Part shown: positions 1 to 64,000 of the stretch, piece after piece
Position numbering within the stretch: position 1 is the first letter of the stretch
Layout: every line of letters starts with the position of its first letter
NCBI GenBank assembly: GCA_919902675.1
Contig: CAKKRH010000007.1
Coordinates: 12,942 to 76,941, forward strand
DNA: 64,000 nt
DNA from: Omnitrophica bacterium GWA2_41_15
Lineage (GTDB): Bacteria; Omnitrophota; Gorgyraeia; Gygaellales; UBA12090
Direction of reading: 5' to 3'
The notes under the pieces: model-generated
What the model was told of the DNA's origin: nothing
What the model saw: the letters and a program-made list of their open reading frames with translations, nothing else
The model's database searches: none
Program-made: the position numbers and the translations under genes

Positions 1-63
1 GCTCACCAGATAAATCAAGGGATACCTGGCCCTGACCAAAACATCAATTTCCTTATCGCACAT
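1..63 (-). CDS. 5' end of a gene truncated by the window edge (possible AAA+ ATPase N-terminus)
   Basis: ATG at 61-63 (minus) with GGAG 3 nt upstream. The frame stays open to base 1, reading MCDKEIDVLVRARYPLIYLVS. Only 21 codons are visible, so the family guess is weak. Confidence 0.3.
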   Translation of the reverse strand, partial: MCDKEIDVLVRARYPLIYLVS

Positions 64-107
64 TGTCTCCACGCGCGTATTCTCCTGTTACTCTAAAGGG
101 ATTTTCC

Positions 108-287
108 CTAACCGCAATAAACACTCAAATCCATATCTGCCTTGCCGGAAAGCGCTTTGGCCACTGAAGCGGTATTCCTGGTAAGAGGGGTAAATTTCAG
201 CTTCCCGTCTTCTTCTATATGAATTTCCAGATAGCTCTGTTTTTTTGCGCTTTCCAAAGATGACGTCACTTCTTTTAACCGGGGCAT
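108..287 (-). CDS. hypothetical small protein (59 aa), hand-translated
   Basis: ATG at 285-287 lies 6 nt after the cimA stop. It reads MPRLKEVTSSLESAKKQSYLEIHIEEDGKLKFTPLTRNTASVAKALSGKADMDLSVYCG, then TAG at 108-110. It is below the ORF-track cutoff, has no clear SD and matches no family I recognise. Confidence 0.25.
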   Translation of the reverse strand: MPRLKEVTSSLESAKKQSYLEIHIEEDGKLKFTPLTRNTASVAKALSGKADMDLSVYCG

Positions 288-293
288 AGATAA

Positions 294-1856
294 TTACGCC
301 TTGTCCTTTAAAAGCTTATACTCCACGCTGTCCACCAGGGCCTGCCATGAGGCCTCAATGATGTTCCCGGACACCCCCACCGTCCCCCAGGAGTCTTTTT
401 CATCCTGAGATTGGATGAGCACCCGCACCCTGGCGGCGGTGCCGGCCTTCTCGTCCAGCACCCGCACCTTAAAATCAGACAGATGCATCCGGCTTAAATT
501 AGGATAGAAAGATTTCAGGGCTTTACGCAGGGCATTATCCAGGGCGTTCACCGGGCCATCTCCGTCAGCGGCGGTATGCTCCAACATTCCTTTAACCCTT
601 ACCTTAATAATCGCCTCCGAGGTAATCTTTCCATCAGGCTTTTTCTCCACCACCACCCGGAAACTCTCCAAATCAAAAAATTTGTTGTATTGCTTAAGGG
701 CGCGCTTAATCAGGATTTCAAAAGAGGCGTCCGCGGCTTCAAACTGATAACCCTGATGTTCCAAATCCTGCAGCAACTTCAGTATTTTCCTAGCCTGGGG
801 TGATTTTTTATCCAAGTCAACAGCGAATTCCTTGGCCTTTAGGACAATCGGCATCTTGCCGGAAAGCTCGGAAGCCAAAAGCCGGCGGTGATTGCCCACC
901 AAGTCCGGCTCAATATGCTCGTAAGTCTTAGGATTTTTAAGCATAGCGTCAATATGCACCCCGCCCTTATGGGTAAAGGCCGAGGCCCCCACAAAAGGCT
1001 GATTCGACTGTTGGCGCAGATTGGAAATTTCGCTGATAAAATGCGAGGTCTTGGTCAGCTCTTTGAGGTTTTTGTCCGGGATACAGTCAAGATTCAGCTT
1101 GGTTTTTAAAATCCCGATGATTGTGGAGAGATCAGCATTGCCGCAGCGTTCACCATAGCCGTTAAAGGTTCCCTGAACATGGGTAAGGCCGCTTTCAAGC
1201 GCGAGGATAGAATTAGCCACCGCCAAACCTAAATCATTATGGGCGTGGATTCCCAGGACCGCCTTTAATTTGGGGGCAACCTGGTGAATAATCCGGATCA
1301 ACTCCGAACTTATTGTCCCGCCGTTGGTATCGCAAAAGACTATTCTTGAGGCCCCGGCATCCTGAGCGGCCAAAACCGTCCTTAAGGCGTATTCGGGATT
1401 GCTCTTATATCCGTCAAAGAAATGCTCGCAGTCATAAATTACGGTCTTTCCTTTGGAGGCCAGGTAGGAAACGGTATCCGCGATTATTCTAAGATTATCC
1501 TCCAGGGAAATCTTCAAGACATCCCTAGTATGTAAATCCCAGGTCTTGCCGAAAATGGTAACCGCTTTGGTCTGGGCCTCAAGTATGCTTTTTAGACTGG
1601 GGTCAAGATTTACTTTTTTATCCGCCCGGCGGGTGGCCCCAAAAGCGGTAAGAACGGCGTTTTTAAGCGGCTTGTTTCTTAAAATCCTAAAAACCTCTCT
1701 ATCTTTGGGATTAGCCGGCCAGCCAGCCTCAATGAAATGGACCCCCAACTGGTCAAGCTTTCGGGCAATCCTAACCTTATCCTGAACCGAATAGGAAATT
1801 CCCTCGGTCTGGGCCCCGTCGCGCAAAGTGGTATCGTAAAGCTCTATTTTACGCAT
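294..1856 (-). CDS. cimA: citramalate synthase / 2-isopropylmalate synthase family (CimA type)
   Basis: 520-aa ORF. N-terminus is KIELYDTTLRDGAQTEGISYS, with HAHNDLGLAVANS (HMGL-like aldolase barrel) and a C-terminal LeuA-allosteric-like region. Length and N-terminus fit the CimA subfamily. Confidence 0.85.
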   Translation of the reverse strand: MRKIELYDTTLRDGAQTEGISYSVQDKVRIARKLDQLGVHFIEAGWPANPKDREVFRILRNKPLKNAVLTAFGATRRADKKVNLDPSLKSILEAQTKAVTIFGKTWDLHTRDVLKISLEDNLRIIADTVSYLASKGKTVIYDCEHFFDGYKSNPEYALRTVLAAQDAGASRIVFCDTNGGTISSELIRIIHQVAPKLKAVLGIHAHNDLGLAVANSILALESGLTHVQGTFNGYGERCGNADLSTIIGILKTKLNLDCIPDKNLKELTKTSHFISEISNLRQQSNQPFVGASAFTHKGGVHIDAMLKNPKTYEHIEPDLVGNHRRLLASELSGKMPIVLKAKEFAVDLDKKSPQARKILKLLQDLEHQGYQFEAADASFEILIKRALKQYNKFFDLESFRVVVEKKPDGKITSEAIIKVRVKGMLEHTAADGDGPVNALDNALRKALKSFYPNLSRMHLSDFKVRVLDEKAGTAARVRVLIQSQDEKDSWGTVGVSGNIIEASWQALVDSVEYKLLKDKA

Positions 1857-1872
1857 ATTACCTCTGTTTTAT

Positions 1873-3135
1873 TTATTTCTTATCCAGGCCAAATTTATGA
1901 TGCAGGGCCCTGAGGGCGGTCTCGGCGGATTTCTTCTTAATGATACAAGAGATGCTTATCTCGGAGGTAGAAATCATCTCAATATTTATCTTTTCCTCAG
2001 CCAGGGTTTCAAACATTTTAGCGGCTACCCCGGAATGAGTTTTCATCCCTACCCCGACTATGGAAATCCTGGCGATATCCGAATCCTCCAACACCTGAAG
2101 CTCTCCCAAACCGCTGGCCAGAGGGCCGTGGTTGGGCTTCCCGCAGCCCAAGCCGCTGGCCGCCTTTTTGGTCAGCTTGATTGCCTTAGCTCCGTCACTT
2201 TTAGGGACGGTGAAAGAAATATCGGTCTGCTTGGTATGCGAAACATTCTGCACAATCATATCCACATTGATGCCGCCCTCTGAAAGCTGAGTGAAAATCC
2301 TGGCGGCGATACCGGGCTTATCCGGGACATCGCACACAGTAATCTTAGACTCATTCTTATTTAAGGTTACCCCGGTAACCAAAACATCTTCCATATTCTT
2401 TACCTCCCTGATAATCATTGTCCCGCGTTTTCGCGAAAATGAGGACCTGACATGTATGGGTACATCAAATTTTTTAGCCACTTCAATTGAGCGCGCCTGC
2501 ATTACCTGCGCGCCAAGAGAGGCCATCTCCAACATCTCATCATAAGTGATGTTTTCAAGTTTACGCGCCATGGGCTCAACACGCGGATCAGCGGTAAATA
2601 TCCCCTCAACATCGGTATAGATCTCGCACTCATCAGCCTCCAGGGTCTTAGCCAGGGCCACCGCGCTTAAATCCGAGCCCCCTCTTCCCAGGGTGGTAAT
2701 ATCCTGCTCCGGGGTCATCCCCTGGAAACCGGCGACAATCACAATCCTGCCTTTTTTTAATTCCTGGCGCAGTTTCTGAGCCTCGATTTTGACAATCCGC
2801 GCCTTGGTGTGCACGGTATCAGTAATAATGCCTACCTGCGAACCGGTTAGGGAAATTGCCTCAGCGCCCAACTCCTGAATGGCCATAGCCAGAAGGGCGA
2901 CTGAAATCTGCTCCCCGGTAGAAAGCAGCATATCCATCTCCCTTTCCGGAGGATTGTCTGAAATCTTAGCGGCCAGCTCAATTAACTCATCAGTAGTATC
3001 TCCCAGGGCCGAGACCACCACCACCAGATCATTGCCTTTTTTCTTATAGTTAACCACCCGGCGAGCCACATTCTTGATTCTTTCAGGATTGGCTACCGAA
3101 GAACCGCCGTATTTCTGCACAATTAACCTTCCCAC
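1873..3135 (-). CDS. lysC: aspartate kinase
   Basis: 420-aa ORF. VQKYGGSSVANPERI and GRGGSDLSAVALA are kinase motifs, followed by two C-terminal ACT-like repeats. Confidence 0.9.
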   Translation of the reverse strand: MGRLIVQKYGGSSVANPERIKNVARRVVNYKKKGNDLVVVVSALGDTTDELIELAAKISDNPPEREMDMLLSTGEQISVALLAMAIQELGAEAISLTGSQVGIITDTVHTKARIVKIEAQKLRQELKKGRIVIVAGFQGMTPEQDITTLGRGGSDLSAVALAKTLEADECEIYTDVEGIFTADPRVEPMARKLENITYDEMLEMASLGAQVMQARSIEVAKKFDVPIHVRSSFSRKRGTMIIREVKNMEDVLVTGVTLNKNESKITVCDVPDKPGIAARIFTQLSEGGINVDMIVQNVSHTKQTDISFTVPKSDGAKAIKLTKKAASGLGCGKPNHGPLASGLGELQVLEDSDIARISIVGVGMKTHSGVAAKMFETLAEEKINIEMISTSEISISCIIKKKSAETALRALHHKFGLDKK

Positions 3136-3233
3136 TCTATCTTCTCCTCATCTAATAAGCTTATTAGCTAAGGGCCTATGGTTCTTTCTATCGGCCATCG
3201 ACTATTGACTATTGACCCTTTATTATTTTTTTC

Positions 3234-4427
3234 CTATATTTCTTGCTCTTTGACCAGCCTGTCCATCAGGATATGGGCCTGGTCCAGGAATATGCCGCTT
3301 TTCTTGGCCTGGGCCTCGTTAAATCCTTCCAAACCACAAGGAGAAATGCCTTTTCCGTACATCGCGAAACAAATACTGTCGGCAGTATGGGTGCGCAATG
3401 CCAGAGGCGTGGCGTGGTCAGGCAGAAGAAGGATTCTAAAATCACCCTTCTTTTTTAAGGCCTCTAAAATTGTTCCTACCACTAATTGATCAAACCTCTC
3501 AATAGCCAGAATCTTCTCCCGCATATTACCGTTATGGGAGGCCTCATCCGGGGCCTCCACATGCAGATAAACCAAGTCTTTAGTTTTAAGCGAGGCTATC
3601 GCCGCCTCGGCCTTTCCCTGGTAATTGGTGTCATAATAACCGGTAGCCCCCTTAACATTCAATACCTCTAATCCCGCTACGCGGCCAATCCCCTTAATCA
3701 AGTCTACCGCCGAAATTACCGAACCGCTTAGTCCATACTTATCTTTAAAACTGACCAAAGACGGCCTCTTTCCCTGGCCCCAAAGCCAAATCATATTCGC
3801 CGGATTCTCTTTTAAGTCAATCCTGACCTGGTTCACCTCGTGCTCAGCTAAAATCTTCACTGACTCCTGCATCAAAGATACCAAAAACTGGGCATCCGGG
3901 CCCTTAGGCAAGTATTTCTTGAATTCCCTGCCGGTAATATCGTGAGGAGGGACACAGCGCGCCTTTAAGCCCTTGGTCTTAAACACCGCCAGGTGCCGAT
4001 AGCTTACGCCGGGATAAAACTTCAACTCCGAAGTGCCTAATTTCTCATCCAAGAATTCAATCAATACCTTAGCCTCTTTGGTAGAGATGTGTCCGGCACT
4101 ATAATCAATAAGCTTGTCCGGGCTTGCCGTAATCAAATTACAGCGAAAGGCAACCTCATCATCCTTAAGCGCAACCCCCAGATTAGCCGCCTCAAACGGA
4201 GCCCGTCCGGAATAATAAACCTTAGGGTCATAGCCGAATATGGCCAGGTTAGCCACATCCGAGGCCGGTGACAACCCTTCAGGGATGGTCCTGACTAATC
4301 CCAGTTTTCCGTTTTTGGCCAGGAAATCCATATTCGGGGTCTTGGCGTATTCCAGAGGAGTTTTATTCCCCAGGCTCTCAATGGGATAATCCCCCATTCC
4401 ATCCCCAACTAAAATAATATATTTCAA
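3234..4427 (-). CDS. cofactor-independent phosphoglycerate mutase family protein (ApgM type); by context a candidate non-orthologous homoserine kinase
   Basis: 397-aa ORF. MKYIILVGDGMGDYP, HVEAPDEASHNG and LLLPDHATP are alkaline-phosphatase-superfamily metal-site motifs typical of archaeal-type iPGM. It lies between lysC and thrC/hom. Confidence 0.8.
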   Translation of the reverse strand: MKYIILVGDGMGDYPIESLGNKTPLEYAKTPNMDFLAKNGKLGLVRTIPEGLSPASDVANLAIFGYDPKVYYSGRAPFEAANLGVALKDDEVAFRCNLITASPDKLIDYSAGHISTKEAKVLIEFLDEKLGTSELKFYPGVSYRHLAVFKTKGLKARCVPPHDITGREFKKYLPKGPDAQFLVSLMQESVKILAEHEVNQVRIDLKENPANMIWLWGQGKRPSLVSFKDKYGLSGSVISAVDLIKGIGRVAGLEVLNVKGATGYYDTNYQGKAEAAIASLKTKDLVYLHVEAPDEASHNGNMREKILAIERFDQLVVGTILEALKKKGDFRILLLPDHATPLALRTHTADSICFAMYGKGISPCGLEGFNEAQAKKSGIFLDQAHILMDRLVKEQEI

Positions 4428-4467
4428 AACTTCACCTCAGGTATTTTCCTAGACAATTATACTCAAA

Positions 4468-5121
4468 CTAAATTAAATTAACCAATGCATCCGCTAATTC
4501 TTTCTTGGAATTTATACGGCCCAGGGTTTCATTTTTATTAAGAATAAAAGCTTTATAGGAAGGGGTAATTCTATTAGCCACTATTAAATCCGCTTGAGCC
4601 TTAAGCAAGGCTTCGCGGGCCCGGCGGATCAACTCAATATCGGAAATACCCGCCTCCAGCTTAAACATCACTAATTTTGCCGCGGGGCATAATTTCCGTA
4701 TTTCACTGACTATCTTGGGCAAAACGGTTAATTTCAAATTATGGGCCTTGTTCGAAGCAAGTTTTCCCCGAGTCGGGCTTAACGGCCTGAAATCCGAGAC
4801 TGCCGCGCAGTGGATAATACAATCGTAGTTTTTAGAAAGAAGTTCTTTTTTGAGCCGGCTTCTCAACTGATCAAAGAATTTAAACCTTAGCAGCTTAATC
4901 TTTGTATCAATCCTGAGCGCGGTCGAAGGATTGATAGAACAGGACTCTACCGGCCCCAGAACCAGAGTTACCCCGGCTCCATGTTTAAGCAGTTTTTCCG
5001 CCAGCAGGATTCCGGTCTCCCCGCTGGATATATTTGAAATAACCCTTACCTCATCTATGGGAACCCAGGTCGGCCCGGCAGTAATCAGTATCCTTTTTCC
5101 TTTAAAATCATTTTTCCGCAT
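4468..5121 (-). CDS. coaB: phosphopantothenate--cysteine ligase (stand-alone CoaB domain)
   Basis: 217-aa ORF. KRILITAGPTWVPIDEVRVISNISSGETG and AAVSDF are CoaB motifs. No CoaC flavoprotein domain is fused. Confidence 0.75.
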   Translation of the reverse strand: MRKNDFKGKRILITAGPTWVPIDEVRVISNISSGETGILLAEKLLKHGAGVTLVLGPVESCSINPSTALRIDTKIKLLRFKFFDQLRSRLKKELLSKNYDCIIHCAAVSDFRPLSPTRGKLASNKAHNLKLTVLPKIVSEIRKLCPAAKLVMFKLEAGISDIELIRRAREALLKAQADLIVANRITPSYKAFILNKNETLGRINSKKELADALVNLI

Positions 5122-5144
5122 TCGGCTTTCCGCATTCGGCTTTC
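5117..5144. repeat. 14-nt tandem duplication (CGCATTCGGCTTTC x2) spanning the coaB start codon
   Basis: Units at 5117-5130 and 5131-5144 are identical. On the minus strand each carries GAAAGCCGAATGCG, giving a second, out-of-frame ATG at 5133-5135. Confidence 0.8.
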
Positions 5145-5185
5145 AGCTAAAAAGCCGACAGCTGACAGCCGAAAGCTGACAGCTC

Positions 5186-6259
5186 TTAATATCCAATTTC
5201 TTTAAGAACAGCTTTCAATTCCGCCTTAACCACTTTGGGTTTTTTGATAACTTTAATTACCCGATCCGGATCCTTAAGGCCATGGCCGGTTAAGACGCAT
5301 ACTATTCTTGCCGCGCCTGGCGCCTGGCGCCTGGCGCGCCTAAAATAGTTTCTCCCGGCTAACTTCAGCAGGCCGGCGACCGAGGCCGCCGATGCCGGCT
5401 CAACAAAGATGCCTTCACGGGAAGCCAGTAATTTATAGGCCGAGATTATCTCGGCGTCGCTGACCGCGTCAATTAAACCGCGGGATTCATCGCGGGCCGC
5501 CTCCGCCTGACGCCAGCTTGCCGGGTTACCTATCCTGATGGCGGTAGCGATAGTTTTAGGATTTTTTATTGGGTGCCCTTTAACAATCGGAGCTGCTCCC
5601 TGAGCCTGAAACCCCAGCATTTTAGGCAAAGATTTAATTTTACCGTCTTGTTTATATTCCTTATAGCCTTTCCAATAAGCTGTGATGTTTCCGGCGTTTC
5701 CTACCGGAATACATTGAAAATCCGGGGCGCGTCCTAAATCCTCGCAAATTTCAAAGGCCGCGGTCTTCTGCCCTTCCAAGCGATAAGGATTAAGGGAATT
5801 TACTAAAGTAATTGAATACTTGGCGGCAATCTCCTTAACTAAACTAAGGGCCTGGTCAAAATTTCCCCTAACCGCCAGAACCTTGGCCCCGTGGATAAGG
5901 GCCTGAGCCAGTTTACCCAGGGCAATCGCCCCCTCCGGGATTAAAACCACGCACTTAATACCGGCCTTGGCGGCGTAGGCGGCTGCCGAAGCCGAGGTAT
6001 TTCCGGTTGAGGCGCAGATTATAACTCTGCTTGCGGCTTCCTTAGCTTTTGAGACTGCCATGGTCATCCCCCGGTCTTTAAAAGAACCGGTGGGATTCAG
6101 GCCTTCATATTTCAGATACACCTCAAAACCTTTGCCTATAATTCGGCTCAGGCAATCCGAGAGTATTAAAGGGGTGTTTCCTTCTTTGAGGCTGACTACC
6201 GGAGTATCTTTAGAAACAGGAAGCTGCTTACGAAATCTTTCAATTATGCCGCTATACAT
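5186..6259 (-). CDS. thrC: threonine synthase
   Basis: Contains LNPTGSFKDRG (PLP lysine) and the family-typical C-terminus TGHGLKDP. The ORF track starts at 6328 and would overlap hom. The ATG at 6259 (MYSGIIERF...) sits 8 nt after the hom stop and is preferred. Confidence 0.9.
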   Translation of the reverse strand: MYSGIIERFRKQLPVSKDTPVVSLKEGNTPLILSDCLSRIIGKGFEVYLKYEGLNPTGSFKDRGMTMAVSKAKEAASRVIICASTGNTSASAAAYAAKAGIKCVVLIPEGAIALGKLAQALIHGAKVLAVRGNFDQALSLVKEIAAKYSITLVNSLNPYRLEGQKTAAFEICEDLGRAPDFQCIPVGNAGNITAYWKGYKEYKQDGKIKSLPKMLGFQAQGAAPIVKGHPIKNPKTIATAIRIGNPASWRQAEAARDESRGLIDAVSDAEIISAYKLLASREGIFVEPASAASVAGLLKLAGRNYFRRARRQAPGAARIVCVLTGHGLKDPDRVIKVIKKPKVVKAELKAVLKEIGY

Positions 6260-6266
6260 TTTATCG

Positions 6267-7559
6267 CTATCGCTCAACCCTGATGGCCACGGTTTTTTTC
6301 TTAACCGCGTTAAGCCTGTCAATCTCATCCAGAGCCAGACGCATATTCTTTTCCCTGGCGTCGTGGGTCATCATCACTACCGGAACCATCCTGGCCTGCT
6401 GTCTTTCTTTTTGGGTTACCGAAGCGATAGAAATTCCCTGCCGGCCTAAAATATCGGCAATCCTGGCTAAACCGCCCGGACGGTCAATAACCGAAAGCCT
6501 AAGATAGTAGCGGGTTTCGATCTCGCTGATCGGACGCAGACTTTTAATCGTCTTATCCGCGGTATACACCGGCACGCGGCCCACAGAACTGCTCTTTATG
6601 TTCCTGGCTACATCAATTATATCCCCCAGCACCGAGCTTGCCGCGGGGCGCGAACCCGCGCCCCGTCCGTAAAAAAGCGCTCCTCCCGCGTAATCTCCGT
6701 GCACATAGATAGCGTTATAGACGCCGCTGACATTGGAAAGCAGATGCTCTTTGGATAAAAGCGTAGGATGCACCCTCGCCTCAAGCTGGCCGCGGACATT
6801 CTTGGCAATAGCCAACAGCTTAATTACATAACCAAAATCCCGGGCGTATTCAATATCGCTTAAAGAGATATCTTCAATTCCCTCCACATAAATATCTTTT
6901 ATGTTCACGCTCTTGCCGAAGCCCAGCAAAGCCAAAATCGCCAGCTTATGCGCGGAGTCAAAACCTTTAATGTCTAAGGCCGGGTTTTTCTCGGCATAGC
7001 CTTTTTTCTTGGCCTCTAAAAGGGCCTGATTGAAGCTTAAACCGTCCTTTTCCATTGAGGTAAGAATATAATTAGATGTCCCATTGACGATTCCCAGCAC
7101 GGTATCAATATGGTTAGCCCCCAAAGACTCTCTCAGGACCTTGATAATCGGGATCCCTCCTCCCACAGAAGCCTCAAAATAAAGGTCAACCTTATAATTT
7201 CTGGCCGCCTGAAAAATCTCCTCACCGCACTCAGCCAAAAGGGCCTTGTTAGCGGTAACCACATGTTTACCCCGCTTAAAAGCCTCTAAAATGAATTCCT
7301 TGGCCGGATGTATCCCCCCGATAAGTTCAACCACAATCCGGATATCCGGATCATTTAAAATCTTATTTATATCCGTGGTTAAAATGCCCGATTTTACCTT
7401 TATCGCGCGCGGACGCCGGATATCCTTATCGCAGACGGCTTTTAAGACCAGGCCCGCGCCAACCTTCTCTTTCAGGAACTTTTCTCTGGTAAGCAGCGCC
7501 CTGACCACGCCCTCGCCCACCGTTCCAAAACCAATTAATCCCACGTTAATCTTATCCAT
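6267..7559 (-). CDS. hom: homoserine dehydrogenase
   Basis: 430-aa ORF. INVGLIGFGTVGEGV is the Rossmann motif; a catalytic domain and a C-terminal ACT domain (LRLSVIDRPGGLARIADILG) follow. Confidence 0.9.
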   Translation of the reverse strand: MDKINVGLIGFGTVGEGVVRALLTREKFLKEKVGAGLVLKAVCDKDIRRPRAIKVKSGILTTDINKILNDPDIRIVVELIGGIHPAKEFILEAFKRGKHVVTANKALLAECGEEIFQAARNYKVDLYFEASVGGGIPIIKVLRESLGANHIDTVLGIVNGTSNYILTSMEKDGLSFNQALLEAKKKGYAEKNPALDIKGFDSAHKLAILALLGFGKSVNIKDIYVEGIEDISLSDIEYARDFGYVIKLLAIAKNVRGQLEARVHPTLLSKEHLLSNVSGVYNAIYVHGDYAGGALFYGRGAGSRPAASSVLGDIIDVARNIKSSSVGRVPVYTADKTIKSLRPISEIETRYYLRLSVIDRPGGLARIADILGRQGISIASVTQKERQQARMVPVVMMTHDAREKNMRLALDEIDRLNAVKKKTVAIRVER

Positions 7560-7570
7560 AGTTTTGTTTT

Positions 7571-7704
7571 AAACCCTAAACCTTAAACTCTAAATCCTAA
7601 ACAAATCTAAAAGCTAAAATCCTAAACCTATGTTTTGAGTTTTGAGTTTATGGTTTTGAGTTTTGAGTTTATGGTTTTGGGTTTGCTTAGAGTTTAGGAT
7701 TTAG
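7571..7704. repeat. long imperfect hairpin built from TAAA(C/T)CC / GG(A/G)TTTA words; member of a 2-copy family
   Basis: The left arm is rich in AAACCCTAAACC/CTAAATCCTAAAC; the right arm holds the complements (GTTTAGGATTTAG, TTAGAGTTT). The core at 7591-7628 matches 23234-23271 at 36/38. Confidence 0.7.
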
Positions 7705-7822
7705 TGCATAACCCGGATTTTGCAATAGGATTTAGGCCATTTTTCTCGAAACCTATTGCGAAATTCGGGTTCAATCTAGAGGATTTATTGCCGCTGTCCT
7801 GCCGCGATTAGCGGTGAACCGA

Positions 7823-8179
7823 TTATTTCTGAGTCTTTAAATAATATCCAACCGTATCGTTAACTATGCCCGCGGACTTGGAATCAATTTCTAAGAACTG
7901 GATCCTGGTATCATAAATCAAATCCTTGACCACCTCTTTTGAATCAATAACCCTTCCGGTTAGATTTATTGCGTCAATAAAAAAGGGAAGCCGTATGTCA
8001 ATAGCCAAAACCGTCCCTAAAGTAAATTCCCGGTTGGTAGTCAACATCATTCCTCCCAGGCTTAAGTTGCGAGTTTGGGAGATATCATAGTTATCCACCT
8101 CAACCTTGACCCGGTAAGACACTACAAACTTTCCTGCCACCCGCGGATGTTTTCTTCTTTCAGATCCGGCGTAACCCAT
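7823..8179 (-). CDS. PilZ domain protein (c-di-GMP receptor family)
   Basis: 118-aa ORF with both PilZ signature motifs: RKHPR (RxxxR) and NLSLGG (D/NxSxxG). Confidence 0.8.
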   Translation of the reverse strand: MGYAGSERRKHPRVAGKFVVSYRVKVEVDNYDISQTRNLSLGGMMLTTNREFTLGTVLAIDIRLPFFIDAINLTGRVIDSKEVVKDLIYDTRIQFLEIDSKSAGIVNDTVGYYLKTQK

Positions 8180-8211
8180 AATTTCACCTCCGCAATGTTT
8201 TGCTTTATAAA

Positions 8212-8283
8212 CCTATCTTTACTGCTTTTCCTCTGTGAACTGTCAACTGTGAACTAAATTGGTCGGGGCGACAGGACTTGAAC
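8212..8283 (-). repeat. 72-bp duplicate of the tRNA-Pro(GGG) 3' end plus its 3' flank (copy 1; copy 2 is 8439-8510)
   Basis: 8212-8283 equals 8439-8510 with one mismatch. It includes TGGTCGGGGCGACAGGACTTGAAC, which is the CCA end, acceptor 3' strand and T-arm. Identity stops inside the T-loop. Confidence 0.85.
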
Positions 8284-8486
8284 TATTCATAGGGGGCCTT
8301 CCTGCCCCCTATGACGCTCCCCTAAAACCTTACGGTTTTAGGCTCGCTGTCACCCCCGTAGCGTAAACAAGGAAGCGTATCTTGGGGGGAAAATCATCTT
8401 TTCCCCCCAAACCCCCTTTTTGTTCAAGTCCTTACTGCCCTATCTTTACTGCTTTCCCTCTGTGAACTGTCAACTGTGAACTAAAT

Positions 8487-8564
8487 TGGTCGGGGCGACA
8501 GGACTTGAACCTGTGACCTCTTGAACCCCATTCAAGTGCTCTAGCCAAACTGAGCCACGCCCCG
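8487..8564 (-). tRNA. tRNA-Pro (anticodon GGG), CCA encoded
   Basis: Hand-folded 78-nt cloverleaf: CGGGGCG/CGCCCCG acceptor, GCTC/GAGC D-stem, CTTGA-ATGGGGT-TCAAG anticodon arm, ACAGG-TTCAAGT-CCTGT T-arm, then ACCA. Confidence 0.9.
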
Positions 8565-8675
8565 TTACAAACTAATATGCCTAAGCTCTATCTATCCTTC
8601 TGCCTAAATTAGTAGTAAAACCGGTGTAAAACTTATCATCTTTCTTACTTTGAAGAACATGCACATAATATATAG

Positions 8676-8704
8676 ATTATACCTGCCTTTTCCCAGGCTG
8701 TAAA
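8676..8704 (-). promoter_or_regulatory. sigma70-type promoter candidate upstream of tRNA-Pro(GGG)
   Basis: Minus strand reads TTTACA (8699-8704), a 17-nt spacer, then TATAAT (8676-8681). It is about 110 nt upstream of the tRNA 5' end. Confidence 0.4.
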
Positions 8705-8774
8705 GGAAAGTTTTTGCCAAAAAATAAGGCTGGATAAGCCAAACTTTCCCTCAACCAGCCCTATTTCTTATAAG

Positions 8775-9776
8775 CTATTCTTCTTTTCTCTGCCGGGTCA
8801 TCAGGTCATTGACCGCCTTAAAGGGATCTTTATTTTTGTAAAGCACGGAATAGACCTCATTAGTAATCGGCATGGAAACACGGTATTTCTTTCCTAAGAG
8901 ATAGGCCGCCTTGGCAGTGGCCACGCCTTCTGCCACCATATTCATGCGCGACAAGATATTCTTTAATTTACCGCCCTTTCCGATCTGCTCGCCCACTGAA
9001 CGGTTGCGGCTATGCTGGCTGATACAAGTGGTAACTAAATCACCCAAGCCGGTTATGCCGCTGAAGGTTTCTTTTTTCGCGCCTGCCGCTATCCCCATCC
9101 GGCTGATTTCCGCCAGGCCCCGGGCCAAAAGCGCGGCCTTGGTATTAGCGCCAAAGCCTAATCCGTCGGAAATCCCGCAGGCAATGGCAATAACATTCTT
9201 GAGGCTCCCGCCCAATTCCACGCCAACCACATCCGGATTAGTATAAACCCTGAACCTGTTGGTAGTAAAAACACGCTGTAATGATTCAGATAGTTTTTCG
9301 CTCCAGGAGCTGACCACCGCGGTCGTAGGCACCTCTTTAGCCACCTCTAAGGCAATGGTCGGCCCGGAAAGCACCGCCAATTTAAGGCTTTTCCCTAATT
9401 CCTGGTAAATTATTTCCGAAACCCGCATCAGGGTTTCAGTCTCAATGCCTTTAACTACGCTTAAGAAAGGAATAGAATTAATATTTAATTCTTTGAGCCG
9501 CTTTAATACCTGACGGATAAACTGGGAAGGAATGGCCAAGACGATTAAATCCGCGGCTTTAAGGGCCAAAACCAAATCAGAGGTAAGAATAATTGAGGAA
9601 GGCAATCTAATGCCGGGAAGGAATTTTTGATTAATACGCGTCTTATTGACTTCGGCTATATTATCTTTAAACGCCCCCCAGAGGGTTATTTTATATCCCT
9701 TCCTGGCCAAGAGTATAGCTAAGGTCGTCCCCCATCCGCCATCACCTAAAATTGTGATTTTATTTATAGCACGCAT
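8775..9776 (-). CDS. gpsA: NAD(P)H-dependent glycerol-3-phosphate dehydrogenase
   Basis: 333-aa ORF. ITILGDGGWGTTLA is the Rossmann motif; GSLKNVIAIACG and the C-terminus are family-typical. Confidence 0.9.
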   Translation of the reverse strand: MRAINKITILGDGGWGTTLAILLARKGYKITLWGAFKDNIAEVNKTRINQKFLPGIRLPSSIILTSDLVLALKAADLIVLAIPSQFIRQVLKRLKELNINSIPFLSVVKGIETETLMRVSEIIYQELGKSLKLAVLSGPTIALEVAKEVPTTAVVSSWSEKLSESLQRVFTTNRFRVYTNPDVVGVELGGSLKNVIAIACGISDGLGFGANTKAALLARGLAEISRMGIAAGAKKETFSGITGLGDLVTTCISQHSRNRSVGEQIGKGGKLKNILSRMNMVAEGVATAKAAYLLGKKYRVSMPITNEVYSVLYKNKDPFKAVNDLMTRQRKEE

Positions 9777-9785
9777 ATAATTATT

Positions 9786-9814
9786 ATATTAACGCATAAA
9801 CCTGGATTTTGCAA
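9786..9814 (-). promoter_or_regulatory. promoter candidate for gpsA; geometry implies a near-leaderless mRNA
   Basis: Minus strand reads TTGCAA (9809-9814), a 17-nt spacer, TAATAT (9786-9791), then only 9 nt (AATAATTAT) before the ATG at 9776. There is no SD. Confidence 0.45.
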
Positions 9815-9891
9815 TAGCAAAATCCACAAACAAAAGAGGCTGATACCATTTTCAGATAACAGCCTCTCCATTCTTTACCTTATCCAAAGAA

Positions 9892-11013
9892 TCAGCGCCT
9901 GTGGCCGCCTCCATGGCTACCTCCGCCGGCACGCGCTGGAGCGCCGCCGCCTCTATGCTCGCCGCCTCCGGCACGCGCGGGTTTATTTTCACTACGCATT
10001 GAGGCATCCGCCCTATGCTCACCACCTTGTCCCCTGCCGGCTCCGACACCCGCGCCGTGATCTCGGACGCCGCGGTCTTGATGCGCCCGGACATTATCTC
10101 CCAAATTTTCTCTTCTATCCCGGACATCCTCACGCCTATCCCGCCTATCTTCCCGGCGATCAAACTTGTTTTCGGCTTTATCGCGGACATTCTCCTTGCG
10201 GTCAAATCTGTCTTCGGCTCTGTCGGCTTTGTCTTCCAGCCCATCCAACCGGCCGCCATCGTGGGTACGGTCATACACATCTTCTCTCCTATCCCGAACG
10301 TCTTCACTCCTGTCTCGAAAGTCTTCCCGGCGGTCAAACTTGTTTTCGGCTTTATCGGCCTTATCCTCTAACTTGTCTAAGAACCCGCCATCGTGCCTGC
10401 GGTCATAGATATCCTCTCTCTTATCCCGGATATCCTCACGCCTGTCTCGAAAGTCTTCCCGGCGGTCAAACTTGTTTTCGGCTTTATCTCTTAGTCCCGG
10501 TGGCAAATCTCTGCCCGGGGGATTATTCGGGCCGGCTCCGGGAGGATTAAAACCTGATGTTTCCCCCTCTCCCTGTGATTGGTAATCCCTCTTTTCCTGG
10601 CGGGCGCTCTGCAGATCATTTTTAAACTCTTGCCTGGCCTCCTGAAACGCCTGAATATCGCCATGTATCTGTTCAATATTTTCCTGATGGGTTTCTTTAA
10701 ACTGATCTTTCAGGCTCCTGGCTGTCTCATAATCGCCTGACTGTATCGCCTGATGAATCTGATCCTTTAATTGCCGCTCCTCCTGCTTGGCGGCCTGGGC
10801 ATTCTCTGTTATTGATTGACGCTCTTCTTTAAGGGCCTGGCGGTCAGAAATAAACTCCTGCTTCCAGGCGCCTGAGCCTGACGCCTCTTGCGTTCCTACC
10901 GAAGCCTCTGTCTGAGATGCCGCTTCTTCCTGGGCCTGCAATGTTGGAAGCATTCCAATTAGAAAATACAAGCCTAAAGCTCCCACCAATAAAAATAATT
11001 TGTTTGACCTCAT
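9892..11013 (-). CDS. secreted, highly charged repeat protein (Asp/Arg/Glu-rich repeats, Gly/His-rich tail)
   Basis: The likely start MRSNKLFLLVGALGLYFL... is a signal peptide with an LQAQ-type cleavage region. A Q/E-rich helical part follows, then DKAENKFDRREDFRDRREDxRDxREDxYDRxHDGG repeats, then a GGGEHRGGG...GGGHRR tail. No family recognised. Confidence 0.6.
   Translation of the reverse strand: MRSNKLFLLVGALGLYFLIGMLPTLQAQEEAASQTEASVGTQEASGSGAWKQEFISDRQALKEERQSITENAQAAKQEERQLKDQIHQAIQSGDYETARSLKDQFKETHQENIEQIHGDIQAFQEARQEFKNDLQSARQEKRDYQSQGEGETSGFNPPGAGPNNPPGRDLPPGLRDKAENKFDRREDFRDRREDIRDKREDIYDRRHDGGFLDKLEDKADKAENKFDRREDFRDRSEDVRDRREDVYDRTHDGGRLDGLEDKADRAEDRFDRKENVRDKAENKFDRREDRRDRREDVRDRRENLGDNVRAHQDRGVRDHGAGVGAGRGQGGEHRADASMRSENKPARAGGGEHRGGGAPARAGGGSHGGGHRR
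10105..10488 (-). repeat. in-frame tandem coding repeats (132-nt unit, about 2.5 copies plus a partial variant)
   Basis: CCGGCGGTCAAACTTGTTTTCGGCTTTATC recurs at about 10153, 10327 and 10459, with spacings of 174 and 132 nt. This corresponds to the 44-aa DKAENKFDRRED... unit. Confidence 0.8.
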
Positions 11014-11014
11014 T

Positions 11015-11209
11015 TTACTCCTCCTTTCCATCATTCCCCTTATACAGATATTCCCTCATATATACAACCCGCCTCTGAAAACAATCCGCCACAGGCGATA
11101 ACGTTATTGTGCCTTTATAGACTGCCTGGGGCCGATGAATAGTAAAAAGCATCAGCCCGCCTTTGGTAAAAAGTTCCCGCAATTTCAAATTATTCGGATA
11201 GATATTCAT
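11015..11209 (-). CDS. hypothetical 64-aa protein, translationally coupled between two neighbours
   Basis: Its ATG at 11207-11209 lies 1 nt after the upstream stop (11211-11213). Its stop at 11015-11017 lies 1 nt before the downstream MRSNK ATG (11011-11013). No family recognised. Confidence 0.35.
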   Translation of the reverse strand: MNIYPNNLKLRELFTKGGLMLFTIHRPQAVYKGTITLSPVADCFQRRVVYMREYLYKGNDGKEE

Positions 11210-11210
11210 C

Positions 11211-11489
11211 TTACGCCTCGCTCTTCTCCTGGGGAGTTTTTTCTTTATCCTGCTGGTTCATTTTAGATATGGCTTCCTGTATTTTCTTTTTGAGTTCATC
11301 GTCATTTTTTATCCCTACCGCGTTCATTCTGGTCCTGGATAAAAGCTCAGCCATATCCTGAAGAATCTGGGAACGCGAGAGATGTCTGCCGGTAGAAAAC
11401 ATCATATCCTTCTCCAATTTATCCAGGAATTCCAACTCCGCTCTGGTCAGGAAAGTTACCACCCTATGAGTACTCACATTTTTTTTCAT
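11211..11489 (-). CDS. small hypothetical protein, possibly ribbon-helix-helix-like
   Basis: The preferred start MKKNVSTHRVV... at 11489 has AGGAGG 5 nt upstream (the track starts at 11516). The pattern RVVTFLTRAELEFLDKLEKD resembles a beta-strand plus helix RHH N-terminus. This is weak inference only. Confidence 0.45.
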   Translation of the reverse strand: MKKNVSTHRVVTFLTRAELEFLDKLEKDMMFSTGRHLSRSQILQDMAELLSRTRMNAVGIKNDDELKKKIQEAISKMNQQDKEKTPQEKSEA

Positions 11490-11535
11490 TTTCTCCTCCT
11501 GAAGGATGACCCTCATTGGATGATACGATTACAGC

Positions 11536-11652
11536 TTTGATACATTCGGCGGCGTTCAAACCCCGCCCTTTAGGCGGGGAAAGGTTACGCCGCTCTCAGT
11601 ATCAATCCTGAGCAAACCACGGTCTTTAGACCGTGGTGTCGAAGGATTGATT
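11536..11652 (-). mobile_element. 117-bp structured repeat element, copy A (MITE/RPE-like), in the 5' leader of the 11489 gene
   Basis: Its reverse complement matches 36396-36513 with a single 1-nt indel. It holds two stem-internal loop-stem hairpins (TCAATCCT...AGGATTGA around ACCACGGTC-TTTA-GACCGTGGT, and GGCGGCGT...ACGCCGC around CCCCGCCC...GGCGGGG). At this locus it is flanked by the inverted repeat GATACGATTAC (11522-11532) / GTAATCGTATC (11659-11669). Confidence 0.75.
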
Positions 11653-11707
11653 AAAGCGGTAATCGTATCAAGAAAAACTTACCGTGGCTGGTAGGCTATA
11701 TTCAAAC

Positions 11708-11767
11708 AAAAAGCCCTTACGGACTTAGTTTTACCGAACCATAAGGCAAACCTTCCGTAAGGGCTTT
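11708..11767 (-). other. 15-bp perfect stem hairpin with a 30-nt loop in the riboswitch-controlled leader
   Basis: AAAAGCCCTTACGGA ... TCCGTAAGGGCTTTT. Confidence 0.6.
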
Positions 11768-11796
11768 TAAAAAATCTTCTTCCTTAAAACGGCAAT

Positions 11797-11830
11797 AAAA
11801 AAACCCTAAAGGCTGATTTTTTAGGGTTAA
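11797..11830 (-). terminator. intrinsic terminator, likely the expression platform of the c-di-GMP riboswitch
   Basis: Minus strand reads AACCCTAAA-AAATCAGCC-TTTAGGGTT followed by TTTTTTT, immediately 3' of the aptamer. Confidence 0.6.
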
Positions 11831-11840
11831 TTATTGCTTT

Positions 11841-11935
11841 CACCCTTTGGTAACCCCGCTACCCCCTAACCTATGGTCAAGGGACCGGAAGCTTTGCGTC
11901 TTATCCTTACGGATAATTTGCCTTTTTCAAATGGT
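11841..11935 (-). promoter_or_regulatory. c-di-GMP-I (GEMM-I) riboswitch aptamer
   Basis: Minus strand reads GGCAAA-UUAUCC-GUAA-GGAUAA-GACGCAAAGC-UUCCGG...GGGGGUAGCGGGGUUACCAAAGG. This matches the conserved GEMM-I core as I recall it from Vc2: GGCAAA, a GNRA-capped P2, ACGCAAAGC, CCGG, and GUAGCGGGGUUACC. Confidence 0.85.
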
Positions 11936-11974
11936 ATTTCTTGTTTAATTGTCAAAGTGCAAACTTCTAATTAA

Positions 11975-12002
11975 AGTATAACACAAAATTTGAGTTTGTC
12001 AA
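11975..12002 (-). promoter_or_regulatory. sigma70-type promoter driving the c-di-GMP riboswitch leader
   Basis: Minus strand reads CTTGACAA with TTGACA at 11997-12002, a 16-nt spacer, then TATACT (11975-11980). It is about 35 nt upstream of the aptamer. Confidence 0.6.
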
Positions 12003-12021
12003 GGGGGGGGGCGGGTAAATT

Positions 12022-12408
12022 TTATGGAGAAAGACCCAAGATTTTCTTAACCTTGCTTAAGAGCTCCTCAAGGTTAAAGGGCTTTAAGATATAATCTCTG
12101 ATGTCTTCATGGGTCATCAAAGAACGGTTTACATCATTGTCTTTTCCGGTAATTACCACAATCGGCATCTGAGGCGCGCTTCCGGTTAAGGCCCTTAATT
12201 CCTTGATAGCCACCAAGAAAGAAAATCCGTCCATCCGCGGCATCATAATGTCCAATAGCAGTAAATCCGGCTTATTTATCAAAACCTTCTGCAGGCATTC
12301 CTCTCCGTTTGCGGCTGTATCCACCTCATAACCGTTTCTTTCCAAAGCTGTTTTTAAGGTCTGGGAAACCGCGGGATCATCATCCGCTATCAATATTTTC
12401 TTAGCCAT
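12022..12408 (-). CDS. stand-alone response regulator receiver domain (CheY-like)
   Basis: MAKKILIADDDPAV...DLLLLDIMMPRMDGF...ITGK...KPF carries the receiver acidic pocket, phospho-acceptor Asp, and conserved T and K. The track start at 12435 is a TTG; the ATG at 12408 is preferred. Confidence 0.85.
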   Translation of the reverse strand: MAKKILIADDDPAVSQTLKTALERNGYEVDTAANGEECLQKVLINKPDLLLLDIMMPRMDGFSFLVAIKELRALTGSAPQMPIVVITGKDNDVNRSLMTHEDIRDYILKPFNLEELLSKVKKILGLSP

Positions 12409-12459
12409 AAGAGAAAGTATATCATAAAAGTTCAAAAAATGGTAATGTTTTTCAAATTT

Positions 12460-13794
12460 TTACGGTTTTTTGCTTTCCTGGCGAAAAGCCGGGATTGCGG
12501 CACTGTCGGGAAGAATCTCGTTCTTTAAGTATAATAATTCCTCTTCCCTGGTGCTGAATTTTCCGTCTAATTTGGCGTCCAGAAGCTCCTTCAAAATCAA
12601 TTTAAAATCCGGGCCCGGCCGCAGGCCTAATTCCTTAAGCTCATCTCCCCGCAGATGGATTTGAATACCGCTGTAAACGCGTAAGAAATTCTGAATCTTT
12701 CTCTTAACCCGGCCATCCCCGGACTTTAAAAGCATCAGCAAGACGACTTCATAACTTAAGGGGAAAAGAATTTTATGGATACCACTGATTGAAATTTCCT
12801 TTTTTAACTTAGATACAACTTTAGCGGTATCTTTCTTAAAAGAAATAACTTTTTGAATATCTTTTTTATGAAAGGCGAAGCTTTGCAGGGTTCTCTTAAG
12901 CTTTACCATGCTTAGATTTTCAAGTAAAACAATAAGATAAAGAAGCCATCTTTCAACCTTATGTTTATGCTTATGGACAAAATTCCCGGCGAACCATTGA
13001 TAAAGTTCATCTACCCGCTTTAACAAAGCGAAGGTTTTCTCATCAACGGCTAAACTAGGATGGATAAATTTAAAACCGCGCAATTTATTTATCCTTCTTA
13101 AGGATTTAACCGGATCCGGTTCCTTAAGGATTAAAATAAGCTCATCGCGCAGGCGGTGATTATGCACCTTTTCTAACATCCCCTTAGAAAGCGATTCCTT
13201 GAGCAGTTTTAAGGTGCGCGGCTCGATGTAAAAGTCGAACCTTTGCTCAAAGCGCACCGCCCTTAATATCCGGGTAGGGTCATCAATAAAGCTTAAATCA
13301 TGCATGACCCTGAGGACTTTATCGCGCAGATCTTTTCTGCCGTCAAAGAAATCTACCAGCTCGCCAAAACTATCCCGGGATATATCAAGGGCCATGGCAT
13401 TGATGGTAAAATCCCGCCTTTTCAAATCATCTTTTATGCTCCCAAAATTCACTTTAGGAAGCGCGGCTGGCAAATCATAAATCTCTCGCCTGGCGGTAGC
13501 CACATCTAATTTTATTCTCACTTCGCCGGGAATATGTATCGTTGCCGTTTTAAACCTGATATGCGCGGTCCAACCGACTTTCAACCTGCGGCTTAACTCC
13601 CGGGTAAGATTTATCCCGTCTCCTTCCACCACTACATCTAAGTCAAAATCCTCAACTCCCAGGATGATATCCCGCACAAAACCTCCCACGGCATACACCG
13701 GATAGCCGAGTTCTTCGGCAATGCCGCTTATAAGTTTTATGCTCCGCAGGACCTCCGGCGGTTCCCGGTTAAGCTTGTCGGCTAAATTTTCCAT
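12460..13794 (-). CDS. cca: tRNA nucleotidyltransferase / poly(A) polymerase family (CCA-adding enzyme-like)
   Basis: 444-aa ORF. VYAVGGFVRDIILG...DFDLDVVVEGDG is the PolyA_pol head motif, and RDFTINAM is also present. I cannot separate CCA-adding from A-adding activity by eye. Confidence 0.75.
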   Translation of the reverse strand: MENLADKLNREPPEVLRSIKLISGIAEELGYPVYAVGGFVRDIILGVEDFDLDVVVEGDGINLTRELSRRLKVGWTAHIRFKTATIHIPGEVRIKLDVATARREIYDLPAALPKVNFGSIKDDLKRRDFTINAMALDISRDSFGELVDFFDGRKDLRDKVLRVMHDLSFIDDPTRILRAVRFEQRFDFYIEPRTLKLLKESLSKGMLEKVHNHRLRDELILILKEPDPVKSLRRINKLRGFKFIHPSLAVDEKTFALLKRVDELYQWFAGNFVHKHKHKVERWLLYLIVLLENLSMVKLKRTLQSFAFHKKDIQKVISFKKDTAKVVSKLKKEISISGIHKILFPLSYEVVLLMLLKSGDGRVKRKIQNFLRVYSGIQIHLRGDELKELGLRPGPDFKLILKELLDAKLDGKFSTREEELLYLKNEILPDSAAIPAFRQESKKP

Positions 13795-13837
13795 ATATCT
13801 TACTGCTACACCGTGCAGTTAATTCTTGCATGGTTGT

Positions 13838-13913
13838 TTGTCTATTGCTCTATTGTCGATTGCTCAATTGCTCTGTGCGCTGTTATTAAAAATTTTATGT
13901 AACAGCGCACTAC
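13838..13913. repeat. direct repeat copy 1 (about 76-79 bp) containing an 11-bp perfect inverted repeat
   Basis: TTGTCTATTGCTCTATTGTCGATTGCTCAATTGCTCTGTGCGCTGTTATTAAAAATTTTATGTAACAGCGCACTAC. Arms are GTGCGCTGTTA / TAACAGCGCAC, separated by 14 nt. Confidence 0.8.
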
Positions 13914-13978
13914 TACATTGTTACAGAAGTTTTTGAACAATTGAACAATAGAAAATAGACCGCAATTGAGCTTTTTTC

Positions 13979-14057
13979 TTGTCTATTGTTCTATTTGCTC
14001 GATTGCTCAATTGCTCTCTCGCGCTGTTATTAAAAATTTTATGTAACAGCGCACTAC
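13979..14057. repeat. direct repeat copy 2, abutting and overlapping the xerD-like stop codon
   Basis: Same sequence family as 13838-13913, with a few substitutions or indels in the ATTGCTC-word part. The core GCGCTGTTATTAAAAATTTTATGTAACAGCGCACTAC is identical. Confidence 0.8.
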
Positions 14058-14944
14058 GGCCGGGGATGAAAATTCTTATGAATCATCTTGAGCCGGTTCT
14101 TGTCGATATGGGTATAAATTTGCGTGGTGGAAATATCAGCGTGGCCGAGCATCTCCTGCACGCTCCTTAAATCCGCCCCTCTTTCTAAAAGATGGGTGGC
14201 AAAAGAATGGCGAAGGGTATGCGGACGGATATTCTTTTTTATCCGGGCGAGGGCGGCATAATGTTTTATCAACTTCCAGAAAGACTGACGGGATATCTTT
14301 TTGCCCAAACGGCTCAAGAACAAAAACGCGTCTTCGCCCGCGCCCCGGGCTAATTTTGGCCGCGCCTCTTCTAAATATTTTTTTATAGCCTGAATAGACT
14401 CTTTTCCTAAAGGCACTATCCTTTCCTTGGATCCTTTACCTATACAACGTAAAAAACCCACATCAAAGTTTACATCCTGGGTCTTAAGATTAACCGCTTC
14501 GGAAACCCGCAGTCCCGTGGCATACATCAGCTCCAGAATCGCTTTATCCCTCAGGCCCCGCGCGGTCTTAAGATCAGGGGCCTCAAGCAAAGCTTCCACC
14601 TCAAGCCCTGAGAGAACGTCCGGTATCTTCTTCCATAATTTCGGCGAATCTAAAAGGCTGGAGGGGTCCGTTGTCAAGATTCTCTCGCGCACCAGGAAAC
14701 GATACAACACCTTAATGGCCACCAGATTCCGGGCAATGGATACCGCGGATAAACCCGAGTCTTTAAGGCCAAACATAAAATCGCTGATATTTTTTCGGGC
14801 GGTCTGGGATAAAGAATTTATATTGGAAACTTTAAGGTAATGTATGTATTTCTCTAAGTCCCGGCGGTAAGAGAGTATGGTGTTCCTGCTTAAAGACCTC
14901 TCTACGGAAAGGTAATTAAGAAAACTCTCAACTAATTCTTGCAT
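14054..14944 (-). CDS. xerD: tyrosine site-specific recombinase, XerC/XerD family
   Basis: 296-aa ORF. It has an N-terminal SAM-like domain (FLNYLSVERSLSRNTILSYRRDL) and catalytic ARG..., LRHSFATHLL, LGHADISTTQIYTHI. It ends ...HPRP, as XerD proteins do. The C versus D assignment is not secure. Confidence 0.8.
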   Translation of the reverse strand: MQELVESFLNYLSVERSLSRNTILSYRRDLEKYIHYLKVSNINSLSQTARKNISDFMFGLKDSGLSAVSIARNLVAIKVLYRFLVRERILTTDPSSLLDSPKLWKKIPDVLSGLEVEALLEAPDLKTARGLRDKAILELMYATGLRVSEAVNLKTQDVNFDVGFLRCIGKGSKERIVPLGKESIQAIKKYLEEARPKLARGAGEDAFLFLSRLGKKISRQSFWKLIKHYAALARIKKNIRPHTLRHSFATHLLERGADLRSVQEMLGHADISTTQIYTHIDKNRLKMIHKNFHPRP

Positions 14945-14947
14945 CTG

Positions 14948-15555
14948 TTATTTTAAAAAAGGATTTTCCCTTTTTTCTTCTCCTATGCTTGAGGAAGGGC
15001 CATGGCCGGGATAGACCAGGGTTTCATCCGGAAGAGTCAACAATCTATCCCTGATTGATTTTATCAACTGCTTGCTTGAGGCCCCGGGAAAGTCAGTCCT
15101 GCCGATACTTCCGGCAAACAGGGTATCGCCGGTAAAGACAACATTCCCGGCTTTCAGGCATATCCCTCCGGGGGTATGCCCCGGAGTATGTATCGTCTCT
15201 AAGGATATGTCATCCAGGGTGATAATCTCCGCGTCCTCTAAAGGTTTAACCGGAGAATTCACCTTAAAGGGAAAGCTTAAGAAATTAGAGAGATTCTTAT
15301 CCGGGTCTTTTAAAAGCTCCACATCCAATTTATGCGCGTAAACCGCGAGGCCGAATTCATCATCCGCCTGGATGTGGTCAATATGGCCGTGGGTATGCAC
15401 GATAAATTTAGGGCTGAGCTTATGTTTTTCCAGGAAGGATTTTATCTTCGGGTAATCATCTCCCGGGTCAATAATAATGGCATTTCCGGTTTGAGAGCTT
15501 GAGAGGATATAGCAGTTCACCTGCAATTCTCCCACCGAAAGAGCGTCAACGCGCA

Positions 15556-15556
<1 letters not shown>
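14948..15556 (-). CDS. MBL-fold metallo-hydrolase (glyoxalase II-like)
   Basis: 202-aa ORF with HTHGHIDH and a downstream HTPGHTPG, the metallo-beta-lactamase metal ligands. Confidence 0.8.
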
Positions 15557-18098
<2,542 letters not shown>

Positions 18099-18827
18099 TT
18101 ACCTTCCCTCGGCTAAACGCCAGGCTAAAGATTCAGGCAGACCGGATTTAAGAATTTTTTCCTGGGTCCGCCTAAAGTCATATTCCACCCTTTTCAACTC
18201 AATAGTTTTGCTATCGGTATCGTAAATCACTACGCAGGCCCGGCAATCCCTGTCCCGGGGCTGTCCGATACTGCCCACATTGACGATATATCTTTTATTA
18301 TCCTCCAGCTCCAGGACTTTTAAGGGCTTAAAAAACAGTTCCTCGTCTCTTTCCACAAAAACCCCGGGCCGATGGGTATGCCCCACAAAACAAACCTGTT
18401 TTTTTAACACCGCCAAACTCGTATCCGCGTCTTCCGCATTATCGAGATAATAGAAATCCGCGGGGCTGTCTAAGCTGCCGTGGACTAGAATAAAGTTTTC
18501 TTCTTCATATACCAAAGGCAAAGCATCTAAAAAATTCCGTTCATCATCCCTTAAGGCCTTTTTAGTCCAAACCAGGGCCTCTTGAGCCAGAGCGGTAAAA
18601 TCCTCTAATTTAGATTTAGCGCAGACTCCCCATTCATGATTGCCGGCAATGACCTTCGCCTTCAGCTCTCTGACTATTTGGATACATTGGGAAGGGTCAG
18701 GGCCGTAACTTACAATATCGCCCAGACAAAGGTAGCGCTCAATTCCCTCTTTTTTATAAACCTCAAGCGCGGCATCAAAGGCCTCTAAATTAGAATGAAT
18801 ATCGGAAAAAATCCCATAACGCATCAA
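18099..18827 (-). CDS. metallophosphoesterase family protein
   Basis: 242-aa ORF with the calcineurin-like motifs SDIHSN, GDIVSYGP, GNHE and GHTH. Confidence 0.8.
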   Translation of the reverse strand: MMRYGIFSDIHSNLEAFDAALEVYKKEGIERYLCLGDIVSYGPDPSQCIQIVRELKAKVIAGNHEWGVCAKSKLEDFTALAQEALVWTKKALRDDERNFLDALPLVYEEENFILVHGSLDSPADFYYLDNAEDADTSLAVLKKQVCFVGHTHRPGVFVERDEELFFKPLKVLELEDNKRYIVNVGSIGQPRDRDCRACVVIYDTDSKTIELKRVEYDFRRTQEKILKSGLPESLAWRLAEGR

Positions 18828-19114
18828 AAGATAATGTTGAATTCGCGGAATTCCTCGGTAGGCTCCTGCCAGCTTATCCGGACATCCTCCATATCATCCT
18901 TAAAATGCGCGTTTAGTTGGCCTAAAAGCTTATTTAAATTATCCTCGCTTCCTTCAGCCACTAATTGCACTGCTCCATTAGGCAGATTCTTAACCCAGCC
19001 TTTAATATCCAGATGTTCGGCCAGTTTCTGAGCGGTAAAACGAAAACCCACCCCCTGGACCCTGCCGGAATATGACGCTTCAACGCGCTTAAAACTGCTC
19101 TTAGAATCTACCAT
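18824..19114 (-). CDS. acyP: acylphosphatase
   Basis: 96-aa ORF with the signature GRVQGVGFRFTAQ and GWVKNLPNGAV. Confidence 0.85.
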   Translation of the reverse strand: MVDSKSSFKRVEASYSGRVQGVGFRFTAQKLAEHLDIKGWVKNLPNGAVQLVAEGSEDNLNKLLGQLNAHFKDDMEDVRISWQEPTEEFREFNIIF

Positions 19115-19437
19115 TTTTTAAAAACGAAAAACACCGCCCCGACCATCATCAAGAAGCCGGCAATGTAATTCCATTTCAGACCTTCCTTAAGATAAACCAC
19201 TGAGAATACGGAGAAAACAATGAGGGCGATGACTTCCTGGATGGTTTTAAGCTGGGGTGCGGAAAACTGAGAATGGCCGATGCGGTTAGCCGGCACCTGG
19301 AAGCAATATTCCACGGAGGCAATCAACCAACTGATTAAAATCGCCATCCATAGCGGTGAATTCTTATATTTCAAGTGGCCATACCAGGCGATAGTCATAA
19401 AGATGTTGGAGATAATAAGCAGGAGTATGGTCTTCAT
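19108..19437 (-). CDS. DMT-superfamily small membrane protein (DUF486-like)
   Basis: 109-aa ORF with three to four TM helices. The N-terminus ISNIFMTIAWYGHLKY is typical of that family. Confidence 0.65.
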   Translation of the reverse strand: MKTILLLIISNIFMTIAWYGHLKYKNSPLWMAILISWLIASVEYCFQVPANRIGHSQFSAPQLKTIQEVIALIVFSVFSVVYLKEGLKWNYIAGFLMMVGAVFFVFKKW

Positions 19438-19549
19438 TTAAAAGAAGCAACTCTTAATCCCACTGGTGGCGGGTTTTGTTTAAATCCTTTTCGCCTTACC
19501 TTTGTTGCTTTTCCTCTGTGAACTGTCAACCGTGAACTGTGAACTAATA

Positions 19550-19627
19550 TGGTCGGGGCGACAGGATTTGAACCTGTGGCCTCGTCGTCCCGAACGACGC
19601 GCTCTAGCCAAGCTGAGCCACGCCCCG
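19550..19627 (-). tRNA. tRNA-Pro (anticodon CGG), CCA encoded
   Basis: Hand-folded 78-nt cloverleaf: CGGGGCG acceptor, GCTC/GAGC D-stem, CGTCG-TTCGGGA-CGACG anticodon arm, ACAGG-TTCAAAT-CCTGT T-arm, then ACCA. Confidence 0.9.
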
Positions 19628-19635
19628 AAATTAAT

Positions 19636-20016
19636 TTAATATATATTTACGAAATATCTGGAGGCAAGGAAACCAAAGATAACCAATGCTATGCCCAAGA
19701 TGTTGCTTAAAAGGATATTGGCCATGGCCGACATTAGTTTACCTTCGCGCAAAAGATTAAAAGTCTCCAAGCCATAGGCGGAAAAAGTGGTAAAACCTCC
19801 CAAAATACCGGTAAAAAGAAACATCCTCCAGATAGGGTGAAAAGCCGCCTTTTCAGATATCCCCCATAGTAGGCCGATTAAAAAAGAACCTATCAGATTA
19901 ACCAGTAATGTCCCTATGGGGAAACCAGGGCCGACCTTAGAGAAGACTCCGGATGCGCCATACCTCAACAAAGAACCTATTCCCCCACCGGCCAACACAA
20001 GCAATATTTTTGCCAT
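19636..20016 (-). CDS. crcB: fluoride ion channel CrcB/FluC
   Basis: Small four-TM protein with GGGIGSLLRY and GFTTFSA motifs. The track starts at 20082, but homolog length (about 125 aa) and promoter geometry favour MAKILLV... at 20016 (or MAMAK at 20022). Confidence 0.85.
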   Translation of the reverse strand: MAKILLVLAGGGIGSLLRYGASGVFSKVGPGFPIGTLLVNLIGSFLIGLLWGISEKAAFHPIWRMFLFTGILGGFTTFSAYGLETFNLLREGKLMSAMANILLSNILGIALVIFGFLASRYFVNIY

Positions 20017-20022
20017 CGCCAT

Positions 20023-20051
20023 ACTATACCAAAAAAAATGGCCTTTAGCAA
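20023..20051 (-). promoter_or_regulatory. extended -10 promoter candidate placing the crcB start at or near the transcript 5' end
   Basis: Minus strand reads TTGCTA (20046-20051), a 17-nt spacer ending in TGG, then TATAGT (20023-20028). ATG codons follow at +1 and +7 nt. There is no SD. Confidence 0.45.
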
Positions 20052-20112
20052 TAATTGATGTAATAGCTGCGTAAACAGTCAATAATCGGGGGAAAGATTA
20101 TTACGAAACTTG

Positions 20113-20157
20113 GGATAGGCCCGCCCCGAAGGCGGGACAAGTTTGTCCCGCCTATCC
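20113..20157 (-). other. GC-rich structure with mutually exclusive hairpins between ribE and crcB
   Basis: The outer stem is GGATAGGC / GCCTATCC. GGCGGG (20131-20136) can pair with either CCCGCC at 20120-20125 or CCCGCC at 20147-20152 (extended stem GGCGGGACA / TGTCCCGCC). Confidence 0.5.
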
Positions 20158-20199
20158 AAAGTGTAAATTTCCGCATGTCCCCATTGACGCGTTAGGCGG

Positions 20200-20775
20200 C
20201 TATTGGTTATTATATTTAGCCAGGATGTCGGTTTCTATATTCACTTCTGAAGACGGGCCTTTGAAACTCAAGGTGGTATTTTTGAGGGTATGAGGAATAA
20301 TACAGACGCTAAAGGTATTGGAACGCTTATCGGATACCGTCAGGCTGATGCCGTCAACTGTTATTGAGCCTTTAAGCGCGATAAATTTCAGGAACTCCCG
20401 GGGAATGGTTATCTTAAAAGAGAGATTTCCTGAAACATAGGTTTTCTCGCGAATAGCCCCCGGACAATCAATATGTCCGGTTACAAAATGGCCCGAAAGC
20501 CTGTCACCTATTTTAAGCGAGCGCTCCAGATTCACCTTTTCATTAGATTTAAGCTTTCCTAAATTAGTCAGCCGGGCAGTTTCTTCAAGAAGATCAAAAC
20601 TCAAAACCTTATCTTCTATTTTAACCACAGTCAGGCACACCCCGTTTACAGCAATGCTATCCCCTATTTTTGTATCGGAAATTGCCTTATCCGCCTGAAT
20701 AGATAACGAAATAAGGCGGCCTTTACGGCTCACATCCTTAACAATCCCTAACTCCTCAATGATTCCAGTAAACAT
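20200..20775 (-). CDS. ribE: riboflavin synthase (alpha chain)
   Basis: 191-aa ORF. The MFTGIIEELG N-terminus and the internal duplication (GDSIAVNGVCLTV / GSITVDGISLTV) are diagnostic. Confidence 0.9.
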   Translation of the reverse strand: MFTGIIEELGIVKDVSRKGRLISLSIQADKAISDTKIGDSIAVNGVCLTVVKIEDKVLSFDLLEETARLTNLGKLKSNEKVNLERSLKIGDRLSGHFVTGHIDCPGAIREKTYVSGNLSFKITIPREFLKFIALKGSITVDGISLTVSDKRSNTFSVCIIPHTLKNTTLSFKGPSSEVNIETDILAKYNNQ

Positions 20776-20816
20776 CTCAACTCCTGTTTAGGGCAGGCAC
20801 GGAGGCCTGCCCCTAC

Positions 20817-20837
20817 CTCAATAATCCCGGTAAACAT
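20817..20837 (-). repeat. ghost copy of the first 7 ribE codons, directly after the ribD stop
   Basis: ATGTTTACCGGGATTATTGAG compared with the real start ATGTTTACTGGAATCATTGAG (20755-20775). Identity is 18/21, and all three differences are synonymous third positions. Confidence 0.8.
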
Positions 20838-20843
20838 ATGAAT

Positions 20844-21935
20844 TCAGTATTCCTTAACCGTCCCCTCAACCAGAAAATCTTCCCCTATCATCTTAACCTT
20901 GACATCTTTCAACCTTACCGCCTTGTCTAAGCGGGAGATGCCCCGGCCCATTACTGAACTGATTGAGTCTTTACCGCCGATAATTTCAGGGACGATAAAA
21001 AACATCACTTTATCTACTAATCCATAATCAAACAGCGAACCGATCAACGAGCCTCCGCCCTCTACCAAAATATTGCACAGCCCAAGCCTGCCGAGCTTCT
21101 TCAATAAATCATAGAGATTCAACTGGCCGTTGTTTTCCTTCACCTCCAGAATCCGGGCCTTCTGAAGCAGAAGGTTCCGGCTCTCGGTCTCCTGGCCGCT
21201 TTTTTCCTTCAAAGAGGCAATAATCACCTCGCCCGGCTTCTTGAATATGTTGGCCTCTGCCGGCGTACTTAAAGAGCTGTCGGTTACAATCTTGGTTAAG
21301 GGCCTGTCAGGAGAGCCTGACAAAAAGGGGTTATCCCGGATCACGGTATTAACTCCCACCATTATTCCGTCATAATCACGGCGCAGGCTATGGGAATATT
21401 CTCTTGCAAGGGATGAGGTAATCCATTTGGATTCACCGCTCTTTAAGGCGATCTTTCCGTCTAAAGACTGCCCGACCTTAACTGTAATAAAAGGGGTTTT
21501 TTGGGTGATGTATTTGATAAAAGGCTGATTTTCCTTCTTTATTTCCTCCCCTAATAAACCGGTCTCAATCTTGATCCCGTGTTCTTTCAACAATTTTATC
21601 CCCTTGCCGTTATTCAGGGGATTAGGGTCAACCATACCCACCAACACCCTTTTTATCCCGGATTCAATTATTTTATCCACGCAAGGGGGTGTCCGGCCGT
21701 AATGAGCGCAAGGCTCTAAAGTAACATAAAGGCTCGCTCCCCGGGCGCGTTTGGCGGCGGCAGAAATAGCCTCAACCTCAGCGTGGGCTAAACCGGCCTT
21801 CTTATGATAGCCTTGACCGATAATTTTACCGTTCTTAACCACCACCGCCCCCACCAAAGGATTGGGCCAGGTCATCCCTTTAGCCCTTAAAGCCAGAGAA
21901 AAAGCCTTTCGCATAAAATATTCATTACTGTTCAT
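20844..21935 (-). CDS. ribD: bifunctional riboflavin deaminase/reductase
   Basis: 363-aa ORF. The CMP/dCMP deaminase zinc motifs are HAEVEA and PCAHYGRTPPC. A C-terminal RibD reductase domain follows. Confidence 0.9.
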   Translation of the reverse strand: MNSNEYFMRKAFSLALRAKGMTWPNPLVGAVVVKNGKIIGQGYHKKAGLAHAEVEAISAAAKRARGASLYVTLEPCAHYGRTPPCVDKIIESGIKRVLVGMVDPNPLNNGKGIKLLKEHGIKIETGLLGEEIKKENQPFIKYITQKTPFITVKVGQSLDGKIALKSGESKWITSSLAREYSHSLRRDYDGIMVGVNTVIRDNPFLSGSPDRPLTKIVTDSSLSTPAEANIFKKPGEVIIASLKEKSGQETESRNLLLQKARILEVKENNGQLNLYDLLKKLGRLGLCNILVEGGGSLIGSLFDYGLVDKVMFFIVPEIIGGKDSISSVMGRGISRLDKAVRLKDVKVKMIGEDFLVEGTVKEY

Positions 21936-21945
21936 ATCCTATCCT

Positions 21946-22779
21946 TTAGGCGCGTTTGGCGGCGGCTTCTTTAAGGCTCTCCACATACTCATAAGGAAGT
22001 TTAATCATTCCCATTTTTACTTCGGGCTTGGCCTGACCGTGGCAATCTGAACCACCGGTAACCAAAAGGCCGTATTTCTGAGCCAATTCTTTATAACGTT
22101 TAACCTGAGAATTGGTATGCTCCGGATATATCGCCTCTAAACCCATAAGCCCATCCTGAACAAACCCGGGAATCAACTCCTGATTAGCCAAACTATAAGG
22201 ATGAGCCAAAACCGGCACGCCACCGGCTTTACGAATCAGCGCGATGGCCTCTCCCGGCTTAAGCCGGAAGCGAGAAACATACGCTGACCTGCCATCACCA
22301 ATGAACCGGTTAAAGGCCTCTTGGGCGCTTGAGACAAATCCTTTCTTAACCATCATCCTGGCCAAATGCAGCCTGCCTACCGCGGCATTGCCGGTAAATT
22401 CCAGGACCTCATCCGCGCTTATAAGCATACCCAGGGCGCTTAACTTAGCGCACATCTCCTCCAGGCGGCTAACGCGTTCCCGGCGGATTTCTCTAAGTTT
22501 TTCCTGGAACCAAAGTTCTTGATAATCAACCAGATAGCCCAAAATATGGACTTCAATATTATTAAGGTCAGCGGTTAATTCTATCCCCGGGATAAGTTCA
22601 ACATCTTCCTCTTGAAAAGGAAAGCTCAGGTAGGCGTCAATTGAATCGTGGTCAGTGATGCTTATACAGCTAAGGCCTTCTTTCTTGGCTAAGGCAATAA
22701 CCTCTTGAGGGCTGAAGGTGCCGTCGGAGAAATAGGTATGCGTGTGCAGGTCCGCGTATTTCATTAATCCTTGCCGCAT
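21946..22779 (-). CDS. PHP-domain phosphoesterase (TrpH/YciV-like)
   Basis: 277-aa ORF. ADLHTHTYFSDG, ISITDHD and a C-terminal GGSDCHG are PHP metal-binding motifs. Confidence 0.8.
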   Translation of the reverse strand: MRQGLMKYADLHTHTYFSDGTFSPQEVIALAKKEGLSCISITDHDSIDAYLSFPFQEEDVELIPGIELTADLNNIEVHILGYLVDYQELWFQEKLREIRRERVSRLEEMCAKLSALGMLISADEVLEFTGNAAVGRLHLARMMVKKGFVSSAQEAFNRFIGDGRSAYVSRFRLKPGEAIALIRKAGGVPVLAHPYSLANQELIPGFVQDGLMGLEAIYPEHTNSQVKRYKELAQKYGLLVTGGSDCHGQAKPEVKMGMIKLPYEYVESLKEAAAKRA

Positions 22780-23177
22780 TCGTCTTTAATACGGTCAAGG
22801 ATGCCATTAACAAACTTTCCGGAATCCTCGCCGGAATATTTCTTAGCCAGGTCCACCGCCTCATTAATAGAAACCTTGGCCGGAACATCTTTGAGATACA
22901 AGAGCTCAAAACTACCTAAGCGCAGGACATTTCTATCCACCACCGCCATCCGGTTTAAATTCCAGTTGGCGGCGTATCCGGAGACCTTCTTATCAATATC
23001 TTTTAAATACCGGACAGTCCCCTGGACCAACTCCTCGGCAAAACCTTTAACTTCTTCATCCACAGGCTCTTCCTGCCGGCTCCAAAAAGAAGTTAAACTA
23101 TCCGGAAAGTCCTTAATAATATCATATTCATAAAGCAACTGCAGGGCATATTCCCTGGCCTGGGTGCGCTTACGCAT
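22764..23177 (-). CDS. nusB: transcription antitermination factor NusB
   Basis: 137-aa ORF. RTQAREYALQLLY and the helical NusB fold pattern are present. The ribH-nusB neighbourhood is classical. Confidence 0.85.
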   Translation of the reverse strand: MRKRTQAREYALQLLYEYDIIKDFPDSLTSFWSRQEEPVDEEVKGFAEELVQGTVRYLKDIDKKVSGYAANWNLNRMAVVDRNVLRLGSFELLYLKDVPAKVSINEAVDLAKKYSGEDSGKFVNGILDRIKDECGKD

Positions 23178-23211
23178 CTTAGCTATTGTTCCTCATAAAA
23201 TCAACCAATTT

Positions 23212-23324
23212 AAAAACCCCAAATACTAAACCATAAATCCTAAACAAGTCCAAAAGCTAAAATCCTAAACCCAAAACACATGTTTTGAGTTTGTTTAGAA
23301 TTTAGGGTTTCGAGTTTAGGGTTT
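23212..23324. repeat. second copy of the TAAATCC-word long hairpin element (ribH-nusB spacer)
   Basis: The core at 23234-23271 matches 7591-7628 at 36/38. The left arm AAACCCCAAATACTAAACC pairs imperfectly with the right arm GGTTTCGAGTTTAGGGTTT. Confidence 0.7.
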
Positions 23325-23341
23325 AAATGATATCCTTGTTA

Positions 23342-23806
23342 TCAAATTTGACTTATTAAATTAGCCATCTCGATGGCTGAGATAGCGGCGTCTTTTCCTT
23401 TATTTCCGTCTTTGGTCCCGGCTCTTTCTATTGCCTGTTCAATAGTGTCGGCGGTAATCACCCCAAAAATCACCGGTATTCCCGTATCCAAAGAAACCTG
23501 GGCTACCCCCTTAGAAACCTCAGAGGCCACATAATCAAAATGCGGGGTTGAGCCGCGGATTACCGCGCCCAGACAGATAACCGCGTCAAATCCTTTAGTC
23601 CTGGCTAATTTCTGGGCAATCAGCGGAATCTCAAAGGCTCCCGGAACATATACCAGCTCAATCTTTTCTTTATCCACTCCGTGGCGGATAAGAGTATCCA
23701 GACAGCCGTCAATAAGCTGTTTGGTGATAAAGTCATTAAAGCGGCTGGCCGCGATAACAAACTTCTTTCCCTTAGCAATCAAATTTCCTTCAATAGTCTT
23801 AACCAT
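23342..23806 (-). CDS. ribH: 6,7-dimethyl-8-ribityllumazine synthase
   Basis: 154-aa ORF with family-typical [14 protein letters not shown] and THFDYV. Confidence 0.9.
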
Positions 23807-23886
23807 ATTTTCTCCTTTTTAACGCTGGCTACGCGTAAGATATTCCGCGTAGTTCCGCGTATAATTCAGCGTGATTCCGCGCGCCA

Positions 23887-25107
23887 TTACGACAACAAAT
23901 GCCCTAACTTCTCCTTCTTGGTCTTTAAATACCTCTTATTCGTTTCGGTAGGCTCTGCCTCTATGCTCAAACGTTCAACTATCTCCATGCCGTATCCTTC
24001 CAGGCCGATAATCTTACGGGGATTATTAGTCAAGAGGCGAATTTTCTTTACCCCCAGATCCGCTAATATTTGAGCTCCGATACCATAGTCGCGCAGGTCC
24101 GCCGGAAACCCCAGGGCCTCATTAGCCTCAACCGTATCCATCCCTTTATCTTGAAGAGCATAGGCATGGATTTTATTCACCAGGCCTATGCCCCGACCCT
24201 CCTGGTTCATATAAATAATCACCCCCGAACCCTGAGAGCTAACCATCCGCATCGCCTTCTCCAACTGCTTTCCGCAGTCGCACCTTAAAGAAGAAAAAAC
24301 ATCCCCGGTCAGGCAGGCTGAATGCGCCCTGACTAATACCGGATTGTCCTTTTTAATCTCACCCTTGATTAAAGCCAGATGATGCGAACCGTCAATCAAA
24401 GACTCATAAAGCGCCAATTTAAAATCGCCAAAAGAGGTCGGAAGCTTGGTTTCTTCTATTTTCTTAACTAAGATTTCGTTTCTACGGCGATATTCAATAA
24501 GCGAGGCAATAGTGCAAATCTTTAAATGGTGAAGACGGGCAAACTTAATTAACTCGGCCGTCCTGGCCATAGTCCCGTCGTCATTCATAATCTCACAGAT
24601 AACCCCGGCCGGATATAGACCTGCCAAACGAGCCAGGTCCACCGCCGTCTCAGTATGTCCGGCTCTAACCAAAACCCCGCCGTCTTTAGCCGCCAGAGGA
24701 AAGATGTGCCCCGGACGAACTAAATCCTGCGGCTGGGTATTTTTATCTAATAAAACCTTAATGGTCTGGGCCCGGTCTAAGGCCGAAATCCCGGTAGTTG
24801 TCCCATGGCGGGCATCCACCGATATCCTCCAGGCGGTCTTAAAAGGGTCGGCATCCGCGGATAAATCCGAAGGAGCAAAATTAAGCATAGGATGCAGGCC
24901 TAAAGCCTCCAGGCGATCCCCGGACATCGGAACACAGATTAGACCGCGGCCAAACTTGGCCATAAAATTTATCTGCTCTTTGGTGGCGGCGCCGGCGGCC
25001 ATCAGCAAGTCCCCTTCGTTCTCACGGTCCTCATCATCAATAACAATGACCATCAAGCCGAGCTTAATATCCTGGATTATTTCTTCTATAGCGTTAAATT
25101 GGCTCAT
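23887..25107 (-). CDS. ribBA: bifunctional DHBP synthase / GTP cyclohydrolase II
   Basis: [11 protein letters not shown] marks the RibB part and CDCG...GRGIGL the RibA part. The track starts at 25149; homolog-like N-terminus [10 protein letters not shown] begins at 25107. The start is uncertain because no SD is seen at either site. Confidence 0.88.
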
Positions 25108-25204
25108 AAATAAAAATACCCCGTAATTAATCTCCCGGGGCATACACATTTTCGCGCTTTTGAGGCGCAGAATTATTCCGCGATTTTTAGCGCTTTCGCG
25201 GTTT

Positions 25205-25412
25205 CAATCTTCTCTCATCTAGACTTTAACTATCGGTACCGGATTCGCACCGGTTCCTGTCTCGCCGGTTTTGCTTTGCAAAACTGGCGGACTCGCGGAC
25301 TTTACCATGCGCCTTTTTCATATTCATGTTCTTATTCAAAAACTTGAAAAATTAAAAGGTGCGGAGCTCACCGCCGGTCGGGTATTCCACCCTGCCCTGA
25401 AGAATATTTTGA
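25205..25412 (-). promoter_or_regulatory. FMN riboswitch (RFN element)
   Basis: Minus strand reads TTCAGGGCAGGGTGGAATACCCGACCGGCGGTGAGCTCCGCAC ... GGAACCGGTGCGAATCCGGTACCGATAGTTAAAGTCTAGATGAGAGAAG. These are the conserved RFN 5' and 3' halves, upstream of ribBA. Confidence 0.9.
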
Positions 25413-25439
25413 TTATAATCCAAATTCTGCGCTTGTCAA
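25412..25439 (-). promoter_or_regulatory. consensus sigma70 promoter of the rib operon
   Basis: Minus strand reads TTGACA (25434-25439), a 16-nt spacer, then TATAAT (25412-25417), immediately upstream of the FMN aptamer. Confidence 0.7.
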
Positions 25440-25461
25440 GGCTTTTCGCGTAATATATAAT
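25433..25461 (+). promoter_or_regulatory. promoter candidate for thpR, back-to-back with the rib promoter
   Basis: Plus strand reads TTGTCA (25433-25438), a 17-nt spacer, then TATAAT (25456-25461). Its -35 overlaps the -35 of the minus-strand rib promoter within the palindrome CTTGTCAAG. Confidence 0.55.
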
Positions 25462-25463
25462 AG

Positions 25464-25533
25464 AAAAATAGGGACACATCCCATTTTTCATCTATTATCC
25501 CAGTTAGTAAAAATGGGATGTGTCCCTATTTTT
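25464..25533. terminator. 25-bp near-perfect inverted repeat (terminator-like on both strands) between promoter and thpR start
   Basis: AAAAATAGGGACACATCCCATTTTT, a 20-nt loop, then AAAAATGGGATGTGTCCCTATTTTT. T-runs follow the stem on either strand. The thpR ATG is 17 nt downstream. Confidence 0.6.
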
Positions 25534-25549
25534 AATTTAAAGAAAAACA

Positions 25550-26116
25550 ATGAGAATCTTTATCGCGATTAAATTAGAAAACGAGATAAAAGACAAACTA
25601 TCTCAGATACAGGAGGAGCTTAAATCGGCTCAGGCGGATGTCCGCTGGGTAAAGCCCGAAAATATCCACCTTACTTTAAAATTCCTGGGTGAGACCCCGG
25701 TTGAAGAAACAAAAATTCCGGAAATAATTCGGTGCCTGAAAGAGCTTGGCGGTCAAATAAAACCTTTTACTGCCAGGATAAGCGGTATGGGGGCCTTCCC
25801 TAGTTTAAAATCGGCCCGGGTGATTTGGGTAGGAGTTAAAGAAGACACTACTGAACTTACGAAGTTAGCCGGGATGATAGAAGACAGCTTGGTAAAATTA
25901 GGGTTTCCTGAAGAAAAGAGAAAGTTTTCCGCCCATCTTACTTTGGGCAGGCTAAGGTCAAATAAAAATAAAGACAAACTCGGCCAGAAACTTGAAAAAT
26001 TTAAAATCCCTGGACTGAGCGTGCGGATAAACTCAATCGCGCTGTTTGAAAGCGTGCTTCATCCAACAGGCGCGGCTTATCAAAAATTAAGCGAGATCAG
26101 CTTGAGCAAGATCTGA
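25550..26116 (+). CDS. thpR: RNA 2',3'-cyclic phosphodiesterase (2H phosphoesterase, ThpR/LigT)
   Basis: 188-aa ORF with two HxTx motifs: HLTLKFLG and HLTLGR. Confidence 0.85.
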   Translation: MRIFIAIKLENEIKDKLSQIQEELKSAQADVRWVKPENIHLTLKFLGETPVEETKIPEIIRCLKELGGQIKPFTARISGMGAFPSLKSARVIWVGVKEDTTELTKLAGMIEDSLVKLGFPEEKRKFSAHLTLGRLRSNKNKDKLGQKLEKFKIPGLSVRINSIALFESVLHPTGAAYQKLSEISLSKI

Positions 26117-26541
26117 AGGGTGATATTCACAAAAATCCCGGCCAGCAAATCATCCCCCATCACCCCAAGGCTGCCGTTAATCTTTTCCACTTTATATATG
26201 GGATAAGGCTTAAGCCCATCCATAATCCGAAAGAGAATAAAACCGGCCAGGCTTAATTTAAAGCTGTAGGGTAGGAATAATAAACTTACCCACATTCCGT
26301 AGAAATCATCAATGACTATCTGGCGGGCATCCTTCTTGTTGAATATAGCTTCCGCTCTCGCGGATAATCCAAAGCCGATTATAGTTACTAAGATAGTCAG
26401 GCCCAGATGCAGAGCTGTATTGCCTTTAATAAAAAACACATACACTAAAAATCCCACTAAGGAGGCCAATGTCCCGGGAACAAATTTGCTATAACCAATA
26501 TAGAATACGCTGGTCAGTGTTTTAATCAGGAATATTGACAT
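26080..26541 (-). CDS. pgpA: phosphatidylglycerophosphatase A
   Basis: 153-aa membrane ORF with VPGTLASLVG and MGDDLLAG, which are PgpA-family motifs. Confidence 0.8.
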   Translation of the reverse strand: MSIFLIKTLTSVFYIGYSKFVPGTLASLVGFLVYVFFIKGNTALHLGLTILVTIIGFGLSARAEAIFNKKDARQIVIDDFYGMWVSLLFLPYSFKLSLAGFILFRIMDGLKPYPIYKVEKINGSLGVMGDDLLAGIFVNITLQILLKLISLNF

Positions 26542-26583
26542 ATTTATTCTGTTTTGCGCTGGGGCGCGGGCCCCAAGCCCTCC

Positions 26584-27159
26584 CTATGAAGTAAAAACCT
26601 TGCGGTTAACCCATACATACGATATTCCTGAAATAAGAGTAAGCACAGCCGTAACCAGCATCGCGATATAGGCTAAGGCGCGGGTTGTGTTGTCAAAGGA
26701 GCCTTGCCAGGCAGACATATTCAACATTGCCTCTTTGACAACCATCGATATCAAGATAATAAAGATAGCGGTCATTTGGGATACGGTCTTATGTTTGCCG
26801 GACCTGGAGGCGGCGATAACCTTTCCCTTGGACAAGGCAAAGATGCGCAAAGAAGTAATCATTACCTCTCTAAAGATAATCACCATTACCGTCCAGGCCG
26901 GGATAAGCTGAAGCTGGATAAAGCTTAAGAAAGCCGCCAGCACCAGAATCTTATCCGCTATAGGATCCATAATCTTGCCAAAATCAGTAATCAGGTTCCT
27001 GGCTTTGGCGATCTTTCCGTCAAATAAATCAGTAAGGGCGGCGGCGGTAAAAACCAATAGCGCCAAAATCTTAAAAGTCAAACCCTGGGAAAATATAAAA
27101 AACATAAAGACAAAGGTCAGGATTATCCGTAATATGGTAAGTTGATTGGGTAGATTCAT
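26584..27159 (-). CDS. pgsA: CDP-diacylglycerol--glycerol-3-phosphate 3-phosphatidyltransferase
   Basis: 191-aa ORF. LTDLFDGKIAKARNLITDFGKIMDPIADK is the CDP-alcohol phosphatidyltransferase motif D(x2)DG(x2)AR...G(x3)D(x3)D. Confidence 0.9.
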   Translation of the reverse strand: MNLPNQLTILRIILTFVFMFFIFSQGLTFKILALLVFTAAALTDLFDGKIAKARNLITDFGKIMDPIADKILVLAAFLSFIQLQLIPAWTVMVIIFREVMITSLRIFALSKGKVIAASRSGKHKTVSQMTAIFIILISMVVKEAMLNMSAWQGSFDNTTRALAYIAMLVTAVLTLISGISYVWVNRKVFTS

Positions 27160-28412
27160 ACTGCCTCAGCTGCTAAGTCGTATTCACAGGTATCTATGAT
27201 TTTAGCCTTTATAAATGAACCGATTGACAACGGCTTCCCGGACTTAACGGACACCGCCTGGTCAACCTCCGGGGCGTCTATCTCCAGGCGCCCGATATAA
27301 TTCCCTTCCGATTCTTTTTCGTCAATTAGCACTTCCAGGGTTTTACCCAGGAATTCGCGGTTATTTTCCTCTGAAATTACTTTTTGTTCGCGCATTATCA
27401 GGTCAAAGCGCTCTTTTTTAATTTTCTCCGGCACCTGGTGGGGATAATCATAGGCCGCGGTCCCTTCTTCCCGAGAATACCGAAAAACCCCCAGACGCTC
27501 AAACCTCTGCTCCTTAACAAAAGAAACCAACTCTTTAAATTCCCTATCCGTCTCACCCGGAAAACCCACAATCAAAGAAGTGCGGATGGCCGCTGTAGGA
27601 ATTTTCTGGCGTAAATCCGATAACATACGGATTATCTTTTTTTTATCATGAGGACGCTTCATCGCCTTAAGGACGCGCCGGTTAATATGCTGTAAAGGCA
27701 GATCCACGTATTTACAAATCTTCGGTTCTTCCGCTATCAAGCGGATTAAATCCGAAGTTAAGTTCTCAGGATACAAATACAAAAGCCTGAGCCAGCGGAC
27801 ATTATTCAGAGCGCCGATAATTTTAGTAAGCAGACCGCTTAAAGACAATTTTTTATCTATGTCCAGGCCATAGATACTGATATCCTGGCCGATAATATTT
27901 ATCTCCGCCTTCTTTTCTTCATCCAACCTTTTTACTTCCTCAATTATAGATTCAGCCGCGCGGCTTTTGAGCCTGCCCTTAATTTTAGGAATAACGCAAA
28001 AACTGCAGGAATGATTACATCCTTCGGATATCTTTAGATAACCGGTATGTCCGGCAGTGAGGGGATATTTCTTATGGGAGAGGCCGCCCTCAAATTCCAG
28101 CCTTCCCACAAAGGCATCCACCTCAGACAGATTAGATAAAAGCTCAGACTTATAACGCTGGCTAAGGCAGCCGGCAACAATAATTTTCTTTAGCCGCCCT
28201 TCTTTTTTTAGTTCGACCAGGTCAAGAATGGCATCCACGGATTCCTTTTTGGCCTCGTCAATAAAGGAACAGGTATTCACCAGACCGATATCGGCATCCT
28301 GAATGTCCACAATCTTATAGCCTTTGGCGCTCAGGCGCCCGAGTATACTCTCCGAATCCACCAAGTTGCGCGGACAACCCAAACTGATAATTCCTACCTT
28401 ATTAAGCTTCAT
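27156..28412 (-). CDS. rimO: ribosomal protein S12 methylthiotransferase
   Basis: 418-aa ORF. It has a UPF0004 N-domain (GIISLGCPRNLVDSE), a radical-SAM CNHSCSFC motif and a C-terminal TRAM domain. Confidence 0.9.
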   Translation of the reverse strand: MKLNKVGIISLGCPRNLVDSESILGRLSAKGYKIVDIQDADIGLVNTCSFIDEAKKESVDAILDLVELKKEGRLKKIIVAGCLSQRYKSELLSNLSEVDAFVGRLEFEGGLSHKKYPLTAGHTGYLKISEGCNHSCSFCVIPKIKGRLKSRAAESIIEEVKRLDEEKKAEINIIGQDISIYGLDIDKKLSLSGLLTKIIGALNNVRWLRLLYLYPENLTSDLIRLIAEEPKICKYVDLPLQHINRRVLKAMKRPHDKKKIIRMLSDLRQKIPTAAIRTSLIVGFPGETDREFKELVSFVKEQRFERLGVFRYSREEGTAAYDYPHQVPEKIKKERFDLIMREQKVISEENNREFLGKTLEVLIDEKESEGNYIGRLEIDAPEVDQAVSVKSGKPLSIGSFIKAKIIDTCEYDLAAEAV

Positions 28413-28495
28413 GGGTAAGGTCTATGTAATCAATATCCGCTTTAATAGCGTCATAAATGACGCCGCTACCGTAGCGGTGCGATTTATCGCACACA

Positions 28496-28537
28496 ATCCG
28501 CCAAGTTACGCGGACAACCCAGGCTGATAATCCCTAT
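28496..28537 (-). repeat. ghost copy of rimO codons 6-19, directly after the rodZ stop
   Basis: The reverse complement encodes IGIISLGCPRNLAD; the real gene encodes VGIISLGCPRNLVD (28356-28397). Identity is 36/42 nt: four of the six differences are synonymous and two are conservative. Confidence 0.8.
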
Positions 28538-28542
28538 TTTTT

Positions 28543-29472
28543 TTATAATACTTTGAGGCCTTCGCTATTGATGAGTATATTTTTGATCGGCTGGCCGCGC
28601 TTGCCTAAAGAAGAGAATATTTTTTCGCCAATTTCAAGCACGATCGCGCCGGCATCGGCAACTGAGAGCTCAATTTTTTCCCTGGCTGTCCAGCTTTCCG
28701 CTTTTCCCTTGCGCAGGACGCCCTGATAAACCATCTGAGCGTCAACTTTCACCTTGAGGAAATTATCCTCCTGGGCCCGGACTACCACAGTTATCGCTTT
28801 CGGCTTGGTTTCCTTGATACTAGCTGAGGCTTGAACTTTAACCTTTGAGGCGTCTTGCTGAGGGGAAGCTTTGGGAAGGGCTTGGGATTTAAGAGGCTTA
28901 TTTCCCTTAATAATTACCTTTTGAGGCGGTTTTTTAGGAGATACCACGGCTTGGCTCTTAGGCTTAACCCGAGGAAGCTGTATCTTGGGGATATTTTCTT
29001 TGATAAAAACAAATCCTTTGTAGGCTACGGCCAAAGAAAGCAAAGAGGCGATAACCAGGAGAACTATGAAAACATTTTTCTTGTTATTTAAGATAAACGC
29101 CGGCCATGGAGACGACTCAGTGGATACCTTGGGTTCTCCTCTTGTCTTCCTTGCACTATAAGCATTGGTTTTTGCCCTTCGGCCTGGTTCGACCGCGCCC
29201 ACCACAGGCCGCACATGCTTGCTGGGAGACACCGCAGAACCACTAAGCATAGGCAGAGGATGTTCCTTGAGAAAATCCGCCCAGGCAATCCCCAAAAAGC
29301 GGCAGTAGAGCTTTAAAAAACCCTTAAGATAGATCGGTTCAACATTATCTATCCTGCCTCCTTCAATAGCCCGAATTACCGGCGCTGAAATCTTGGTGCC
29401 TTTGCTAACCTGCTCGATAGAATAACCCTTTTCCTCGCGGATATTCTTTAGGTATTCGCCTGCTTTAAGCAT
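28543..29472 (-). CDS. rodZ: RodZ-like cytoskeleton protein (HTH + TM + DUF4115-like C-domain)
   Basis: It has an N-terminal XRE-type HTH (GEYLKNIREEKGYSIEQVSKGTKIS), a central TM and a P/K-rich linker. The C-terminal beta domain reads LKVKVDAQMVYQGVLRKGKAESW. The ATG at 29472 is 4 nt after the ftsK stop. Confidence 0.7.
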   Translation of the reverse strand: MLKAGEYLKNIREEKGYSIEQVSKGTKISAPVIRAIEGGRIDNVEPIYLKGFLKLYCRFLGIAWADFLKEHPLPMLSGSAVSPSKHVRPVVGAVEPGRRAKTNAYSARKTRGEPKVSTESSPWPAFILNNKKNVFIVLLVIASLLSLAVAYKGFVFIKENIPKIQLPRVKPKSQAVVSPKKPPQKVIIKGNKPLKSQALPKASPQQDASKVKVQASASIKETKPKAITVVVRAQEDNFLKVKVDAQMVYQGVLRKGKAESWTAREKIELSVADAGAIVLEIGEKIFSSLGKRGQPIKNILINSEGLKVL

Positions 29473-29476
29473 AAGA

Positions 29477-31705
29477 TTATTCACCTTCTTCCTCTGCCTC
29501 AACGCTTAAGGCCGGGCTGAAACCGCGCTCCCTAAGCCAAAGCTGGCGGTCAACTAATATCTTGCGGGGCTTACTTCCCTGGTAAGGGCCGACTATTCCT
29601 TCCTCCTCCATAGAATCAATTATCCGGGCGGCCCGGGTATAGCCGAGCATCAACTTTCTCTGGAGTATGGAAACCGAGGCCTGATTGCTCTCTAATATTA
29701 TCCGGGCGGCTTCATCAAAAAGCTCATCCTTTTCCCGGTCGGAAATACTTGCCTGCTTAGACTGTTCTTTAAGAATAGTTTCTTCGTAAACCGGCTCGGC
29801 CTGGGCCTTGATAAAATTGACCACTTTTTCTATCTCATCGTCCTTTAACAGCGGCCCCTGGGCCCGGATAAGCCTAGACTCACCCGGACGCATAAAAAGC
29901 AGGTCACCCCGGCCCAGAAGTTTATCCGCGCCGTTAGCATCCAATACCGTGCGGGAGTCCACCTTAGAGGCAACCTTAAAGGAAATCCTGGAGGGAAAGT
30001 TTGCTTTGATTACCCCGGTAATAACATCTACCGAAGGCCTCTGAGTAGCCAAAATAAGATGTATGCCCACCGCCCGCGAAAGCTGGGCCAGGCGGGTAAT
30101 AGTGCTCTCAATCTGGTTAGCCGCTACCATCATCAGATCAGCCAACTCATCAATCACCACTACAATATAAGAAAGCCTTTCTTCCTGCTTCTGGTTGTAG
30201 GCCTCAATATTCCTTGAGCCGGCCTTAGCCAACATCCGATACCTCTCCTCCATCTCATTAACTATCCAGCCAAGAGCGGTAGAGGCTTTTTTAGCGTCGG
30301 TTACCACCGGACAAAGCATATGCGGCAGGCCGTTATAAATTGACATCTCCACCATCTTGGGGTCAACCATCACAAATTTAAGCTCATCCGGAGACAGACG
30401 GTACAATAAAGAAACAATCAAAGAATTAACGCAGACGGTTTTCCCGCTTCCAGTGGTCCCGGCTATTAGAAGATGAGGCATCTCCCCCAGGTCGGAAACT
30501 ACCGGCCTTCCGGTTATATCCTTACCCAGGGCCAGGGTGAGCTTCTTGGGTGAACTCTGAAACGCGGAACTGGCCAAAATCTCCTTCAGATAAACCGCGC
30601 CCACTGAGGTATTGGGAACCTCTATCCCCACCCGGCTTTTTCCGGGAATGGGGGCGACGATCCGCACCGACTGGGCCTTCATTGCCAGGGCAATATCATC
30701 CCCCAGGGAAACGATTTTTTGGACCTTTACCCCCGGAGCCGGCTCAAGCTCATAACGGGTAATTGCCGGGCCGCGCTCAATGTTGGTAACCCGGGCTGAT
30801 ACTCCAAAGTCAACCAGGGTATCCTCTAAGATGTGGGCATTCGCGGTCAAATCATCCTCCAGATTTTTTTTGGAAGAAATAACTGGGGCATCATCTAATA
30901 AATCTAAAGAAGGTAGTTGATAGCCATTACTGGTTTTTAACTGCACCGGCCTGGGATGCGGCGCGGTTTTTTCTTTTGGCTGGTTATTAATTTTTACCGT
31001 TAATTCCAACGCGGGGTTTGCCCGTCTGCCGGCAGACGGGGAATCAGGCTCGGCTTCTTCTTTTCTTGTCTGGGATTTAATGTTCTTAAGAAGAAGGGGT
31101 GGTGGTTTCAGGGAAGCGGCGATTACCGGCCTTTCTTTTTTATTATTGGGGCCTAATTTGATTTTTAGGGCCGGAAATTTTACCTTTTCTTTTATCCCCT
31201 CAACAACTTTAAGGATAAAATGGGAAACCAAAAACTCCATCACCAGGACACCGGACAAAAGCGCCAGGCTAAGGACAATCACCCAGGAACCGCTGCCGAA
31301 GTAGGAAGATAAAAACCTGGAAAACACAAATCCGGCTATCCCGCCCCTTGCGAAACTAAGCGTATCCGTTTGAGAGGTCAGGGCCGCCAGACTGCTTAAA
31401 GAGAATACTAAGAGCAGGATTCCGGGAATCCTGAAGGGCTCAAAAAAAACCTTACCCTTAAATTTGGCGAGGCCCCAGCAGAATAAAATCAAAGGCAGGA
31501 TATAGCTTATCCAGCCGATAGCAAAAAACAGGCCGGCAGACATTCCGGCCCCAAAAATACGAATAATATTTTTTACGGGAAAATTAACCGGATAGCTAAA
31601 AAAAGAGATGTCTTCGGGAGTGTAAGAGATCAACCCCAGGAAAATCAGGAGTCCTACGGCAATAATTATGATGCCCTTGATCTCGTTTAAATGGCGGGAA
31701 TTCAT
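29477..31705 (-). CDS. ftsK: DNA translocase FtsK
   Basis: 742-aa ORF. It has N-terminal TM helices, a linker, Walker A GTTGSGKT, the motor domain and a C-terminal gamma winged helix (SVSILQRKLMLGYTRAARIID). Confidence 0.95.
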   Translation of the reverse strand: MNSRHLNEIKGIIIIAVGLLIFLGLISYTPEDISFFSYPVNFPVKNIIRIFGAGMSAGLFFAIGWISYILPLILFCWGLAKFKGKVFFEPFRIPGILLLVFSLSSLAALTSQTDTLSFARGGIAGFVFSRFLSSYFGSGSWVIVLSLALLSGVLVMEFLVSHFILKVVEGIKEKVKFPALKIKLGPNNKKERPVIAASLKPPPLLLKNIKSQTRKEEAEPDSPSAGRRANPALELTVKINNQPKEKTAPHPRPVQLKTSNGYQLPSLDLLDDAPVISSKKNLEDDLTANAHILEDTLVDFGVSARVTNIERGPAITRYELEPAPGVKVQKIVSLGDDIALAMKAQSVRIVAPIPGKSRVGIEVPNTSVGAVYLKEILASSAFQSSPKKLTLALGKDITGRPVVSDLGEMPHLLIAGTTGSGKTVCVNSLIVSLLYRLSPDELKFVMVDPKMVEMSIYNGLPHMLCPVVTDAKKASTALGWIVNEMEERYRMLAKAGSRNIEAYNQKQEERLSYIVVVIDELADLMMVAANQIESTITRLAQLSRAVGIHLILATQRPSVDVITGVIKANFPSRISFKVASKVDSRTVLDANGADKLLGRGDLLFMRPGESRLIRAQGPLLKDDEIEKVVNFIKAQAEPVYEETILKEQSKQASISDREKDELFDEAARIILESNQASVSILQRKLMLGYTRAARIIDSMEEEGIVGPYQGSKPRKILVDRQLWLRERGFSPALSVEAEEEGE

Positions 31706-31853
31706 GAGAAGTCAAAAGTCAAAACGAAAAAGGCAAAAGTACAAGGAAAAATTCAAAACCTTCATATTCTTTAAGTTTTTACTTTAAACTTGTGGTTTTT
31801 ACTTTTTACTTTTTCCTTTTTCCTTTACTTTAAACCTCTATATTTAACAGCGT
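31706..31853. repeat. purine-rich/pyrimidine-rich low-complexity hairpin region (AAAGTCA / AAAAGT words)
   Basis: The left arm AAGTCAAAAGTCAAAACGAAAAAGGCAAAAGTACAAGG faces TTGTGGTTTTTACTTTTTACTTTTTCCTTTTTCCTTTACTT. It lies between pnp and ftsK. Confidence 0.55.
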
Positions 31854-33935
31854 TTATTTTTCTTCTTCTGCCTGTTTTTTGCTTAGGTTTATCCGGCCCA
31901 TATCATCAATGCCGATGATCTTGACCTTTATCTCATCTCCGATTTTAACCACATCTTCAACATTCTTGATAAACTTGCCGGCCAATTCTGAGACGTGAAC
32001 CAGGCCTTCTTTATTAGGGAGAAATTCGCAAAACGCGCCGAAAGGCATAATCCTTTTAACCTTGGCGGCATAGATTTTTCCCACCTCGGGAACCTCGGTT
32101 AATCCCTTAATCATATCAATCGCCTTGCGGGAAGCCTCGGGATCGCTGGAAGAAACATACACTGAACCGTCATCCTCGATATCAATCGCCGCGCCGCTTA
32201 AGCTGATAATCTTTTTGATATTCTTGCCTCCGGGCCCGATCAACTCACCAATCTTCTCGGTTGAGATTTTTAATATAGTTATCCGTGGGGCAAAGGCGGA
32301 AAGTTCGCTTCTGGGCTCTGATATCGCCGAGCGCATCTTATCTAAGATTATCATCCTGGCGTCTTTGGCGTTAATTAAGGTTTGAGAAACCAAATCCAAA
32401 TTAATACCGTCAATTTTAAGATCTAATTGTATAGCTGTAATACCGCTTATGGTTCCGGCAACCTTGAAATCCATATCTCCAAAATGGTCTTCGACACCGT
32501 TAAGATCAGTCAAAATAACACTGCGCTCCCCTTCTTTCACCAGCCCCATGGCTACCCCGGCTACCGGTTTCTTGATAGGAACACCGGCGTCCATAAGCGA
32601 TAAAGTGGCCGCGCATACTGTGGCCATGCTTGAAGAGCCATTAGACTCAAGGATCTCAGAAACCACTCTCACAGTATAAGGAAACTGCTCCTTGGCCGGC
32701 ATAACCGAAGACAGTGCCCTCTCGGCCAATGCCCCGTGGCCGATTTCTCTTCTGCCCGGGCCGCGCATCGGCTTGGTCTCACCCACGGAAAAAGGCGGAA
32801 AGCTGTAATGCAGCATAAAACTCTTGGAGCTCTCTCCCTCCAAAGCCTCAACTGTCTGTTCATCGGAGCTTGAGCCTAAGGTGGTTATGGCCAGACTCTG
32901 GGTTTGTCCCCGGGTAAACAATCCGGAACCGTGGGTGCGTGGAAGCACGCCAATCTCGCAGGTTATCTGACGTATTTCACCACAAGCGCGATTATCCACG
33001 CGCAGGCCCTTATCCAAAATATGAGTTCGGATGTTCTGCCTCTCAACTTCCTCTAAAGCCAGACGCACATCCTTAACCTCATATCCGTCAACCACAAGCT
33101 TCTCTTCCAGCTCTTGGGCTAAAATATCACTAGCCTCTTCCCTTTGCTCTTTGCCGGAAAGAAGGCAAATTTCCTTTAATTTGTCTTTAGCCATAGACTC
33201 TACCAACCCTAAGAGCTTCGAATCAATCTTTTTATATTTTATCTCGGATTTTTTGCGGCCTATCTTGCGGGAGAAGTCCTCCTGCAGGCTGATAATATCC
33301 TGGATATTCTCAAAAGCAAAACGGATTGCCTCTAAAGCCAATTCCTCGGAAACCTCCTTGAACTTACCTTCAATCATAATCACGCTAGCCCGGTTTGCCA
33401 CCACTATTAAGTCTAGAGCGCTCTTTTCGGTTTCGGCGTAAGTGGGATTCAAGACAAACTTGTCATCTATCCGGCCGACCCGCACCGCCCCCAGGGGGCC
33501 GTTAAAAGGTATATCCGAAATGGCCAAGGCCGCTGAGGCCCCGTTTACCGCCAGGACGTCGGGATCGTTTTCTCCATCGCTGGAGAGAACAATAGCAATC
33601 ACCTGGACCTCATGAACCATGCCCACGGGAAACAAAGGCCGGATAGGCCGGTCAATCAGGCGCGAGGTAAGTATTTCACTCTCCGAAGGCCTGCCCTCCC
33701 GCTTAAAAAACCCCCCGGGGATCCTGCCTGCGGCATAGGTTTTTTCCTGATATTCCACCGTAAGCGGAAAAAAACCTAATTGTTCTTTCGGCTCTTTAGA
33801 CATACACACAGTTACCAGCACCACTGTCCCGCCGCAAGTTACTACTACCGAACCGTTGGCCTGCTTGGCCAGCTTGCCGGTTTCAATAATCAAATCGCTT
33901 TTGCCAAATTTAATTCTCGTCTGTTCAGGTTTCAT
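31854..33935 (-). CDS. pnp: polyribonucleotide nucleotidyltransferase (PNPase)
   Basis: 693-aa ORF with two RNase PH domains, a KH domain (GPGGKNIKKI) and a C-terminal S1 domain (VGKIYAAKVKRIMPFGAFCEF). Confidence 0.95.
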   Translation of the reverse strand: MKPEQTRIKFGKSDLIIETGKLAKQANGSVVVTCGGTVVLVTVCMSKEPKEQLGFFPLTVEYQEKTYAAGRIPGGFFKREGRPSESEILTSRLIDRPIRPLFPVGMVHEVQVIAIVLSSDGENDPDVLAVNGASAALAISDIPFNGPLGAVRVGRIDDKFVLNPTYAETEKSALDLIVVANRASVIMIEGKFKEVSEELALEAIRFAFENIQDIISLQEDFSRKIGRKKSEIKYKKIDSKLLGLVESMAKDKLKEICLLSGKEQREEASDILAQELEEKLVVDGYEVKDVRLALEEVERQNIRTHILDKGLRVDNRACGEIRQITCEIGVLPRTHGSGLFTRGQTQSLAITTLGSSSDEQTVEALEGESSKSFMLHYSFPPFSVGETKPMRGPGRREIGHGALAERALSSVMPAKEQFPYTVRVVSEILESNGSSSMATVCAATLSLMDAGVPIKKPVAGVAMGLVKEGERSVILTDLNGVEDHFGDMDFKVAGTISGITAIQLDLKIDGINLDLVSQTLINAKDARMIILDKMRSAISEPRSELSAFAPRITILKISTEKIGELIGPGGKNIKKIISLSGAAIDIEDDGSVYVSSSDPEASRKAIDMIKGLTEVPEVGKIYAAKVKRIMPFGAFCEFLPNKEGLVHVSELAGKFIKNVEDVVKIGDEIKVKIIGIDDMGRINLSKKQAEEEK

Positions 33936-34067
33936 TTTTTCCTTATTTTGAGATCGTTAAAAAACTCTGTTTTTTAACGATATCATCCTGAGGAGGGACG
34001 CAAGTCCCGACGAAGGATCTCATACAGAAATATTTCAAGATGAGAACTCTCAGGGGTTTTACAACGG

Positions 34068-34337
34068 TCATTTTCTTAAGTTAAGTTTGGTTAAAACTTC
34101 CTGGTATTTTTTATTATCTTCTTTTTTCAGATAATTCAAAAGCCGGCGCCTCTTTCCCACCATGCCCAAAAGCCCCCGGCGGGAATGATGGTCTTTCTTG
34201 TGGGTCTTAAAATGCTCGCCCAACTGATTTATCCTCTCGGTAAGAATAGCCGTCTGCACCGAGGCGGAGCCGGTGTCTTTGGGATGTTCCTTATAATCCG
34301 AGATTATTTTCTGTTTCTTTTCCTTTTCTATTGCCAA
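34068..34337 (-). CDS. rpsO: 30S ribosomal protein S15
   Basis: [21 protein letters not shown] is the S15 signature. The track ORF is N-terminally over-extended. I prefer TTG at 34335-34337 (reading (M)AIEKEKKQ..., 89 aa) because GGAGGTG lies 5 nt upstream. Confidence 0.85.
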
Positions 34338-34434
34338 TTTAACACCTCCATATTTTCGGCTTCCGGCAGTAATTATAACCACCAGGGCCATATTAAACAA
34401 ATAACACTCTTTTTAGTCTTCTAAGTATACTATA

Positions 34435-35409
34435 TTAACCCTCTACGGTCAAGGATTCTTTAAAAAACATGCTGGATAAGAGCCTTCTTTTACCTAAGGC
34501 CGAAGGCGCGCATTTTAAGACCCCGGAAACCAATTTTTTTAGCGCCTTAGGCCGGAAAAACAATAAGTAAACCGCCGCGGCGCAATCATATAAGATAACA
34601 AATGGCAGGGAACTTAAGAAACCCAGCCAGGTTTCATTCTTAATTATGGCCAGCCAGCGGTTTTTCATCAAATCCGCGCATAGGTCGTCATCTAAGTAAT
34701 GGCGGGCAAATCTCCTGCCTATACCCTCATCCCGGCGCACCGTGGCTCCCCGGGCATGATAGGCTATTGCCTGGGGGATATAGTAACCCCTCCACCCGGC
34801 CCTCTGGGCCCGCCAGGCCATATCCAGGTCCTCATAAAAGATATGGAAATCTGGATCAAAATACTCCTGACCAATCTTAATCTCTTCCAGCATCTGCCTG
34901 CGGTAGAAGGCAACCGCTCCATTTACCCCAAAAATGTATTCCTCCCTTTCGAATCTTCCGGTATCAATCAATCCATGCCCTCTTTCCCCGGCTGTGCGCC
35001 AGACACTCAAGAACAGCCCGGTTGAGTCTATGGTTTTGCCGTCGGCGCGTAAAACCTTGGCGCTGACCATGCCGATTTTACTATCTTTACCAAATCCCTT
35101 TAAGGCTTGTGTAAGAAAATCCTTATCCAGGACTACATCATCGTTTAAGCAAAAGATAAACTCGCCTGAGCTTAAGGCTATGCCTTTATTCAGAGCCTGG
35201 CAGTAAAACAGATTCTCTCCTGATGAATACAGCCTGGCCTGGGGGTAATCCTCTTTTATCAGGCGGCTGAACTCGGAGTCAAGCGAATTATCAATGACTA
35301 TGATTTCGTAAGAAGAATAGACCTGCTTAAGCAGGGAATCCAGGCAAAGCCTAAGATAATCCTTCACCCCCTGGCTTACGATAACAATACTTACCAATGT
35401 ATTTGACAT
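34435..35409 (-). CDS. family 2 glycosyltransferase
   Basis: VSIVIVSQGVKDYLRLCLDSLLKQ...YEIIVIDNS and a later DDD-type motif (LNDDVVL) fit a GT-A fold. The start is at 35409 or 35415. Confidence 0.8.
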   Translation of the reverse strand: MSNTLVSIVIVSQGVKDYLRLCLDSLLKQVYSSYEIIVIDNSLDSEFSRLIKEDYPQARLYSSGENLFYCQALNKGIALSSGEFIFCLNDDVVLDKDFLTQALKGFGKDSKIGMVSAKVLRADGKTIDSTGLFLSVWRTAGERGHGLIDTGRFEREEYIFGVNGAVAFYRRQMLEEIKIGQEYFDPDFHIFYEDLDMAWRAQRAGWRGYYIPQAIAYHARGATVRRDEGIGRRFARHYLDDDLCADLMKNRWLAIIKNETWLGFLSSLPFVILYDCAAAVYLLFFRPKALKKLVSGVLKCAPSALGKRRLLSSMFFKESLTVEG

Positions 35410-35430
35410 TTGCATTTGGCGCGCTACAAT
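35403..35430 (+). promoter_or_regulatory. promoter candidate for the O-antigen-ligase-like gene (short or no leader)
   Basis: Plus strand reads TTGACA (35403-35408), a 16-nt spacer, then TACAAT (35425-35430). The ATG at 35440 is only 9 nt downstream. Confidence 0.5.
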
Positions 35431-35439
35431 TTAAGGATA

Positions 35440-36720
35440 ATGTTTTACGCCATACTCTTATTTATCTTTTACCGGCCCTTTATCTCTTCTTTGTCCTTCC
35501 CGGTTTTAAATTCAGCCTATTCCACCATCTTTCTGCTTTTTCTAATCATCTGGACTATCCTGAAACGCGAAGGCATACAAAAAAACCTCCCGGCAAAACT
35601 AAAGCCACCGCTCATACTCTTCATCCTGTCTCTTATTGTTTCAACCTTATTTTCTCAAAACAAAACCCATAGCCTCCAGGAATTCCCGCAATATCTCATC
35701 GGCCTACTGCTGTTTATGCTCCCGTTCTCATTATCGCCTAAAAACAAAAAGCTCGTCCTTTCAGCCATTATCCTTGCCGGATTAGGCATAAGCCTGCTGG
35801 CTATTTACCAGTATTTATTTGGCTTTGAATATATCCTTGATTATTTAGCCAAAGAAAACACTCCTTCCGCCGGCCTCATCACTTACCTTAGCCAAAGACG
35901 GGCCTTCCTGCCTTTTATCAGCCCAAATACCTTAGCCGGATACCTGATAATGATTATACCCCTAAGCCTGGCCTTTAAAAAGCGGATTTTCTTCATTTTA
36001 CCCCTGGGGCTAGCTTTATTACTCACCAAATCCTTAGGAGCGCTTTTTAGCCTATTCATAGGATCAATGCTATACTTTTACCTAAATAACCAAAAGGGCA
36101 GGCGGAAAATTGCCCTACTTTGCGGTTTCTCGGTGATTATCCTGCTGATTTTTCTTCTTCGCCAAAATAGCGGCTCTCAATTCAACCAACCCGGATTCTC
36201 ATTGCTAAGGCGCTGGGATTATTGGAAGGAAACTGTTGAAATTATAAAGCTTTTCCCCTTTTTGGGGGTGGGATTGGGGGCTCTACATCTCAGCCAGGTC
36301 AGATATGCCCACAACTGCTATTTGCAAATCTGGGCGGAGATGGGAATATTCGGAATCGCTTCTTTCTTTTGGTTGATAGCTGAAACCTATAGTTTAATCA
36401 ATCCTTCGACACCACGGTCTAAAGACCGTGGTTTGCTCAGGATTGATACTGAGAGCGGCGTAACCTTTCCCCGCCCTAAAGGGCGGGGTTTGAACGCCGC
36501 CGAATGTATCAAACGCGATTTTCTAAACAAAAAAAATATTTCTGTATTATCTGCCGCGATATTCACCTTTATCATCCATAATCTGGTTGATTTTACTTTT
36601 TCTCTGCCTGAAACAAGTTTCATCTGGTGGATAATCTTCGGTACCTACATCTCTCTCCATGAGCCTAAAACTACCGCAACATTTGTTGACGGCGGGGGTG
36701 TGCCCGTAACCCTCAGCTGA
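35440..36720 (+). CDS. O-antigen ligase/polymerase-family membrane protein (Wzy_C-like) carrying an in-frame repeat-element insertion
   Basis: Polytopic protein. YAHNCYLQIWAEMGIFG matches the O-antigen-ligase-domain core. The frame stays open through the 36396-36513 element, and TM-like sequence resumes after it (AAIFTFIIHNLVDFTFSLPETSFIWWIIFG). The track start at 35410 is a TTG. Confidence 0.7.
   Translation: MFYAILLFIFYRPFISSLSFPVLNSAYSTIFLLFLIIWTILKREGIQKNLPAKLKPPLILFILSLIVSTLFSQNKTHSLQEFPQYLIGLLLFMLPFSLSPKNKKLVLSAIILAGLGISLLAIYQYLFGFEYILDYLAKENTPSAGLITYLSQRRAFLPFISPNTLAGYLIMIIPLSLAFKKRIFFILPLGLALLLTKSLGALFSLFIGSMLYFYLNNQKGRRKIALLCGFSVIILLIFLLRQNSGSQFNQPGFSLLRRWDYWKETVEIIKLFPFLGVGLGALHLSQVRYAHNCYLQIWAEMGIFGIASFFWLIAETYSLINPSTPRSKDRGLLRIDTESGVTFPRPKGRGLNAAECIKRDFLNKKNISVLSAAIFTFIIHNLVDFTFSLPETSFIWWIIFGTYISLHEPKTTATFVDGGGVPVTLS
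36396..36513 (+). mobile_element. structured repeat element, copy B, inserted in frame in a coding sequence
   Basis: Near-identical (one 1-nt indel) to the reverse complement of 11536-11652. It is translated as about 39 residues, ...NPSTPRSKDRGLLRIDTESGVTFPRPKGRGLNAAECIK..., between hydrophobic segments. Confidence 0.75.
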
Positions 36721-37127
36721 ATTCTCCTCACCGCTATCACAGCGTTTGAGGCATCCAAGACTTCGCCGGTAGCATCAATTATTCTCTCCCCTGTCCCGAG
36801 GCTCACGATATACCTATACCTCCCGCTTCCCATAGACACATTCGTGGAACTGGTTGTGCCGGAGTTAGTTCTGGCCCAGGCCTTGGCCTCTTCAATGCCC
36901 GCCTGGGCTAAATAAAAAGCTGATTGACTGTTCTTTTCTAAGGAGCGCACCTGTATTTCCACATGCCACAAAGAGGCCAAAACAGCCGTTATGACTACCG
37001 CGACCACAAAGAAAAATAAAACAAGCATGAGAATCTGTCCGCTCTTTGCGTTGTTAAGCGACGCGCGGTTAAACTTGCTTTTTGTTCTAGAATTTCTAAT
37101 AGAAATAAAACTTTTTCTCGTTCTCAA
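36645..37127 (-). CDS. PilX-N-like pilus minor component
   Basis: One N-terminal TM (ILMLVLFFFVVAVVITAVL) is followed by SAFYLAQAGIEEA, the pattern seen in PilX N-terminal domains. The start overlaps the upstream ORF by 4 nt (ATGA). Confidence 0.55.
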   Translation of the reverse strand: MRTRKSFISIRNSRTKSKFNRASLNNAKSGQILMLVLFFFVVAVVITAVLASLWHVEIQVRSLEKNSQSAFYLAQAGIEEAKAWARTNSGTTSSTNVSMGSGRYRYIVSLGTGERIIDATGEVLDASNAVIAVRRIQLRVTGTPPPSTNVAVVLGSWREM

Positions 37128-37378
37128 TTTTGATACTCCATGGAAAGAAGTGTGAAATTAGAAGTCCAGCGGGCGATGCCTTTAGAGACGCGGAATTCGT
37201 CTATTTGACCATTCAAACAATTGCCTGTTCCATTAGCCCCTGCTCCAATAAATAATGAGGCTGAAAAATCAGGCACAGCATCAGCATCGCTTTCATCGGT
37301 CCCCAAGTGTTTCTCATTCACAAATATTTTCCAAGTACCTCCATTATCTATGATGACGACATGATACCAAACACTCAC
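37124..37378 (-). pseudogene. C-terminal half of a LamG (concanavalin-like lectin) domain; probable remnant
   Basis: WYHVVIIDNGGTWKIFVNEKHLG...LNGQIDEFRVSKGIARW covers only the second half of a LamG fold. It opens with GTG and is preceded in the same frame by TAA-AAG-TAA. Confidence 0.5.
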
Positions 37379-37438
37379 AATTTGGAATTGGTAGAAGCAT
37401 AAAACTATGAGTTGTGGAGCGATGTCCCGTGCTTACTT

Positions 37439-38110
37439 TTACTGGAAAGAAGAGACTTGACCCTCTGCCATTTCGTCGGCACTTAATACACGGTTAAAAA
37501 CAGCTACCTCATCAATGATGCCGTCGAATGTTGCTGCTCCGTTCTGCTGGTTACCAATAATAAGGGGTTGCGTGTCATCTGCCCGAGAGGCGCCGGTTTC
37601 ATTTTGAGTAACTTTATATGCAAGCTCAACACCGTTTTTATAGATATGTACATTGCTAGCGCTAGTAGACCCATCCCATGTTACCACCATGTACTGCCAA
37701 GTGTTAAAGGAAACTGTATTGTCGGCTGTTGATCTTTTCAAATCAGTATCGCCTTCTTTATAAAAAGTGAACGCATTAACCTCTGGAGCAGTGTTGTCTA
37801 TGGTAAAGGTCCAAAATCCAACATCACCCCAATTAATAGCATTCTTACAAATAATCCTACCACCACCTCCCTCTCCTGCGCTTCTTGGATAAATCCAGGC
37901 TGAAATTGTGATCGGCACAATGTTGTTCAATGTAGATGGATTTCCTACATAAGCATAATCATCCACCCCATTAAAATCCCTGGCCCCGCCAAATTTGCCA
38001 GCCACCACGGTGGTTCCACTCGCCGTAGCATTGTTGGCGTTGACGGTTGAGTCGTATAATGTCGGGCTAGTTTCCTCAAAATGCCAGAGGCCGACGGCGT
38101 TAGCGTTAGC
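37439..38110 (-). CDS. LamG-domain protein; the open frame begins right after the upstream gene's TGA and has no start codon until GTG at 38008
   Basis: FNGVDDYAYVG...ITISAWIYP...WQYMVVTWDG...FDGIIDEVAVFNRVLSADEM is a full LamG_3-type domain. The 34 codons upstream of the tracked GTG (ANANAVGLWHFEETSPTLYDSTVNANNATASGTT) look like the domain's usual first strand. Confidence 0.6.
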   Translation of the reverse strand, partial: ANANAVGLWHFEETSPTLYDSTVNANNATASGTTVVAGKFGGARDFNGVDDYAYVGNPSTLNNIVPITISAWIYPRSAGEGGGGRIICKNAINWGDVGFWTFTIDNTAPEVNAFTFYKEGDTDLKRSTADNTVSFNTWQYMVVTWDGSTSASNVHIYKNGVELAYKVTQNETGASRADDTQPLIIGNQQNGAATFDGIIDEVAVFNRVLSADEMAEGQVSSFQ

Positions 38111-38617
38111 TCAATTCCTGGGACGCGCCTTACTTTTCAGGGTGCAGAAGCGAGTGCCCTTGCGCACGGTAAGCTCGATACTGACTAAATTATTACCGGC
38201 AACGCTAAAGACTGAGTTGGTGTTAGCGACAAGATTGACCAATTCCTTTTTGGAGCTTGAGGAGTTGGCGGATGATAAATTCGCGCCCACACCGCGGAAT
38301 ATAAAGCCGCTATTGCCGTATCCCCCGCCGTCTCCCCGCCAATAAAACACAAGCTCGGTGTCGGCTACCAGCGGCGAACTAAAACATATCCCGTCTATGC
38401 CGACTGTGTTAACCGTGGAATTACGAGCCCGCCTGATTTCATTTACCATAGACTCCATTGCCCAACGGACATTATTAAACAGCTCTATGCCGGACTTTTG
38501 CTTTAGCCAGGCCTGCTGAATTGAGACTAAAGCCATAATTACCGCCAGGGCCACAAAAGTAAGTATGGTAATAGCCACCATCATCTCAATCAGGGTAGTT
38601 CCCCTTTTATTTCGCAT
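38111..38617 (-). CDS. pseudopilin with prepilin-type N-terminal methylation motif (PilW/GspJ-like)
   Basis: MRNKRGTTLIEMMVAITILTFVALAV is a class III signal peptide plus hydrophobic helix with Glu at position +5. Confidence 0.7.
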   Translation of the reverse strand: MRNKRGTTLIEMMVAITILTFVALAVIMALVSIQQAWLKQKSGIELFNNVRWAMESMVNEIRRARNSTVNTVGIDGICFSSPLVADTELVFYWRGDGGGYGNSGFIFRGVGANLSSANSSSSKKELVNLVANTNSVFSVAGNNLVSIELTVRKGTRFCTLKSKARPRN

Positions 38618-38620
38618 TAT

Positions 38621-39103
38621 TTAATAATTAGCTTTTAAAGAATAAGCGGAAAAACTCCCCCCGCTCCAGGATACGGTCGCATTGAGCTGCTTAAGAGGAG
38701 TTGAAGCATACAGCGGCCCATCGGTAATTGTCAAGACACAGCTATAGATAATACTATTAATGGTGCTAGATGGATATGCGTATGTCCCATTTGTCACTAT
38801 TCCGTCAGAGACGCCATCCAGCGCGTCCAAAGCTGACCATGAGCTGTATTCCTCCAACATCTGCCTGGCCAAACTACAAGCGCCGATATACTTCATACTC
38901 TTGGTGTTGGCGCCATACCCCTGGCTGATGATCTGTATGGTGTAGACAAAGAATAAAGACATTAACGTGATCCCCACTATAGTCTCAAAAACACTAAACC
39001 CCCAAACCTTTTTTCTGGCTAAGCTTTTAATGCTCTTAAAAGGTTTGAGGGCTGATTTTCTATTTCCGGGTATTGTCTGCTTTATAGCTAAAGGCGCAAC
39101 CAT
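38621..39103 (-). CDS. pseudopilin (PilV/GspI-like)
   Basis: A long leader precedes GFSVFETIVGITLMSLFFV, a prepilin cleavage/methylation-type segment. Confidence 0.6.
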   Translation of the reverse strand: MVAPLAIKQTIPGNRKSALKPFKSIKSLARKKVWGFSVFETIVGITLMSLFFVYTIQIISQGYGANTKSMKYIGACSLARQMLEEYSSWSALDALDGVSDGIVTNGTYAYPSSTINSIIYSCVLTITDGPLYASTPLKQLNATVSWSGGSFSAYSLKANY

Positions 39104-39157
39104 ATGATAGACATTATTCCAAGAATTATACTGCCGGCGGTTGTTCCGATTTAGAAA

Positions 39158-39631
39158 TCATTCTATCTTGGTGTAACCGGTATCATAATACACCGTGATA
39201 TTCTTTGTCTTCCCCTGATTTTCTAAAGAAAAACTGCTGACGGCCCCGCCGCTTCCGTTTTCCGCGTATATATTGCCCCGGGGAGAATAAATCCAGAGGT
39301 TTACCCGCGCCAACTGCAGCGATACTTTCATCATCACATCTTTTAAAAGATTTTCCGCCGTTAAATCCGCGGATGTTCCGGTAGGCGACTTATACACAGA
39401 ATATTTACTGGGAACAGCATTAGTGAAGACCACCGCGTGCCCTGCGTTAGTAGCCACAGTCCTTTGCCTGGCCCAGGAGATATCGCTTACGGCCTTTCTG
39501 GTCTCCGCGTCCAGAATTAAAGAACGCAGGCTGTTAACCGCGACCACGGTTGTTCCGGCCATCGTAGCCACGATTACCAAAACTACCATGGTTTCCGCCA
39601 GGGTGAAACTGCGGCGTTCTTTCTTTACCAT
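39158..39631 (-). CDS. pseudopilin (GspH/FimT-like)
   Basis: KERRSFTLAETMVVLVIVATMAG is a prepilin-type N-terminus. Size and position fit GspH/FimT-type minor pilins. Confidence 0.6.
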   Translation of the reverse strand: MVKKERRSFTLAETMVVLVIVATMAGTTVVAVNSLRSLILDAETRKAVSDISWARQRTVATNAGHAVVFTNAVPSKYSVYKSPTGTSADLTAENLLKDVMMKVSLQLARVNLWIYSPRGNIYAENGSGGAVSSFSLENQGKTKNITVYYDTGYTKIE

Positions 39632-39645
39632 GAAAGAGCCTTTCT

Positions 39646-40185
39646 TTAGTTAACCTCGCCATCCCGGGAAACCAAAATATTCACGGTATAAGCGCTTCCG
39701 ACGGGGATGTAACGGACCCATCCGCTTGAGGCATTAAGCGTGATATCTATAAAGCGGTCCAACCTTTGGGCGTCAGCTAAAGGCACGCTGGTTATAGAAA
39801 TATACCTCTCTCCCGCGAGTGATAAATTAAAGTTTGCCCCTGAAGACAAGCTATACCAGGCGTATGTGCCTCCCCAGGGATCAGCAACCTGCCAGCGATC
39901 TAAATATGGACCATCCCAGGTTGCCGATATGCTGCCACCCGGATCTACCATAAAATCCGCTCCGGTAGCAGATGTTGCCGGCCATACTTTATTATCGGAA
40001 AAATAAGCTACTGCCGCGTTCTTGACTGCCCCATAAAACTTCTCAACCGCGGAGGTCTTTCCCTTGTTTATATTCCGGTAAATCTGAGGAAGCACGCCCA
40101 CAGCCAAAGCAGCCAATACCGCGATAACCACCATTAATTCTATTAAGGAAAAACCATTATGCTGATGCGCGCTACGATACATCAT
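39646..40185 (-). CDS. type IV pilin / GspG-like pilin, paralog 2
   Basis: NGFSLIELMVVIAVLAALAV (G|F cleavage site, E+5). It shares DGPYLDRWQ...PWGG with the neighbouring pilin. Confidence 0.75.
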   Translation of the reverse strand: MMYRSAHQHNGFSLIELMVVIAVLAALAVGVLPQIYRNINKGKTSAVEKFYGAVKNAAVAYFSDNKVWPATSATGADFMVDPGGSISATWDGPYLDRWQVADPWGGTYAWYSLSSGANFNLSLAGERYISITSVPLADAQRLDRFIDITLNASSGWVRYIPVGSAYTVNILVSRDGEVN

Positions 40186-40191
40186 AGAAAA

Positions 40192-40677
40192 TTAACTTAC
40201 CGGGCCATCACGGGAAACCAAAATAGACAAAGTAGTTCCGCTATAACGGACCCATCCCGTAGTTGCACCAGATGTACCATCCGTATGCAAATCTATCCTT
40301 GCGGAATCCGCGGCTGGCACGAGAGTAGCCGTAATATACCTTTCTCCGGCAGAAGCGCCAAAAGTTGTACCGGTTTGATTAACCCAAGTAAATACCCCAC
40401 CCCAAGGATTAGTTGATTGCCAGCGATCAAGATACGGCCCGTCCCAAGTCGCGGCTCCGGTTGTAATCAGAAAACCATTAGTATCTGCCGGCCAAGACAT
40501 ATTATCCGAATAAAAACTAGTGGCCCCAGTCTTTACTGCCGCGTAAAATTGTTCGCAGGCGGCGGTTTTGCCCTTATTTATCTGCCGGAAAACCTGAGGC
40601 GAAATAACCGCCAATAACACCCCGATAATAGCAATAACCACCATTAACTCAATTAAAGTAAAAGCCTTCTTCATCAT
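40192..40677 (-). CDS. type IV pilin / GspG-like pilin, paralog 1 (likely major subunit)
   Basis: MMKKAFTLIELMVVIAIIGVLLAV. It is the first pilin after pilB, and AAGGAGG precedes its start. The -1 residue is Ala rather than Gly. Confidence 0.75.
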   Translation of the reverse strand: MMKKAFTLIELMVVIAIIGVLLAVISPQVFRQINKGKTAACEQFYAAVKTGATSFYSDNMSWPADTNGFLITTGAATWDGPYLDRWQSTNPWGGVFTWVNQTGTTFGASAGERYITATLVPAADSARIDLHTDGTSGATTGWVRYSGTTLSILVSRDGPVS

Positions 40678-40810
40678 CTTTTGTTACCTCCTTTTCATTT
40701 CCTGATTAATAAAATTATGCCGGCTCACTAAGGAAAATGCAACTCGTTATGGTAAATTTGCCTATGTAAAGCATATCACATCTTCACCTCCTTTTCAAGG
40801 CTGCCTATGG

Positions 40811-42487
40811 CTAACTCCCTGACTCTATAGTGATGCGAATTACCTCCTCAGCGCTAATCAGGCCGGACAACAACTTATCGACAGCTGTTTTTCTTAAGGT
40901 CTCCATTCCTTCTTTTATCGCGGCGAGACGAATCTCCTCCGCGGATGCCTTCCTTAACACCAAATCCTGAATAGCCGGACTTACGCAAAGCAGTTCAAAA
41001 ATGCCTACCCGCCCCTTGAAGCCGCTTTGAGCGCAATACTGACAGCCTTTTCCCCGGTTAAACTTTACCCCTTTAGCTATCATATTCTCCAGGCCAAGAG
41101 TCTTCAGCACTTCATCGCTGGGGATATACTCCTCCTTGCACTTATCACAAATTCGTCTGGCCAGCCTCTGGGCAAGCACTCCCAGTAAAGCGGAAGATAT
41201 TAAAAACGGCTCTATACCCATATTGATCAGACGGGTAAAAACGGTCGCGGCATCATTAGTATGTATGGTTGAAAACACAAGGTGTCCGGTTAAAGCGGAC
41301 TGCACCGCGATCTCCGCGGTCTCCCGGTCGCGTATTTCTCCCACCATAATAATATTAGGGTCCTGCCTTAAGAAAGAACGCACGGCCACGGCGAAGGTGA
41401 GGCCGGACTTAGGGTTCACGTGAACCTGGCGCATCCCAGGGAATTGATATTCCACGGGATCCTCCACGGTCATTATGTTTATATTCTCTTTATTAAGCAA
41501 TTGGAGGGCAGCGTATAAGGTGGTGGTCTTCCCGCTTCCGGTCGGGCCGGTAACCAGGATTATTCCGTAAGGAGAAGCGATTAACTCCTTGGATAAGCGC
41601 AATTCGCGCTCGGGAAAGCCCAGGGAATCCAAGGTTAAAGTAAGGCTGGATTTATCCAGGATCCTCAATACCACATTTTCTCCGTAAACCGTAGGGCAGG
41701 TGGAAACCCGGAAATCTATGTCCCGGTTACCTATCTTCATCATAATCCTGCCGTCCTGGGGCAGGCGCTTGTCGGCGATGTCTAATCCGGACATAATCTT
41801 AATCCGGGAAATAATCGCTCCGGCTAAATCTATAGACAGAGAGTAGTTCCGATGCAGCATGCCGTCAACGCGGTAACGGACATTCAAAATCCTCTTTTCC
41901 GGCTCAATATGTATATCGGAGGCCCTAAGCTGGACAGCCTGAAAAATCAGGTAATTAACAATTTTAACGATGGGCGCGTCCTCGCCCTTCTTTTCCATCT
42001 CCGCCAGCTTAGTCTTGTCTATTGAAGCGATGATTTCATCCAGACTACTGATGCCGCCAAAACACTGATCCTGGACCTTGCGGATTTCAAGCTCATCGGC
42101 AAAAACCGGATCAATAGTATAATGGGTCATTCGCCGCAATTCATCTATAATCATTACATTATTAGGCTCAGCCATAGCTATGGTGAGAATATTCTCAATC
42201 AGGAATACGGGAACAACCCTATACTTACGGGCGAAATCCTCCGGCACAAGCTTAAATACCTCAGGGCTGATGAGATAAGATGAAAGATTAAAAGCGGTAA
42301 CTCCGCTTTGTATAGACAGGTAGCGCTCGCGATCTTCAAGGTTAAGCCAGCCTTTGCGCACCAAAATCTCACCTATCTTTTCGCCGGTTTGCTTCTGCTC
42401 TTTTAATACCTCCTCAAGCTGAGACTCAAGAATCAGCCCCTGTTCCACCAGCACTTCGCCAATTTTCTTATTAATAATTATCGACAT
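40811..42487 (-). CDS. pilB: type IV pilus assembly ATPase (GspE/PilB family) with MshEN-type N-terminal domain
   Basis: 558-aa ORF. It has Walker A GPTGSGKTT, Asp/His boxes and a tetracysteine motif (CDKC...CQYC). The N-terminus has two 24-residue KIGExLV...G..L....L...L..Q motifs. Confidence 0.9.
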   Translation of the reverse strand: MSIIINKKIGEVLVEQGLILESQLEEVLKEQKQTGEKIGEILVRKGWLNLEDRERYLSIQSGVTAFNLSSYLISPEVFKLVPEDFARKYRVVPVFLIENILTIAMAEPNNVMIIDELRRMTHYTIDPVFADELEIRKVQDQCFGGISSLDEIIASIDKTKLAEMEKKGEDAPIVKIVNYLIFQAVQLRASDIHIEPEKRILNVRYRVDGMLHRNYSLSIDLAGAIISRIKIMSGLDIADKRLPQDGRIMMKIGNRDIDFRVSTCPTVYGENVVLRILDKSSLTLTLDSLGFPERELRLSKELIASPYGIILVTGPTGSGKTTTLYAALQLLNKENINIMTVEDPVEYQFPGMRQVHVNPKSGLTFAVAVRSFLRQDPNIIMVGEIRDRETAEIAVQSALTGHLVFSTIHTNDAATVFTRLINMGIEPFLISSALLGVLAQRLARRICDKCKEEYIPSDEVLKTLGLENMIAKGVKFNRGKGCQYCAQSGFKGRVGIFELLCVSPAIQDLVLRKASAEEIRLAAIKEGMETLRKTAVDKLLSGLISAEEVIRITIESGS

Positions 42488-42526
42488 TTTATGCCTTCAA
42501 CTTATAGTCTATGGACTTTTTATCAG

Positions 42527-43339
42527 CTACCAGACTTTTTCCCGCCACCAGGAATCAAGCTTTTTAGCCTTGCCTAAGAAACCCTTCAAAATCCCCGGTT
42601 TATTTTCCCGGCTCATATTAAAACAAGAAATCTGATCATTTCTTAATTTCTTAGAATTACCATTCTTCCCAGAGAGACTATTTTCTTTAATTTCTTCTTT
42701 CTGTTTCTCGCTTACTTCCTTAGCCGGGCGCGGCTCTGCTTGGACGGTATCGCGCGCTGACCGGCTTTCGCGCTCTTCCTTCAAAGCCTTAAGCTGACCC
42801 TCCAGGGAAACCTTTTCCTTACGCAATTTATCTAACTGTTTCCTGGTCAGGGCCTCTTCTTTAGAATAATCAGCCTCACGGCTTGCTTTACGGCCAATAG
42901 CTTCTTCCTTGGGCGGCGCTGGTTGGGCCTTTTTTAATTCTTCGATTGTCTTATTTTTCTTTTGAATAAAGGCGGTAGACTGCTCCGGGGAATTTAAAAG
43001 CTCTTGATTATTATGGCGCGAGGACTGTTGCTTTGACTGTGAATCTTTAAATTTAGTTTCTGTGGCTATTTTTTCACTTTGCGGGGCGTCCGGATCTTTT
43101 TTTTCTTTTTTTACCTTTTGTTCCTCAGGGCTTTGCTTCTTGCTTAAAATATCCTCATACTTTATTTTAAGCGACTCAACCGCTTTTTCTTCCTCAATAA
43201 TATTAGCCTGAAGCCTCTCCAGATACAATTCCATCTGCTCATTATCAGACTTTAAAGGTGAACTATAGGCCGGATAATCAACTAAAAAACAAATCCCCCA
43301 TAGACAGAGAAATAATGCCGTCCGATTAACTTTCATCAA
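42527..43339 (-). CDS. secreted Lys/Glu/Gln-rich coiled-coil protein, unknown function
   Basis: A signal peptide (ALFLCLWGICFLVDYPAYS) is followed by low-complexity charged sequence. It overlaps the secretin stop by 4 nt, so it is co-translated in the pilus operon. Confidence 0.5.
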   Translation of the reverse strand: MMKVNRTALFLCLWGICFLVDYPAYSSPLKSDNEQMELYLERLQANIIEEEKAVESLKIKYEDILSKKQSPEEQKVKKEKKDPDAPQSEKIATETKFKDSQSKQQSSRHNNQELLNSPEQSTAFIQKKNKTIEELKKAQPAPPKEEAIGRKASREADYSKEEALTRKQLDKLRKEKVSLEGQLKALKEERESRSARDTVQAEPRPAKEVSEKQKEEIKENSLSGKNGNSKKLRNDQISCFNMSRENKPGILKGFLGKAKKLDSWWREKVW

Positions 43340-44586
43340 TTACTTTCCTTAACGTTTTCCTCTTCCTTCTTGATTTTCTCTTCCAGCTCTTTTCTTTCTT
43401 TCAGCAGACTGCTTTGCTTCTCAGTTAACGTTTTAAGCTGGCCGATAACACGGGTGGCCTCTTTGGCTTTTTCCGCGACATCCTGGGCCAAGAGCCGGCC
43501 TTCCTGCTTCTGTTTTTCTTCATCAAGACTATTATCTAAGCCAGACTGCTTATTCTTCTGCATCCGCACAGATAGATCAGGAGTAATTATGGTGGGTGAA
43601 ATAAATATAAGCAATTCCGTCTTATCCACCGTATCCTTCTTGCTCTTAAAAAGATATCCTAAAAATGGCATATCCCCTAATAAAGGAACCTTAGTCTCTC
43701 CCTTAGTGCTTTTTTCCTTAATTAATCCGCCGATAATCAGGGTCTGGCCGTTTTTTACCACTACCTTAGTGGAAGCGCTGCGTTTATCAATCACCGGAAC
43801 TGTGTAAGGCACTGAGGTTGTGCCCTGGGTAACAGTCAGAGTGTAATCCGAGGTCTTATCGCTTATCTCCGGGTTAAGCACCATAGTAATATTGCCGTCG
43901 TTATTTATAATCGGCGTAGTTTTAAGGATAATCCCCACTTCCTCAAAATTAATTTTCCAGCTTACCGTAACGCTCCCGGAATCACCGGTAACCTGCACAT
44001 CCGGTTCAGCCCAGGGGAGGGATTGAATCACCTTAATTTCCGCCTCCCGATTATTCACCGTAGCCACCCGGGGCGCTGAAAGAACATTAGTATCCAGAGA
44101 ATTAGCCAAGGCCTGAAGTATAACATTTATATCTTCATCAAATATGCCAAAAGTAAAAGGGGATTCCGAGGTTGTACCGGTAATCGGGGGATAATTAGTG
44201 TTTTTATATGAAATGTTCTGCTTCAGGCCCTCTGTGAATTGACCTAACGCGGAAGAACTTCCCAGCTCATACTGCCCGAAAGGCATATGCTTCTTATCAG
44301 CTAAAAGCTGCCAATTCACCCCCAGGGCGTGTTCTTTTTGCAGCTTCACCTCCACCACCCTGGCCTCAATCATTACCTGCTGAGAAGGCACATCTATCAT
44401 ATCTAAATATTCCTTCACCCGTTCCACATTCTCAGGATGGTCAATCACCACTATTGAATTTGGCTCATTGCCATAAAGCACTTTACCGCTGGACGATAGA
44501 AGGCTCCTGATGCTACTGTTTTGCTCCTGGGCCAAAACAGAAGCCACGCTAAAAATAGAAAACAGAAATATAAAGGCGTATTTCAT
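43336..44586 (-). CDS. secretin (GspD/PilQ C-terminal pore domain) with its own signal peptide
   Basis: MKYAFIFLFSIFSVASVLAQ is followed by an N1-type domain and the secretin core (VLSAPRVATVNNREAEIKV...VPLLGDMPFLGYLFK...LLIFISPTII). A coiled-coil tail follows. GGAGG precedes the ATG. Confidence 0.85.
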   Translation of the reverse strand: MKYAFIFLFSIFSVASVLAQEQNSSIRSLLSSSGKVLYGNEPNSIVVIDHPENVERVKEYLDMIDVPSQQVMIEARVVEVKLQKEHALGVNWQLLADKKHMPFGQYELGSSSALGQFTEGLKQNISYKNTNYPPITGTTSESPFTFGIFDEDINVILQALANSLDTNVLSAPRVATVNNREAEIKVIQSLPWAEPDVQVTGDSGSVTVSWKINFEEVGIILKTTPIINNDGNITMVLNPEISDKTSDYTLTVTQGTTSVPYTVPVIDKRSASTKVVVKNGQTLIIGGLIKEKSTKGETKVPLLGDMPFLGYLFKSKKDTVDKTELLIFISPTIITPDLSVRMQKNKQSGLDNSLDEEKQKQEGRLLAQDVAEKAKEATRVIGQLKTLTEKQSSLLKERKELEEKIKKEEENVKESN

Positions 44587-44608
44587 ATCCTAACCTCCTA
44601 TTGGCGAG

Positions 44609-45403
44609 TTAACTCCCAGCTGAGGAAGAAGCAATGTCGGATTGAGTATTATGTTCCACTTCCACAACATCCGACGCTTTTGAAGAAGCAGCATCGGATT
44701 GAGTATTACGTTCCACTCCCACAACATCCGACGCTTTTAAATATTTAAGCTTAAAAATCCGGCTAGACATCTTGTAGTCTACTTCCTTAAGATAATCCTC
44801 TACTTTCTTGATATTGGGCGGATAATCTATAACCATAATTGAATTAGGTTGTTGCCCCAGGAAAACCTGGCCTTTGGCGGATAAAAGGTCATAAATGGTA
44901 TTTTCTTTTTTAACCGTTTCCCCGTTCTCCGCGGAAGATAAAACGGTTCGCGCTTCAATATGCCTGAGGATAAAAATCTTGGTAATCAGGTTAGGCTTCA
45001 CCTTTATAAAACTGCCGTTTTTTTCAATAGTAAGATTAAGTGACTCGGCAACCGCTTCTAGAAATTGTTCCAGGGAAACACTGGTCATAGTAGCGGTTAT
45101 TTTTCCCTCTACCTCATTATCCACCAGCAGGTTAAGCTTATGATCATAGGCTAAAACCCGGAAAATATCCCTTATCTGGGCGTCTTTAAGCTCAAAAGAA
45201 TAAGCCTGATTTTCACTATCCAGGCGTTCTATTTTCATAACCGGCCCATCAGCCGGCGGCACTACTTCTTCCGCTTGAACATCCTTAGCGCTATCCACCA
45301 CCGAAGACTGCTCCCCTGCGCCTTCCGGCATTTGGGCATAAACAGATATATTTGTCCCAACAGAGAACAACATTGCTACCGCGATAATAATCAGAAAACT
45401 CAT
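44609..45403 (-). CDS. secretin N-terminal module protein (STN/N0-like plus one N1-like domain) encoded separately from the pore
   Basis: After the signal peptide, FELKDAQIRDIFRVLAYDHKLNLLVDNEVEGKITATMTSVSLEQFLEAV is STN/N0-like. Then LLSAKGQVFLGQQPNSIMVIDYPPNIKKVEDYLKEVD parallels LLSSSGKVLYGNEPNSIVVIDHPENVERVKEYLDMID in the next gene. Confidence 0.65.
   Translation of the reverse strand: MSFLIIIAVAMLFSVGTNISVYAQMPEGAGEQSSVVDSAKDVQAEEVVPPADGPVMKIERLDSENQAYSFELKDAQIRDIFRVLAYDHKLNLLVDNEVEGKITATMTSVSLEQFLEAVAESLNLTIEKNGSFIKVKPNLITKIFILRHIEARTVLSSAENGETVKKENTIYDLLSAKGQVFLGQQPNSIMVIDYPPNIKKVEDYLKEVDYKMSSRIFKLKYLKASDVVGVERNTQSDAASSKASDVVEVEHNTQSDIASSSAGS
44625..44738 (-). repeat. 2 x 57-bp in-frame tandem repeat at the 3' end of the secretin-N gene
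   Basis: The units at 44625-44681 and 44682-44738 differ at a few positions. They encode KASDVVGVERNTQSDAASS and KASDVVEVEHNTQSDIASS. Confidence 0.85.
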
Positions 45404-45849
45404 TTTTCGCTCCCCTTATTTAATATCAACAGATATTTCTGGCCACTCATATCCTTTAATGTAACCATTCGGGGCTGGATTTCAACTATTTTTTTACTAT
45501 TCGCGTCTATCTCATCCCCAACCTTACAGATCATCCCGTTGATAATCGCCTTGTTTTCTGTTTTTGCCTGAGAACAAAAAATAGCGCTCAGGTTAAAATA
45601 ATCCAGCACAACAGGCGCCGGCGGCTCTTTGGGCCCGAAAAGATCCCCCTCTTCTTCAAAACTAAGGAAAGGATTTAGTCTGACCGGCCCAGCAAGGAAA
45701 ACGATTTGCTCCTGCCTAATGACTGCCGCATCGGTTTTAGCCTCCGGCAGGACAGGCTGGCCAACAGCTATAGTTACATCCTGCTTCAAATATGCCGAAA
45801 ATAAGATTAACCACGAAATTATTATCTTGGCCGCTCTCTTATGGTTCAC
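45400..45849 (-). CDS. periplasmic protein, PilP/GspC-like C-terminal beta domain (weak)
   Basis: It has an N-terminal hydrophobic anchor. The C-terminus AIINGMICKVGDEIDANSKKIVEIQPRMVTLKD resembles the PilP/GspC pattern. It shows 4-nt overlap coupling with the next gene. Confidence 0.4.
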   Translation of the reverse strand: MNHKRAAKIIISWLILFSAYLKQDVTIAVGQPVLPEAKTDAAVIRQEQIVFLAGPVRLNPFLSFEEEGDLFGPKEPPAPVVLDYFNLSAIFCSQAKTENKAIINGMICKVGDEIDANSKKIVEIQPRMVTLKDMSGQKYLLILNKGSEK

Positions 45850-46033
45850 CGGCTCCCCCCATTATTTTCCTTAACTTAATAATATCTTCTTGGGTATAGC
45901 AACGCCAGCGATTAATCGAGTTCCTTCTGGGTTTAGGAAAAATCCCTTTTTTCTCATAACGGAATAAAGTCTGCTTGGAGATACCTAATCTTTCCACAGC
46001 CTCCTGAGTAGTAAGAAAGCGCATCCTTCTCAT
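45839..46033 (-). CDS. small helix-turn-helix DNA-binding protein (MerR/excisionase-type HTH)
   Basis: FLTTQEAVERLGISKQTLFRYEKKGIFPKP...RWRCYTQEDI is a typical HTH_17-like pattern. The protein is 64 aa. Confidence 0.65.
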   Translation of the reverse strand: MRRMRFLTTQEAVERLGISKQTLFRYEKKGIFPKPRRNSINRWRCYTQEDIIKLRKIMGGAGEP

Positions 46034-46105
46034 AATTTGTTAAACTTAGCTGATATTTAACTATATTAGATGTTACCTGGTAATATTTGACAATATCTAC
46101 TAATA

Positions 46106-46134
46106 CTTATATATAATAAGGCATAACTTGTCAA
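46106..46134 (-). promoter_or_regulatory. internal promoter candidate upstream of the HTH gene
   Basis: Minus strand reads CTTGACAAG with TTGACA at 46129-46134, a 17-nt spacer, then TATAAG (46106-46111). The region is AT-rich, so the chance of a spurious match is not negligible. Confidence 0.4.
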
Positions 46135-46167
46135 GTTTTAATTTAACTTTTTAAAAAGCGGGGATAT

Positions 46168-46698
46168 TTAAGGTGAAAGAGTATAGATGAGTAACTGCAG
46201 ATAAATTTTTTGGGCAGGCAAATAATTCTCGTCACGCTCAATCTTTAACATTTCAACCGTGAATAACCTTTCTGTGTTCATTAATTCTTCAAAAAAATAA
46301 AGGAAGGCGGAATAATCTCCCTGAAAATTAATTTCCAGGCGGGTGGGAACAAACCCGTCATCCAGCGGTAAAGATTCATCACTCACATCTATGGTAATAT
46401 CCTTAAGCCCGGTCCGGGCGGCCTGGCGCATAAGCGTTTTTATAAAAGCAAGCGGTTGTTTCTCGTTAGCCGGGACCCGTCTTAGAATTAAGGCTTCCTG
46501 AGTATCCAAGTCCTTGCTTTGCTTTTCCAGCTCTGACAGGCGGTTCTGCTGGCCTTGAAGCATCAGAAGCGCCTGTTTCTTTTTAGTTATTTCTTCTTCT
46601 AAACCCGCGTTGACTCTGATTTGACCAATGCAATAGGTAAGTAATATTCCCACCCCTAAAATGACCACGAGACTGGCCAAAACCACCGTCTTCTTCAT
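46168..46698 (-). CDS. pilO: PilO-like pilus assembly protein
   Basis: 176-aa ORF with an N-terminal TM, a coiled coil (KKKQALLMLQGQQNRLSELEKQ) and an alpha/beta C-domain. It sits immediately after the PilM-PilN gene with a 4-nt overlap. Confidence 0.55.
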   Translation of the reverse strand: MKKTVVLASLVVILGVGILLTYCIGQIRVNAGLEEEITKKKQALLMLQGQQNRLSELEKQSKDLDTQEALILRRVPANEKQPLAFIKTLMRQAARTGLKDITIDVSDESLPLDDGFVPTRLEINFQGDYSAFLYFFEELMNTERLFTVEMLKIERDENYLPAQKIYLQLLIYTLSP

Positions 46699-48512
46699 TT
46701 ACCCTCCGCTATCTCAGCGCTTAGGCTAAATTTCCTTATTCGTGAACCGGTAAGGCGCGATTCTTGTCCGTTACCTCCAAAATCAGCGCTATTTATCTGT
46801 TCTAGGCTTAAAGGCGTCAAGCTTACCTTGCTGAAGTATTGCGACGATTCCAACCGCCCTTTAAATAACTCAACTATCTCAAGGGCGCGCTCGTAATCCG
46901 CCAAGACCCAGGCTTCAATTTTCATTCTAAACGACGCGTCCTCAACGGCTCCCCCCAAAGCTATCTGCCCTGGACCCTCCTGCCGCTCAATAGATAAACT
47001 GCTCCTGGCGGCGGTAAATCTATTAAAAACAACCTCTCGCGGAATGAGATTGGTTATTATTCTTAACAGCGAATGAAACCTCTTGGTTTTATCGGAAAGA
47101 AGGTTAAACTTGAAAAATCGCTGATCCAGTATATTTTTCTGCTGGCTTAACGCGTTCATTCTTTCGCTAATATCTTTAAAACCGCTCAACTCTAAATCAA
47201 GCCGCGCGATTTGTTTTTGAAGATAACCCCTCTGGGCCAGGATATACCCGCCTGCCAGAATAAAAATAAAAGCCAACCCCAGGGCAATTAAGAATAATAC
47301 CGGACTCCACCGGGCGGCTGTTTCTTTACGCTTAAACTCCTTAGGAAGAAAATTAACGACCGCGTCCTCGCTGCCTTTAACCCAGGCCAGGCTAATAGCG
47401 TTAGCATATATGGCCGCGGACAAAATGATTTCATTGCTTATATTCTTTGTTTCTACCGCTTTCAAATTGGCAAAAGGCTTAACAATCCCGCCTTCCCCGC
47501 CAATTAGTCCGGCCAGCATGGAAACAAGATTTTTTATCAGGCATCCCCCTCCCAGAAAATAAACACTCTCTACCCTCCTGCCCGCGGAATGTTCTTTATA
47601 ATAAATAAATGTCCGCCTTAATTCTTGAATCATTCTTTCAATGTGTGCCTGCCAAAGCATTCTTAATTCCAGACGATTTATTCTGGAGGCGCCTGGAAGC
47701 GATGGATCCTTGCCGGCTTCATATTTTTGGCGCATTATTTCTTCAACAATCGCCACTTTATTCTTAATATCAAAATCTACCTGGGGCACGCCCTCTTCTC
47801 TTATTATTCTTTCCGCTTCCGCGGGCGAAATACCTAACTGAGCGGAAATATCCTTTGCAATATCCCGCAGGGAATAACCCAGGCTTCGCGTAGAAACTAA
47901 TTTTCCATTCCTGGAAATAGAAATATTTAAATTACTCACCCCCAGGTCAACGAAAGCGATATCCTCATCCTTTTTCCAAGTCTCTTTGGGCGACAGATAG
48001 GCTATCGTGCAAGGAGAAGGAGCAATTAAAGAAGGAATAATGTCCGCGTTTTTACAAAGGTCGAGTATTCTCTGGACATGTTTATTTTCAGTCCTGATTA
48101 CCGAAACTTCAAACTTACGATTATCAGGACTGCCGCTTTCACCAACAAAAGAACATTCAAAATTATGATCCGCGGTAGAGGCAGGGATCATTGTGCGTTT
48201 GGCTTCAACTATGGCCGCCAAAAACAATTCCGACATATTCATTTTCGGCAAAGACACAACTATAGTAGATATATATTCCGGCGCCAGCGTTATCGCGACT
48301 TTGGATCTTCTAAGCCTGGAGAGAGAAATAAAGGTAAAAATCTGTTTCCAGAAGCCAGATGGATCAATTTCTTTTGAAACGGCATCCGGCTGAAAAACCG
48401 CGTAAGGAGTTTTAAATATGAAAACATTTGACAAGAGGAGGGTTTTTCTTCGCTCCATCCTGGCTATCTTGGTAGTATCCGCCCCTATGTCTATAGCTAT
48501 TATCTCCACCAC
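46695..48512 (-). CDS. PilM-PilN fusion protein
   Basis: The N-terminal actin-like ATPase fold (IIAIDIGADTTKIA...FVDLGVSNLNISI...LGGGC) is PilM. After a TM (WSPVLFLIALGLAFIFILAGGYIL), a coiled coil and a PilN-like periplasmic domain follow. Confidence 0.7.
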   Translation of the reverse strand: MVEIIAIDIGADTTKIARMERRKTLLLSNVFIFKTPYAVFQPDAVSKEIDPSGFWKQIFTFISLSRLRRSKVAITLAPEYISTIVVSLPKMNMSELFLAAIVEAKRTMIPASTADHNFECSFVGESGSPDNRKFEVSVIRTENKHVQRILDLCKNADIIPSLIAPSPCTIAYLSPKETWKKDEDIAFVDLGVSNLNISISRNGKLVSTRSLGYSLRDIAKDISAQLGISPAEAERIIREEGVPQVDFDIKNKVAIVEEIMRQKYEAGKDPSLPGASRINRLELRMLWQAHIERMIQELRRTFIYYKEHSAGRRVESVYFLGGGCLIKNLVSMLAGLIGGEGGIVKPFANLKAVETKNISNEIILSAAIYANAISLAWVKGSEDAVVNFLPKEFKRKETAARWSPVLFLIALGLAFIFILAGGYILAQRGYLQKQIARLDLELSGFKDISERMNALSQQKNILDQRFFKFNLLSDKTKRFHSLLRIITNLIPREVVFNRFTAARSSLSIERQEGPGQIALGGAVEDASFRMKIEAWVLADYERALEIVELFKGRLESSQYFSKVSLTPLSLEQINSADFGGNGQESRLTGSRIRKFSLSAEIAEGK

Positions 48513-49718
48513 CTAATCTCCAATAACCTGTGCCAACTGAAACATAGGCAGCAGGACCGAAATAGCGATACCCCCCACTACTACGCCTATCACCACAATC
48601 ATTGCCGGCTCAAAAAAAGTAAACATCATTTTTATGGTCGCGGGAACTTCCCGGTCATAAAATAGATTGACCTTGTCCAAGGCCTCAGGAAGCGAGCCTG
48701 ACTGTTCGCCCACACCAATCATACGCACCACAAGCGGGGGAAAATCTCCAGTTGCCTGCAAAGAGGTAGAAATCTTTTCTCCCACATTCACTGAATCGCG
48801 CGCCTTGGCCACTGAACGCTCTAAACGGATATTACCGACCACTTCACTGGCAATATCTAAGGAGGACAAAACAGTCACCCCTGACTTCAAAGATATGGCA
48901 AAGGTGCGACAAAACCTGGAGAGGGCAACCTTGCGTAAAAGCTCTCCAAAAACAGGTAGCTTTAGCTTAAAATTGTCTATCACATACCTGCCTCCCGGTG
49001 TAGAATAATAAAATTTATACCCGACGACCAGTAAAACCGGTGTCGCCAGACACAGATACCAAAAACTACGGACAAAACTACTTACTCCTAACACAATACG
49101 GGTGGGCAAAGGCAAAGATATCCCCCCCTGGGCAAACAACGGTTCAAAAATAGGAATCACCTTGACTACTAGTAAAATCACCACCCCCATCATCGCGCAA
49201 ATAAGCGTGAGCGGATAGACCATAGCCTCAGTCATCTTTGACTTCAATTCCAACTGCCACTCCAGAAGTCCAATCAAGTCTTTAAGGGCGCTCAATAATT
49301 TGCCTGTACTTTCTCCGGCGCCCACAATAGACGTATATATCTTCGGAAAAGATTTAGGATGATAGGATAACGATTCCCGCAGGGACATTCCGCCTTCCAC
49401 GCGCAGACGTATATCCTCAATCAGCTTACGGACGTCATCTACCGCGGCGTCTCTGGCTAAATCCCCCAAAGCCGAAGAAAGATGCGCTCCGGAATCAAGC
49501 AAAGCGTAAAGATGAATGGTAAAGGTAAGGACATCCCTGGGCTTAAGCCGACGGAGTCTATAATTTACCTTAACGGGGTTGGCGACAACTTTGGCGCGGA
49601 TAAGATAGTGCCCTAGGCCGGAAACCTTATTGGCCAGATCCAGATCATTTTCGGCCGGGATAACGCCGTGCAGGACCTTCCCCAAACTATCACTGGCAGT
49701 ATAGGAATAGGTTTGCAT
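48513..49718 (-). CDS. pilC: type II secretion system F family platform protein (PilC/GspF)
   Basis: 401-aa ORF with a duplicated T2SSF domain, three TM segments and a C-terminal ...PMFQL pattern. Confidence 0.9.
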   Translation of the reverse strand: MQTYSYTASDSLGKVLHGVIPAENDLDLANKVSGLGHYLIRAKVVANPVKVNYRLRRLKPRDVLTFTIHLYALLDSGAHLSSALGDLARDAAVDDVRKLIEDIRLRVEGGMSLRESLSYHPKSFPKIYTSIVGAGESTGKLLSALKDLIGLLEWQLELKSKMTEAMVYPLTLICAMMGVVILLVVKVIPIFEPLFAQGGISLPLPTRIVLGVSSFVRSFWYLCLATPVLLVVGYKFYYSTPGGRYVIDNFKLKLPVFGELLRKVALSRFCRTFAISLKSGVTVLSSLDIASEVVGNIRLERSVAKARDSVNVGEKISTSLQATGDFPPLVVRMIGVGEQSGSLPEALDKVNLFYDREVPATIKMMFTFFEPAMIVVIGVVVGGIAISVLLPMFQLAQVIGD

Positions 49719-49797
49719 TACTCTCCATATTTACAAAACACAATGCCTTATTTCTCACTTCCGCGCTTAAACAGGAAGTCTGCTTTGATTATAAGTT

Positions 49798-49826
49798 GTT
49801 ATAAATTAAAAGCGCCGGCTTGTCAA
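49798..49826 (-). promoter_or_regulatory. sigma70-type promoter of the pilus operon
   Basis: Minus strand reads CTTGACAAG with TTGACA at 49821-49826, a 17-nt spacer, then TATAAC (49798-49803). A leader of about 75 nt with GGAGAG precedes the pilC ATG. Confidence 0.55.
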
Positions 49827-49929
49827 GCTATAAAAACACCAGAATTACTTATCCACCACTTGCTTCCTTATACATAATTTTGAATATCCTACTTTTCATT
49901 TATCGAAAATATACTTATCCAATCGATAA

Positions 49930-50658
49930 TTACAGGCCGCCTATTTTCTTCCCGTCAATTATCGCGGAAGCCAAGACACGCGTCTCAGCAGAAATTTCCA
50001 TCTCTTTATCTTTAGCGCTTTCGGTAGTAATGCGAACTTCTTTTACTTTACCCACGCCCCGAGCAAGCCAAAAAATGCGATTTTCTTTTCCATGGCTCTC
50101 CGTATTTGCCCAATCAACATCAAGAGAGAATTTTAAACAATCAGAAAATTTTCCCGCAGGCACCGCGACATCCTCGGCTGATACAAGCTTTATCTGAACA
50201 TTTACCCTGAAATCTCCTATTTTTTTATTATCAAATGCGCTAATTACAAGATTGGTAGAATAATTTACACTTCCTCCAATTTCAATATTTCCTGGCACCT
50301 CTATATTTGGCGGATCAAATATTCTATAATTCTCATCTTCCATATCGACTGTTTTATATTTCTTTACACCTTCCGAATCGAAAGCAAAACACTCATATTC
50401 GTAGTCTATGGAATTTAATCCGGAATATAATTTTACGGTATTTGTCCCAGATATTATTTCTTCGCCATTAATCCTTAAGGTTTCTTCACTGCCTCCGCCT
50501 TCTTTTGTTGCGTATGTCCAAGTATTTCCTTGATGTAAAGGATAAAACTCTTCTGTTATATTAGCGGCTAAAGCAAAATTGGCAGGCATAATTAACATCA
50601 TTATTAAAAAGAGGGTGATATGTTTCACGTTTGCCTGAAAAAATATCTTTTCTTCCAT
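49930..50658 (-). CDS. secreted beta-rich hypothetical protein
   Basis: The preferred start is MEEKIFFQANVKHITLFLIMMLIMPANFALA (signal peptide). The mature part begins EEFYPLHQGNTWTY. No family recognised. The track start at 50724 overlaps the upstream gene. Confidence 0.5.
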   Translation of the reverse strand: MEEKIFFQANVKHITLFLIMMLIMPANFALAANITEEFYPLHQGNTWTYATKEGGGSEETLRINGEEIISGTNTVKLYSGLNSIDYEYECFAFDSEGVKKYKTVDMEDENYRIFDPPNIEVPGNIEIGGSVNYSTNLVISAFDNKKIGDFRVNVQIKLVSAEDVAVPAGKFSDCLKFSLDVDWANTESHGKENRIFWLARGVGKVKEVRITTESAKDKEMEISAETRVLASAIIDGKKIGGL

Positions 50659-50684
50659 TTTTTCCTCCCGCGTAAGTAACGAAG

Positions 50685-51410
50685 TTAGACAAAAAACCCA
50701 TGCCGAAGCTTGTGCCATGACCAAAGCATTTCAACAACTTTTGCTCTAAACGAACTAAAACTTGCTCCCGTAGGCTTACCTTTCTTGCGAGGATAATGCC
50801 TCACCTCTATCTCTTTAACAAGATATCCTTTTTTCAAAGCTTTTATCAACATTTCAGCGTTAATAAATCCTCCCGTACTTTCTAATTGCAATTCATCAAG
50901 CACCGACTTCTTAATCAGTTTGAAACCACAGGTTATATCTTTTATATTTATTTTAAACAATAGGCAAATTAAGAAATTATATAATTTCCCAACCAAAGCT
51001 CTATATAATTGGTCATGGCGAACTGCTCGCTTGCCAATGATAATGTCAAAATTATCTATGTGCGGGACAAACTTGTGCAAATCGGAGATAAGGAATTGTC
51101 CATCCGCGTCCATAAAAAACACCGAAGGATATTTTGAGCTCCTGAAACCACTTAACAACGCTCCGCCATATCCTATATTTCTTGGCAAACAAATCACTTT
51201 TAGGCGCGGAAAGACACAAGACAATCTCTCTATGGCATTACTGCTCTGATCTTCACTTCCATCGTCCACCACAATCACTTCGTAATTCTTAGCCATATTC
51301 GGGATAAAATTCATTACCGATTGGACAATATATTCTATATTGTCCTCTTCATTATATACTGGCAAAACTACAGATATTCCTTTTTCTGCGCTATTCATAC
51401 ATATTTCCAC
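50685..51410 (-). CDS. family 2 glycosyltransferase, polyprenyl-phosphate sugar synthase-like (soluble form)
   Basis: ISVVLPVYNEEDNI...YEVIVVDDGSEDQS...FFMDADGQ are GT2/DPM1-like motifs. No C-terminal TM. Confidence 0.8.
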   Translation of the reverse strand: MEICMNSAEKGISVVLPVYNEEDNIEYIVQSVMNFIPNMAKNYEVIVVDDGSEDQSSNAIERLSCVFPRLKVICLPRNIGYGGALLSGFRSSKYPSVFFMDADGQFLISDLHKFVPHIDNFDIIIGKRAVRHDQLYRALVGKLYNFLICLLFKINIKDITCGFKLIKKSVLDELQLESTGGFINAEMLIKALKKGYLVKEIEVRHYPRKKGKPTGASFSSFRAKVVEMLWSWHKLRHGFFV

Positions 51411-51420
51411 GTTCTGATTT

Positions 51421-52656
51421 TCAGCGTGCGTCCTTATATGCGCTTAAAACCACAGCTATTTTTAATTTCTTTGCAATGTATATTAAATTATTCCTTGATA
51501 ATGAAGGATAATTAGGCATCCCTAAGACTTCATTAAATGCTTTTAAGGCCTCCGGATAAACTCTCTTTTCACCATAGAGAAATGGGCAATATCTCGCCAG
51601 ATTTTCATTAGTATCAATTCCATTTATTAATAATCGCCACATGAGCCTCTTTTTATCTTTGCTTCTCACTACATAACTATAAGCCACGGGTGAAACATTT
51701 ACTTGTAATTTATAATAGCCTCTATTATCACTATCGCAAAAATCATCGATTAATGCACTATTCTCTATTCGCTTCCTATTGTTGATATCAACAATCCCTA
51801 TCTGCTTTAACCCAAATAATGCCTGCAAATTGGATAATTTTGTTATAGATTTTTTACCTATAAACATTTTCTTAATTGTCATGCTATACACTGTTGACAG
51901 ATTTATTCCTATAACTTTTAATATTATAAGACACGGAAAAACAAACAAGCTAAAGAATAACGGCCTGGTAACAAAATAAAGAAAATATGATATACAGATA
52001 TTTTTTATTAAGTCAATCCTTGTGATTGAAGGCAAATATTTTATTCTTTTTTTTATTTTATCTGCTAATAATGGATCGTTAGTAGCAATCATTCCTCCAC
52101 CAAAAGTATTAAAATGTTTTACCGTGGCAAAGCTAAAATAGGATGCTCTCCCGAAAGAACCAACTTTCCGACTCTTATACAGCGCTCCAATGGAATGAGC
52201 GCAATCTTCTAAAACAATAAGATCATATTTCTTAGATATAGATAATATTGATTCAATATCACAAGGCCTGCCGAATAAATGCGTTGCGATGATTACTTTC
52301 GTTCTTACGGTTATACTTTCCTCTATTTTTTGTATATTAATATTGTAATCAATTGGGTTCACATCAACGAAAACCGGCATGAATCCGCATTCAACGATAG
52401 TCTGCAAAACACTTTCATCGGTAAAAGCGGGGATTACTATCTCCGATCCATTATCCAAAGAAAGCGCTTCCAATATTATCTTTAAACCCACCCTGCCGGA
52501 TGAGACAGAATTTGCAAACTTTACGCCAATATACCGCGCGAACTTTTTTTCGAATTCATCGACAAAATTTCCCTCTATCCATTTTCCTGTGAGAAGACTT
52601 AAAAAGATATCTATAAATTGGCCTTTATAAATAGTTATACTTCTTCTAGGGAACAT
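51421..52656 (-). CDS. DegT/DnrJ/EryC1/StrS-family sugar aminotransferase with an unusual hydrophobic insertion
   Basis: GNFVDEFEKKFARYIG, IATHLFGRPCD, EDCAHSIG and FSFATVKHFNTFGGG (PLP Lys context) are present. The ATG at 52656 lies 1 nt after the upstream stop (the track starts at 52725). Confidence 0.75.
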   Translation of the reverse strand: MFPRRSITIYKGQFIDIFLSLLTGKWIEGNFVDEFEKKFARYIGVKFANSVSSGRVGLKIILEALSLDNGSEIVIPAFTDESVLQTIVECGFMPVFVDVNPIDYNINIQKIEESITVRTKVIIATHLFGRPCDIESILSISKKYDLIVLEDCAHSIGALYKSRKVGSFGRASYFSFATVKHFNTFGGGMIATNDPLLADKIKKRIKYLPSITRIDLIKNICISYFLYFVTRPLFFSLFVFPCLIILKVIGINLSTVYSMTIKKMFIGKKSITKLSNLQALFGLKQIGIVDINNRKRIENSALIDDFCDSDNRGYYKLQVNVSPVAYSYVVRSKDKKRLMWRLLINGIDTNENLARYCPFLYGEKRVYPEALKAFNEVLGMPNYPSLSRNNLIYIAKKLKIAVVLSAYKDAR

Positions 52657-52657
52657 C

Positions 52658-53725
52658 TTAAACCTCGCAGCTCTTATAACAAATTCCCATAAAACGCCGA
52701 ATCGCTGAAATAAAAGATCCGACATCCAAAGAACCGATTAAATTTAACTCTACAGCGCTATGAGTCCAACAAGACCGGCATTGAGATACTTCTGAGTCAG
52801 AATTATTCTCCAAATGCTCAAGCTTTCTTACCCGTTGTCTTTCTTTATTTAATCCCCATCCGCACGCATACATGCTTCCATTAGTTTCCATTCTAAACAT
52901 AATTTTCCCGGCTAAACACGACAGCTTCCTCTCTTCCGGAAAGCTATACAAATGTTTGAGATTGGCGATTGAATTTAGAATAAATCTGTTACCGCTAAGC
53001 TTTTTGTTAATTAAATATGCGATAATTTCCTTATAAGTTCGCTCGATGGGAGATAAATGATTAATCTCTCTGGAACCTAAACAGCACAAAGAAGCCGGCT
53101 GAAAACCTATTTCTATCTTATAATCTTCAGCTAAAGCAAGTAAAAAATCAATATATTTAAAATCTGAATTCAATTTTGAAATCACTGTTGTCAGCGAAAC
53201 CGGGACATTCTTATTCTTTGCTATTTCTACGGCTGTAATGGTTGATTTAAAAGCGCCCTTTCCTCTCAAGGCATCATTAATTCCTTCAGGGCCGTCTAAA
53301 CTTAAATTCAACCTACTTATACTGCGCAAACAATCAATCTTATCTTTCAATAAAATTCCATTTGTATTTAAGCTATTGATTAAGCCTCTTTCGCTTGAAT
53401 GGTCAAGGATGCGTCCTATGTCATCTCTCAATAAAGGCTCTCCTCCCGTAAAGCTGATATACCTCGTTCCGCGCGAATAGAGCTTATCGATGATATTACA
53501 CACTTCAGAAGTATTTAATTCCCTACCACTAATCTTCCACACATGACAATTAGCGCAATGCAAATTGCATCTGGTTGTTAACCTCCAGCTAATAAACAAA
53601 GGATATGCAATATTTAAAAACTTGAACTTTAATAAAGCCACCAAAAGGTTATCTTTTAATAGCTTTTTATACACCTTACCCATTTTACCCCTTGCTTGAT
53701 TGCGGTTAAAGTCAATGCGCGCCAT
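52658..53725 (-). CDS. radical SAM enzyme with Cys-rich C-terminal (SPASM/twitch-like) region, paralog A
   Basis: It has CNLHCANC (CX3CX2C), ISFTGGEPLL and LSLDGPEGINDALRGKGAF. The C-terminus carries LSCLAGK...NGSMYACGW...CRSCW. Confidence 0.8.
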   Translation of the reverse strand: MARIDFNRNQARGKMGKVYKKLLKDNLLVALLKFKFLNIAYPLFISWRLTTRCNLHCANCHVWKISGRELNTSEVCNIIDKLYSRGTRYISFTGGEPLLRDDIGRILDHSSERGLINSLNTNGILLKDKIDCLRSISRLNLSLDGPEGINDALRGKGAFKSTITAVEIAKNKNVPVSLTTVISKLNSDFKYIDFLLALAEDYKIEIGFQPASLCCLGSREINHLSPIERTYKEIIAYLINKKLSGNRFILNSIANLKHLYSFPEERKLSCLAGKIMFRMETNGSMYACGWGLNKERQRVRKLEHLENNSDSEVSQCRSCWTHSAVELNLIGSLDVGSFISAIRRFMGICYKSCEV

Positions 53726-53752
53726 CCGTTAAATATTACAAACCTATCAATA

Positions 53753-54967
53753 TTATAAGACTGATAATCGCATTAAAGCTTCGTTATATACTTCATCAAC
53801 AGTTATCGCACTTACGCATTTATTATCCTTACATGCAGACTTTCTGTAATTATATGCAGATATGCAAGGACTGCAGATAAATTGTTTATAGAATATCTTG
53901 CTTTTCATGCTCAGTGGCTTGTAAAGTAATGGTGTTTCGGGACCGAACAAAACAATTATTTCTATTGCCGTAAGGCTGGCCAAATGCACCGCTCCGCTAT
54001 CATGACTTATAAGAAGATTTGATATATGAAATAAGCCTAAAAGCTCTTTAATGGTTATTTTTCCCACAAGATGAATACACTGGGGATGCGGCACTGCTTT
54101 CTCAATTAACGCTATATCCCGCTGACGAATGTTATTACCTATAGTAATAACAAAAATGTTGGGAACGCTAAGAAAACGATTCGCCAATTGTATATAGCTG
54201 TCGAACGGCCATCTGCGTATTGGCAAAACATCATTAATACAGGGATGCACTAAGATTATTTTGGAATCCCTTTCTATTTGTTTATTATAGTTCCTTAATT
54301 TTAACCACATCGCATTCTCTCTTTCTTTATTTACTTTTACTTGAAGAGAAAAAAACTCATTACTCATCAAGAACTCTTTTAGAAAGGGTTCATGTGAATG
54401 CGCCTTTAGCGCCTGCGCAAGCGCTAAAAAGTTGTTACTCATATGCATATAATGATTGTAGTTTACTTTGTGTGTAAGTAAATTCCCCCGATAAGGGTTT
54501 TTTGCTGAAAAACCATAAAAACCCACCCTAACCCTTGCGCCGGATAAATAACTGAGAAAACTGCTAAACCTTGAGAAGAGCTCAAAATCAATAATAACGT
54601 CAATCCTTTCTTTACGAATCCTCCATACATTCTTTATTATATCAATACATAAACAAAGAAAATTATCCTCTCGCATAGCAATGACATTCTCTTCTGGGAA
54701 TATACCCAAAATTGGCACGATATCCTTATTTTTATTAAAAATCCATAAATAAAGCTTACTATGTGGAAATAATGCTTGCACTTTTTTCATTGCAGGGTAT
54801 CCCAGGATAACGCTGCCTATCTCTGAAAGTTCTAAAAATAATATATTTTTAGGATCGCCGTTCGCGTGAGAGCAGAAAATGCTTTTTAGCGTATTTAAAA
54901 GAGACAGCGCCATGCAAAGAGGTATCCCGAGCCAAAAATCAATCCTCCTTGCGATGGTAATATTCAT
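53753..54967 (-). CDS. family 9 glycosyltransferase (heptosyltransferase-like)
   Basis: LFLELSEIGSVILGYPAMKK is the N-domain. The C-domain ISHDSGAVHLASL...LFGPE matches the GT9 D(S/T)GxxH(L/I)A motif. Confidence 0.7.
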   Translation of the reverse strand: MNITIARRIDFWLGIPLCMALSLLNTLKSIFCSHANGDPKNILFLELSEIGSVILGYPAMKKVQALFPHSKLYLWIFNKNKDIVPILGIFPEENVIAMREDNFLCLCIDIIKNVWRIRKERIDVIIDFELFSRFSSFLSYLSGARVRVGFYGFSAKNPYRGNLLTHKVNYNHYMHMSNNFLALAQALKAHSHEPFLKEFLMSNEFFSLQVKVNKERENAMWLKLRNYNKQIERDSKIILVHPCINDVLPIRRWPFDSYIQLANRFLSVPNIFVITIGNNIRQRDIALIEKAVPHPQCIHLVGKITIKELLGLFHISNLLISHDSGAVHLASLTAIEIIVLFGPETPLLYKPLSMKSKIFYKQFICSPCISAYNYRKSACKDNKCVSAITVDEVYNEALMRLSVL

Positions 54968-55035
54968 CTAAAGTTATGCCATTTACACATGCGCCAAAGA
55001 ACCTTATCTTACGCAAAAACATCTTTACGAAAAAA

Positions 55036-56445
55036 TTAGTCTTTAACCATGCATGACGTAATATGGTTCATTAAAATGCTTAAGCCGTTCCGAAGCTTGC
55101 TTCTTAAATCTGATAAATTATGCAGACAATATATTCTCTCCATAAAATAAGCGGGCCTAAGGTAAAAAGAGCGTATTGCTTCCTGCCTTAAAGACCAAAT
55201 TTCGGCGCGATTAAGATGCTTTGTTTCAATTGTCGGATAGCTAATGCCGCTATCCATGAAACACAAACTATCCTCTACCATTGAATTCTCGATTAGCTTC
55301 TTTCTCAGTTCAGTGCCGTACGATGGAGTAAAAATATTAAACGAGGCATAATCGCAACCTATCTGTATGGAAAATTGAATAGTTTTTTTAATCATTTCTT
55401 TATTATCTCCTGGCAACCCAATGATAAATGTACCGACAGTATCAATACCAAACCGTTTGCACAAGGAAAACACTTCTTTAGTTTTTTGTAAATCTAACTT
55501 TCTGTTAAAATTTGATAGCAATTCCTGGCTTAATATTTCTACCCCGAAAATAATAGTGTGGCAACCCGCCTTTTTCATTGTTAAAAGTAATTCTTCATCC
55601 ATTATATCTGTTCGACTAAAACATATCCAACCAATATTAATATTATTATTTATGATTTCCTCGCAAAGAAGAAAGGCTCTTTGCCTGTCCGCAGCAAATG
55701 TTTGGTCCTTAAAGACAATTTCATGTATCTTAATATCCTTAATAAATTTGATTTCCTCCATTACCCCGCTTATTTCTCTTTTTTTATATCCAAAACGATT
55801 AACTACACAATAGCTGCATTTAAAAGGACAACCAAAATCTGTCATAACTGTAGCGAACCGCCTGCGCCTTGCGAAAGGAAACCCGTAGTTTCTATTTTTA
55901 AATAAATCATGGCGCGGAGTCGGAATTGAGAATACACCTGAAGCATGTAATTCTCTCCTCATTACGATATTTTCCTTATCTTTAAAAATAATGTTAAAGT
56001 ACGCGGAATCCTTTTTCTTAATGAACGACACGATGTCATTCGTGGTAAAATCTAAAAGGATGGCATCCATGAAACTATTATTCTCAAGCAATTCTTTCCC
56101 GTAATCTATAAAAATATCCCCTATCCCAACCATTAAACATTTTATTTTTGATTTAATCTTCCATAGAAAAGGCATGTCGCTTCCTAGAGACACAGCCCCT
56201 GAAAGAAATATAATTACCTCAGGATTAATTTTTATTATTCTCTTGAGAGATTCACTACTGTTTAATTTTTCCGTAATACAATCAATAATAAAAATATTAA
56301 AGTGCGCGGATAAAATTCCACTTAATATAATAAAATCTATCGGATGATAGCAATAAGAGGCTTTGGAAATTTTACTGCAATAATAATCCCTCATAAACAA
56401 ACTCCTGCCGGGCGGATTCAACAAAAGAACTTTTATTCTATTCAC
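55036..56445 (-). CDS. B12-binding-domain radical SAM enzyme (class B)
   Basis: It has an N-terminal Rossmann-like cobalamin-binding region (KVLLLNPP...IIFLSG...MVGIGDIF), followed by CPFKCSYC and a radical SAM core. Confidence 0.8.
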   Translation of the reverse strand: MNRIKVLLLNPPGRSLFMRDYYCSKISKASYCYHPIDFIILSGILSAHFNIFIIDCITEKLNSSESLKRIIKINPEVIIFLSGAVSLGSDMPFLWKIKSKIKCLMVGIGDIFIDYGKELLENNSFMDAILLDFTTNDIVSFIKKKDSAYFNIIFKDKENIVMRRELHASGVFSIPTPRHDLFKNRNYGFPFARRRRFATVMTDFGCPFKCSYCVVNRFGYKKREISGVMEEIKFIKDIKIHEIVFKDQTFAADRQRAFLLCEEIINNNINIGWICFSRTDIMDEELLLTMKKAGCHTIIFGVEILSQELLSNFNRKLDLQKTKEVFSLCKRFGIDTVGTFIIGLPGDNKEMIKKTIQFSIQIGCDYASFNIFTPSYGTELRKKLIENSMVEDSLCFMDSGISYPTIETKHLNRAEIWSLRQEAIRSFYLRPAYFMERIYCLHNLSDLRSKLRNGLSILMNHITSCMVKD

Positions 56446-56449
56446 TGCG

Positions 56450-57280
56450 TTAGCTCGAGATTAAATTCTTATCACATTGAAAATACCTATCCATCATTAT
56501 AATTATCCCAAAAAAAGATACAATTAAAAAACCTAAAAATTTGCTCATTAAAATACACTCTCCCGATAGCAAACAGAAGCCTAAAATATATAACAGCAAT
56601 AATATTCCTCTTGAAGGCTTGAAAAGAAAAGACAAAATCAATATTTTTATCAAGCTAATGAATCCAGATTTAACTGAAACTTTACTACCCTTACGCGAAT
56701 AAACATTGACAGGAACGAACTTTATTCTATGCATATTAAATATAAACAATACTGTACTAGTTGTGGTAAAAGAAAAAGTATCGGGAAGAAGGTCCAGGTA
56801 TTTTAAAATAATGCTTTTTTTATAAATTCTTAAGCCGGAATTTATATCTGGTATCTTAAAACCAACCGCAATATCAGCAAAAATATTTAATATGCGCCTC
56901 CCCGCGTTTTTCCACGAATAGAGATCAGTTCTCCCAACCCTTTTTCCCACAACCATATCAAAGGAATCAATATACCGCAACAGCGACTTAATATCCTTCA
57001 CATCATGCTCCCCATCCGCGTCTATTGATATAATTATATTATTTTTAGCGAGCTTAATCCCTGATTTCAGCGCCGCTCCATATCCCTTATTAATATGATG
57101 CTGGATAACCTTAACGTTAAAACCTTTAATTTTATTTATAGTGTCATCCGTTGAACCATCATTAATAACAATAATCTCCGAATCATAATAATTTTCCTGA
57201 ATATCAAGTAAAACTTTTTGAAGGGATGGTCCCTCATTATAAACAGGTATTATAATCGTAATTTCTTCGACTGTTATCAT
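56450..57280 (-). CDS. family 2 glycosyltransferase with C-terminal TM helices (GtrB/ArnC-like polyprenyl-phosphate glycosyltransferase)
   Basis: ITIIIPVYNEGPSL...SEIIVINDGSTDDT...ISIDADGEHD are present. Two predicted C-terminal TM segments (ILILSFLF...LLLLYILGFCLL; FLGFLIVSFFGIIIMM) follow. Confidence 0.75.
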   Translation of the reverse strand: MITVEEITIIIPVYNEGPSLQKVLLDIQENYYDSEIIVINDGSTDDTINKIKGFNVKVIQHHINKGYGAALKSGIKLAKNNIIISIDADGEHDVKDIKSLLRYIDSFDMVVGKRVGRTDLYSWKNAGRRILNIFADIAVGFKIPDINSGLRIYKKSIILKYLDLLPDTFSFTTTSTVLFIFNMHRIKFVPVNVYSRKGSKVSVKSGFISLIKILILSFLFKPSRGILLLLYILGFCLLSGECILMSKFLGFLIVSFFGIIIMMDRYFQCDKNLISS

Positions 57281-58079
57281 AATTTTGATTAAAGAAAATA
57301 TTCCGTATTGAATTAAATTTAAAATCTTTTAATAAATTATTCAAATAAATTCTTGTTGCCGATGAACGAAAACTACTTTTAAATTCATTCAAAAAAGATA
57401 AACGCGGTCTGTCTATTTTACCTCGAACTAATTCCCACGGATGGATATAAACAAGCACTCTTTTACTCTTTTCATTCTTATGCCTCATAAGATAATTTGT
57501 AAGAAAATAAGGATACGCTCTCAAAAAAAAACCGCCGGCGAATGGTATTGAGATATTTAAAACAGTAAATGATGACCGTGGAATTTCAATCAAGCCGGAC
57601 GGAATTCTATATTTATTTTTTTTAAAGAAGCCCTCCGTCATGCTTGAATCATACAAGAAACCTAAATCTTGTAATATTTCTAAAGCCCAAAAACATGAGA
57701 GATCTAATGACCAATTAGGCGCTCTATACCCAAGTATTTTCATTCCCGATAAGTCCTCAAGCAATTTTTTCGAATATTCAACTTCTTTTCTAAATTCTAA
57801 AGGCTTTTGGCGAAAAATTAAGTTGTGGTAATAACCATGCAAAGCAATTTCATGGCCATCAACCTTCAATAAATTTATTATCTCTGGATGGCGACGGACA
57901 TTATAGGCAAGAATAAAAAATGTTGCCCTTGTGTTAATTTTCTTTAGAACACCTAATATTTCTAAAAGAGATTCTATTAATTGGCTTTTTCTTGCATCCC
58001 AGGAAAAAATGCTTATCTTCGAATTATACGATAAAGTCTGATACCAATCTTCAACATCGATTGTTAAGATATTGCGCAT
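57237..58079 (-). CDS. polysaccharide deacetylase (NodB-homology) family protein
   Basis: The N-terminus MRNILTIDVEDWYQ and HEIALHGYYH are typical of the DUF3473-associated deacetylase subfamily. It overlaps the next gene by 44 nt. Confidence 0.75.
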   Translation of the reverse strand: MRNILTIDVEDWYQTLSYNSKISIFSWDARKSQLIESLLEILGVLKKINTRATFFILAYNVRRHPEIINLLKVDGHEIALHGYYHNLIFRQKPLEFRKEVEYSKKLLEDLSGMKILGYRAPNWSLDLSCFWALEILQDLGFLYDSSMTEGFFKKNKYRIPSGLIEIPRSSFTVLNISIPFAGGFFLRAYPYFLTNYLMRHKNEKSKRVLVYIHPWELVRGKIDRPRLSFLNEFKSSFRSSATRIYLNNLLKDFKFNSIRNIFFNQNYDNSRRNYDYNTCL

Positions 58080-58101
58080 ATAATATACTATTCAAAAAAA
58101 C

Positions 58102-59808
58102 CTATAAGCATTCACCCATATTTTGAATAAGATGCTTACAATTAATAATGATAAAATCATCATTCTCGTAGACTTTGTATTCTTGCGAAATATTTAACAT
58201 AATAAAGTTATTTCCAGTATTTTCTGAAAGAATATGTATTATCTTAGTATTAAAAGGCTCAAAGTAAAAATCTTTTTTGTATAAATATTTCTTTTCGAAA
58301 TGCCCCTTCTTCACTACAAGATAGTCGATGCGATATCTTCTGCAAATATTCACTGCTTCATCTATTGAGTTTGAATAATACAGCCTGAAAAAATCATGCG
58401 TTCTTCTACTCACCATCAGGTAGTAATTCTTGTAAAAAGGATGCGACAATTCTTCTTGCACAAAAACTTTTCTCTTTGAATATAACGGAATTTCATTCGC
58501 GTCACTTGGATGCGCAGCCAAAAGAGAATCTTTAGGAAGGGTGGACAGAAATTTATAAAGGTCTTTATTTCTAAAAGTGCAAAGGTCGCCATTCAGAAAT
58601 GGTAAAAATATAATAATTATAGATAGAGTTACTATAAACAACCTAAAAAAAGTTTTATAATTAAATTTCTCTATAACGTACCTATTTATAATTAATGCGG
58701 ACATGAAAATCGAATAGATTGGCAAAGAAAATTTTAAATACCGGCCCGGGTAAAAAAGTTTGAACAATAATAACCAAGATAAAACATACATCATTAAACT
58801 TGCGATCAAGAAAATGCTCAATATTAAATTAACCCTGATTTTATTTTTTAATATAAAAATTAATCCGCAAAATAAATTACCTATTAAAAACCAGGTCAAA
58901 AAATTATCTATAGGCATCCCAATCATTCTAGCCATGACATCTCGCTCAGTAAATATCCTATGCCAATTAACAAGAAAGGGGACCCTCCCGTCACTAAAAA
59001 ACTCTGGCATGGTAATAATGTCTTTAAAACTTACTAAGGGGCCCATGAAATTGTCACTCTTTATGTATAAAAAATACAGCACGATAGAGCCTATCATAGA
59101 TAGGCAACAGAGATAGCTTCTCTTATAAAAATTTTCTTCTTCAAGCTTCACCTTACCGAAAGAATTCTTAATGTTCCGCGCTATTAACACTATCAAGGTC
59201 AATATTGATATAAGCGCTACCGGAGGATAAAATAAAACCTGAAAAATAAGTATTATGCCCAGCAATACATAAGACCTCTTGATAAGATAATATATGAAAG
59301 ATAAGACCAGTGGAAAAGCAAAAGCTCGCGGATTTCCTCCCGAAAAATAAGTAAAAGTCCATGAATAAAGTATAAATATATTTGATGCCAAAAATCCCAC
59401 TGATATAGAATATAAAGCATTACCAATAAGAAAAACATAAATAGCTGATAGGCAGCAAAGAATAAATGGTAATATTTTTGTAAGGGCTAACGGGTCAAAA
59501 AAGATGCCAAACAAACTATATACAAAAATAGTTCCCGCGGTGTTATGCTTCATAGCATATTCGGCAAAGATATCATTCTGAAAAAGACTGGGATCTTTTA
59601 TCGCATAAAAAGGAAAGATATATTGATTAACATCATCATTAATAGTATATCTATCAAATAAGGCATCTTTTTGACAAATAAATGTTATGATCAGAGAAAT
59701 TGCGCCAATGACAGCAACATATTTTTTCCGCATCTTTCGAGTTTTTTGTGAATAATTTAGTGTATTTTTAAGCATTCTTGATAATTGTTTAGTCTTAGCA
59801 TAAAACAA
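58102..59808 (-). CDS. large polytopic membrane protein, candidate GT-C-type glycosyltransferase
   Basis: 568 aa with more than 10 hydrophobic segments. The first extracytoplasmic loop carries acidic NDD...DPSLFQND, and a soluble C-terminal domain follows. Family not recognised; the call rests on architecture and context. Confidence 0.4.
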   Translation of the reverse strand: MFYAKTKQLSRMLKNTLNYSQKTRKMRKKYVAVIGAISLIITFICQKDALFDRYTINDDVNQYIFPFYAIKDPSLFQNDIFAEYAMKHNTAGTIFVYSLFGIFFDPLALTKILPFILCCLSAIYVFLIGNALYSISVGFLASNIFILYSWTFTYFSGGNPRAFAFPLVLSFIYYLIKRSYVLLGIILIFQVLFYPPVALISILTLIVLIARNIKNSFGKVKLEEENFYKRSYLCCLSMIGSIVLYFLYIKSDNFMGPLVSFKDIITMPEFFSDGRVPFLVNWHRIFTERDVMARMIGMPIDNFLTWFLIGNLFCGLIFILKNKIRVNLILSIFLIASLMMYVLSWLLLFKLFYPGRYLKFSLPIYSIFMSALIINRYVIEKFNYKTFFRLFIVTLSIIIIFLPFLNGDLCTFRNKDLYKFLSTLPKDSLLAAHPSDANEIPLYSKRKVFVQEELSHPFYKNYYLMVSRRTHDFFRLYYSNSIDEAVNICRRYRIDYLVVKKGHFEKKYLYKKDFYFEPFNTKIIHILSENTGNNFIMLNISQEYKVYENDDFIIINCKHLIQNMGECL

Positions 59809-59903
59809 AAATGTTTACTACTTGGTTAAATTCTGAGAATAATATTTCGGTGTCCATGTATGGCGAAGCGCTGTCACATGTTCCGCTTTTTATCTCTGAA
59901 AAC

Positions 59904-61724
59904 TTATACACCGCTGAACATTAGAAAAGAAACACATAGAGAAATAATGGAAATCAATAAACCAACGTAAAAAGAAATCGGCAAATATGCTAATGAAATT
60001 AAATATTTTCCAACATGAGGACAATAAATACCTATTAAACCTTTGTAATCAGCTATCCTTCCTTTGTCGGCGTGCCAATACTTATGATAATTCTGGTTCA
60101 ACACAATTTTACCTGGGGTTTTAATATCAACCTCTAATAAAATAGAATTAGCTTTCAAAATTTTTAGCCGCGCCTTATTTTCAGGATTTAAACAATAAAC
60201 TTCCCCTTTGTATTCGGGATTCGTATATTTTTTATCTTGGAATTCTGAAAAATATCCATTAATATTGTATTCTTGTCCCGAATAATAACTGTTTCCCGGA
60301 TTAGAATATAAAATAATTGCGCCTGCGGACTCAATAAAATATTTGGGTATAGCACTCTGCCGCATAGGCAGCTCTGTATAAAAATCTATAGTTCCAACAT
60401 TTCTCAGGAGATTTAAATAGTGATTGCTCCTGAAGGTTCTAAGCGTATCTCTCGGCAGACCTATGCTTTCAACTTGATAGAAATCCGCTTCTTTCTTAAC
60501 GAGTGGGATTGGTTTCGTGAATATTTGATATTGCAATTTGATATTATTCCAATAGAGAGGAACAATGCCAACTAAAAATATAAATAATAAAAAAATGCTT
60601 TTGACGTTATTTTTACAGTTTAAAGATATGTATGTTAATAACTCTCCTGAAATGATTGCTGAGGTAAAAATAATATAAAAATCAAAATATTTATACCAGT
60701 TTTTTATCGATTTAAATACAGGTAAATATGAAAGAAAGGCGGACAAACTTATAGGAGAATCTATGGATAGAGCTATTAACGTGCACACTGCCAGTAAAAA
60801 AATCCAAACTATAATTTTACGCCTTATAAATATTATAGCAACCATACAAAGTATAAATTTTATGTAACCGCATTCAAAAAACAAACATTTTATCATATTT
60901 ACCGTCTTCTCAAGATAAAAACCTTGAAAAATCTGCGGTCCAACTATCCTGCTATTTACTCTTAATAATTCTACCATCGGCAGAAGTTTAATCATTCCAT
61001 AACATAAACTTAAAATTATTATTAACAGAAAAGTTACCAATCTCCTCATATTAATCACGTTCTTTTTTGTTCTAAATATTAACTCGCCAATAAAAAATAT
61101 GCAAAAAAATAGGCAAAATGTCATATAAGAAATACTTCCGGACATCAAAACAAAAGACAGCAACATTGCAGCTATAATAATATATCTTTTGTTGGTTTCT
61201 GCCTTTAGAATTATATAGAATATTAACGGGATATAAAAATACCAGAACTCGGTATAATTGCCATCTTTTAATCTCCTGGGGAACCAGCCATCTAATGTGA
61301 CCGATAATGTAGAAAACAAAACGGCCGGATAAGTAAATCTTAAAGCATATCGCGTCAAACAAAACATTCCAATCAGGCATATAGTATAAATTAAAAAAAT
61401 ATTTATTTTCAGCCCAAATAATTCTCCAAATAAAAGAGAATTTACTGCGAGCGGATTAAAAGCAGGAAAAGATGGATATGAAAAAATAGGGTATCCTCCT
61501 CCAAAAAAAGGACACCAGAGCGGGAACTGATGATAATTAATAAGACTATCTCTTAAAAATCGATGATAACTCATATGCTCCAGCCAATCATCATTCTCTA
61601 AATAACAATTTATATTCTTAAAGATTGGCAAACAGAAGCTCCCTATTACAATGAATAGAAATAAAAGAGCCAACAACTCTTTCTTATAACGACTAATTTC
61701 TCGAAGCTTGAGACCAATTTTCAT
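59904..61724 (-). CDS. YfhO-like polytopic membrane glycosyltransferase (GT-C)
   Basis: 606 aa. DDWLEHMSYHRFLRDSLINYHQFPLWCPFFGGGYP matches the YfhO N-terminal pattern. The C-terminus YHKYWHADKGRIADYKG...LAYLPISFYVGLLISIISL matches the YfhO tail. Confidence 0.6.
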   Translation of the reverse strand: MKIGLKLREISRYKKELLALLFLFIVIGSFCLPIFKNINCYLENDDWLEHMSYHRFLRDSLINYHQFPLWCPFFGGGYPIFSYPSFPAFNPLAVNSLLFGELFGLKINIFLIYTICLIGMFCLTRYALRFTYPAVLFSTLSVTLDGWFPRRLKDGNYTEFWYFYIPLIFYIILKAETNKRYIIIAAMLLSFVLMSGSISYMTFCLFFCIFFIGELIFRTKKNVINMRRLVTFLLIIILSLCYGMIKLLPMVELLRVNSRIVGPQIFQGFYLEKTVNMIKCLFFECGYIKFILCMVAIIFIRRKIIVWIFLLAVCTLIALSIDSPISLSAFLSYLPVFKSIKNWYKYFDFYIIFTSAIISGELLTYISLNCKNNVKSIFLLFIFLVGIVPLYWNNIKLQYQIFTKPIPLVKKEADFYQVESIGLPRDTLRTFRSNHYLNLLRNVGTIDFYTELPMRQSAIPKYFIESAGAIILYSNPGNSYYSGQEYNINGYFSEFQDKKYTNPEYKGEVYCLNPENKARLKILKANSILLEVDIKTPGKIVLNQNYHKYWHADKGRIADYKGLIGIYCPHVGKYLISLAYLPISFYVGLLISIISLCVSFLMFSGV

Positions 61725-61743
61725 ACGCTGCGCAATAAGTATC

Positions 61744-62883
61744 CTAATTCTTTAGAAAGTTCTTTAGTAATTTATTATAATTATTTATATTAAAAAGAAT
61801 AGATGTTGTCATCGCACATTCATAGGTACAAAAACATTTTTCTTTCTTTATCTCTTTTCGAATGCCTTCAGCCTCCTGCGATAACCAGATTTTATTTAAA
61901 TCATACCCTATTTTTTCACTACGCAAACTCCCCATCGATTCGGCTTTCATAATACAAGGATATACTTCCCCAACTTCATTTATAATTCCAAAAAGGCTGC
62001 CCGCATAACAAGGAATAAGATATTTTTTCTTGATAAATATTTTTGATATTAACTCTGATTCTAACATTTCTTTAGTAAATATTACTTTTTCCTGAAATGA
62101 CTTGCCCTTATTTTTCATATACTTTATTTTATTATCACGAAATCCTATATAATTATTTATATCAACGTCCTTTATCTCTGGGCTCTTAAGATTTCCTCTT
62201 ATTAAATTTATACCTATATTATCTGGCTTTATATTATTAACGATAAAACTGAATAATTGATTTAGCTTATTTTGATTTGTGGACATGCATGTTGTGGCAG
62301 TATATATAGATAACCGCGGATAAATTCTCTGCAATTCCTTGAGCCTTTTTATAGTTTGCATGCACACAGAGAAAGCGCCTCTGACACCTCTGATTTTATC
62401 ATGCAGCTGCGCTTCGCCATCCACCGAAACATTTATTATAACTTTTGCGGACGAAGGTATTTTGAGTATTTTCTCAATAGTTGAAATTATTTCATTTGTA
62501 AAAAAAGCATTCGTTGGGAATTGAATATATCTTGGTTTGCAATATATTAAAAATAACTTCACTATTTCATGCAAATCTTTTCGCAAAAAAGGTTCACCGC
62601 CGGTAAAGGATACAGACAGAATTGATGATAAATGATTAACAATCTTCTCAATTTCATCCAATGATAATTCTATGCGTTCTTGATTAATTCTATGCCAGTA
62701 ATAACAATGGTTGCAATGAAAGCTGCATTTAGACGTAACAAAAAATACAAGATGAAGAGGCAACCCTTTTTTAAATATAACTCTTTTTGCTATATTCAGA
62801 GAATTAATCATAATCTTACAGGCACTTATATCGATACATACGCGCTGGCCTAATTTTCCGTAACTTCTGCGCTTGTAATACAA
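61744..62883 (-). CDS. radical SAM enzyme with Cys-rich C-terminal (SPASM/twitch-like) region, paralog B
   Basis: It has CSFHCNHC, VSFTGGEPFLRKD and VSVDGEAQLHDKIRGVRGAF. The C-terminus carries IPCYAGS...GEVYPC...CFCTYEC. Confidence 0.8.
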   Translation of the reverse strand: MYYKRRSYGKLGQRVCIDISACKIMINSLNIAKRVIFKKGLPLHLVFFVTSKCSFHCNHCYYWHRINQERIELSLDEIEKIVNHLSSILSVSFTGGEPFLRKDLHEIVKLFLIYCKPRYIQFPTNAFFTNEIISTIEKILKIPSSAKVIINVSVDGEAQLHDKIRGVRGAFSVCMQTIKRLKELQRIYPRLSIYTATTCMSTNQNKLNQLFSFIVNNIKPDNIGINLIRGNLKSPEIKDVDINNYIGFRDNKIKYMKNKGKSFQEKVIFTKEMLESELISKIFIKKKYLIPCYAGSLFGIINEVGEVYPCIMKAESMGSLRSEKIGYDLNKIWLSQEAEGIRKEIKKEKCFCTYECAMTTSILFNINNYNKLLKNFLKN

Positions 62884-62904
62884 CGTCGCGCGCGTACGAT
62901 AGTC

Positions 62905-63927
62905 TCAAGATTTTGTTAAGATATAAAATTCTTGCCATATATCCGATATAGAGCTAAAAGGCGAATTCATCATACGTGATAATTTTATAGCCCCCTCGCA
63001 CCCACATCCTTTACAGAAAGGCCTTCCCAACATAGAAACTGCTTTATTAAACCCTAACTTTAAAATGTTTAGCTCTTGCTTTTCGCTTGCGAAAGAATTT
63101 GATAAAGGAATAATATGATCGCAGCTTTCCAATATTCCATTTGGACGAATAACACAAAACAATTTTCCTGCTGCGCAAGAAAATTGTTTACCATGGGGCC
63201 AATCCCTGATAAATTCTAATTCCTTAACCGAATTCTGAATAAAAGAACTATTCCGTCCCTTCAGTACGATAAGCTTATCAACCGCTTCTACAAACTTTTC
63301 TCTTGTTGGCCTAAGCTCGTAAACGTCTTTTCGTAAACTCAAATTCCTAAGAGGTTCAAATGTTATTTGTGAATGCAATTCAGACGCAAATTTAACCAAA
63401 AAATCAAGCTGATTTAAATTTTGATTCGTAAGCATCGAATTAAATACTACTTTAATTCCGCTGTTTTTTGCGGCATAAGAGGCTTCCTTAACAATATTGA
63501 ATGAACCATCTCCCCTCATTTTGTCATGTATAGATTCGGGTCCATCTATGCTTAACTTTAGTTTCGTTAAGGGTAACAATTCTTTAATCTTCTCTTTTAC
63601 TCCATAGCCGGATGAATTCAATTCTATTCTTTTTATACCCTTTTTTTTACAATAAGCAATTACCTCTCCCATATCATTCCTTGCCAAAGGCTCGCCACCG
63701 CTGAAAATAAGACAAACCGCCCTCTTCGAGATTTGATCTACAATCGCCTTTACTTCTCCCGTACTCAATTCCTCATTTATCTGATAATTCTTCACCTCAC
63801 AATAAAGGCATTTACGATAACATTGCTCGGTAATATTCCACCGAACACCTATAGGATAGTTATTTTTCAAAAACTTTACATTTAATACTGAACGCGATAA
63901 AACAACTATATCCGAAAAAGATAGCAT
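62905..63927 (-). CDS. radical SAM enzyme with Cys-rich C-terminal (SPASM/twitch-like) region, paralog C
   Basis: It has CYRKCLYC, LIFSGGEPLARND and LSIDGPESIHDKMRGDGSF. The C-terminus carries FSCAAGK...NGILESCDH...CKGCGCEG. Confidence 0.8.
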   Translation of the reverse strand: MLSFSDIVVLSRSVLNVKFLKNNYPIGVRWNITEQCYRKCLYCEVKNYQINEELSTGEVKAIVDQISKRAVCLIFSGGEPLARNDMGEVIAYCKKKGIKRIELNSSGYGVKEKIKELLPLTKLKLSIDGPESIHDKMRGDGSFNIVKEASYAAKNSGIKVVFNSMLTNQNLNQLDFLVKFASELHSQITFEPLRNLSLRKDVYELRPTREKFVEAVDKLIVLKGRNSSFIQNSVKELEFIRDWPHGKQFSCAAGKLFCVIRPNGILESCDHIIPLSNSFASEKQELNILKLGFNKAVSMLGRPFCKGCGCEGAIKLSRMMNSPFSSISDIWQEFYILTKS

Positions 63928-64000
63928 ACTCTAATATGAATTTAAAACCCGTAACCCTTGAATTCTAAACAATGTTAAAGTGGTTCATAGCTTAACGCAT

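Follow-up and report, generated by a model that had tools for sequence, protein, structure and literature searches.

The 64,000-nt stretch of DNA analysed here (the window) carries nearly the same structured sequence at two distant sites. The window originated from a groundwater metagenome of Hainich aquifer samples, and the names of its close homologues place it in an uncultured Omnitrophota. What kind of element do the two copies represent? The original prediction left two readings open, a MITE or a functional RNA module such as a protein-binding or processing site. Our analysis indicates that the element is very probably a non-autonomous PATE (palindrome-associated transposable element) of the IS200/IS605 family. 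We infer the enzyme, a single-stranded intermediate and present-day activity.

The two copies were compared within the window. The reverse complement pair spans 11536-11655 (plus strand) and 36393-36513, and a single G was the sole difference between the inverted copies, in agreement with the 1-nt indel noted earlier. The extra G of copy B lies in the apical part of one hairpin (CCCTTTAGGCGGGG versus CCCTTTAGGGCGGGG); copy A lacks one base of the otherwise perfect left-end hairpin CCCCGCCC-TTTA-GGGCGGGG. The repeat at 11536-11652 and 36396-36513 had been called correctly, but its boundaries had not: the mobile unit is 110 nt in copy A and 111 nt in copy B (Table 1), and the additional bases common to both copies, TTTGAT and TAAA, are target-site sequence outside it. 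Diagnostic 20/21-mers did not occur in any of 100 shuffles of the window. Copy A recurs in four independent assemblies of this organism, including a 2.15-Mb contig, which excludes an assembly artefact. Together with 14 further copies described below, this removes the concern that the repeat might consist of two misassembled copies only, and the repeat family is confirmed as real.

Table 1. Coordinates of the two copies, their parts and their surroundings in the window.
Feature	Coordinates	Strand	Remarks
Small host ORF downstream of copy A, 101 aa	11211..11516	-	copy A in its 5' leader
Host hairpin split by copy A	11522..11669	.	arms 11522-11538 and 11653-11669, unique in window
Target / left cleavage pentanucleotide TTGAT, host sequence	11537..11541	+	directly 5' of copy A
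Copy A	11542..11651	+ (top strand = + strand)	110 nt; covariance model 136 bits
Copy A left-end outer stem GGCGGCGT / ACGCCGCT	11548..11594	+	encloses guide and inner hairpin; covaries (helix 1)
Copy A left guide CAAA	11557-11560	+	hairpin foot 19 nt from cleavage site
Copy A left-end inner hairpin CCCCGCC(C)TTTAGGCGGGG	11561..11579	+	predicted fold
Copy A right-end module, outer stem ATCAATCCT / AGGATTGAT	11601..11651	+	predicted fold; covariation helices 4-6
Copy A right guide CAAA	11613-11616	+	5' of inner hairpin
Copy A right inner hairpin CCACGGTCTTTAGACCGTGG	11617-11636	+	
Copy A terminal TTGAT	11647-11651	+	inside right outer stem
c-di-GMP-I riboswitch aptamer	11845..11931	-	Rfam RF03167, 63.1 bits vs gathering score 59
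Copy B host gene, O-antigen ligase-like (Wzy_C) membrane protein	35440..36720	+	Pfam Wzy_C E=4e-16
Predicted peptide across insert junction in Wzy_C protein			...ETYSLINPSTPR...
Copy B	36397..36507	- (top strand = minus strand)	111 nt; covariance model 145 bits
Copy B right-end inner hairpin CCACGGTCTTTAGACCGTGG	36412..36431	-	
Copy B left-end inner hairpin CCCCGCCCTTTAGGGCGGGG	36469..36488	-	intact 8-bp form
Copy B target TTGAT	36508..36512	-	on plus strand ATCAA, within codons ATC AAA

Copy B lies inside a gene for a Wzy_C membrane protein. Alignment with Wzy_C orthologues agreed with a start at the ATG at 35440. Four orthologues (P0002, P0004, P0006 and P0008; 71-74% identity) lack exactly 37 residues of the window protein. 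The insert, NPSTPRSK...AAECI, sits between ...ETYSLI and (K/R)RDF..., and the C-terminal region past it is conserved. Copy B is translated in frame as 37 codons, INPSTPRSKDRGLLRIDTESGVTFPRPKGRGLNAAECI. In nucleotide terms, TTTAATCAGG or TTTGATAAAA in the orthologues corresponds to TTTAATCAA-[element]-ATCAAA in the window, a net gain of 111 nt. The alignment shows that copy B is a 111-nt in-frame insertion.

Copy A lies in the leader of a small minus-strand ORF, the likelier start of which is the ATG at 11489, preceded by AGGAGG. The order on the minus strand is a promoter-like site (12002-11975), the c-di-GMP-I riboswitch (11931-11845), a terminator-like hairpin, the element and the small ORF. 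The riboswitch is upstream of copy A on the same transcript and is not part of the element. An 11-bp inverted repeat, GATACGATTAC / GTAATCGTATC, had been reported to bracket copy A. It is real, occurs nowhere else in the window and extends to 16 bp with one mismatch. When the empty site was rebuilt by joining GATACGATTACAGCTTTGAT to TAAAGCGGTAATCGTATC, it folded into a 16-bp hairpin (-14.1 kcal/mol, z -9.7), and in this predicted fold the insertion point of copy A lies in the 4-nt loop. Such a loop would present an exposed single-stranded TTGAT, as needed by a single-strand transposase.

Further copies were sought outside the window. A 21-mer from the left end, scanned over metagenome contigs, gave 14 matches, of which 12 were real copies at unrelated sites, several of them from other Hainich wells, and two were chance matches. 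A covariance model was built on 11 sequences and run on the collected loci and the window. It found four more copies in the collected loci, two of them of the window's subfamily, and no third copy within the window. The searches of contigs and collected loci gave a total of 16 copies in Omnitrophota-type metagenome contigs, 14 of them at unrelated sites outside the window. The recent mobility suggested earlier is borne out by these 14 copies and by the lack of copy B in the orthologous genes. The two-module miniature element also occurs at loci L021 (Omnitrophota) and L094 (Andersenbacteria), with outer stems that differ and covary. In the plasmid collection, just two 30-nt matches at chance level were obtained, and the hairpin 20-mer was absent from viral contigs. 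A circle junction, with the right end joined to the left end (...AAGGATTGAT followed by ACATTCGGCGG...), was found neither in the collected loci nor in viral contigs.

All copies obey one target rule. TTGAT stands immediately 5' of the left end in 16/16 copies, with a variable base before it, and the orientation relative to this asymmetric pentanucleotide is identical in all of them. The first bases are AC throughout (ACATTC in 15/16; ACTTCG in the second L116 copy), and all 14 complete copies end in ...GG(A/G)TTGAT. The element therefore has a fixed 5' target and inserts in an orientation-specific manner; in the L094 subfamily, TTGAC is found at both copies. Experiments have established TTGAT as the target of ISDra2, an autonomous IS200/IS605 element of Deinococcus radiodurans that inserts 3' of it (PMC2806898). 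The two window copies are oppositely oriented (n = 2), and the GC skew has a single sign throughout the window, so no more than one of them can agree with the family's bias towards the lagging-strand template.

The predicted fold was then set beside the ends. The 148-nt region around copy A has a folding energy of -75.6 kcal/mol when read as the minus strand and -77.8 kcal/mol as the plus strand, against an average of about -37 kcal/mol for its shuffles (z -9.8 and -9.1, respectively). The computed fold recovered the two modules originally described, in each of which an outer stem is followed by an asymmetric internal loop and an 8-bp GC-rich inner stem capped by a 4-nt loop. The inner hairpins are CCCCGCCC-TTTA-GGGCGGGG and CCACGGTC-TTTA-GACCGTGG. 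The top strand was defined as the strand bearing the TTTA loops; it bears both loops, and each end of the element has its subterminal hairpin on this strand. The left inner hairpin begins exactly 19 nt past TTGAT, and the right one is followed by 15 nt ending in TTGAT. This terminal TTGAT is paired in the right outer stem with an internal ATCAA. Terminal inverted repeats were not found: the ends, ACATTCGGCGG... and ...GAAGGATTGAT, share only a weak CNTTCG resemblance.

The stems were examined for covariation in an alignment of 11 sequences. Standard pairs occupied 95.5% of the cells, and 11/33 pairs were changed on both sides. None of 500 shuffles matched either pairing value, and sliding the partner columns lowered pairing to 37-53%. 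The covariation supports conserved hairpins and is silent on whether they act as DNA or RNA. On the top strand, G-T pairs exceeded A-C pairs (16 versus 6), which is a weak hint that the folding strand is the top strand, the antisense of both window transcripts; the excess carries little weight, as 7 of the 16 G-T pairs derive from a single inherited pair. The loop sequence is variable, with TTTA, TTCA and TAAA all observed. TTTA and TAAA alternate between insertion-sequence copies of 98.6% identity and also among the miniature copies, and the orientation of the loop is labile.

IS608, an autonomous IS200/IS605 element of Helicobacter pylori, offers a precedent for these ends. On its left side, the cleavage site precedes the hairpin foot by 19 nt; on the right, the cleavage site is at a shorter distance and 3' of its hairpin. 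Each site is recognized through base pairing with four guide nucleotides immediately 5' of the hairpin foot (PMC3201880). In the window element, CAAA precedes both inner hairpins and complements the TTGAT at both ends. The pairing scheme known from IS608, in which guide bases pair with cleavage-site bases, was extended to a 5-nt site. With cleavage-site bases numbered 1 to 5 and guide bases -4 to -1, the rule applied was that base 1 pairs with -2, 2 with -3, 3 with -4 and 5 with -1. Nine elements were scored, from bacterial MAGs labelled Omnitrophota, Candidatus Andersenbacteria, Myxococcales and a gut lineage and from unclassified metagenome contigs; two of the nine were real insertion sequences, the boundaries of which were set by comparing copies in different flanks. 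The rule held at 16/18 ends and for six pentanucleotides, with the register of the hairpin foot picked by homology at three ends (both ends of the second L112 copy and the right end of L095), where a one-base shift alters the guide. The pentanucleotides and their guides were TTGAT with CAAA, TTGAC with CAAG, TTTAT with AAAA, TCCAT with GGAA, TTCAT with GAAA and TTCAC with GAAG. L021 fitted the code poorly (3/5 and 4/5 positions). For the haloarchaeal L034 and L049, the boundaries of which are undefined, the code did not hold in any register tried. The ends of the window element, as read from their bases, show the guide complementarity together with the anatomy described above.

The right inner hairpin CCACGGTCTTTAGACCGTGG is not confined to this family. 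A scan of one genome per species found it in 94 DNA stretches, with labels of Ignavibacteria, Bacteroidetes, Acidobacteria-type taxa, Omnitrophota, Candidatus Andersenbacteria, Myxococcales, gut MAGs and haloarchaea. Comparison of L095 with L119 defined an insertion sequence of 2193 nt and 98.6% identity that encodes Y1_Tnp, OrfB_IS605 and Cas12f1-like_TNB domains, and comparison of L030 with L019 and L042 defined a tnpB-only element. The 20-mer is the left-end hairpin of both the L095/L119 and the L030 insertion sequences. L030 and the haloarchaeal L049, L034 and L046, which share the 20-mer, carry tnpB; in Haladaptatus and Haloquadratum the 20-mer lies upstream of tnpB, present as remnants in Haloquadratum. 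It is at the right end of the window element and at the left end of the tnpA/tnpB-bearing elements, indicating that the window element is not a simple internal deletion of those.

A partner enzyme was sought as well. A tblastn search found no IS200/IS605 tnpA or tnpB in the window, consistent with the earlier remark that the window holds no transposase. An Omnitrophota tnpA with TTGAT/CAAA ends was not found in the window or the collected loci. The L095 TnpA, with its single in-frame stop replaced by K, was used as a protein query and matched 2,459 Y1_Tnp proteins. Nearly all of the 120 matches listed were unnamed proteins from ENA/Logan metagenomes, and no Omnitrophota partner could be discerned among them; the sole named one came from a gut Firmicute genus.

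The distribution of the 20-mer bears on another source of multi-copy hairpins, a REP/REPIN-like element spread by a domesticated RAYT (REP-associated tyrosine transposase) rather than by an IS200/IS605 TnpA. Short REP-like units with this hairpin (..TAG-hairpin-N18-GGGCTTTAGCCC) are present in many genomes of Ignavibacteria and Bacteroidota, and RAYTs are likewise Y1 HUH enzymes that recognize hairpins. We consider this origin improbable. Neither hairpin has the GTAG or CGTC head, the flanks being TCAAA / AAAGG and GCAAA / TGTCG, and the unit consists of two different hairpins in direct order instead of an inverted doublet. Copies reside within Wzy_C, Radical_SAM_N2, ROK and Epimerase_2 coding sequence and not only in extragenic DNA. 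The 19-nt spacing and the guide/cleavage code fit IS608-type ends, and no locus contained a RAYT, as searched with an approximate query.

Other copies of the family also reside in genes, where they are read through in frame. The 111-nt unit is free of stops in three of its six frames. Its top strand is read in a ROK kinase (L111; about position 35 of the ROK profile), in a UDP-GlcNAc 2-epimerase (L110), where the Epimerase_2 match spans the insert, and in a LUD-domain protein (L106), at an N-terminal edge that may be 5' of the true start. The bottom strand is read in a radical SAM protein (L114; position 129 of 151 of the Radical_SAM_N2 profile). Matches in protein databases added NifU-like, HisI-like and hydrolase carriers. 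The protein-level search used the three translated frames joined as one query and gave 14 candidates with 7 matches; it missed known carriers such as P0001 and is therefore no census. The length of 111 nt and the three open frames mean that coding insertions can survive as 37-residue in-frame additions.

These hosts also decide how the orientation of the window copies is to be read. Copy A is in the leader of a minus-strand ORF and copy B within a plus-strand ORF, so that the same orientation of the element would be transcribed from both, as had been pointed out. This is correct for the two window copies and does not extend to the family, as both orientations relative to host genes occur. A functional structured RNA, kept in sense orientation in host transcripts for processing, protein binding or stabilization, could draw on this shared orientation, on the very stable fold with covarying stems and on the place of copy A within a riboswitch-controlled leader. 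Rfam returned no match on the element when the whole window was searched at gathering thresholds, and at E<=10 the best overlapping match in the region 11400-11800 scored 20.9 bits against a threshold of 60. The proposed Rfam check thus identified no known RNA family at either setting. Both orientations in host genes, together with absence from orthologues and from Rfam, argue against a dedicated RNA function. Copies interrupt the coding sequence for conserved domains of unrelated enzymes, copy B is missing from the orthologues, and the covariation is equally expected of single-stranded DNA hairpins needed for transposition. The excess of G-T over A-C pairs favors, weakly, the antisense of the window transcripts. 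The proposal of a functional RNA module is therefore not upheld; we regard it as even less probable than spread by a RAYT.

The TTGAT on both sides of every complete copy resembles a 5-bp direct duplication, the pattern to be expected if a DDE transposase mobilized a classical MITE and duplicated a strongly preferred TTGAT. As both sides read TTGAT in the window's subfamily, the empty site alone fits no duplication and a 5-bp duplication equally. The relatives are informative here. The left flank and right terminus are TTTAT and TCCAT in the second L112 copy and TTCAT and TTGAC in the L095 insertion sequence, and these mismatches indicate that no target duplication occurred in those elements. 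The right TTGAT is paired with the internal ATCAA, and in L094 this pair covaries, GTCAA being found with TTGAC at both flank and terminus. There are no terminal inverted repeats beyond the weak CNTTCG resemblance, and the flanking 5-mer is invariant with one orientation to the asymmetric target in 16/16 copies. A DDE-type origin is the least probable of the alternatives considered. The earlier suggestion of a MITE holds insofar as the element is MITE-like and mobile. It does not hold for a classical inverted-repeat MITE, given the missing terminal inverted repeats, the fixed TTGAT, the single orientation and the guide tetranucleotides. Three other candidates were rejected: a CRISPR repeat (no array), an integron attC site (no cassettes and no R'/R'' motifs) and an intrinsic terminator (no T-run after the hairpins).

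For an IS200/IS605-type PATE, transposition would proceed as follows. A Y1 (HUH) TnpA provided in trans would bind both inner hairpins of the top strand, and the CAAA just 5' of each hairpin foot would guide it by pairing with TTGAT. Top-strand cleavage by TnpA would fall after the left-flanking TTGAT and after the right-terminal TTGAT. A single-stranded circle would be released and reinserted 3' of another single-stranded TTGAT without target duplication. Insertions into leaders would persist as stable hairpins; copy A would have entered the loop of a prior hairpin between the c-di-GMP riboswitch terminator and the ORF.

The closest known systems are the PATEs of Haloquadratum walsbyi and other IS200/IS605-derived miniature elements (Dyall-Smith et al. 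2011, PMC3119063). Like the PATEs, the window element is too short to encode a transposase (110-111 nt), lacks terminal inverted repeats, has palindromes near both termini and is associated with a 4-5-nt targeting sequence at its 5' end (PMC3119063). The distance from the start to the palindrome is longer at the 5' than at the 3' end in PATEs (PMC3119063), and it is 19 nt and 15 nt, respectively, in the window element. The 20-mer hairpin found upstream of tnpB remnants in Haloquadratum is a further likeness. Unlike PATEs, the window element has a bacterial host, of the phylum Omnitrophota, and nests each hairpin in a second, outer stem; its two hairpins differ in stem sequence. In PMC3119063 we found no description of in-frame gene insertions by PATEs.

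Likeness to ISDra2 and IS608 concerns the target and the end architecture: TTGAT with insertion 3' of it is shared with ISDra2 (PMC2806898), and the 19 nt to the left hairpin foot and the guide tetranucleotides 5' of each hairpin are shared with IS608 (PMC3201880). In contrast to both, the window element has neither tnpA nor tnpB and measures 111 nt versus 1.3-1.8 kb. Its left and right cleavage sites are the same, whereas those of IS608 differ (TTAC and TCAA). REP, BIME and REPIN sequences with their RAYTs resemble it in having GC-rich multi-copy hairpins with probable recognition by Y1 HUH enzymes; unlike REPs, the window element has no GTAG/CGTC tag, is not only intergenic and is a composite with defined ends and target.

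In-frame residence recalls the Rickettsia palindromic elements (RPEs), for which neither a transposition enzyme nor a fixed target is known. RPEs, which Ogata et al. described in 2000, are reportedly palindromic repeats of ~100-150 nt that lie in frame in protein genes and are translated, leaving the gene intact. The likeness concerns the in-frame behavior and the short palindromic repeats; the sequences are unrelated and the host phyla differ. Unlike RPEs, the window element has explicit IS200/IS605-type ends and a TTGAT target. PATE-type elements are an already known class. What is unusual here is that copies reside in frame within conserved enzymes and that the hairpins are nested in outer stems.

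The 3n length and the Pro/Gly/Arg-rich, loop-like peptides encoded in three of six frames allow a speculative extension, which we consider rather unlikely. The family may be adapted for harmless residence in genes, as an IS200/IS605-derived counterpart of the RPEs that supplies small Omnitrophota genomes with new protein segments. The outer stems may form a new layer of control, the right one holding the right cleavage site in duplex, and could gate excision. The modal length of 111 nt goes back to a single master copy and therefore does not count as independent evidence for selection.

The known mechanism of the IS200/IS605 family is unchanged by these findings. The table of guide/cleavage complementarity provides a simple way to recognize such elements and predict their target from sequence alone. 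One 20-mer hairpin common to bacterial and haloarchaeal elements is a lead on the exchange or conservation of IS200/IS605 ends. Translated 37-residue inserts in conserved enzymes affect gene calling, domain annotation and orthologue alignment in metagenome-assembled genomes. In the uncultured phylum Omnitrophota, miniature derivatives of single-strand 'peel-and-paste' elements are a hidden source of variation in protein length.

The 20-mer that forms the right-end inner hairpin of the miniature element was also found in REP-like units of Ignavibacteria, Bacteroidota, and Acidobacteria MAGs (among loci L007–L100; e.g., L013, L029, and L099). These units were laid out as ..TAG, the hairpin, about 18 nt, and GGGCTTTAGCCC. 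In some cases, short tandem repeats lay ahead of the unit, and many of the units were located at contig ends.

A high-copy miniature element was present in gut MAGs (loci L016–L019, L024, L025, L027, L032, L037, L042, and L081), many of whose contigs were broken at the element. Both of its ends were inverted copies of a single left end (TTTATAAGATACCCAGCC...). Despite this inversion, the TTTA loop was on the same strand at both ends.

Loop orientation (TTTA versus TAAA) differed between copies. Two copies of the 2193-nt insertion sequence, at loci L095 and L119, were 98.6% identical, and the loop of the hairpin at 2634–2653 of L095 was inverted relative to that of the hairpin at 3006–3025 of L119. 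In two miniature copies (L106 and L116), both hairpin loops were flipped together. The miniature copies at L109 (413–529) and L118 (2912–3028) had a common right flank (TTAGTTGTGAAAGACTTATGAAAC...) and different left flanks, and because of this, the flank comparison suggested rearrangement or recombination at the element.

The window also contained riboswitches, tRNA genes, and other repeats. Downstream of the c-di-GMP-I riboswitch were a 101-aa ORF and a 380-aa ORF (11034–9892). The latter had a hydrophobic N-terminal segment, and its gene carried 132-nt tandem repeats. The insertions in two variable loops of the FMN riboswitch were, at 66 and 22 nt, unusually long. Both tRNA genes lay within repeats (about 105 nt and 65 nt long) common to their two repeat regions, with CTGTGAACTGTCAACTGTGAACT as part of these repeats.

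Riboswitches, associated sites, and tRNA genes in the window
Feature	Position	Strand	Remark
c-di-GMP-I riboswitch	11845–11931	–	GGC variant
Promoter-like site at c-di-GMP-I riboswitch	12002–11975	–	near consensus
Terminator-like hairpin at c-di-GMP-I riboswitch	about 11770–11705	–	
FMN riboswitch	25203–25408	–	88 bits
tRNA gene 1	8490–8564	–	inside repeat region 8191–8564
tRNA gene 2	19553–19627	–	inside repeat region 19474–19627

Short T/G-rich repeat blocks (TTTTGAGTTT and AAACCCTAAACC) were located at 7568–7684 and 23214–23327, and also at about 16035 and 31782; they partly formed a long-range inverted pair. A perfect 37-nt direct repeat (13877–13913 and 14021–14057) had a spacing of 144 nt, and each copy was a hairpin in itself (GCGCTGTTA...TAACAGCGC). 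GC skew was negative over the entire window. GC content dropped from about 45% to 31–35% at about 50000–64000, and this stretch could be an acquired region.

Two Wzy_C orthologues of the gene hosting copy B of the element (35440–36720), P0005 and P0010, contained other in-frame inserts of 40–44 residues. These were at a second site, after NNQKGRK. One of the two inserts had the motif ...SRESGNP... and may be a translated repeat element. If it truly is, repeats may often have been inserted in frame into genes of this lineage.

Follow-up and report, generated by a model that had tools for sequence, protein, structure and literature searches.

The leader of a gene for a 92-amino-acid protein in the window (i.e., the whole 64-kb stretch of DNA that was analysed) contains on its minus strand an aptamer whose sequence supports its being a genuine member of the c-di-GMP-I class (GEMM-I), and the leader is probably a transcriptional GEMM-I switch, most likely OFF at high c-di-GMP, that acts through two serial intrinsic terminators. 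The aptamer, its covariation, the hairpins with their U-runs, the complementarity between aptamer and terminator with its excess over controls and the link between aptamer and gene were computed directly. The aptamer itself adds little, the riboswitch class being already well known.

Promoter, aptamer and ligand class

The 5' part of the leader, with its promoter, was composed of the following features.

12002-11975, minus strand: sigma-70-type promoter with near-consensus -35 and -10 elements and an extended -10
12002-11997, minus strand: -35 element TTGACA, followed by a 16-nt spacer to the -10 element
11983-11982, minus strand: TG of the extended -10
11980-11975, minus strand: -10 element TATACT
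11968-11938, minus strand: 5' leader before P1, nearly invariant in L001 and L011, the two most closely related loci
11964-11953, minus strand: GUUUGCACUUUG, able to pair with the aptamer core in minimum-energy prefix folds
11937-11841, minus strand: c-di-GMP-I class aptamer, from Rfam and our own covariance model
11935-11928 and 11849-11842, minus strand: P1, formed by ACCAUUUG and CAAAGGGU
11916-11901, minus strand: P2, UUAUCC-GUAA-GGAUAA, with its GUAA cap
roughly 11891-11851, minus strand: P3
11922, 11895 and 11850, minus strand: pocket equivalents of G20, A47 and C92, respectively, placed by the Rfam structure line

A preliminary description of this DNA had proposed that the leader has its own promoter, with a 16-nt spacer and TATACT, and an aptamer with GGCAAA, a GUAA-capped P2 and CCGG, and every one of these elements was located on the minus strand, the aptamer also containing GACGCAAAGC and GUAGCGGGGUUACC. 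The promoter matched the consensus at 11 of 12 positions, plus TG. Taken alone, this match proves little, since the same promoter scan returned four promoter-like sites in 2.5 kb as opposed to 4.4 expected by chance. Conservation in L001 and L011 began exactly at CCCCTTGACA and the DNA 5' of CCCCTTGACA had diverged. Transcription is presumed to start near 11968. Pairing of GUUUGCACUUUG (11964-11953) with the aptamer core could interfere with the switching proposed below; complementarity to the core on this 5' side was not general, being noted in 1 of 32 loci.

The position of the promoter also bears on whether the hairpins 3' of the aptamer might merely end transcription of the receiver-domain gene that lies upstream, with its stop codon at 12022, the aptamer then being part of the 3' UTR of that gene. 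Such an arrangement, although compatible with the lack of any terminator from the receiver stop codon to the promoter and with the gene order shared by L001 and L011, is extremely improbable, as the aptamer accompanies the downstream gene despite differing upstream genes and as the promoter is conserved whereas the sequence preceding it is not.

Assignment of the aptamer to its class was based on Rfam and on a covariance model of our own. In a cmscan with clan competition, by which only the top family of clan CL00126 is reported, the match at 11931-11845 (minus strand) was to RF03167 (c-di-GMP-I-GGC, the sister of RF01051 in this clan) with 63.1 bits (E = 1.5e-12), a score that exceeds the gathering score of 59 and places the RNA in the clan. 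The second model, built from 14 relatives that were all RF01051 by Rfam and with the window left out, gave a sole match in the 64 kb, at 11937-11841 (77.9 bits, E = 2.5e-19). In the RNAalifold consensus of 30 orthologous aptamers, 13 of 15 consensus pairs showed compensatory changes, and the minimum-energy fold of 11936-11841 consisted of P1, P2 and P3, with a stability of -5.3 kcal/mol for the P2 hairpin. The clan match, the covariation and the canonical pocket positions all agree with the conserved GEMM-I features ascribed to this RNA in the preliminary description.

The ranking of RF03167 as top family (63.1 bits against 59) could be taken to indicate another ligand, the RNA being either a true c-di-GMP-I-GGC variant, for which to our knowledge no ligand is established, or a sensor of 3',3'-cGAMP of the GEMM-Ib type. 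Both are quite improbable in view of the Rfam scores of relatives and the nucleotides of the pocket. The choice between RF01051 and RF03167 flipped among near-identical relatives; thus, the near-identical aptamer of L011 scored 68 bits with RF01051 (gathering score 35) and that of L001 scored 59.0 bits with RF03167. The G that follows GACGC in the RF03167 consensus (GACGCGAAgC) is replaced in the window by the canonical A (GACGCAAAGC), the match line being blank at this column, and almost all orthologs have CGCAAAGC, also with the canonical A at the position equivalent to A47. Because A rather than G follows GACGC, the window RNA was not filed as c-di-GMP-I-GGC. Similarly, the window has G in AAAAAGGCAAA at the unpaired position that precedes a G-C pair and is equivalent to position 20, as opposed to the A of 3',3'-cGAMP sensors (PMC6140456). 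The pocket nucleotides were canonical in the window as well as in essentially all of about 33 orthologs, the roles of G20, A47 and C92 (Vc2 numbering) in ligand contact being described elsewhere (PMC5888326, PMC6140456). Moreover, PilZ, which is a receptor for c-di-GMP, recurs as a fusion partner of the regulated domain. We read the window RNA as an ordinary c-di-GMP binder, as its sequence predicts. The aptamers of L001 and L011 carry a 50-nt insertion between the 5' strand of P1 and J1/2, with which they may or may not still work.

Predicted tandem terminators and the proposed switch

Between the aptamer and the distal leader, the following features were identified.

11837-11795, minus strand: T1, the weak terminator, from terminator scans
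11828-11820 and 11810-11802, minus strand: core stem of T1, AACCCUAAA and UUUAGGGUU, then a U-run; GCAAUAA and UUAUUGC form an optional outer stem
11792-11742, minus strand: switching (antiterminator) segment, made up of the post-T1 spacer, the T2 5' arm and GGUUUGCCUU inside T2
11768-11700, minus strand: T2, the strong terminator, a 15-bp stem plus tail
11768-11754 and 11723-11709, minus strand: stem of T2, AAAAGCCCUUACGGA and UCCGUAAGGGCUUUU, enclosing 30 nt and followed by the tail UGUUUGAAU
11752-11743, minus strand: GGUUUGCCUU, within T2

Two G+C-containing hairpins with U-runs were thus present between aptamer and gene, their stems separated by 33 nt. T1 begins 14 nt past P1, and neither terminator stem overlaps the aptamer. 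The core hairpin of T1 had a predicted energy of -8.5 kcal/mol. Two U of its U7 run (11803-11797) also belong to the 9-bp stem, which they close; the hairpin that had been described as a 9-bp stem followed by U7 is therefore real in a different layout, i.e., either 9 bp and U5AUU or 7 bp and U7. The hairpin with a 15-bp stem that had also been noted in the leader was located at 11768-11754 and 11723-11709, with a predicted energy of -29.5 kcal/mol and the U-run UUUUUGUUUG after 11709, and is by prediction a second, much stronger terminator that carries the main switching sequence. A terminator platform, as claimed in the preliminary description, is present, but the 9-bp hairpin is only part of it and T2 also belongs to it. 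T1 was identical and T2 conserved in L001 and L011, and tandem terminator-like hairpins were found by our own scan in at least 17 of 33 related leaders.

The switching segment (11792-11742) was complementary to nucleotides 11925-11896 of the aptamer, which comprise J1/2, P2 and the start of J2/3. The energy of this duplex (RNAduplex) was -30.2 kcal/mol compared with -14.4 +/- 2.7 kcal/mol for shuffled sequences, none of 1000 shuffles reaching -30.2, and this excess was also seen in L001 and L011. During synthesis of the leader, pairing of the aptamer with the switching segment was the minimum-energy structure until just before the 3' arm of T2. Sequences of 8 nt or more that exactly complement the J1/2 core (AAGGCAAAC) were noted in 14 of 32 downstream leaders, and in L001 and L011 too, and complements to the J2/3 core (GACGCAAAGCU) in 8 of 32, whereas only one of 32 control regions, which comprised the 70 nt upstream, contained a complement of even 7 nt or more. 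In addition, the complement tracked the variable first bases of P2 (CUC/GAG in L019-L024, CCA/UGG in L017 and CU/AG in L005), and complements were situated in the apical loops or arms of terminators. GUUUGCC occurred 11 times in 128 kb (both strands), which is close to chance, and was dropped as a genome-wide loop feature; its occurrences in leaders are therefore specific.

Possible contacts were also noted between the aptamer and T1. Thus, GCCUUU at the junction of the T1 loop and 3' arm is complementary to AAAGGC of the aptamer, and AGGGU in the 3' strand of P1 can pair with ACCCU in the 5' arm of T1, the latter pairing being seen in prefix folds before synthesis of the T1 3' arm. At 5-6 bp, these candidate pairings against T1 are short. 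A relay through pairing of the 3' arm of T1 with the 5' arm of T2 was also considered and, as a general mechanism, rejected; the window and L005 would permit such a relay, but the T1 and T2 stems of L019-type leaders are unrelated.

The start site, the binding of ligand, the direction of the switch and the efficiencies of T1 and T2 are what we infer in the following scheme. Transcription from the promoter at 12002-11975 would start about 37 nt upstream of the aptamer. Without ligand, J1/2 and the weak P2 (-5.3 kcal/mol) would be open to invasion, while AGGGU of the P1 3' strand and AAAGGC could hold parts of T1. As the polymerase advances, the spacer and T2 5' half (11792-11742) would pair with 11925-11896, leaving T2 unformed at its U-run, and the mRNA for the 92-amino-acid protein would be completed. 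With c-di-GMP bound, the aptamer would be locked, T1 and T2 would fold and transcripts would stop at T1 or else at T2, the serial terminators providing a tighter OFF state. The equilibrium structure of the full-length leader consisted of aptamer, T1 and T2 with or without ligand; the model therefore requires kinetic control.

The same equilibrium folds, with T1 and T2 both formed, would be expected if a real aptamer preceded a constitutive platform on which T2 stopped nearly all transcripts regardless of ligand, the gene then having a low basal expression, being read from a promoter that escaped recognition or being controlled at another level by way of the motif at 11695-11678 or hairpin H3 (see below). 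There is precedent for a decoupled platform in Bc1 of Bacillus thuringiensis, T2 is very stable (-29.5 kcal/mol) and some 220 nt of conserved leader past T2 are unexplained. This reading is nevertheless unlikely, as the 30-nt complementarity between aptamer and T2, with its excess and its covariation across loci, is hard to explain otherwise, the pairing of aptamer and gene has been retained across the phylum (36-38 of 42 loci) and the stretch from T2 to the ATG was free of sigma-70-like sites in the promoter scan.

Distal leader, regulated gene and distribution in Omnitrophota

The remainder of the leader and the regulated gene comprised five features.

11695-11678, minus strand: conserved motif CCUACCAGCCACGGUAAG, after the last terminator
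11670-11521, minus strand: hairpin H3, with a 16-bp stem of UGAUACGAUUACCGCU (11670-11655) and AGCUGUAAUCGUAUCA (11536-11521)
11655-11536, minus strand: nested-palindrome repeat of about 120 nt, with a second copy at 36393-36513 on the plus strand
11500-11493, minus strand: Shine-Dalgarno sequence AGGAGGAG
11489 (ATG) to 11211 (stop), minus strand: regulated gene, encoding the 92-amino-acid protein

From the presumed start near 11968 to the ATG at 11489 the leader measured 479 nt, in keeping with the unusual length of about 480 nt reported earlier, and this length is largely explained by the double terminator, a conserved hairpin and a lineage-specific insertion of about 120 nt. A permissive Rfam search of 11400-12100 gave otherwise only chance-level matches (e.g., His_leader, whose 25 bits fell short of the gathering score of 49), so that no known RNA family includes T2, the motif or the repeat.

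A motif of the CCAGCCACGG type occurred once in the window and at the same relative position in L001, L003, L004, L005, L008, L010, L011, L018 and L033. Several roles for it were considered and rejected. Thus, neither the promoter scan nor inspection gave a convincing match to an internal promoter, sigma-54 or ECF site at CCAGCCACGG, small upstream open reading frames past the motif were inconsistent between loci, and pairings of the motif with the Shine-Dalgarno region were weak and inconsistent. A basic mini-ORF followed the motif in three loci (L027, L029 and L033).

Hairpins of the distal leader adjoin the Shine-Dalgarno sequence, and c-di-GMP-I riboswitches are known with both polarities. 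Opposite directions of action on transcription and translation have, in addition, been reported for Bc1 (PMC11218506). These observations would fit an ON switch, in which ligand relieves termination, or a translational switch, in which ligand opens the ribosome-binding site. Either is less likely again than a decoupled platform, as the terminator stems share no nucleotides with the aptamer, T1 starting 14 nt after P1, as the shared complementarity implies that folding of the aptamer frees the terminators rather than blocks them, and as folding predicted no strong sequestration of the Shine-Dalgarno sequence.

Both strands of the H3 stem carry changes in L001 (CAAUAUAGUUAUCGCU and AGCGGUAAUUAUAUUG) and in L011, where the stem is nonetheless retained and the loop is 32 nt and 7 nt, respectively; the apical loop in the window holds the repeat. 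The 117-bp repeat element of the preliminary description is real, the two copies in the window being 99% identical over 121 nt, and it is absent from the corresponding site in L001 and L011. About 12 full-length copies were found in metagenome contigs with flanks that were unrelated and in no case matched those in the window, i.e., near-identical copies at unrelated sites, as in a dispersed repeat. Among the copies there were two-sided changes of the stem as well as nested insertions, and one copy lay inside an open reading frame without breaking the frame. The flanks of the 12 copies contained no consistent target-site duplication or classical terminal inverted repeat. Nested-palindrome insertions in the loops of leader hairpins and, in relatives, beside the aptamer are informative about what such leaders tolerate.

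The association of the aptamer with the regulated gene was evident in 36-38 of 42 Omnitrophota loci, in which an aptamer lies upstream of the gene for a homolog of the 92-amino-acid protein. Thus, the Rfam scan placed an aptamer of clan CL00126 between 68 and 316 nt upstream of the homolog in 33 of 40 loci, and our own model added L042, L010, L041 and L031 and, weakly, L025. Two of the remaining loci were at contig ends and one was N-masked, leaving L015 as the only locus without an aptamer. Synteny beyond the pair of aptamer and gene was seen only in the closest relatives. The collection of papers that was searched contained no account of c-di-GMP riboswitches in Omnitrophota.

Searches of Pfam, NCBIfam and PDB sequences gave no match to the 92-amino-acid protein. 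A weak match to RHH_3 (E = 0.049) was noted for 1 of 32 family members, and hhalign comparisons with NikR-N (E = 0.09) and CopG (E = 0.047) sequences were weak but in the expected register. The AlphaFold monomer (pLDDT 70.5) consisted of an extended N-terminus followed by helices at residues 16-33 and 39-53, and a Foldseek search of the PDB with this model returned nothing below E = 1. Among 27 long homologs, 22 were PilZ fusions and 3 receiver (REC) fusions, the fused PilZ domains containing RxxxR and D/NxSxxG motifs. The window itself encodes a PilZ protein (7823-8179), and no GGDEF motif was found in the open reading frames of its 64 kb, the whole genome measuring about 2.2 Mb. The 92-amino-acid protein, a small uncharacterised domain, probably serves as an output module in signalling and may be a DNA binder of the ribbon-helix-helix type.

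The near-invariable link to the aptamer, together with the PilZ and receiver fusions, makes this family, which has no name in databases, a candidate output module or effector for c-di-GMP and a concrete entry into the c-di-GMP physiology of Omnitrophota. Tentatively, and with somewhat less than even confidence, the protein may be seen as the founding member of an unrecognised output domain, most likely of ribbon-helix-helix type, with three interchangeable signal links, i.e., a riboswitch before the stand-alone gene, which is nearly universal in Omnitrophota, a C-terminal PilZ domain and an N-terminal receiver. The riboswitch, with two terminator hairpins aimed at both junctions of the ligand pocket, would then be the main c-di-GMP transcriptional switch of the phylum and the protein its master regulator.

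Comparison with known systems

The window aptamer shares three helices, a GNRA-capped P2 and canonical equivalents of G20, A47 and C92 with Vc2 of Vibrio cholerae (RF01051), as well as the segments GGCAAA, GACGCAAAGC and GGGGUUACC that are conserved in GEMM-I RNAs of the Vc2 type. It differs from these in its Omnitrophota host, in the family of the regulated gene and in the slightly better score of the Rfam sister model, RF03167, which gave the best score for the window despite the replacement of its consensus G by A after GACGC.

Small non-autonomous palindromic repeats include MITE- and REP-like elements and the Rickettsia palindromic elements, the last of which occur in frame within genes. 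The repeat of about 120 nt is, like these, structured and dispersed, with one copy inside an open reading frame, but unlike MITE-type elements it showed neither a target-site duplication nor a classical terminal inverted repeat.

CdbA of Myxococcus xanthus is a c-di-GMP receptor with a ribbon-helix-helix fold (PMC7156744). Both CdbA and the 92-amino-acid protein are small and linked to c-di-GMP, and the strand-helix-helix pattern of the latter is compatible with the CdbA fold, although its sequence has no detectable similarity to any PDB chain, a set that would include CdbA. In contrast with the direct binding of c-di-GMP by CdbA, the nucleotide would act here, on present knowledge, by way of the mRNA leader or a fused PilZ domain.

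The closest parallel in platform design is Bc1 of B. thuringiensis (Bacillus cereus group), in which a weak and a strong rho-independent terminator occupy one platform and deprive it of a response to c-di-GMP, in vitro as well as in vivo (PMC11218506). In that system T2 stayed folded and masked the response, T1 and T2 being 28 bp apart (PMC11218506) as opposed to 33 nt here. Given Bc1, a double terminator is no guarantee of regulation. The window leader resembles Bc1 in its long platform with one weak and one strong predicted terminator, while sequence relation between the two is confined to the aptamer, and would represent a second, independent double-terminator platform behind one c-di-GMP-I aptamer. 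Unlike in Bc1, T2 here contains a complement to about 30 nt of the aptamer, from which T2 itself is predicted to be regulated, i.e., a clear and testable pairing that would place the strong terminator under the control of ligand.

Aptamer identity and promoter

The only riboswitch match obtained for the region with Rfam cmscan, run at gathering thresholds, was to RF03167 (c-di-GMP-I-GGC), at 11931-11845 on the minus strand (63.1 bits, E = 1.5e-12; gathering score 59). The gathering score of its sister family RF01051 is 35, and the cmscan output corresponds to the top-ranked family per clan. The RF03167 consensus GACGCGAAgC was aligned with GACGCAAAGC in the window, the match line being blank at the differing column, and the family assignment flipped among near-identical relatives, with RF01051 for L011 (68.0 bits) and RF03167 for L001 (59.0 bits). 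In addition, our own covariance model of 14 relatives that Rfam assigns to RF01051, the window excluded, gave exactly one match in 64 kb, at 11937-11841 (77.9 bits, E = 2.5e-19). These findings show that the aptamer is of the ordinary c-di-GMP-I kind and not the GGC variant. In Vc2, one guanine of the ligand is read by G20 and the other is paired with C92 and contacted by A47, while A at position 20 marks cGAMP sensors (PMC5888326, PMC6140456). The equivalent positions, placed by the Rfam structure line, are listed below with the other features of the locus.

Features of the riboswitch locus, in order along the minus strand
12435-12022, minus: stand-alone receiver-domain gene (Pfam Response_reg), its stop codon preceding the promoter
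12002-11997 and 11983-11975, minus: promoter-like site, TTGACA, 16 nt, TGtTATACT (matches at 11 of 12 positions, together with an extended -10 TG)
Between promoter region and aptamer, minus: 5' segment, 31 nt
11922, minus: G20 equivalent, unpaired G before G-C/C-G pairs
11895, minus: A47 equivalent, A after GACGC
11850, minus: C92 equivalent, unpaired C before the P1 3' strand
3' of the aptamer, minus: two hairpins, each with a U-run, then about 220 nt of further leader
11828-11802, minus: T1, first hairpin, AACCCUAAA / UUUAGGGUU, U-run after the stem; weak, -8.5 kcal/mol
11768-11709, minus: T2, second hairpin, AAAAGCCCUUACGGA / UCCGUAAGGGCUUUU, UGUUUG after the stem; strong, -29.5 kcal/mol
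11695-11678, minus: conserved motif CCUACCAGCCACGGUAAG, after T2
11670-11655 / 11536-11521, minus: H3, 16-bp hairpin, its stem preserved in L001 and L011, where both strands carry changes
Final leader part, minus: short hairpin and ribosome-binding site
11500-11493, minus: ribosome-binding site AGGAGGAG, then ATG at 11489 opening a 92-codon gene

Compensatory double changes were noted in 13 of 15 pairs recovered by RNAalifold from 30 orthologous aptamers. The scores of both models and the canonical G20, A47 and C92 equivalents thus bear out the c-di-GMP-I aptamer of the preliminary description. A further riboswitch in the window, for FMN (RF00050, 88.1 bits), was noted at 25203-25408 on the minus strand; two of its variable stem-loops are unusually enlarged, with insertions of 66 and 22 nt compared with 12 and 10 in the model.

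The match to a promoter consensus was by itself not significant; a promoter scan gave 4 such sites in 2.5 kb versus 4.4 expected by chance. In L001 and L011, the two closest relatives, whose homologs of the 92-aa protein are about 90% identical, identity with the window started exactly at CCCCTTGACA and ran almost unbroken across the 5' segment, whereas the stretch from the receiver-gene stop codon to the -35 element could not be aligned. This onset of conservation next to diverged DNA was taken as the phylogenetic footprint of a real promoter, as had been claimed, from which transcription would start near 11968. Together, these results place the riboswitch in the c-di-GMP-I class as a new member whose promoter is conserved.

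Two predicted terminators and the proposed switch

The terminator platform described previously was recovered as T1 and its U-run, and both T1 and T2 were kept in L001 and L011. The 15-bp hairpin, also described previously, was present at 11768-11709 and is the strong predicted terminator T2; the U-run of T2, stem-closing U's included, is UUUUUGUUUG. In related leaders, a simple terminator scan placed the first terminator directly 3' of the aptamer in most cases and a second terminator-like hairpin after it in at least 17 of 33.

Complementarity to aptamer positions 11925-11896, which cover J1/2, the entire P2 and the beginning of J2/3, was found for segment 11792-11742, made up of the spacer, the 5' arm of T2 and GGUUUGCCUU, which lies within T2. 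The energy of this duplex was -30.2 kcal/mol compared with -14.4 +/- 2.7 for shuffled leaders, none of 1000 of which reached -30.2, and the duplex behaved likewise in L001 and L011. In prefix folding, the P1 3' strand AGGGU was paired with ACCCU of T1 while the T1 3' arm was not yet made, and the aptamer-T2 pairing was the minimum-energy structure while the T2 3' arm was not yet made; once either 3' arm was present, the corresponding terminator prevailed. In 14 of 32 downstream leaders, the J1/2 core AAGGCAAAC had an exact complement 8 nt or longer, a count that missed those also present in L001 and L011, where the search pattern picked the wrong core. Complements to the J2/3 core GACGCAAAGCU were noted in 8 of 32, and a control covering the 70 nt on the 5' side of these aptamers gave a complement of at least 7 nt in 1 of 32. 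The complements were located in apical loops or arms of terminators and covaried with the variable first bases of P2 (CUC-GAG, CCA-UGG, CU-AG); GUUUGCC as a general feature of this genome was not borne out. Complementarity between aptamer and terminator is a general pattern across these loci, and our verdict is that the platform comprises two terminators, of which the strong one, T2, carries the predicted switching sequence.

An aptamer folded and locked by ligand would release T1 and T2 to form, and high c-di-GMP would turn the gene off through T1 and T2 in series. This polarity is proposed because aptamer and terminators are linked by complementarity without sharing nucleotides. Since equilibrium folds of the entire leader include both terminators, such a switch would require kinetic control. 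The OFF mechanism with two terminators is held with moderate confidence, as appreciably the likelier case. The one c-di-GMP-I platform described as having two terminators is that of Bc1 from Bacillus thuringiensis; likewise weak then strong, the pair was termed a weak-strong dual terminator, "rarely seen" (PMC11218506). In Bc1, T2 remained folded and the response was masked (PMC11218506), a precedent that by analogy is the main caution for the OFF model.

The distal leader and a dispersed repeat

The leader, described previously as unusually long (about 480 nt), measures 479 nt from the inferred start to the ATG. Its length is mostly explained by a 5' segment of about 31 nt, an aptamer of about 97 nt, about 140 nt of T1, spacer and T2, and H3, whose loop measures 32 nt in L001 and 7 nt in L011 and, in the window, accommodates a repeat of about 120 nt.

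The CCAGCCACGG motif occupied an equivalent position in ten leaders. In the form CC(A/U)(A/C)CAGCCACGG(U)AAGG, it occurs in the window (11678-11695, minus strand) and in L001, L003, L004, L005, L008, L010, L011, L018 and L033, after the last terminator of long leaders; a G+C-rich hairpin and CCUGGAGG often come next. Function of this motif as a promoter, mini-ORF or anti-Shine-Dalgarno sequence did not hold up. In L003 and L008, a small palindromic insert, CCCCGUYAGAAA...UUUCUAACGGGG, splits the CCAGCC motif, bordered in L008 by duplicated CCAGC. Between terminator and small gene, L027, L029 and L033 contain a short, very basic upstream ORF (e.g., MRKTRRSVTHKRGRRHHKKELGFF...) with its own Shine-Dalgarno sequence; in L003, such an ORF is fused.

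The repeat element claimed for the leader was confirmed by a second copy, 99% identical, at 36393-36513 (plus strand). It adopts a fold of two nested hairpin domains (-57.9 kcal/mol). The 20-nt palindrome at its centre was found in 115 metagenome contigs, of which about 12 contained the whole repeat; there, the flanks were unrelated, the stems were changed on both strands, and extra hairpins were nested within. These scattered copies therefore represent a dispersed structured element, probably mobile on this evidence; on our reading, it landed in a tolerant leader loop, that of H3. Neither target duplication nor classical terminal repeats were seen at the flanks of full-length copies. The plus-strand copy lies in frame within an ORF at 35410-36720 for a 436-aa O-antigen-ligase-like protein (Pfam Wzy_C), where it contributes about 41 residues (LINPSTPRSKDRGLLRIDTESGVTFPRPKGRGLNAAECIK) to the protein, with plausible membrane segments continuing beyond it; in this, it is similar to the palindromic elements that lie in frame in Rickettsia. 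The aptamer region of L001 (2605-2654), and of L011 at the same place, holds a 50-nt insertion of two UCCCGC...GCGGGA hairpins, located after the P1 5' strand and before J1/2. This insertion is absent from the window and resembles a module nested in one metagenomic repeat copy (L152/L059).

Other repeated sequences were noted in the window. On the minus strand, the tRNA genes at 8490-8564 and 19553-19627 are about 83% identical over the tRNA, and both adjoin a repeated segment of about 65 nt containing CTGTGAACTGTCAACTGTGAACT (regions 8191-8564 and 19474-19627), with a third, partial copy at 8191-8337. Two stretches of about 70 nt rich in CCCTAAA-like units (AAACCCTAAACCTTAAACTCTAAATCCTAAAC...), at 7571-7642 and 23214-23292, are about 85% identical to each other.

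The gene family predicted to be controlled

The most interesting output of the riboswitch analysis was the gene family predicted to be under its control. A protein identical to the 92-aa product is on record from a Candidatus Omnitrophota MAG (2.16-Mb contig), and its 112 close homologs, mostly from Omnitrophota, are all unnamed or "hypothetical". A family-profile scan over species-representative genomes yielded 42 loci. With Rfam, 33 of 40 loci scanned had an aptamer of clan CL00126 in the same orientation as the homolog and 68-316 nt 5' of it; our own covariance model added L042 (87.7 bits), L010 (44), L041 (truncated by the contig end) and L031 (31), with only a weak match at L025 (23.5 bits). 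Among the remaining four, the gene was at a contig end in two and the upstream sequence masked in one, leaving L015 as the sole locus without an aptamer by either search. Other neighbour genes were kept only in L001 and L011 and partly in L002; aptamer and small gene therefore form the conserved unit. No sigma-70-like site was found between T2 and the ATG by the promoter scan. Both the aptamer and its association with the gene are regarded as real with high confidence.

The next gene downstream (9892-11034, minus strand) is shared with the closest relatives only; its product is a secreted protein of 380 aa consisting of highly charged repeats (DRREDFRDRREDIRDKREDIYDRRHDGG...). In L012, c-di-GMP-I aptamers lie within 1 kb at 2497-2666 (minus), 2827-2926 (plus) and 3263-3348 (plus): one divergent before a 351-aa secreted protein, one before the small gene and one before a 92-aa secreted protein. 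L014 and L033 have similar clusters. Such clustering suggests a local c-di-GMP regulon.

Searching 1.84 billion representative proteins with a profile returned 221 relatives. Among the best 150, 27 were at least 180 aa long, and in 22 of these the 92-aa-protein domain was N-terminal and followed by PilZ, with RxxxR and D/NxSxxG motifs visible in the seven aligned PilZ-bearing fusions; a receiver domain preceded it in three, and two had no second Pfam domain. L023 encodes a PilZ fusion with an aptamer upstream (75.1 bits). From the fusions and the aptamer linkage, the domain behaves like a signalling output module, apparently tied to c-di-GMP through RNA, through protein or through both. A stand-alone PilZ protein in the window (7823-8179, minus strand; 118 aa, PF07238 45.8 bits, ERRKHPR and NLSLGG motifs) indicates that the organism also has protein c-di-GMP receptors. 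The receiver gene at 12022-12435 (minus strand), directly upstream of the riboswitch promoter, could be a functional partner of the 92-aa protein; the two domains are fused in three representative proteins elsewhere (P0221, P0203, P0242).

The family had no match in Pfam, NCBIfam or PDB sequences. The AlphaFold model (pLDDT 70.5), for which Foldseek gave no match, has an extended N-terminus and helices at 16-33, 39-53 and 63-83, and the pattern HRVVTFLTREELEFLDKL ... SRSQILQDMAELL is compatible with the strand-helix-helix register of ribbon-helix-helix proteins. With hhalign, NikR-N and CopG aligned in the expected register but weakly (E = 0.09 and 0.047). A ribbon-helix-helix fold is thus a hypothesis of low to moderate confidence. 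No sequence similarity to CdbA of Myxococcus was found; in concept, this small ribbon-helix-helix c-di-GMP receptor is the nearest known analogue.

Follow-up and report, generated by a model that had tools for sequence, protein, structure and literature searches.

A probable type IVa-like pilus gene cluster of a form shared within Candidatus Omnitrophota

Does a 13-kb block of pilus-type genes in an Omnitrophota genome encode a type IVa pilus (T4aP), a type II secretion system (T2SS) or a mixture of both? The block lies on the minus strand at 36645-49718 of the window, by which we mean the whole 64,000-nt stretch of DNA that was analysed. The window DNA belongs to the Hainich groundwater assemblies of Candidatus Omnitrophota, an uncultured groundwater phylum, and its bacterium is probably ultra-small. 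The genes flanking the block, judged by eye, are housekeeping and glycan genes. Using ORF calls, translations, and Pfam and NCBIfam searches, we confirmed all genes of the block in the order given by a first-pass annotation. We consider it probable that they form a type IVa-like pilus (type IV filament) cluster, in a form shared within the phylum. From pilC onward, the components are:

48513-49718, minus strand: pilC, 401 aa (two T2SSF domains, E=2.5e-48)
46695-48512, minus strand: PilM-PilN fusion, 605 aa (Pfam PilM_2/FtsA)
46168-46698, minus strand: pilO, 176 aa, N-terminal transmembrane helix (Pfam PilO, E=1.2e-6)
45839-46033, minus strand: MerR/excisionase-type helix-turn-helix (HTH) gene, 64 aa (Pfam MerR_1, E=6e-10)
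45400-45849, minus strand: PilP/GspC/GspB-like connector, 149 aa, membrane-anchored, small C-terminal beta domain
44609-45403, minus strand: secretin N-half, 264 aa (NCBIfam PilQ N-terminus, E=3e-19)
43336-44586, minus strand: secretin C-half, 416 aa (Pfam Secretin, E=2e-46)
42527-43339, minus strand: K/E/S-rich protein, ~269 aa, signal-peptide-like N-terminus
40811-42487, minus strand: pilB, 558 aa (T2SSE, E=7e-138, and MshEN)
40192-40677, minus strand: pilin 1, GspG-like, 161 aa (N_methyl, E=2e-7; NPWGG)
39646-40185, minus strand: pilin 2, GspG-like, 179 aa (T2SSG, 29.4 bits, above cut-off; DPWGG)
39158-39631, minus strand: pp3, GspH/ComGD-like minor pseudopilin, 157 aa (N_methyl, E=3e-4)
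38621-39103, minus strand: pp4, minor pseudopilin, 160 aa, 36-aa leader, G|FSVFE prepilin motif
38111-38617, minus strand: pp5, minor pseudopilin at the GspJ/PilW position, 168 aa, G|TTLIE (N_methyl, E=2e-7)
37439-38110, minus strand: LamG1, most likely a silent foreign LamG, complete, in the pp5 frame (Laminin_G_3, E=2e-24)
37124-37378, minus strand: LamG2, remnant C-terminal half (Laminin_G_3 profile positions 80-142 only)
36645-37127, minus strand: PilX/GspK-like last minor pilin, 160 aa from TTG (weak GspK match, E=0.03)

The genes are less tightly packed than the first-pass annotation had it. Instead of most junctions, only 4 of 15 are 1-4-nt overlaps; one further junction is an 11-nt overlap, one is abutting, and at all others the genes are 3-134 nt apart. 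Its statement that pilT and pilD are missing from the window was borne out by a tblastn search with PilB as query, which detected no PilT-like paralogue, and by a motif scan, which detected no prepilin-peptidase motif.

The block had also been described as a T4aP/T2SS hybrid. This is correct for the best family matches, which point to either system, and the core components stay below the curated cut-offs of all subtype-specific NCBIfam models. It is not correct as a mosaic of two systems; the hybrid look is that of a deeply branching type IV filament system. The principal alternative, which we regard as unlikely, is a T2SS in which a short periplasmic GspG-like pseudopilus would act on folded proteins, perhaps large adhesins or hydrolases, and push them out through the secretin, with PilM-PilN serving as GspL and PilO as GspM. 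The set of G, G, H/I/J/K-like, E, F, L-like, M-like, C-like and D components does correspond to a T2SS core, and T2SS-like loci are reported to adjoin giant genes in Omnitrophota (10.1101/2023.11.21.568195). Against it, most Omnitrophota are already reported, from TXSScan, to have type-4a pilus genes (PMC10066038).

At the inner membrane, PilC scores 328 bits with NCBIfam GspF versus 296 bits with PilC, each below cut-off, a slight margin toward the T2SS. The PilM-PilN gene, predicted to be a single fusion in the first-pass annotation, indeed represents a conserved family. Its product consists of an actin-like PilM domain, the PilN docking motif NFLP in cis, a transmembrane helix (residues 398-416) with a coiled coil, and a periplasmic ferredoxin-like domain; the AlphaFold2 model (pLDDT 82.6) contains the actin-like domain, one long helix and the ferredoxin-like domain. 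Among its homologues (n=68), 67 are related at 27-83% identity, mostly at full length (575-662 aa), and almost all with a source name are Omnitrophota. Residues N387, F388 and P390 of the NFLP motif are invariant in the family. A cytoplasmic actin-like domain and a bitopic periplasmic domain in one protein is the topology of GspL, which is a point for the T2SS. However, the cytoplasmic domain has the full PilM/FtsA-type fold: T4aP PilM accounts for each of the best 10 Foldseek matches (target TM-score up to 0.84), no GspL occurs among the best 50, and the PilN motif is kept. The pilO gene follows pilMN in most related loci. The sole NCBIfam match of its product is a weak one to GspM (E=0.007), in line with the T2SS, whereas Pfam assigns PilO above cut-off.

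The assembly ATPase argues against the T2SS. It reaches 623 bits with NCBIfam PilB versus 588 bits with GspE, its N-terminus is of the PilB/MshE type, and the best full-length PDB matches are PilF and PilB (509-521 bits); the ATPase core scores 402 bits each against solved PilF and EpsE. The c-di-GMP motif NF053729 is found with 56.5 bits (cut-off 38), as in MshE of the Vibrio cholerae MSHA pilus and in c-di-GMP-binding PilB, and with this MshEN motif at its N-terminus the ATPase is predicted to be activated by c-di-GMP. Unlike in MSHA, the secretin scores lower with MshL (189 bits) than with GspD or PilQ, and no other Msh-specific components were identified.

Both major pilins are GspG-like with a PWGG motif, as noted before (NPWGG in pilin 1, DPWGG in pilin 2), and GspG is the best family match of each, again favoring the T2SS. 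Pilin 1 (GspG E=2e-14, below cut-off) has a C-terminal Ser and an Ala at position -1, kept in the related loci L039 and L040; pilin 2 (E=1e-13) is its paralogue with 51% identity. Several pilin paralogues are present in many related loci, which speaks against the T2SS. Of the minor pilins, pp3 has a Ser at position -1, matches NCBIfam ComGD (9e-5) and GspH (1e-4), and is conserved in position in many related loci. No Pfam or NCBIfam match above noise was obtained for pp4, the long leader of which is conserved in L039 and L041. The PilX/GspK-like protein has a transmembrane segment at residues 26-44, a hydrophobic segment without Glu5, and pilX follows pp5 in about 30 loci.

The two-gene secretin proposed in the first-pass annotation is a true split: each half is a separate ORF and has a signal peptide of its own. 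The N-half comprises signal peptide, linker, N0 and N1 domains and a disordered S/T-rich tail; its AlphaFold2 model (pLDDT 80) covers N0-N1 only, with N0-N1 of PilQ, XcpQ, InvG and GspD as the best Foldseek matches (E ~1e-8). In the C-half, the signal peptide is followed by one N-type domain, the secretin barrel and a K/E-rich tail, and an N1-type domain lies on each side of the split. The C-half matches both GspD and PilQ in the PDB, and its NCBIfam scores (GspD 235 bits, PilQ 217 bits) lean slightly toward the T2SS. The split, with a signal peptide on both ORFs, recurs in seven other loci (C-half as a separate ORF in L003, L010, L015, L016, L026, L031 and L035). Of the 74 best representative clusters for the N-half (E<=1e-30), 71 are shorter than 400 aa, i.e., stand-alone N-halves. 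A phrase search of the literature did not turn up a split secretin for a T4P or T2SS. In the rhizobial-type (Rhc) type III secretion system (T3SS), RhcC1 and RhcC2 are separate N- and C-terminal secretin genes, a split conserved in its lineage as the present one is (PMC3574062); those genes belong to a T3SS subfamily and often lie far apart, whereas the two halves in the window are adjacent and carry a signal peptide each.

Immediately before the secretin N-half always lies the connector gene, previously called PilP/GspC-like. The family assignment of its product rests on sub-threshold matches: six of seven members match Pfam CdsD_C (best 1e-6) and T2SSB (best 6e-5), below the cut-offs, and a PDB search with the family profile gave no credible match. 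Homologues in L010, L015, L016 and L035 possess a lipobox-like Cys.

The architecture had been called non-standard, but it is typical of the lineage. We found 36 GTDB loci, mostly labeled Omnitrophota, that contain parts of this gene set, with the order conserved and with pilC at 47-65% identity to the window gene. The full order, HTH, (connector), N-half, C-half, pilB, pilins, pp3-5, pilX, pilC, pilMN and pilO, is found in L010, L016 and L026, of which the window and L003 represent a permutation. The odd features, the two-gene secretin and the fused PilM-PilN, are common to Omnitrophota and not peculiar to this locus. No pilT was found near the cluster in 41 loci (611 kb of related loci), an absence that would suit the T2SS as well.

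Compared with the diderm T4aP machines of Myxococcus xanthus, Thermus thermophilus and Pseudomonas aeruginosa (PilBCMNOPQ and minor pilins), the cluster shares the PilB-type ATPase, PilC, the PilM fold, the PilN docking motif, PilO, the secretin, the major pilin and four minor pilins in FimU-PilV-PilW-PilX / GspH-I-J-K order. It differs in having PilM and PilN joined in a single chain, a secretin made of two polypeptides and without AMIN domains, short GspG-like pilins without a disulfide-bonded D-region, and a PilP equivalent visible only through the T2SSB/CdsD_C matches. PilY1 and linked pilT, pilD and pilSR are missing from the cluster, which has the small MerR-type HTH gene instead. With the T2SS (GspC-M) it has in common the GspG-like pilins, the H-I-J-K-like minor set, the marginally higher GspF and GspD scores, the GspL-like topology and the lack of a linked retraction ATPase, but the PilM-type cytoplasmic domain, the MshEN domain of PilB, the lack of a PDZ-bearing GspC and the lectin-bearing minor pilin of relatives set it apart. 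A single fused PilM-PilN protein is also known as PilMN from Clostridioides difficile, and a different PilM-PilN contact motif has been proposed for monoderms (PMC6916266); unlike in this monoderm without secretin, the fusion in the window keeps the diderm-type N-F-L-P between its domains.

The LamG modules were listed in the first-pass annotation like genes of their own, but they are not free-standing: both lie in the pp5 frame behind stops, a TGA at 38113-38111 between pp5 and LamG1 and a TAA-AAG-TAA between LamG1 and LamG2. In three close relatives with the same gene order (P0069-P0071), pp5-LamG is a single ORF of 375-392 aa, to the pilin part of which the window pp5 is 79-82% identical, and the junction codon is AGA or AGG (Arg) instead of TGA. 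Such a pilin moiety with a grafted ConA/LamG-type module, a putative lectin, resembles PilC of Streptococcus sanguinis, a lectin-bearing modular pilin located at the pilus tip within the minor-pilin complex (PMC9934059). Here, however, the host is diderm, the pilin moiety takes the GspJ/PilW position, and the module in the window is mosaic and stop-separated. A lectin-type module on the minor pilin of the relatives makes more sense for an adhesive tip that is exposed than for a piston in the periplasm, again contrary to the T2SS.

DNA homology to L039-L041 ends at ~38114 and resumes at or below 37370, delimiting a replaced segment of ~38113-37371. LamG1 shares 45-51% identity with P0072 and P0075, LamG proteins that are not pilins, whereas the DNA of LamG2 is 79% identical to the 3' end of pp5-LamG in L040, and the LamG2 stop and the pilX start share 4 nt, an overlap also present in the relatives. 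A foreign LamG has overwritten the N-terminal half of the old one, the C-terminal half of which persists as a remnant. Among the relatives, the pilin parts are 92-99% identical and the LamG parts 40-52%, a pattern indicating that the module is exchanged between strains. With the TGA at the junction and the overwritten LamG ending in its own stops, pp5 is most likely made without lectin here, and the LamG pieces are most likely silent remnants.

We see little chance that the TGA instead reflects low-frequency readthrough or variation in the population, with a minority of pili lectin-tipped and LamG serving as a cassette-exchange site for adhesin specificity. LamG1 is complete, exactly in the pp5 frame and without a start codon ahead of its first strand; the TGA is one base from the AGA of L039, and the readthrough product of 392 aa would match the intact relatives in size and architecture. 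The divergent modules on nearly identical pilin parts would also suit a cassette, but the replaced segment is not bordered by repeats. No stable RNA fold lies downstream of the TGA (z=+0.37), TGA serves this genome as a normal stop codon (15 of 62 genes), and the stops of the region are identical in a second, independent long-read assembly. Since a stand-alone pp5 of such length is the norm in other Omnitrophota, e.g., in L003, a plain nonsense or truncation state suffices. pilD and pilT are often unlinked to pilus clusters, and decay of the whole cluster, with the filament no longer made in this population, is very improbable: three in-frame stops, a half-deleted LamG, the lost direct pilX-pp5 coupling and the lack of pilD and pilT in the window would fit it, but the 15 other genes are intact and full-length with 94% (PilB) to ~80% identity to relatives that have the region intact, and pp5 ends exactly where the stand-alone pp5 of other Omnitrophota does.

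Returning to the pilus reading, the established roles of the homologous parts suggest how the machine would work. PilB, activated by c-di-GMP via MshEN, would drive the PilC platform, and the PilM-PilN polypeptide with PilO would form the inner-membrane alignment ring. The small membrane-anchored connector, with its PilP/GspB-like C-terminal domain and presumably lipid-anchored in relatives, would join this ring to a secretin assembled from two separately exported polypeptides, a periplasmic N0-N1 piece and a second one providing one N-domain and the outer-membrane barrel. The four minor pilins, pp3, pp4, pp5 and the PilX/GspK-like protein, would prime a fibre of the two short GspG-like pilins; in relatives, the lectin-type module of pp5 would occupy the pilus tip as an adhesin.

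The cluster may be read as a c-di-GMP-gated adhesive pilus, likely used to attach to surfaces, host cells or prey cells. An adhesion or secretion fibre had been suggested before because of the hybrid character and the lectin modules. The relatives' pseudopilin-LamG minor pilin, the MshEN motif and the lack of linked pilT in the 41 loci lend the adhesive function some support, but with the stop splitting the module from the pilin in the window, the lectin is weak evidence for adhesion in this genome. The missing pilT and pilD also make a non-retractile fibre or a secretion pseudopilus possible. The pp5-LamG stop deprives pilX of the translational coupling that it usually has, so this population could be impaired in assembling the tip complex.

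The K/E-rich protein (K 16%, E 13%) has no family match in Pfam or NCBIfam, and its homologues are restricted to the closest relatives, L003 and L039. The promoter-like site assigned to the HTH gene in the first-pass annotation exists (46141-46113) but is a weak 9/12 consensus match, and the region contains 39 such sites versus 26 expected by chance. HTH homologues lie directly upstream of connector and secretin genes in L003, L010, L015, L016, L026 (twice) and L035 (twice). The 64-aa MerR-type protein probably regulates the secretin module, which it heads in six of the eight other loci with a secretin N-half.

The minus strand carries a run of open reading frames from 49718 to 36645, whose translations match the families named in the first-pass annotation. 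The ORFs, their translations and their Pfam and NCBIfam matches bear out the listed contents of the block. Prepilin-type N-termini were found on five proteins, in addition to one PilX/GspK-like protein. All components lie on the minus strand:

PilC/GspF, the platform protein: two T2SSF domains (Pfam, E=2.5e-48)
PilM-PilN fusion (PilM-N; gene pilMN), 605 aa: PilM_2/FtsA domains; then PilO
HTH protein, 64 aa, MerR-type: opens the secretin module
connector, 149 aa: weak T2SSB/CdsD_C matches
secN, N-terminal half of the secretin, 264 aa: secretin N0/N1 signatures
secC, C-terminal half of the secretin, 416 aa: Secretin domain, E=2e-46
K/E-rich protein: end of the secretin module, without a family match
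PilB, the ATPase: T2SSE (E=7e-138) and MshEN domains
two pilins (pilin 1 at 40192-40677, and pilin 2): N_methyl and T2SSG-like regions
three further pseudopilins, pp3 (39158-39631), pp4 (38621-39103) and pp5 (38617-38111): prepilin-type N-termini
two Laminin_G_3 pieces (LamG1 and LamG2) and the PilX/GspK-like protein (pilX): end of the block

A tblastn search with PilB detected no PilT-like paralogue in the 64-kb window, and a scan of all its frames for the prepilin-peptidase motif gave no match to PilD, in agreement with the earlier statement that the window has neither pilT nor pilD. Two details of the first-pass annotation have to be revised. Overlaps of 1-4 nt, described there as typical of most junctions, occur at only 4 of the 15. 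The promoter-like site before the HTH gene does exist, but the match is weak (9/12) and the region has 39 such sites where 26 are expected. Read by eye, the flanking genes are housekeeping genes (ligA, rib operon, ftsK, pnp, rpsO) and genes of glycan synthesis. A DUF3108-like gene upstream of pilC was rejected as a member of the system, as it is not conserved in the relatives.

The exact PilM-N protein is also encoded on contigs of 115 kb and 2.15 Mb from Hainich groundwater metagenomes, and PilM-N homologues with a source name belong almost all to Candidatus Omnitrophota. By scanning one genome per species, we obtained 36 related loci, onto which all window proteins were mapped. Most are labeled Omnitrophota, and automated submissions gave several others Planctomycetes-type or different labels. 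Across these loci we found subsets of one gene set in conserved order. The full order, HTH, (connector), secN, secC, pilB, pilins, pp3, pp4, pp5, pilX, pilC, pilMN, pilO, is present in L010, L016 and L026. In the window and its relative L003, pilC-pilMN-pilO is shifted to the front, and the resulting junction from pilO to the HTH gene also exists in L015. The odd features behind the label 'non-standard architecture' are thus real, but the layout is one that the group shares, here in permuted order.

In a previous TXSScan analysis of Omnitrophota, 135 of 141 Velamenicoccia genomes had type-4a pilus genes, as did most species of the other classes (Seymour et al. 2023, PMC10066038). Omnitrophota pili have therefore already been reported, at the level of type IVa pilus (T4aP) presence, and the hybrid, non-standard character is a lineage trait of these pili.

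Two further observations were made among the related loci. In L004, L006-L009, L015, L022-L024 and L029, the pilin paralogues are separated from the minor pilins by 2.5-3.5 kb without a match to any window protein, a stretch that may contain large adhesin or pilin-linked genes missing from the window. At 16209-20356, L007 has a single-gene secretin next to another PilM-N-like gene that is divergent (22% identical), suggesting a paralogous second system in that genome.

The impression of a hybrid between a type II secretion system (T2SS) and a type IV pilus (T4P) goes back to mixed best subtype scores.

NCBIfam subtype-model scores, T4aP versus T2SS; the paired scores are similar, and none reaches its curated cut-off.
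ATPase: PilB 623 bits, GspE 588 bits
Platform: PilC 296 bits, GspF 328 bits
Secretin: PilQ 217 bits, GspD 235 bits
Pilins: PilA 23-33 bits, GspG 51-54 bits (GspG cut-off 89)

This mixture is real, but it is due to deep divergence and not to a chimeric system. The Pfam T2SSG model exceeded its cut-off only for pilin 2. Against solved structures, the ATPase core matched PilF and EpsE equally (about 402 bits each), and full-length PDB alignments were obtained for PilF and PilB only. The PDB matches of pilins and secretin did not separate T2SS from T4P. PilB had the PilB model as its top NCBIfam match, just below the 676-bit equivalog cut-off. With 56.5 bits, its c-di-GMP-binding MshEN motif (NF053729) exceeded the cut-off of 38 (Pfam MshEN, E=3e-18), and both halves of the motif are readable in residues 8-60. 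A MshE-type ATPase with this domain is also a feature of the MSHA pilus. However, MshL scored 189 bits for the window secretin, under its 250-bit cut-off and under GspD and PilQ, and no further Msh models matched.

The family of the PilM-N fusion comprises 67 related proteins, mostly of 575-662 aa and mostly aligned over their full length. N387, F388 and P390 are invariant and belong to the motif VNFLP directly after the actin-like domain, which we take to be the N-terminal PilN peptide that docks into PilM, as in known PilM:PilN complexes. In the AlphaFold2 model (pLDDT 82.6), residues 1-380 form an actin-like domain and residues 494-601 a ferredoxin-like domain; between them runs a single long helix (391-489) that includes a predicted membrane segment (398-416). 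PilM proteins of T4aP (P. aeruginosa, M. xanthus, Thermus) took the first ten places in Foldseek, followed by FtsA; Thermus PilM reached a target TM-score of 0.84, and GspL was absent from the top 50. A PilM-type fold is hence joined to the docking motif in cis. GspL of the T2SS, with its truncated actin-like cytoplasmic domain, is not matched, whereas the window fold is that of a full PilM/FtsA. Similarly, PilO exceeded the Pfam PilO cut-off, with only a marginal match to GspM (NCBIfam, E=0.007). A PilM-PilN fusion as such is already known from C. difficile (PMC6916266).

The discriminating features thus favor a T4aP-like machine: a PilM-type rather than GspL-type fold, PilO above the Pfam cut-off, a PilB/MshE-type N-terminus, a lectin-bearing minor pilin in the relatives, and several pilin paralogues in many loci. 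The window has the PilB-type ATPase, the PilC platform, PilM/N/O and the set of pilins and minor pilins of a T4aP, from which it differs by the PilM-PilN fusion and by a secretin made as two ORFs. That the cluster instead encodes a T2SS would fit the GspG-like pilins and the lack of a linked pilT in the 611 kb covering 41 related loci, but the same five features speak against it, and we consider this reading unlikely.

Both secretin halves, secN and secC, begin with a typical signal peptide ending in A|Q. Two-ORF secretins with signal peptides on both halves were also found in L003, L010, L015, L016, L026, L031 and L035, whose PilB proteins are only 60-81% identical to that of the window; the more distant L037 has a single secretin of 635 aa. 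Because the split is conserved in these seven other genomes, an assembly or sequencing error was rejected. When 1.84 billion representative proteins were searched exhaustively with secN in HMMER, 74 clusters were retrieved at E<=1e-30, 71 of them shorter than 400 aa. The AlphaFold2 model of secN (pLDDT 80) consists of a signal helix, a disordered linker, two folded domains and a disordered S/T-rich tail. The folded part has an N0-N1-only fold, matching N0-N1 of PilQ, XcpQ, InvG and GspD in Foldseek (E about 1e-8). Each half contains an N1-type domain, secN 178-237 being similar to secC 6-65. All secretin domains are therefore present, but distributed over two ORFs, unlike the single polypeptide of PilQ. 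The disordered tail at the split point contains a 19-aa tandem duplication at the secN C-terminus (44609-44720; ASDVVGVERNTQSDAASSK / ASDVVEVEHNTQSDIASSS); the secN tails of relatives are low-complexity as well, with unrelated sequences.

We conclude that two separately exported polypeptides probably make up the pilus secretin of a large Omnitrophota clade. A phrase search of the literature found no report of a split T4P or T2SS secretin, and as far as we found, a two-polypeptide secretin appears undescribed for either system. The only precedent found is the conserved split secretin RhcC1/RhcC2 of rhizobial-type T3SS (PMC3574062). The likeness is one of organization only, with separate genes for the N- and C-terminal parts that are conserved within a lineage; the window secretin does not belong to the T3SS subfamily, and the SctC model scored far below GspD and PilQ (NCBIfam). 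The conserved two-piece secretin and fused PilM-PilN together characterize the Omnitrophota pilus machine, and the secretin raises the question of how its ring assembles and is gated when the N0-N1 ring is a separate protein.

An HTH homolog lies directly upstream of the connector and secretin genes in L003, L010, L015, L016, L026 (two copies) and L035 (two copies). The HTH gene is thus a conserved part of the secretin module, which we infer it to regulate. In the connector family, matches to Pfam CdsD_C (best 1e-6) and T2SSB (best 6e-5) were obtained for six of seven members but stayed under the gathering cut-offs, and comparison of the family profile with the PDB gave chance-level matches only. 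No T2SSC or PDZ match characteristic of GspC was obtained, just the small T2SSB/CdsD_C-like domain. In GspB, the C-terminal domain is of HR type and binds N0 of the secretin. On these sub-threshold sequence matches, a PilP/GspC/GspB-like identity of the connector is plausible. The connector homologs of L010, L015, L016 and L035 share a lipobox-like Cys with PilP; it is missing from the window connector, which has only a hydrophobic anchor. A joined connector and pilX query against a large protein database returned only two matches.

The LamG pieces had been described as separate modules, but they are not independent genes and lie in the pp5 frame behind stop codons. This frame runs past a TGA into a complete LamG domain ended by TAA-AAG-TAA; the C-terminal half of a second LamG begins 19 codons after these stops and ends 4 nt into pilX. 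With the conceptual pp5-LamG fusion as query, we identified the intact proteins P0069, P0070 and P0071 (375-392 aa, N_methyl and Laminin_G_3), of which P0070 and P0071 aligned over 92-95% of the fusion. They belong to L039-L041, the closest loci, which have the same order as the window (pilB, pilin1, pilin2, pp3, pp4, pp5-LamG, pilX, and a convergent Wzy-like gene), a PilB 94% identical to that of the window, and AGA or AGG (Arg) in place of the TGA at the pilin-LamG junction. In these relatives, one polypeptide forms a modular lectin-bearing pilin, whereas in the window the TGA parts pilin from LamG. The closest described analog is the modular pilin PilC of S. sanguinis, whose ConA-like lectin module binds glycans and which modeling places in a tip-located minor-pilin complex (PMC9934059). 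A match of LamG1 to TafC, a haloarchaeal Tat-fimbria subunit, was rejected as a relationship, as the LamG domain alone is in common.

DNA homology to L039-L041 breaks off no more than 4 nt from the TGA (about 38114) and starts again at 37370, so that 743 bp of the window stand in place of 404 bp in L040. LamG1 is 45-51% identical to the non-pilin LamG proteins P0072 and P0075. The region is a mosaic: LamG2 is the C-terminal half of the ancestral LamG module, and LamG1 is a foreign LamG that overwrote the ancestral N-terminal half, bringing its own stops. An assembly or sequencing error was rejected, since the stops are identical in an independent long-read assembly, as was an alternative genetic code, since TGA ends 15 of 62 genes.

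Most likely, translation yields pp5 as an ordinary minor pilin, with both LamG pieces silent. In L003 and most other Omnitrophota, pp5 has the length of the window pp5 and lacks LamG. Readthrough of the TGA between pp5 and LamG1 is improbable. We regard as highly improbable that pp5 is a stop-codon-gated tip adhesin, in which the junction UGA is read through or reverts in the population, some pili carry the new LamG, and the LamG region serves as a cassette-exchange site. If true, LamG cassette exchange would direct an ultra-small bacterium that may depend on a host to hosts or surfaces new to it. Downstream of the TGA, the predicted RNA structure is no stabler than that of shuffled sequences, and the breakpoints of the replaced segment are not bordered by repeats. 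Neither a programmed mechanism nor, from the breakpoints, a site-specific exchange of cassettes is therefore indicated.

P0069, P0070 and P0071 are 92-99% identical to one another in the pilin moiety but only 40-52% in the LamG module, which makes LamG the probable determinant of pilus binding. A strain-variable lectin module on one minor pilin, broken by stops in the window, appears new in detail. Omnitrophota are abundant, uncultured and often ultra-small, attachment to or predation on other cells is suspected, and pili are the main attachment candidate (PMC10066038); the variable LamG module is a place to look for differences in host range.

By analogy with T4aP and T2SS machines, c-di-GMP would activate PilB, which would rotate PilC and thereby add pilins. 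PilMN and PilO would form the alignment ring, the connector would bind the N0 domain of secN, and secN would dock onto the N-domain ring of secC. The fibre may be primed by pp3-pp5 and PilX, which would sit at its tip, where the LamG module of the relatives would act as an adhesin.

Several observations concern pilin processing and modification. At position -1 of the prepilin cleavage sites, Gly is often replaced by Ala or Ser (over all loci: G 76, S 16, A 15). Pilin 1 has Ala and pp3 has Ser, both conserved in L039 and L040, and pp4 has a conserved leader of 36 aa; this hints at a prepilin peptidase of relaxed specificity. A 436-aa Wzy_C/O-antigen-ligase-like membrane protein (35410-36720, plus strand; Pfam E=4e-16) is encoded convergently with pilX, whose 3' end its gene overlaps, with the same adjacency in L003 (74% identical), L040 and L041. 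The C-terminal residue of pilin 1 is Ser. In P. aeruginosa 1244, the C-terminal Ser of the pilin is glycosylated by a Wzy_C-type enzyme, and the protein beside pilX could be a putative pilin O-glycosyltransferase.

At 50000-64000, the GC content falls from about 45% to 31-36% over a dense minus-strand glycan-synthesis island, which may be horizontally acquired (Pfam: GT2, GT9, DegT aminotransferase, several radical-SAM enzymes, polysaccharide deacetylase and large polytopic membrane proteins). At 7823-8179 (minus strand), a 118-aa protein resembles by eye a PilZ c-di-GMP receptor (RKHPR...) and, together with the MshEN motif of PilB, suggests c-di-GMP signaling in this genome. A 380-aa protein at 9892-11034 (minus strand) has a signal-peptide-like N-terminus and consists mostly of highly charged repeats (DKAENKFDRREDFRDRREDIRD...) with a Gly/His/Arg-rich tail.
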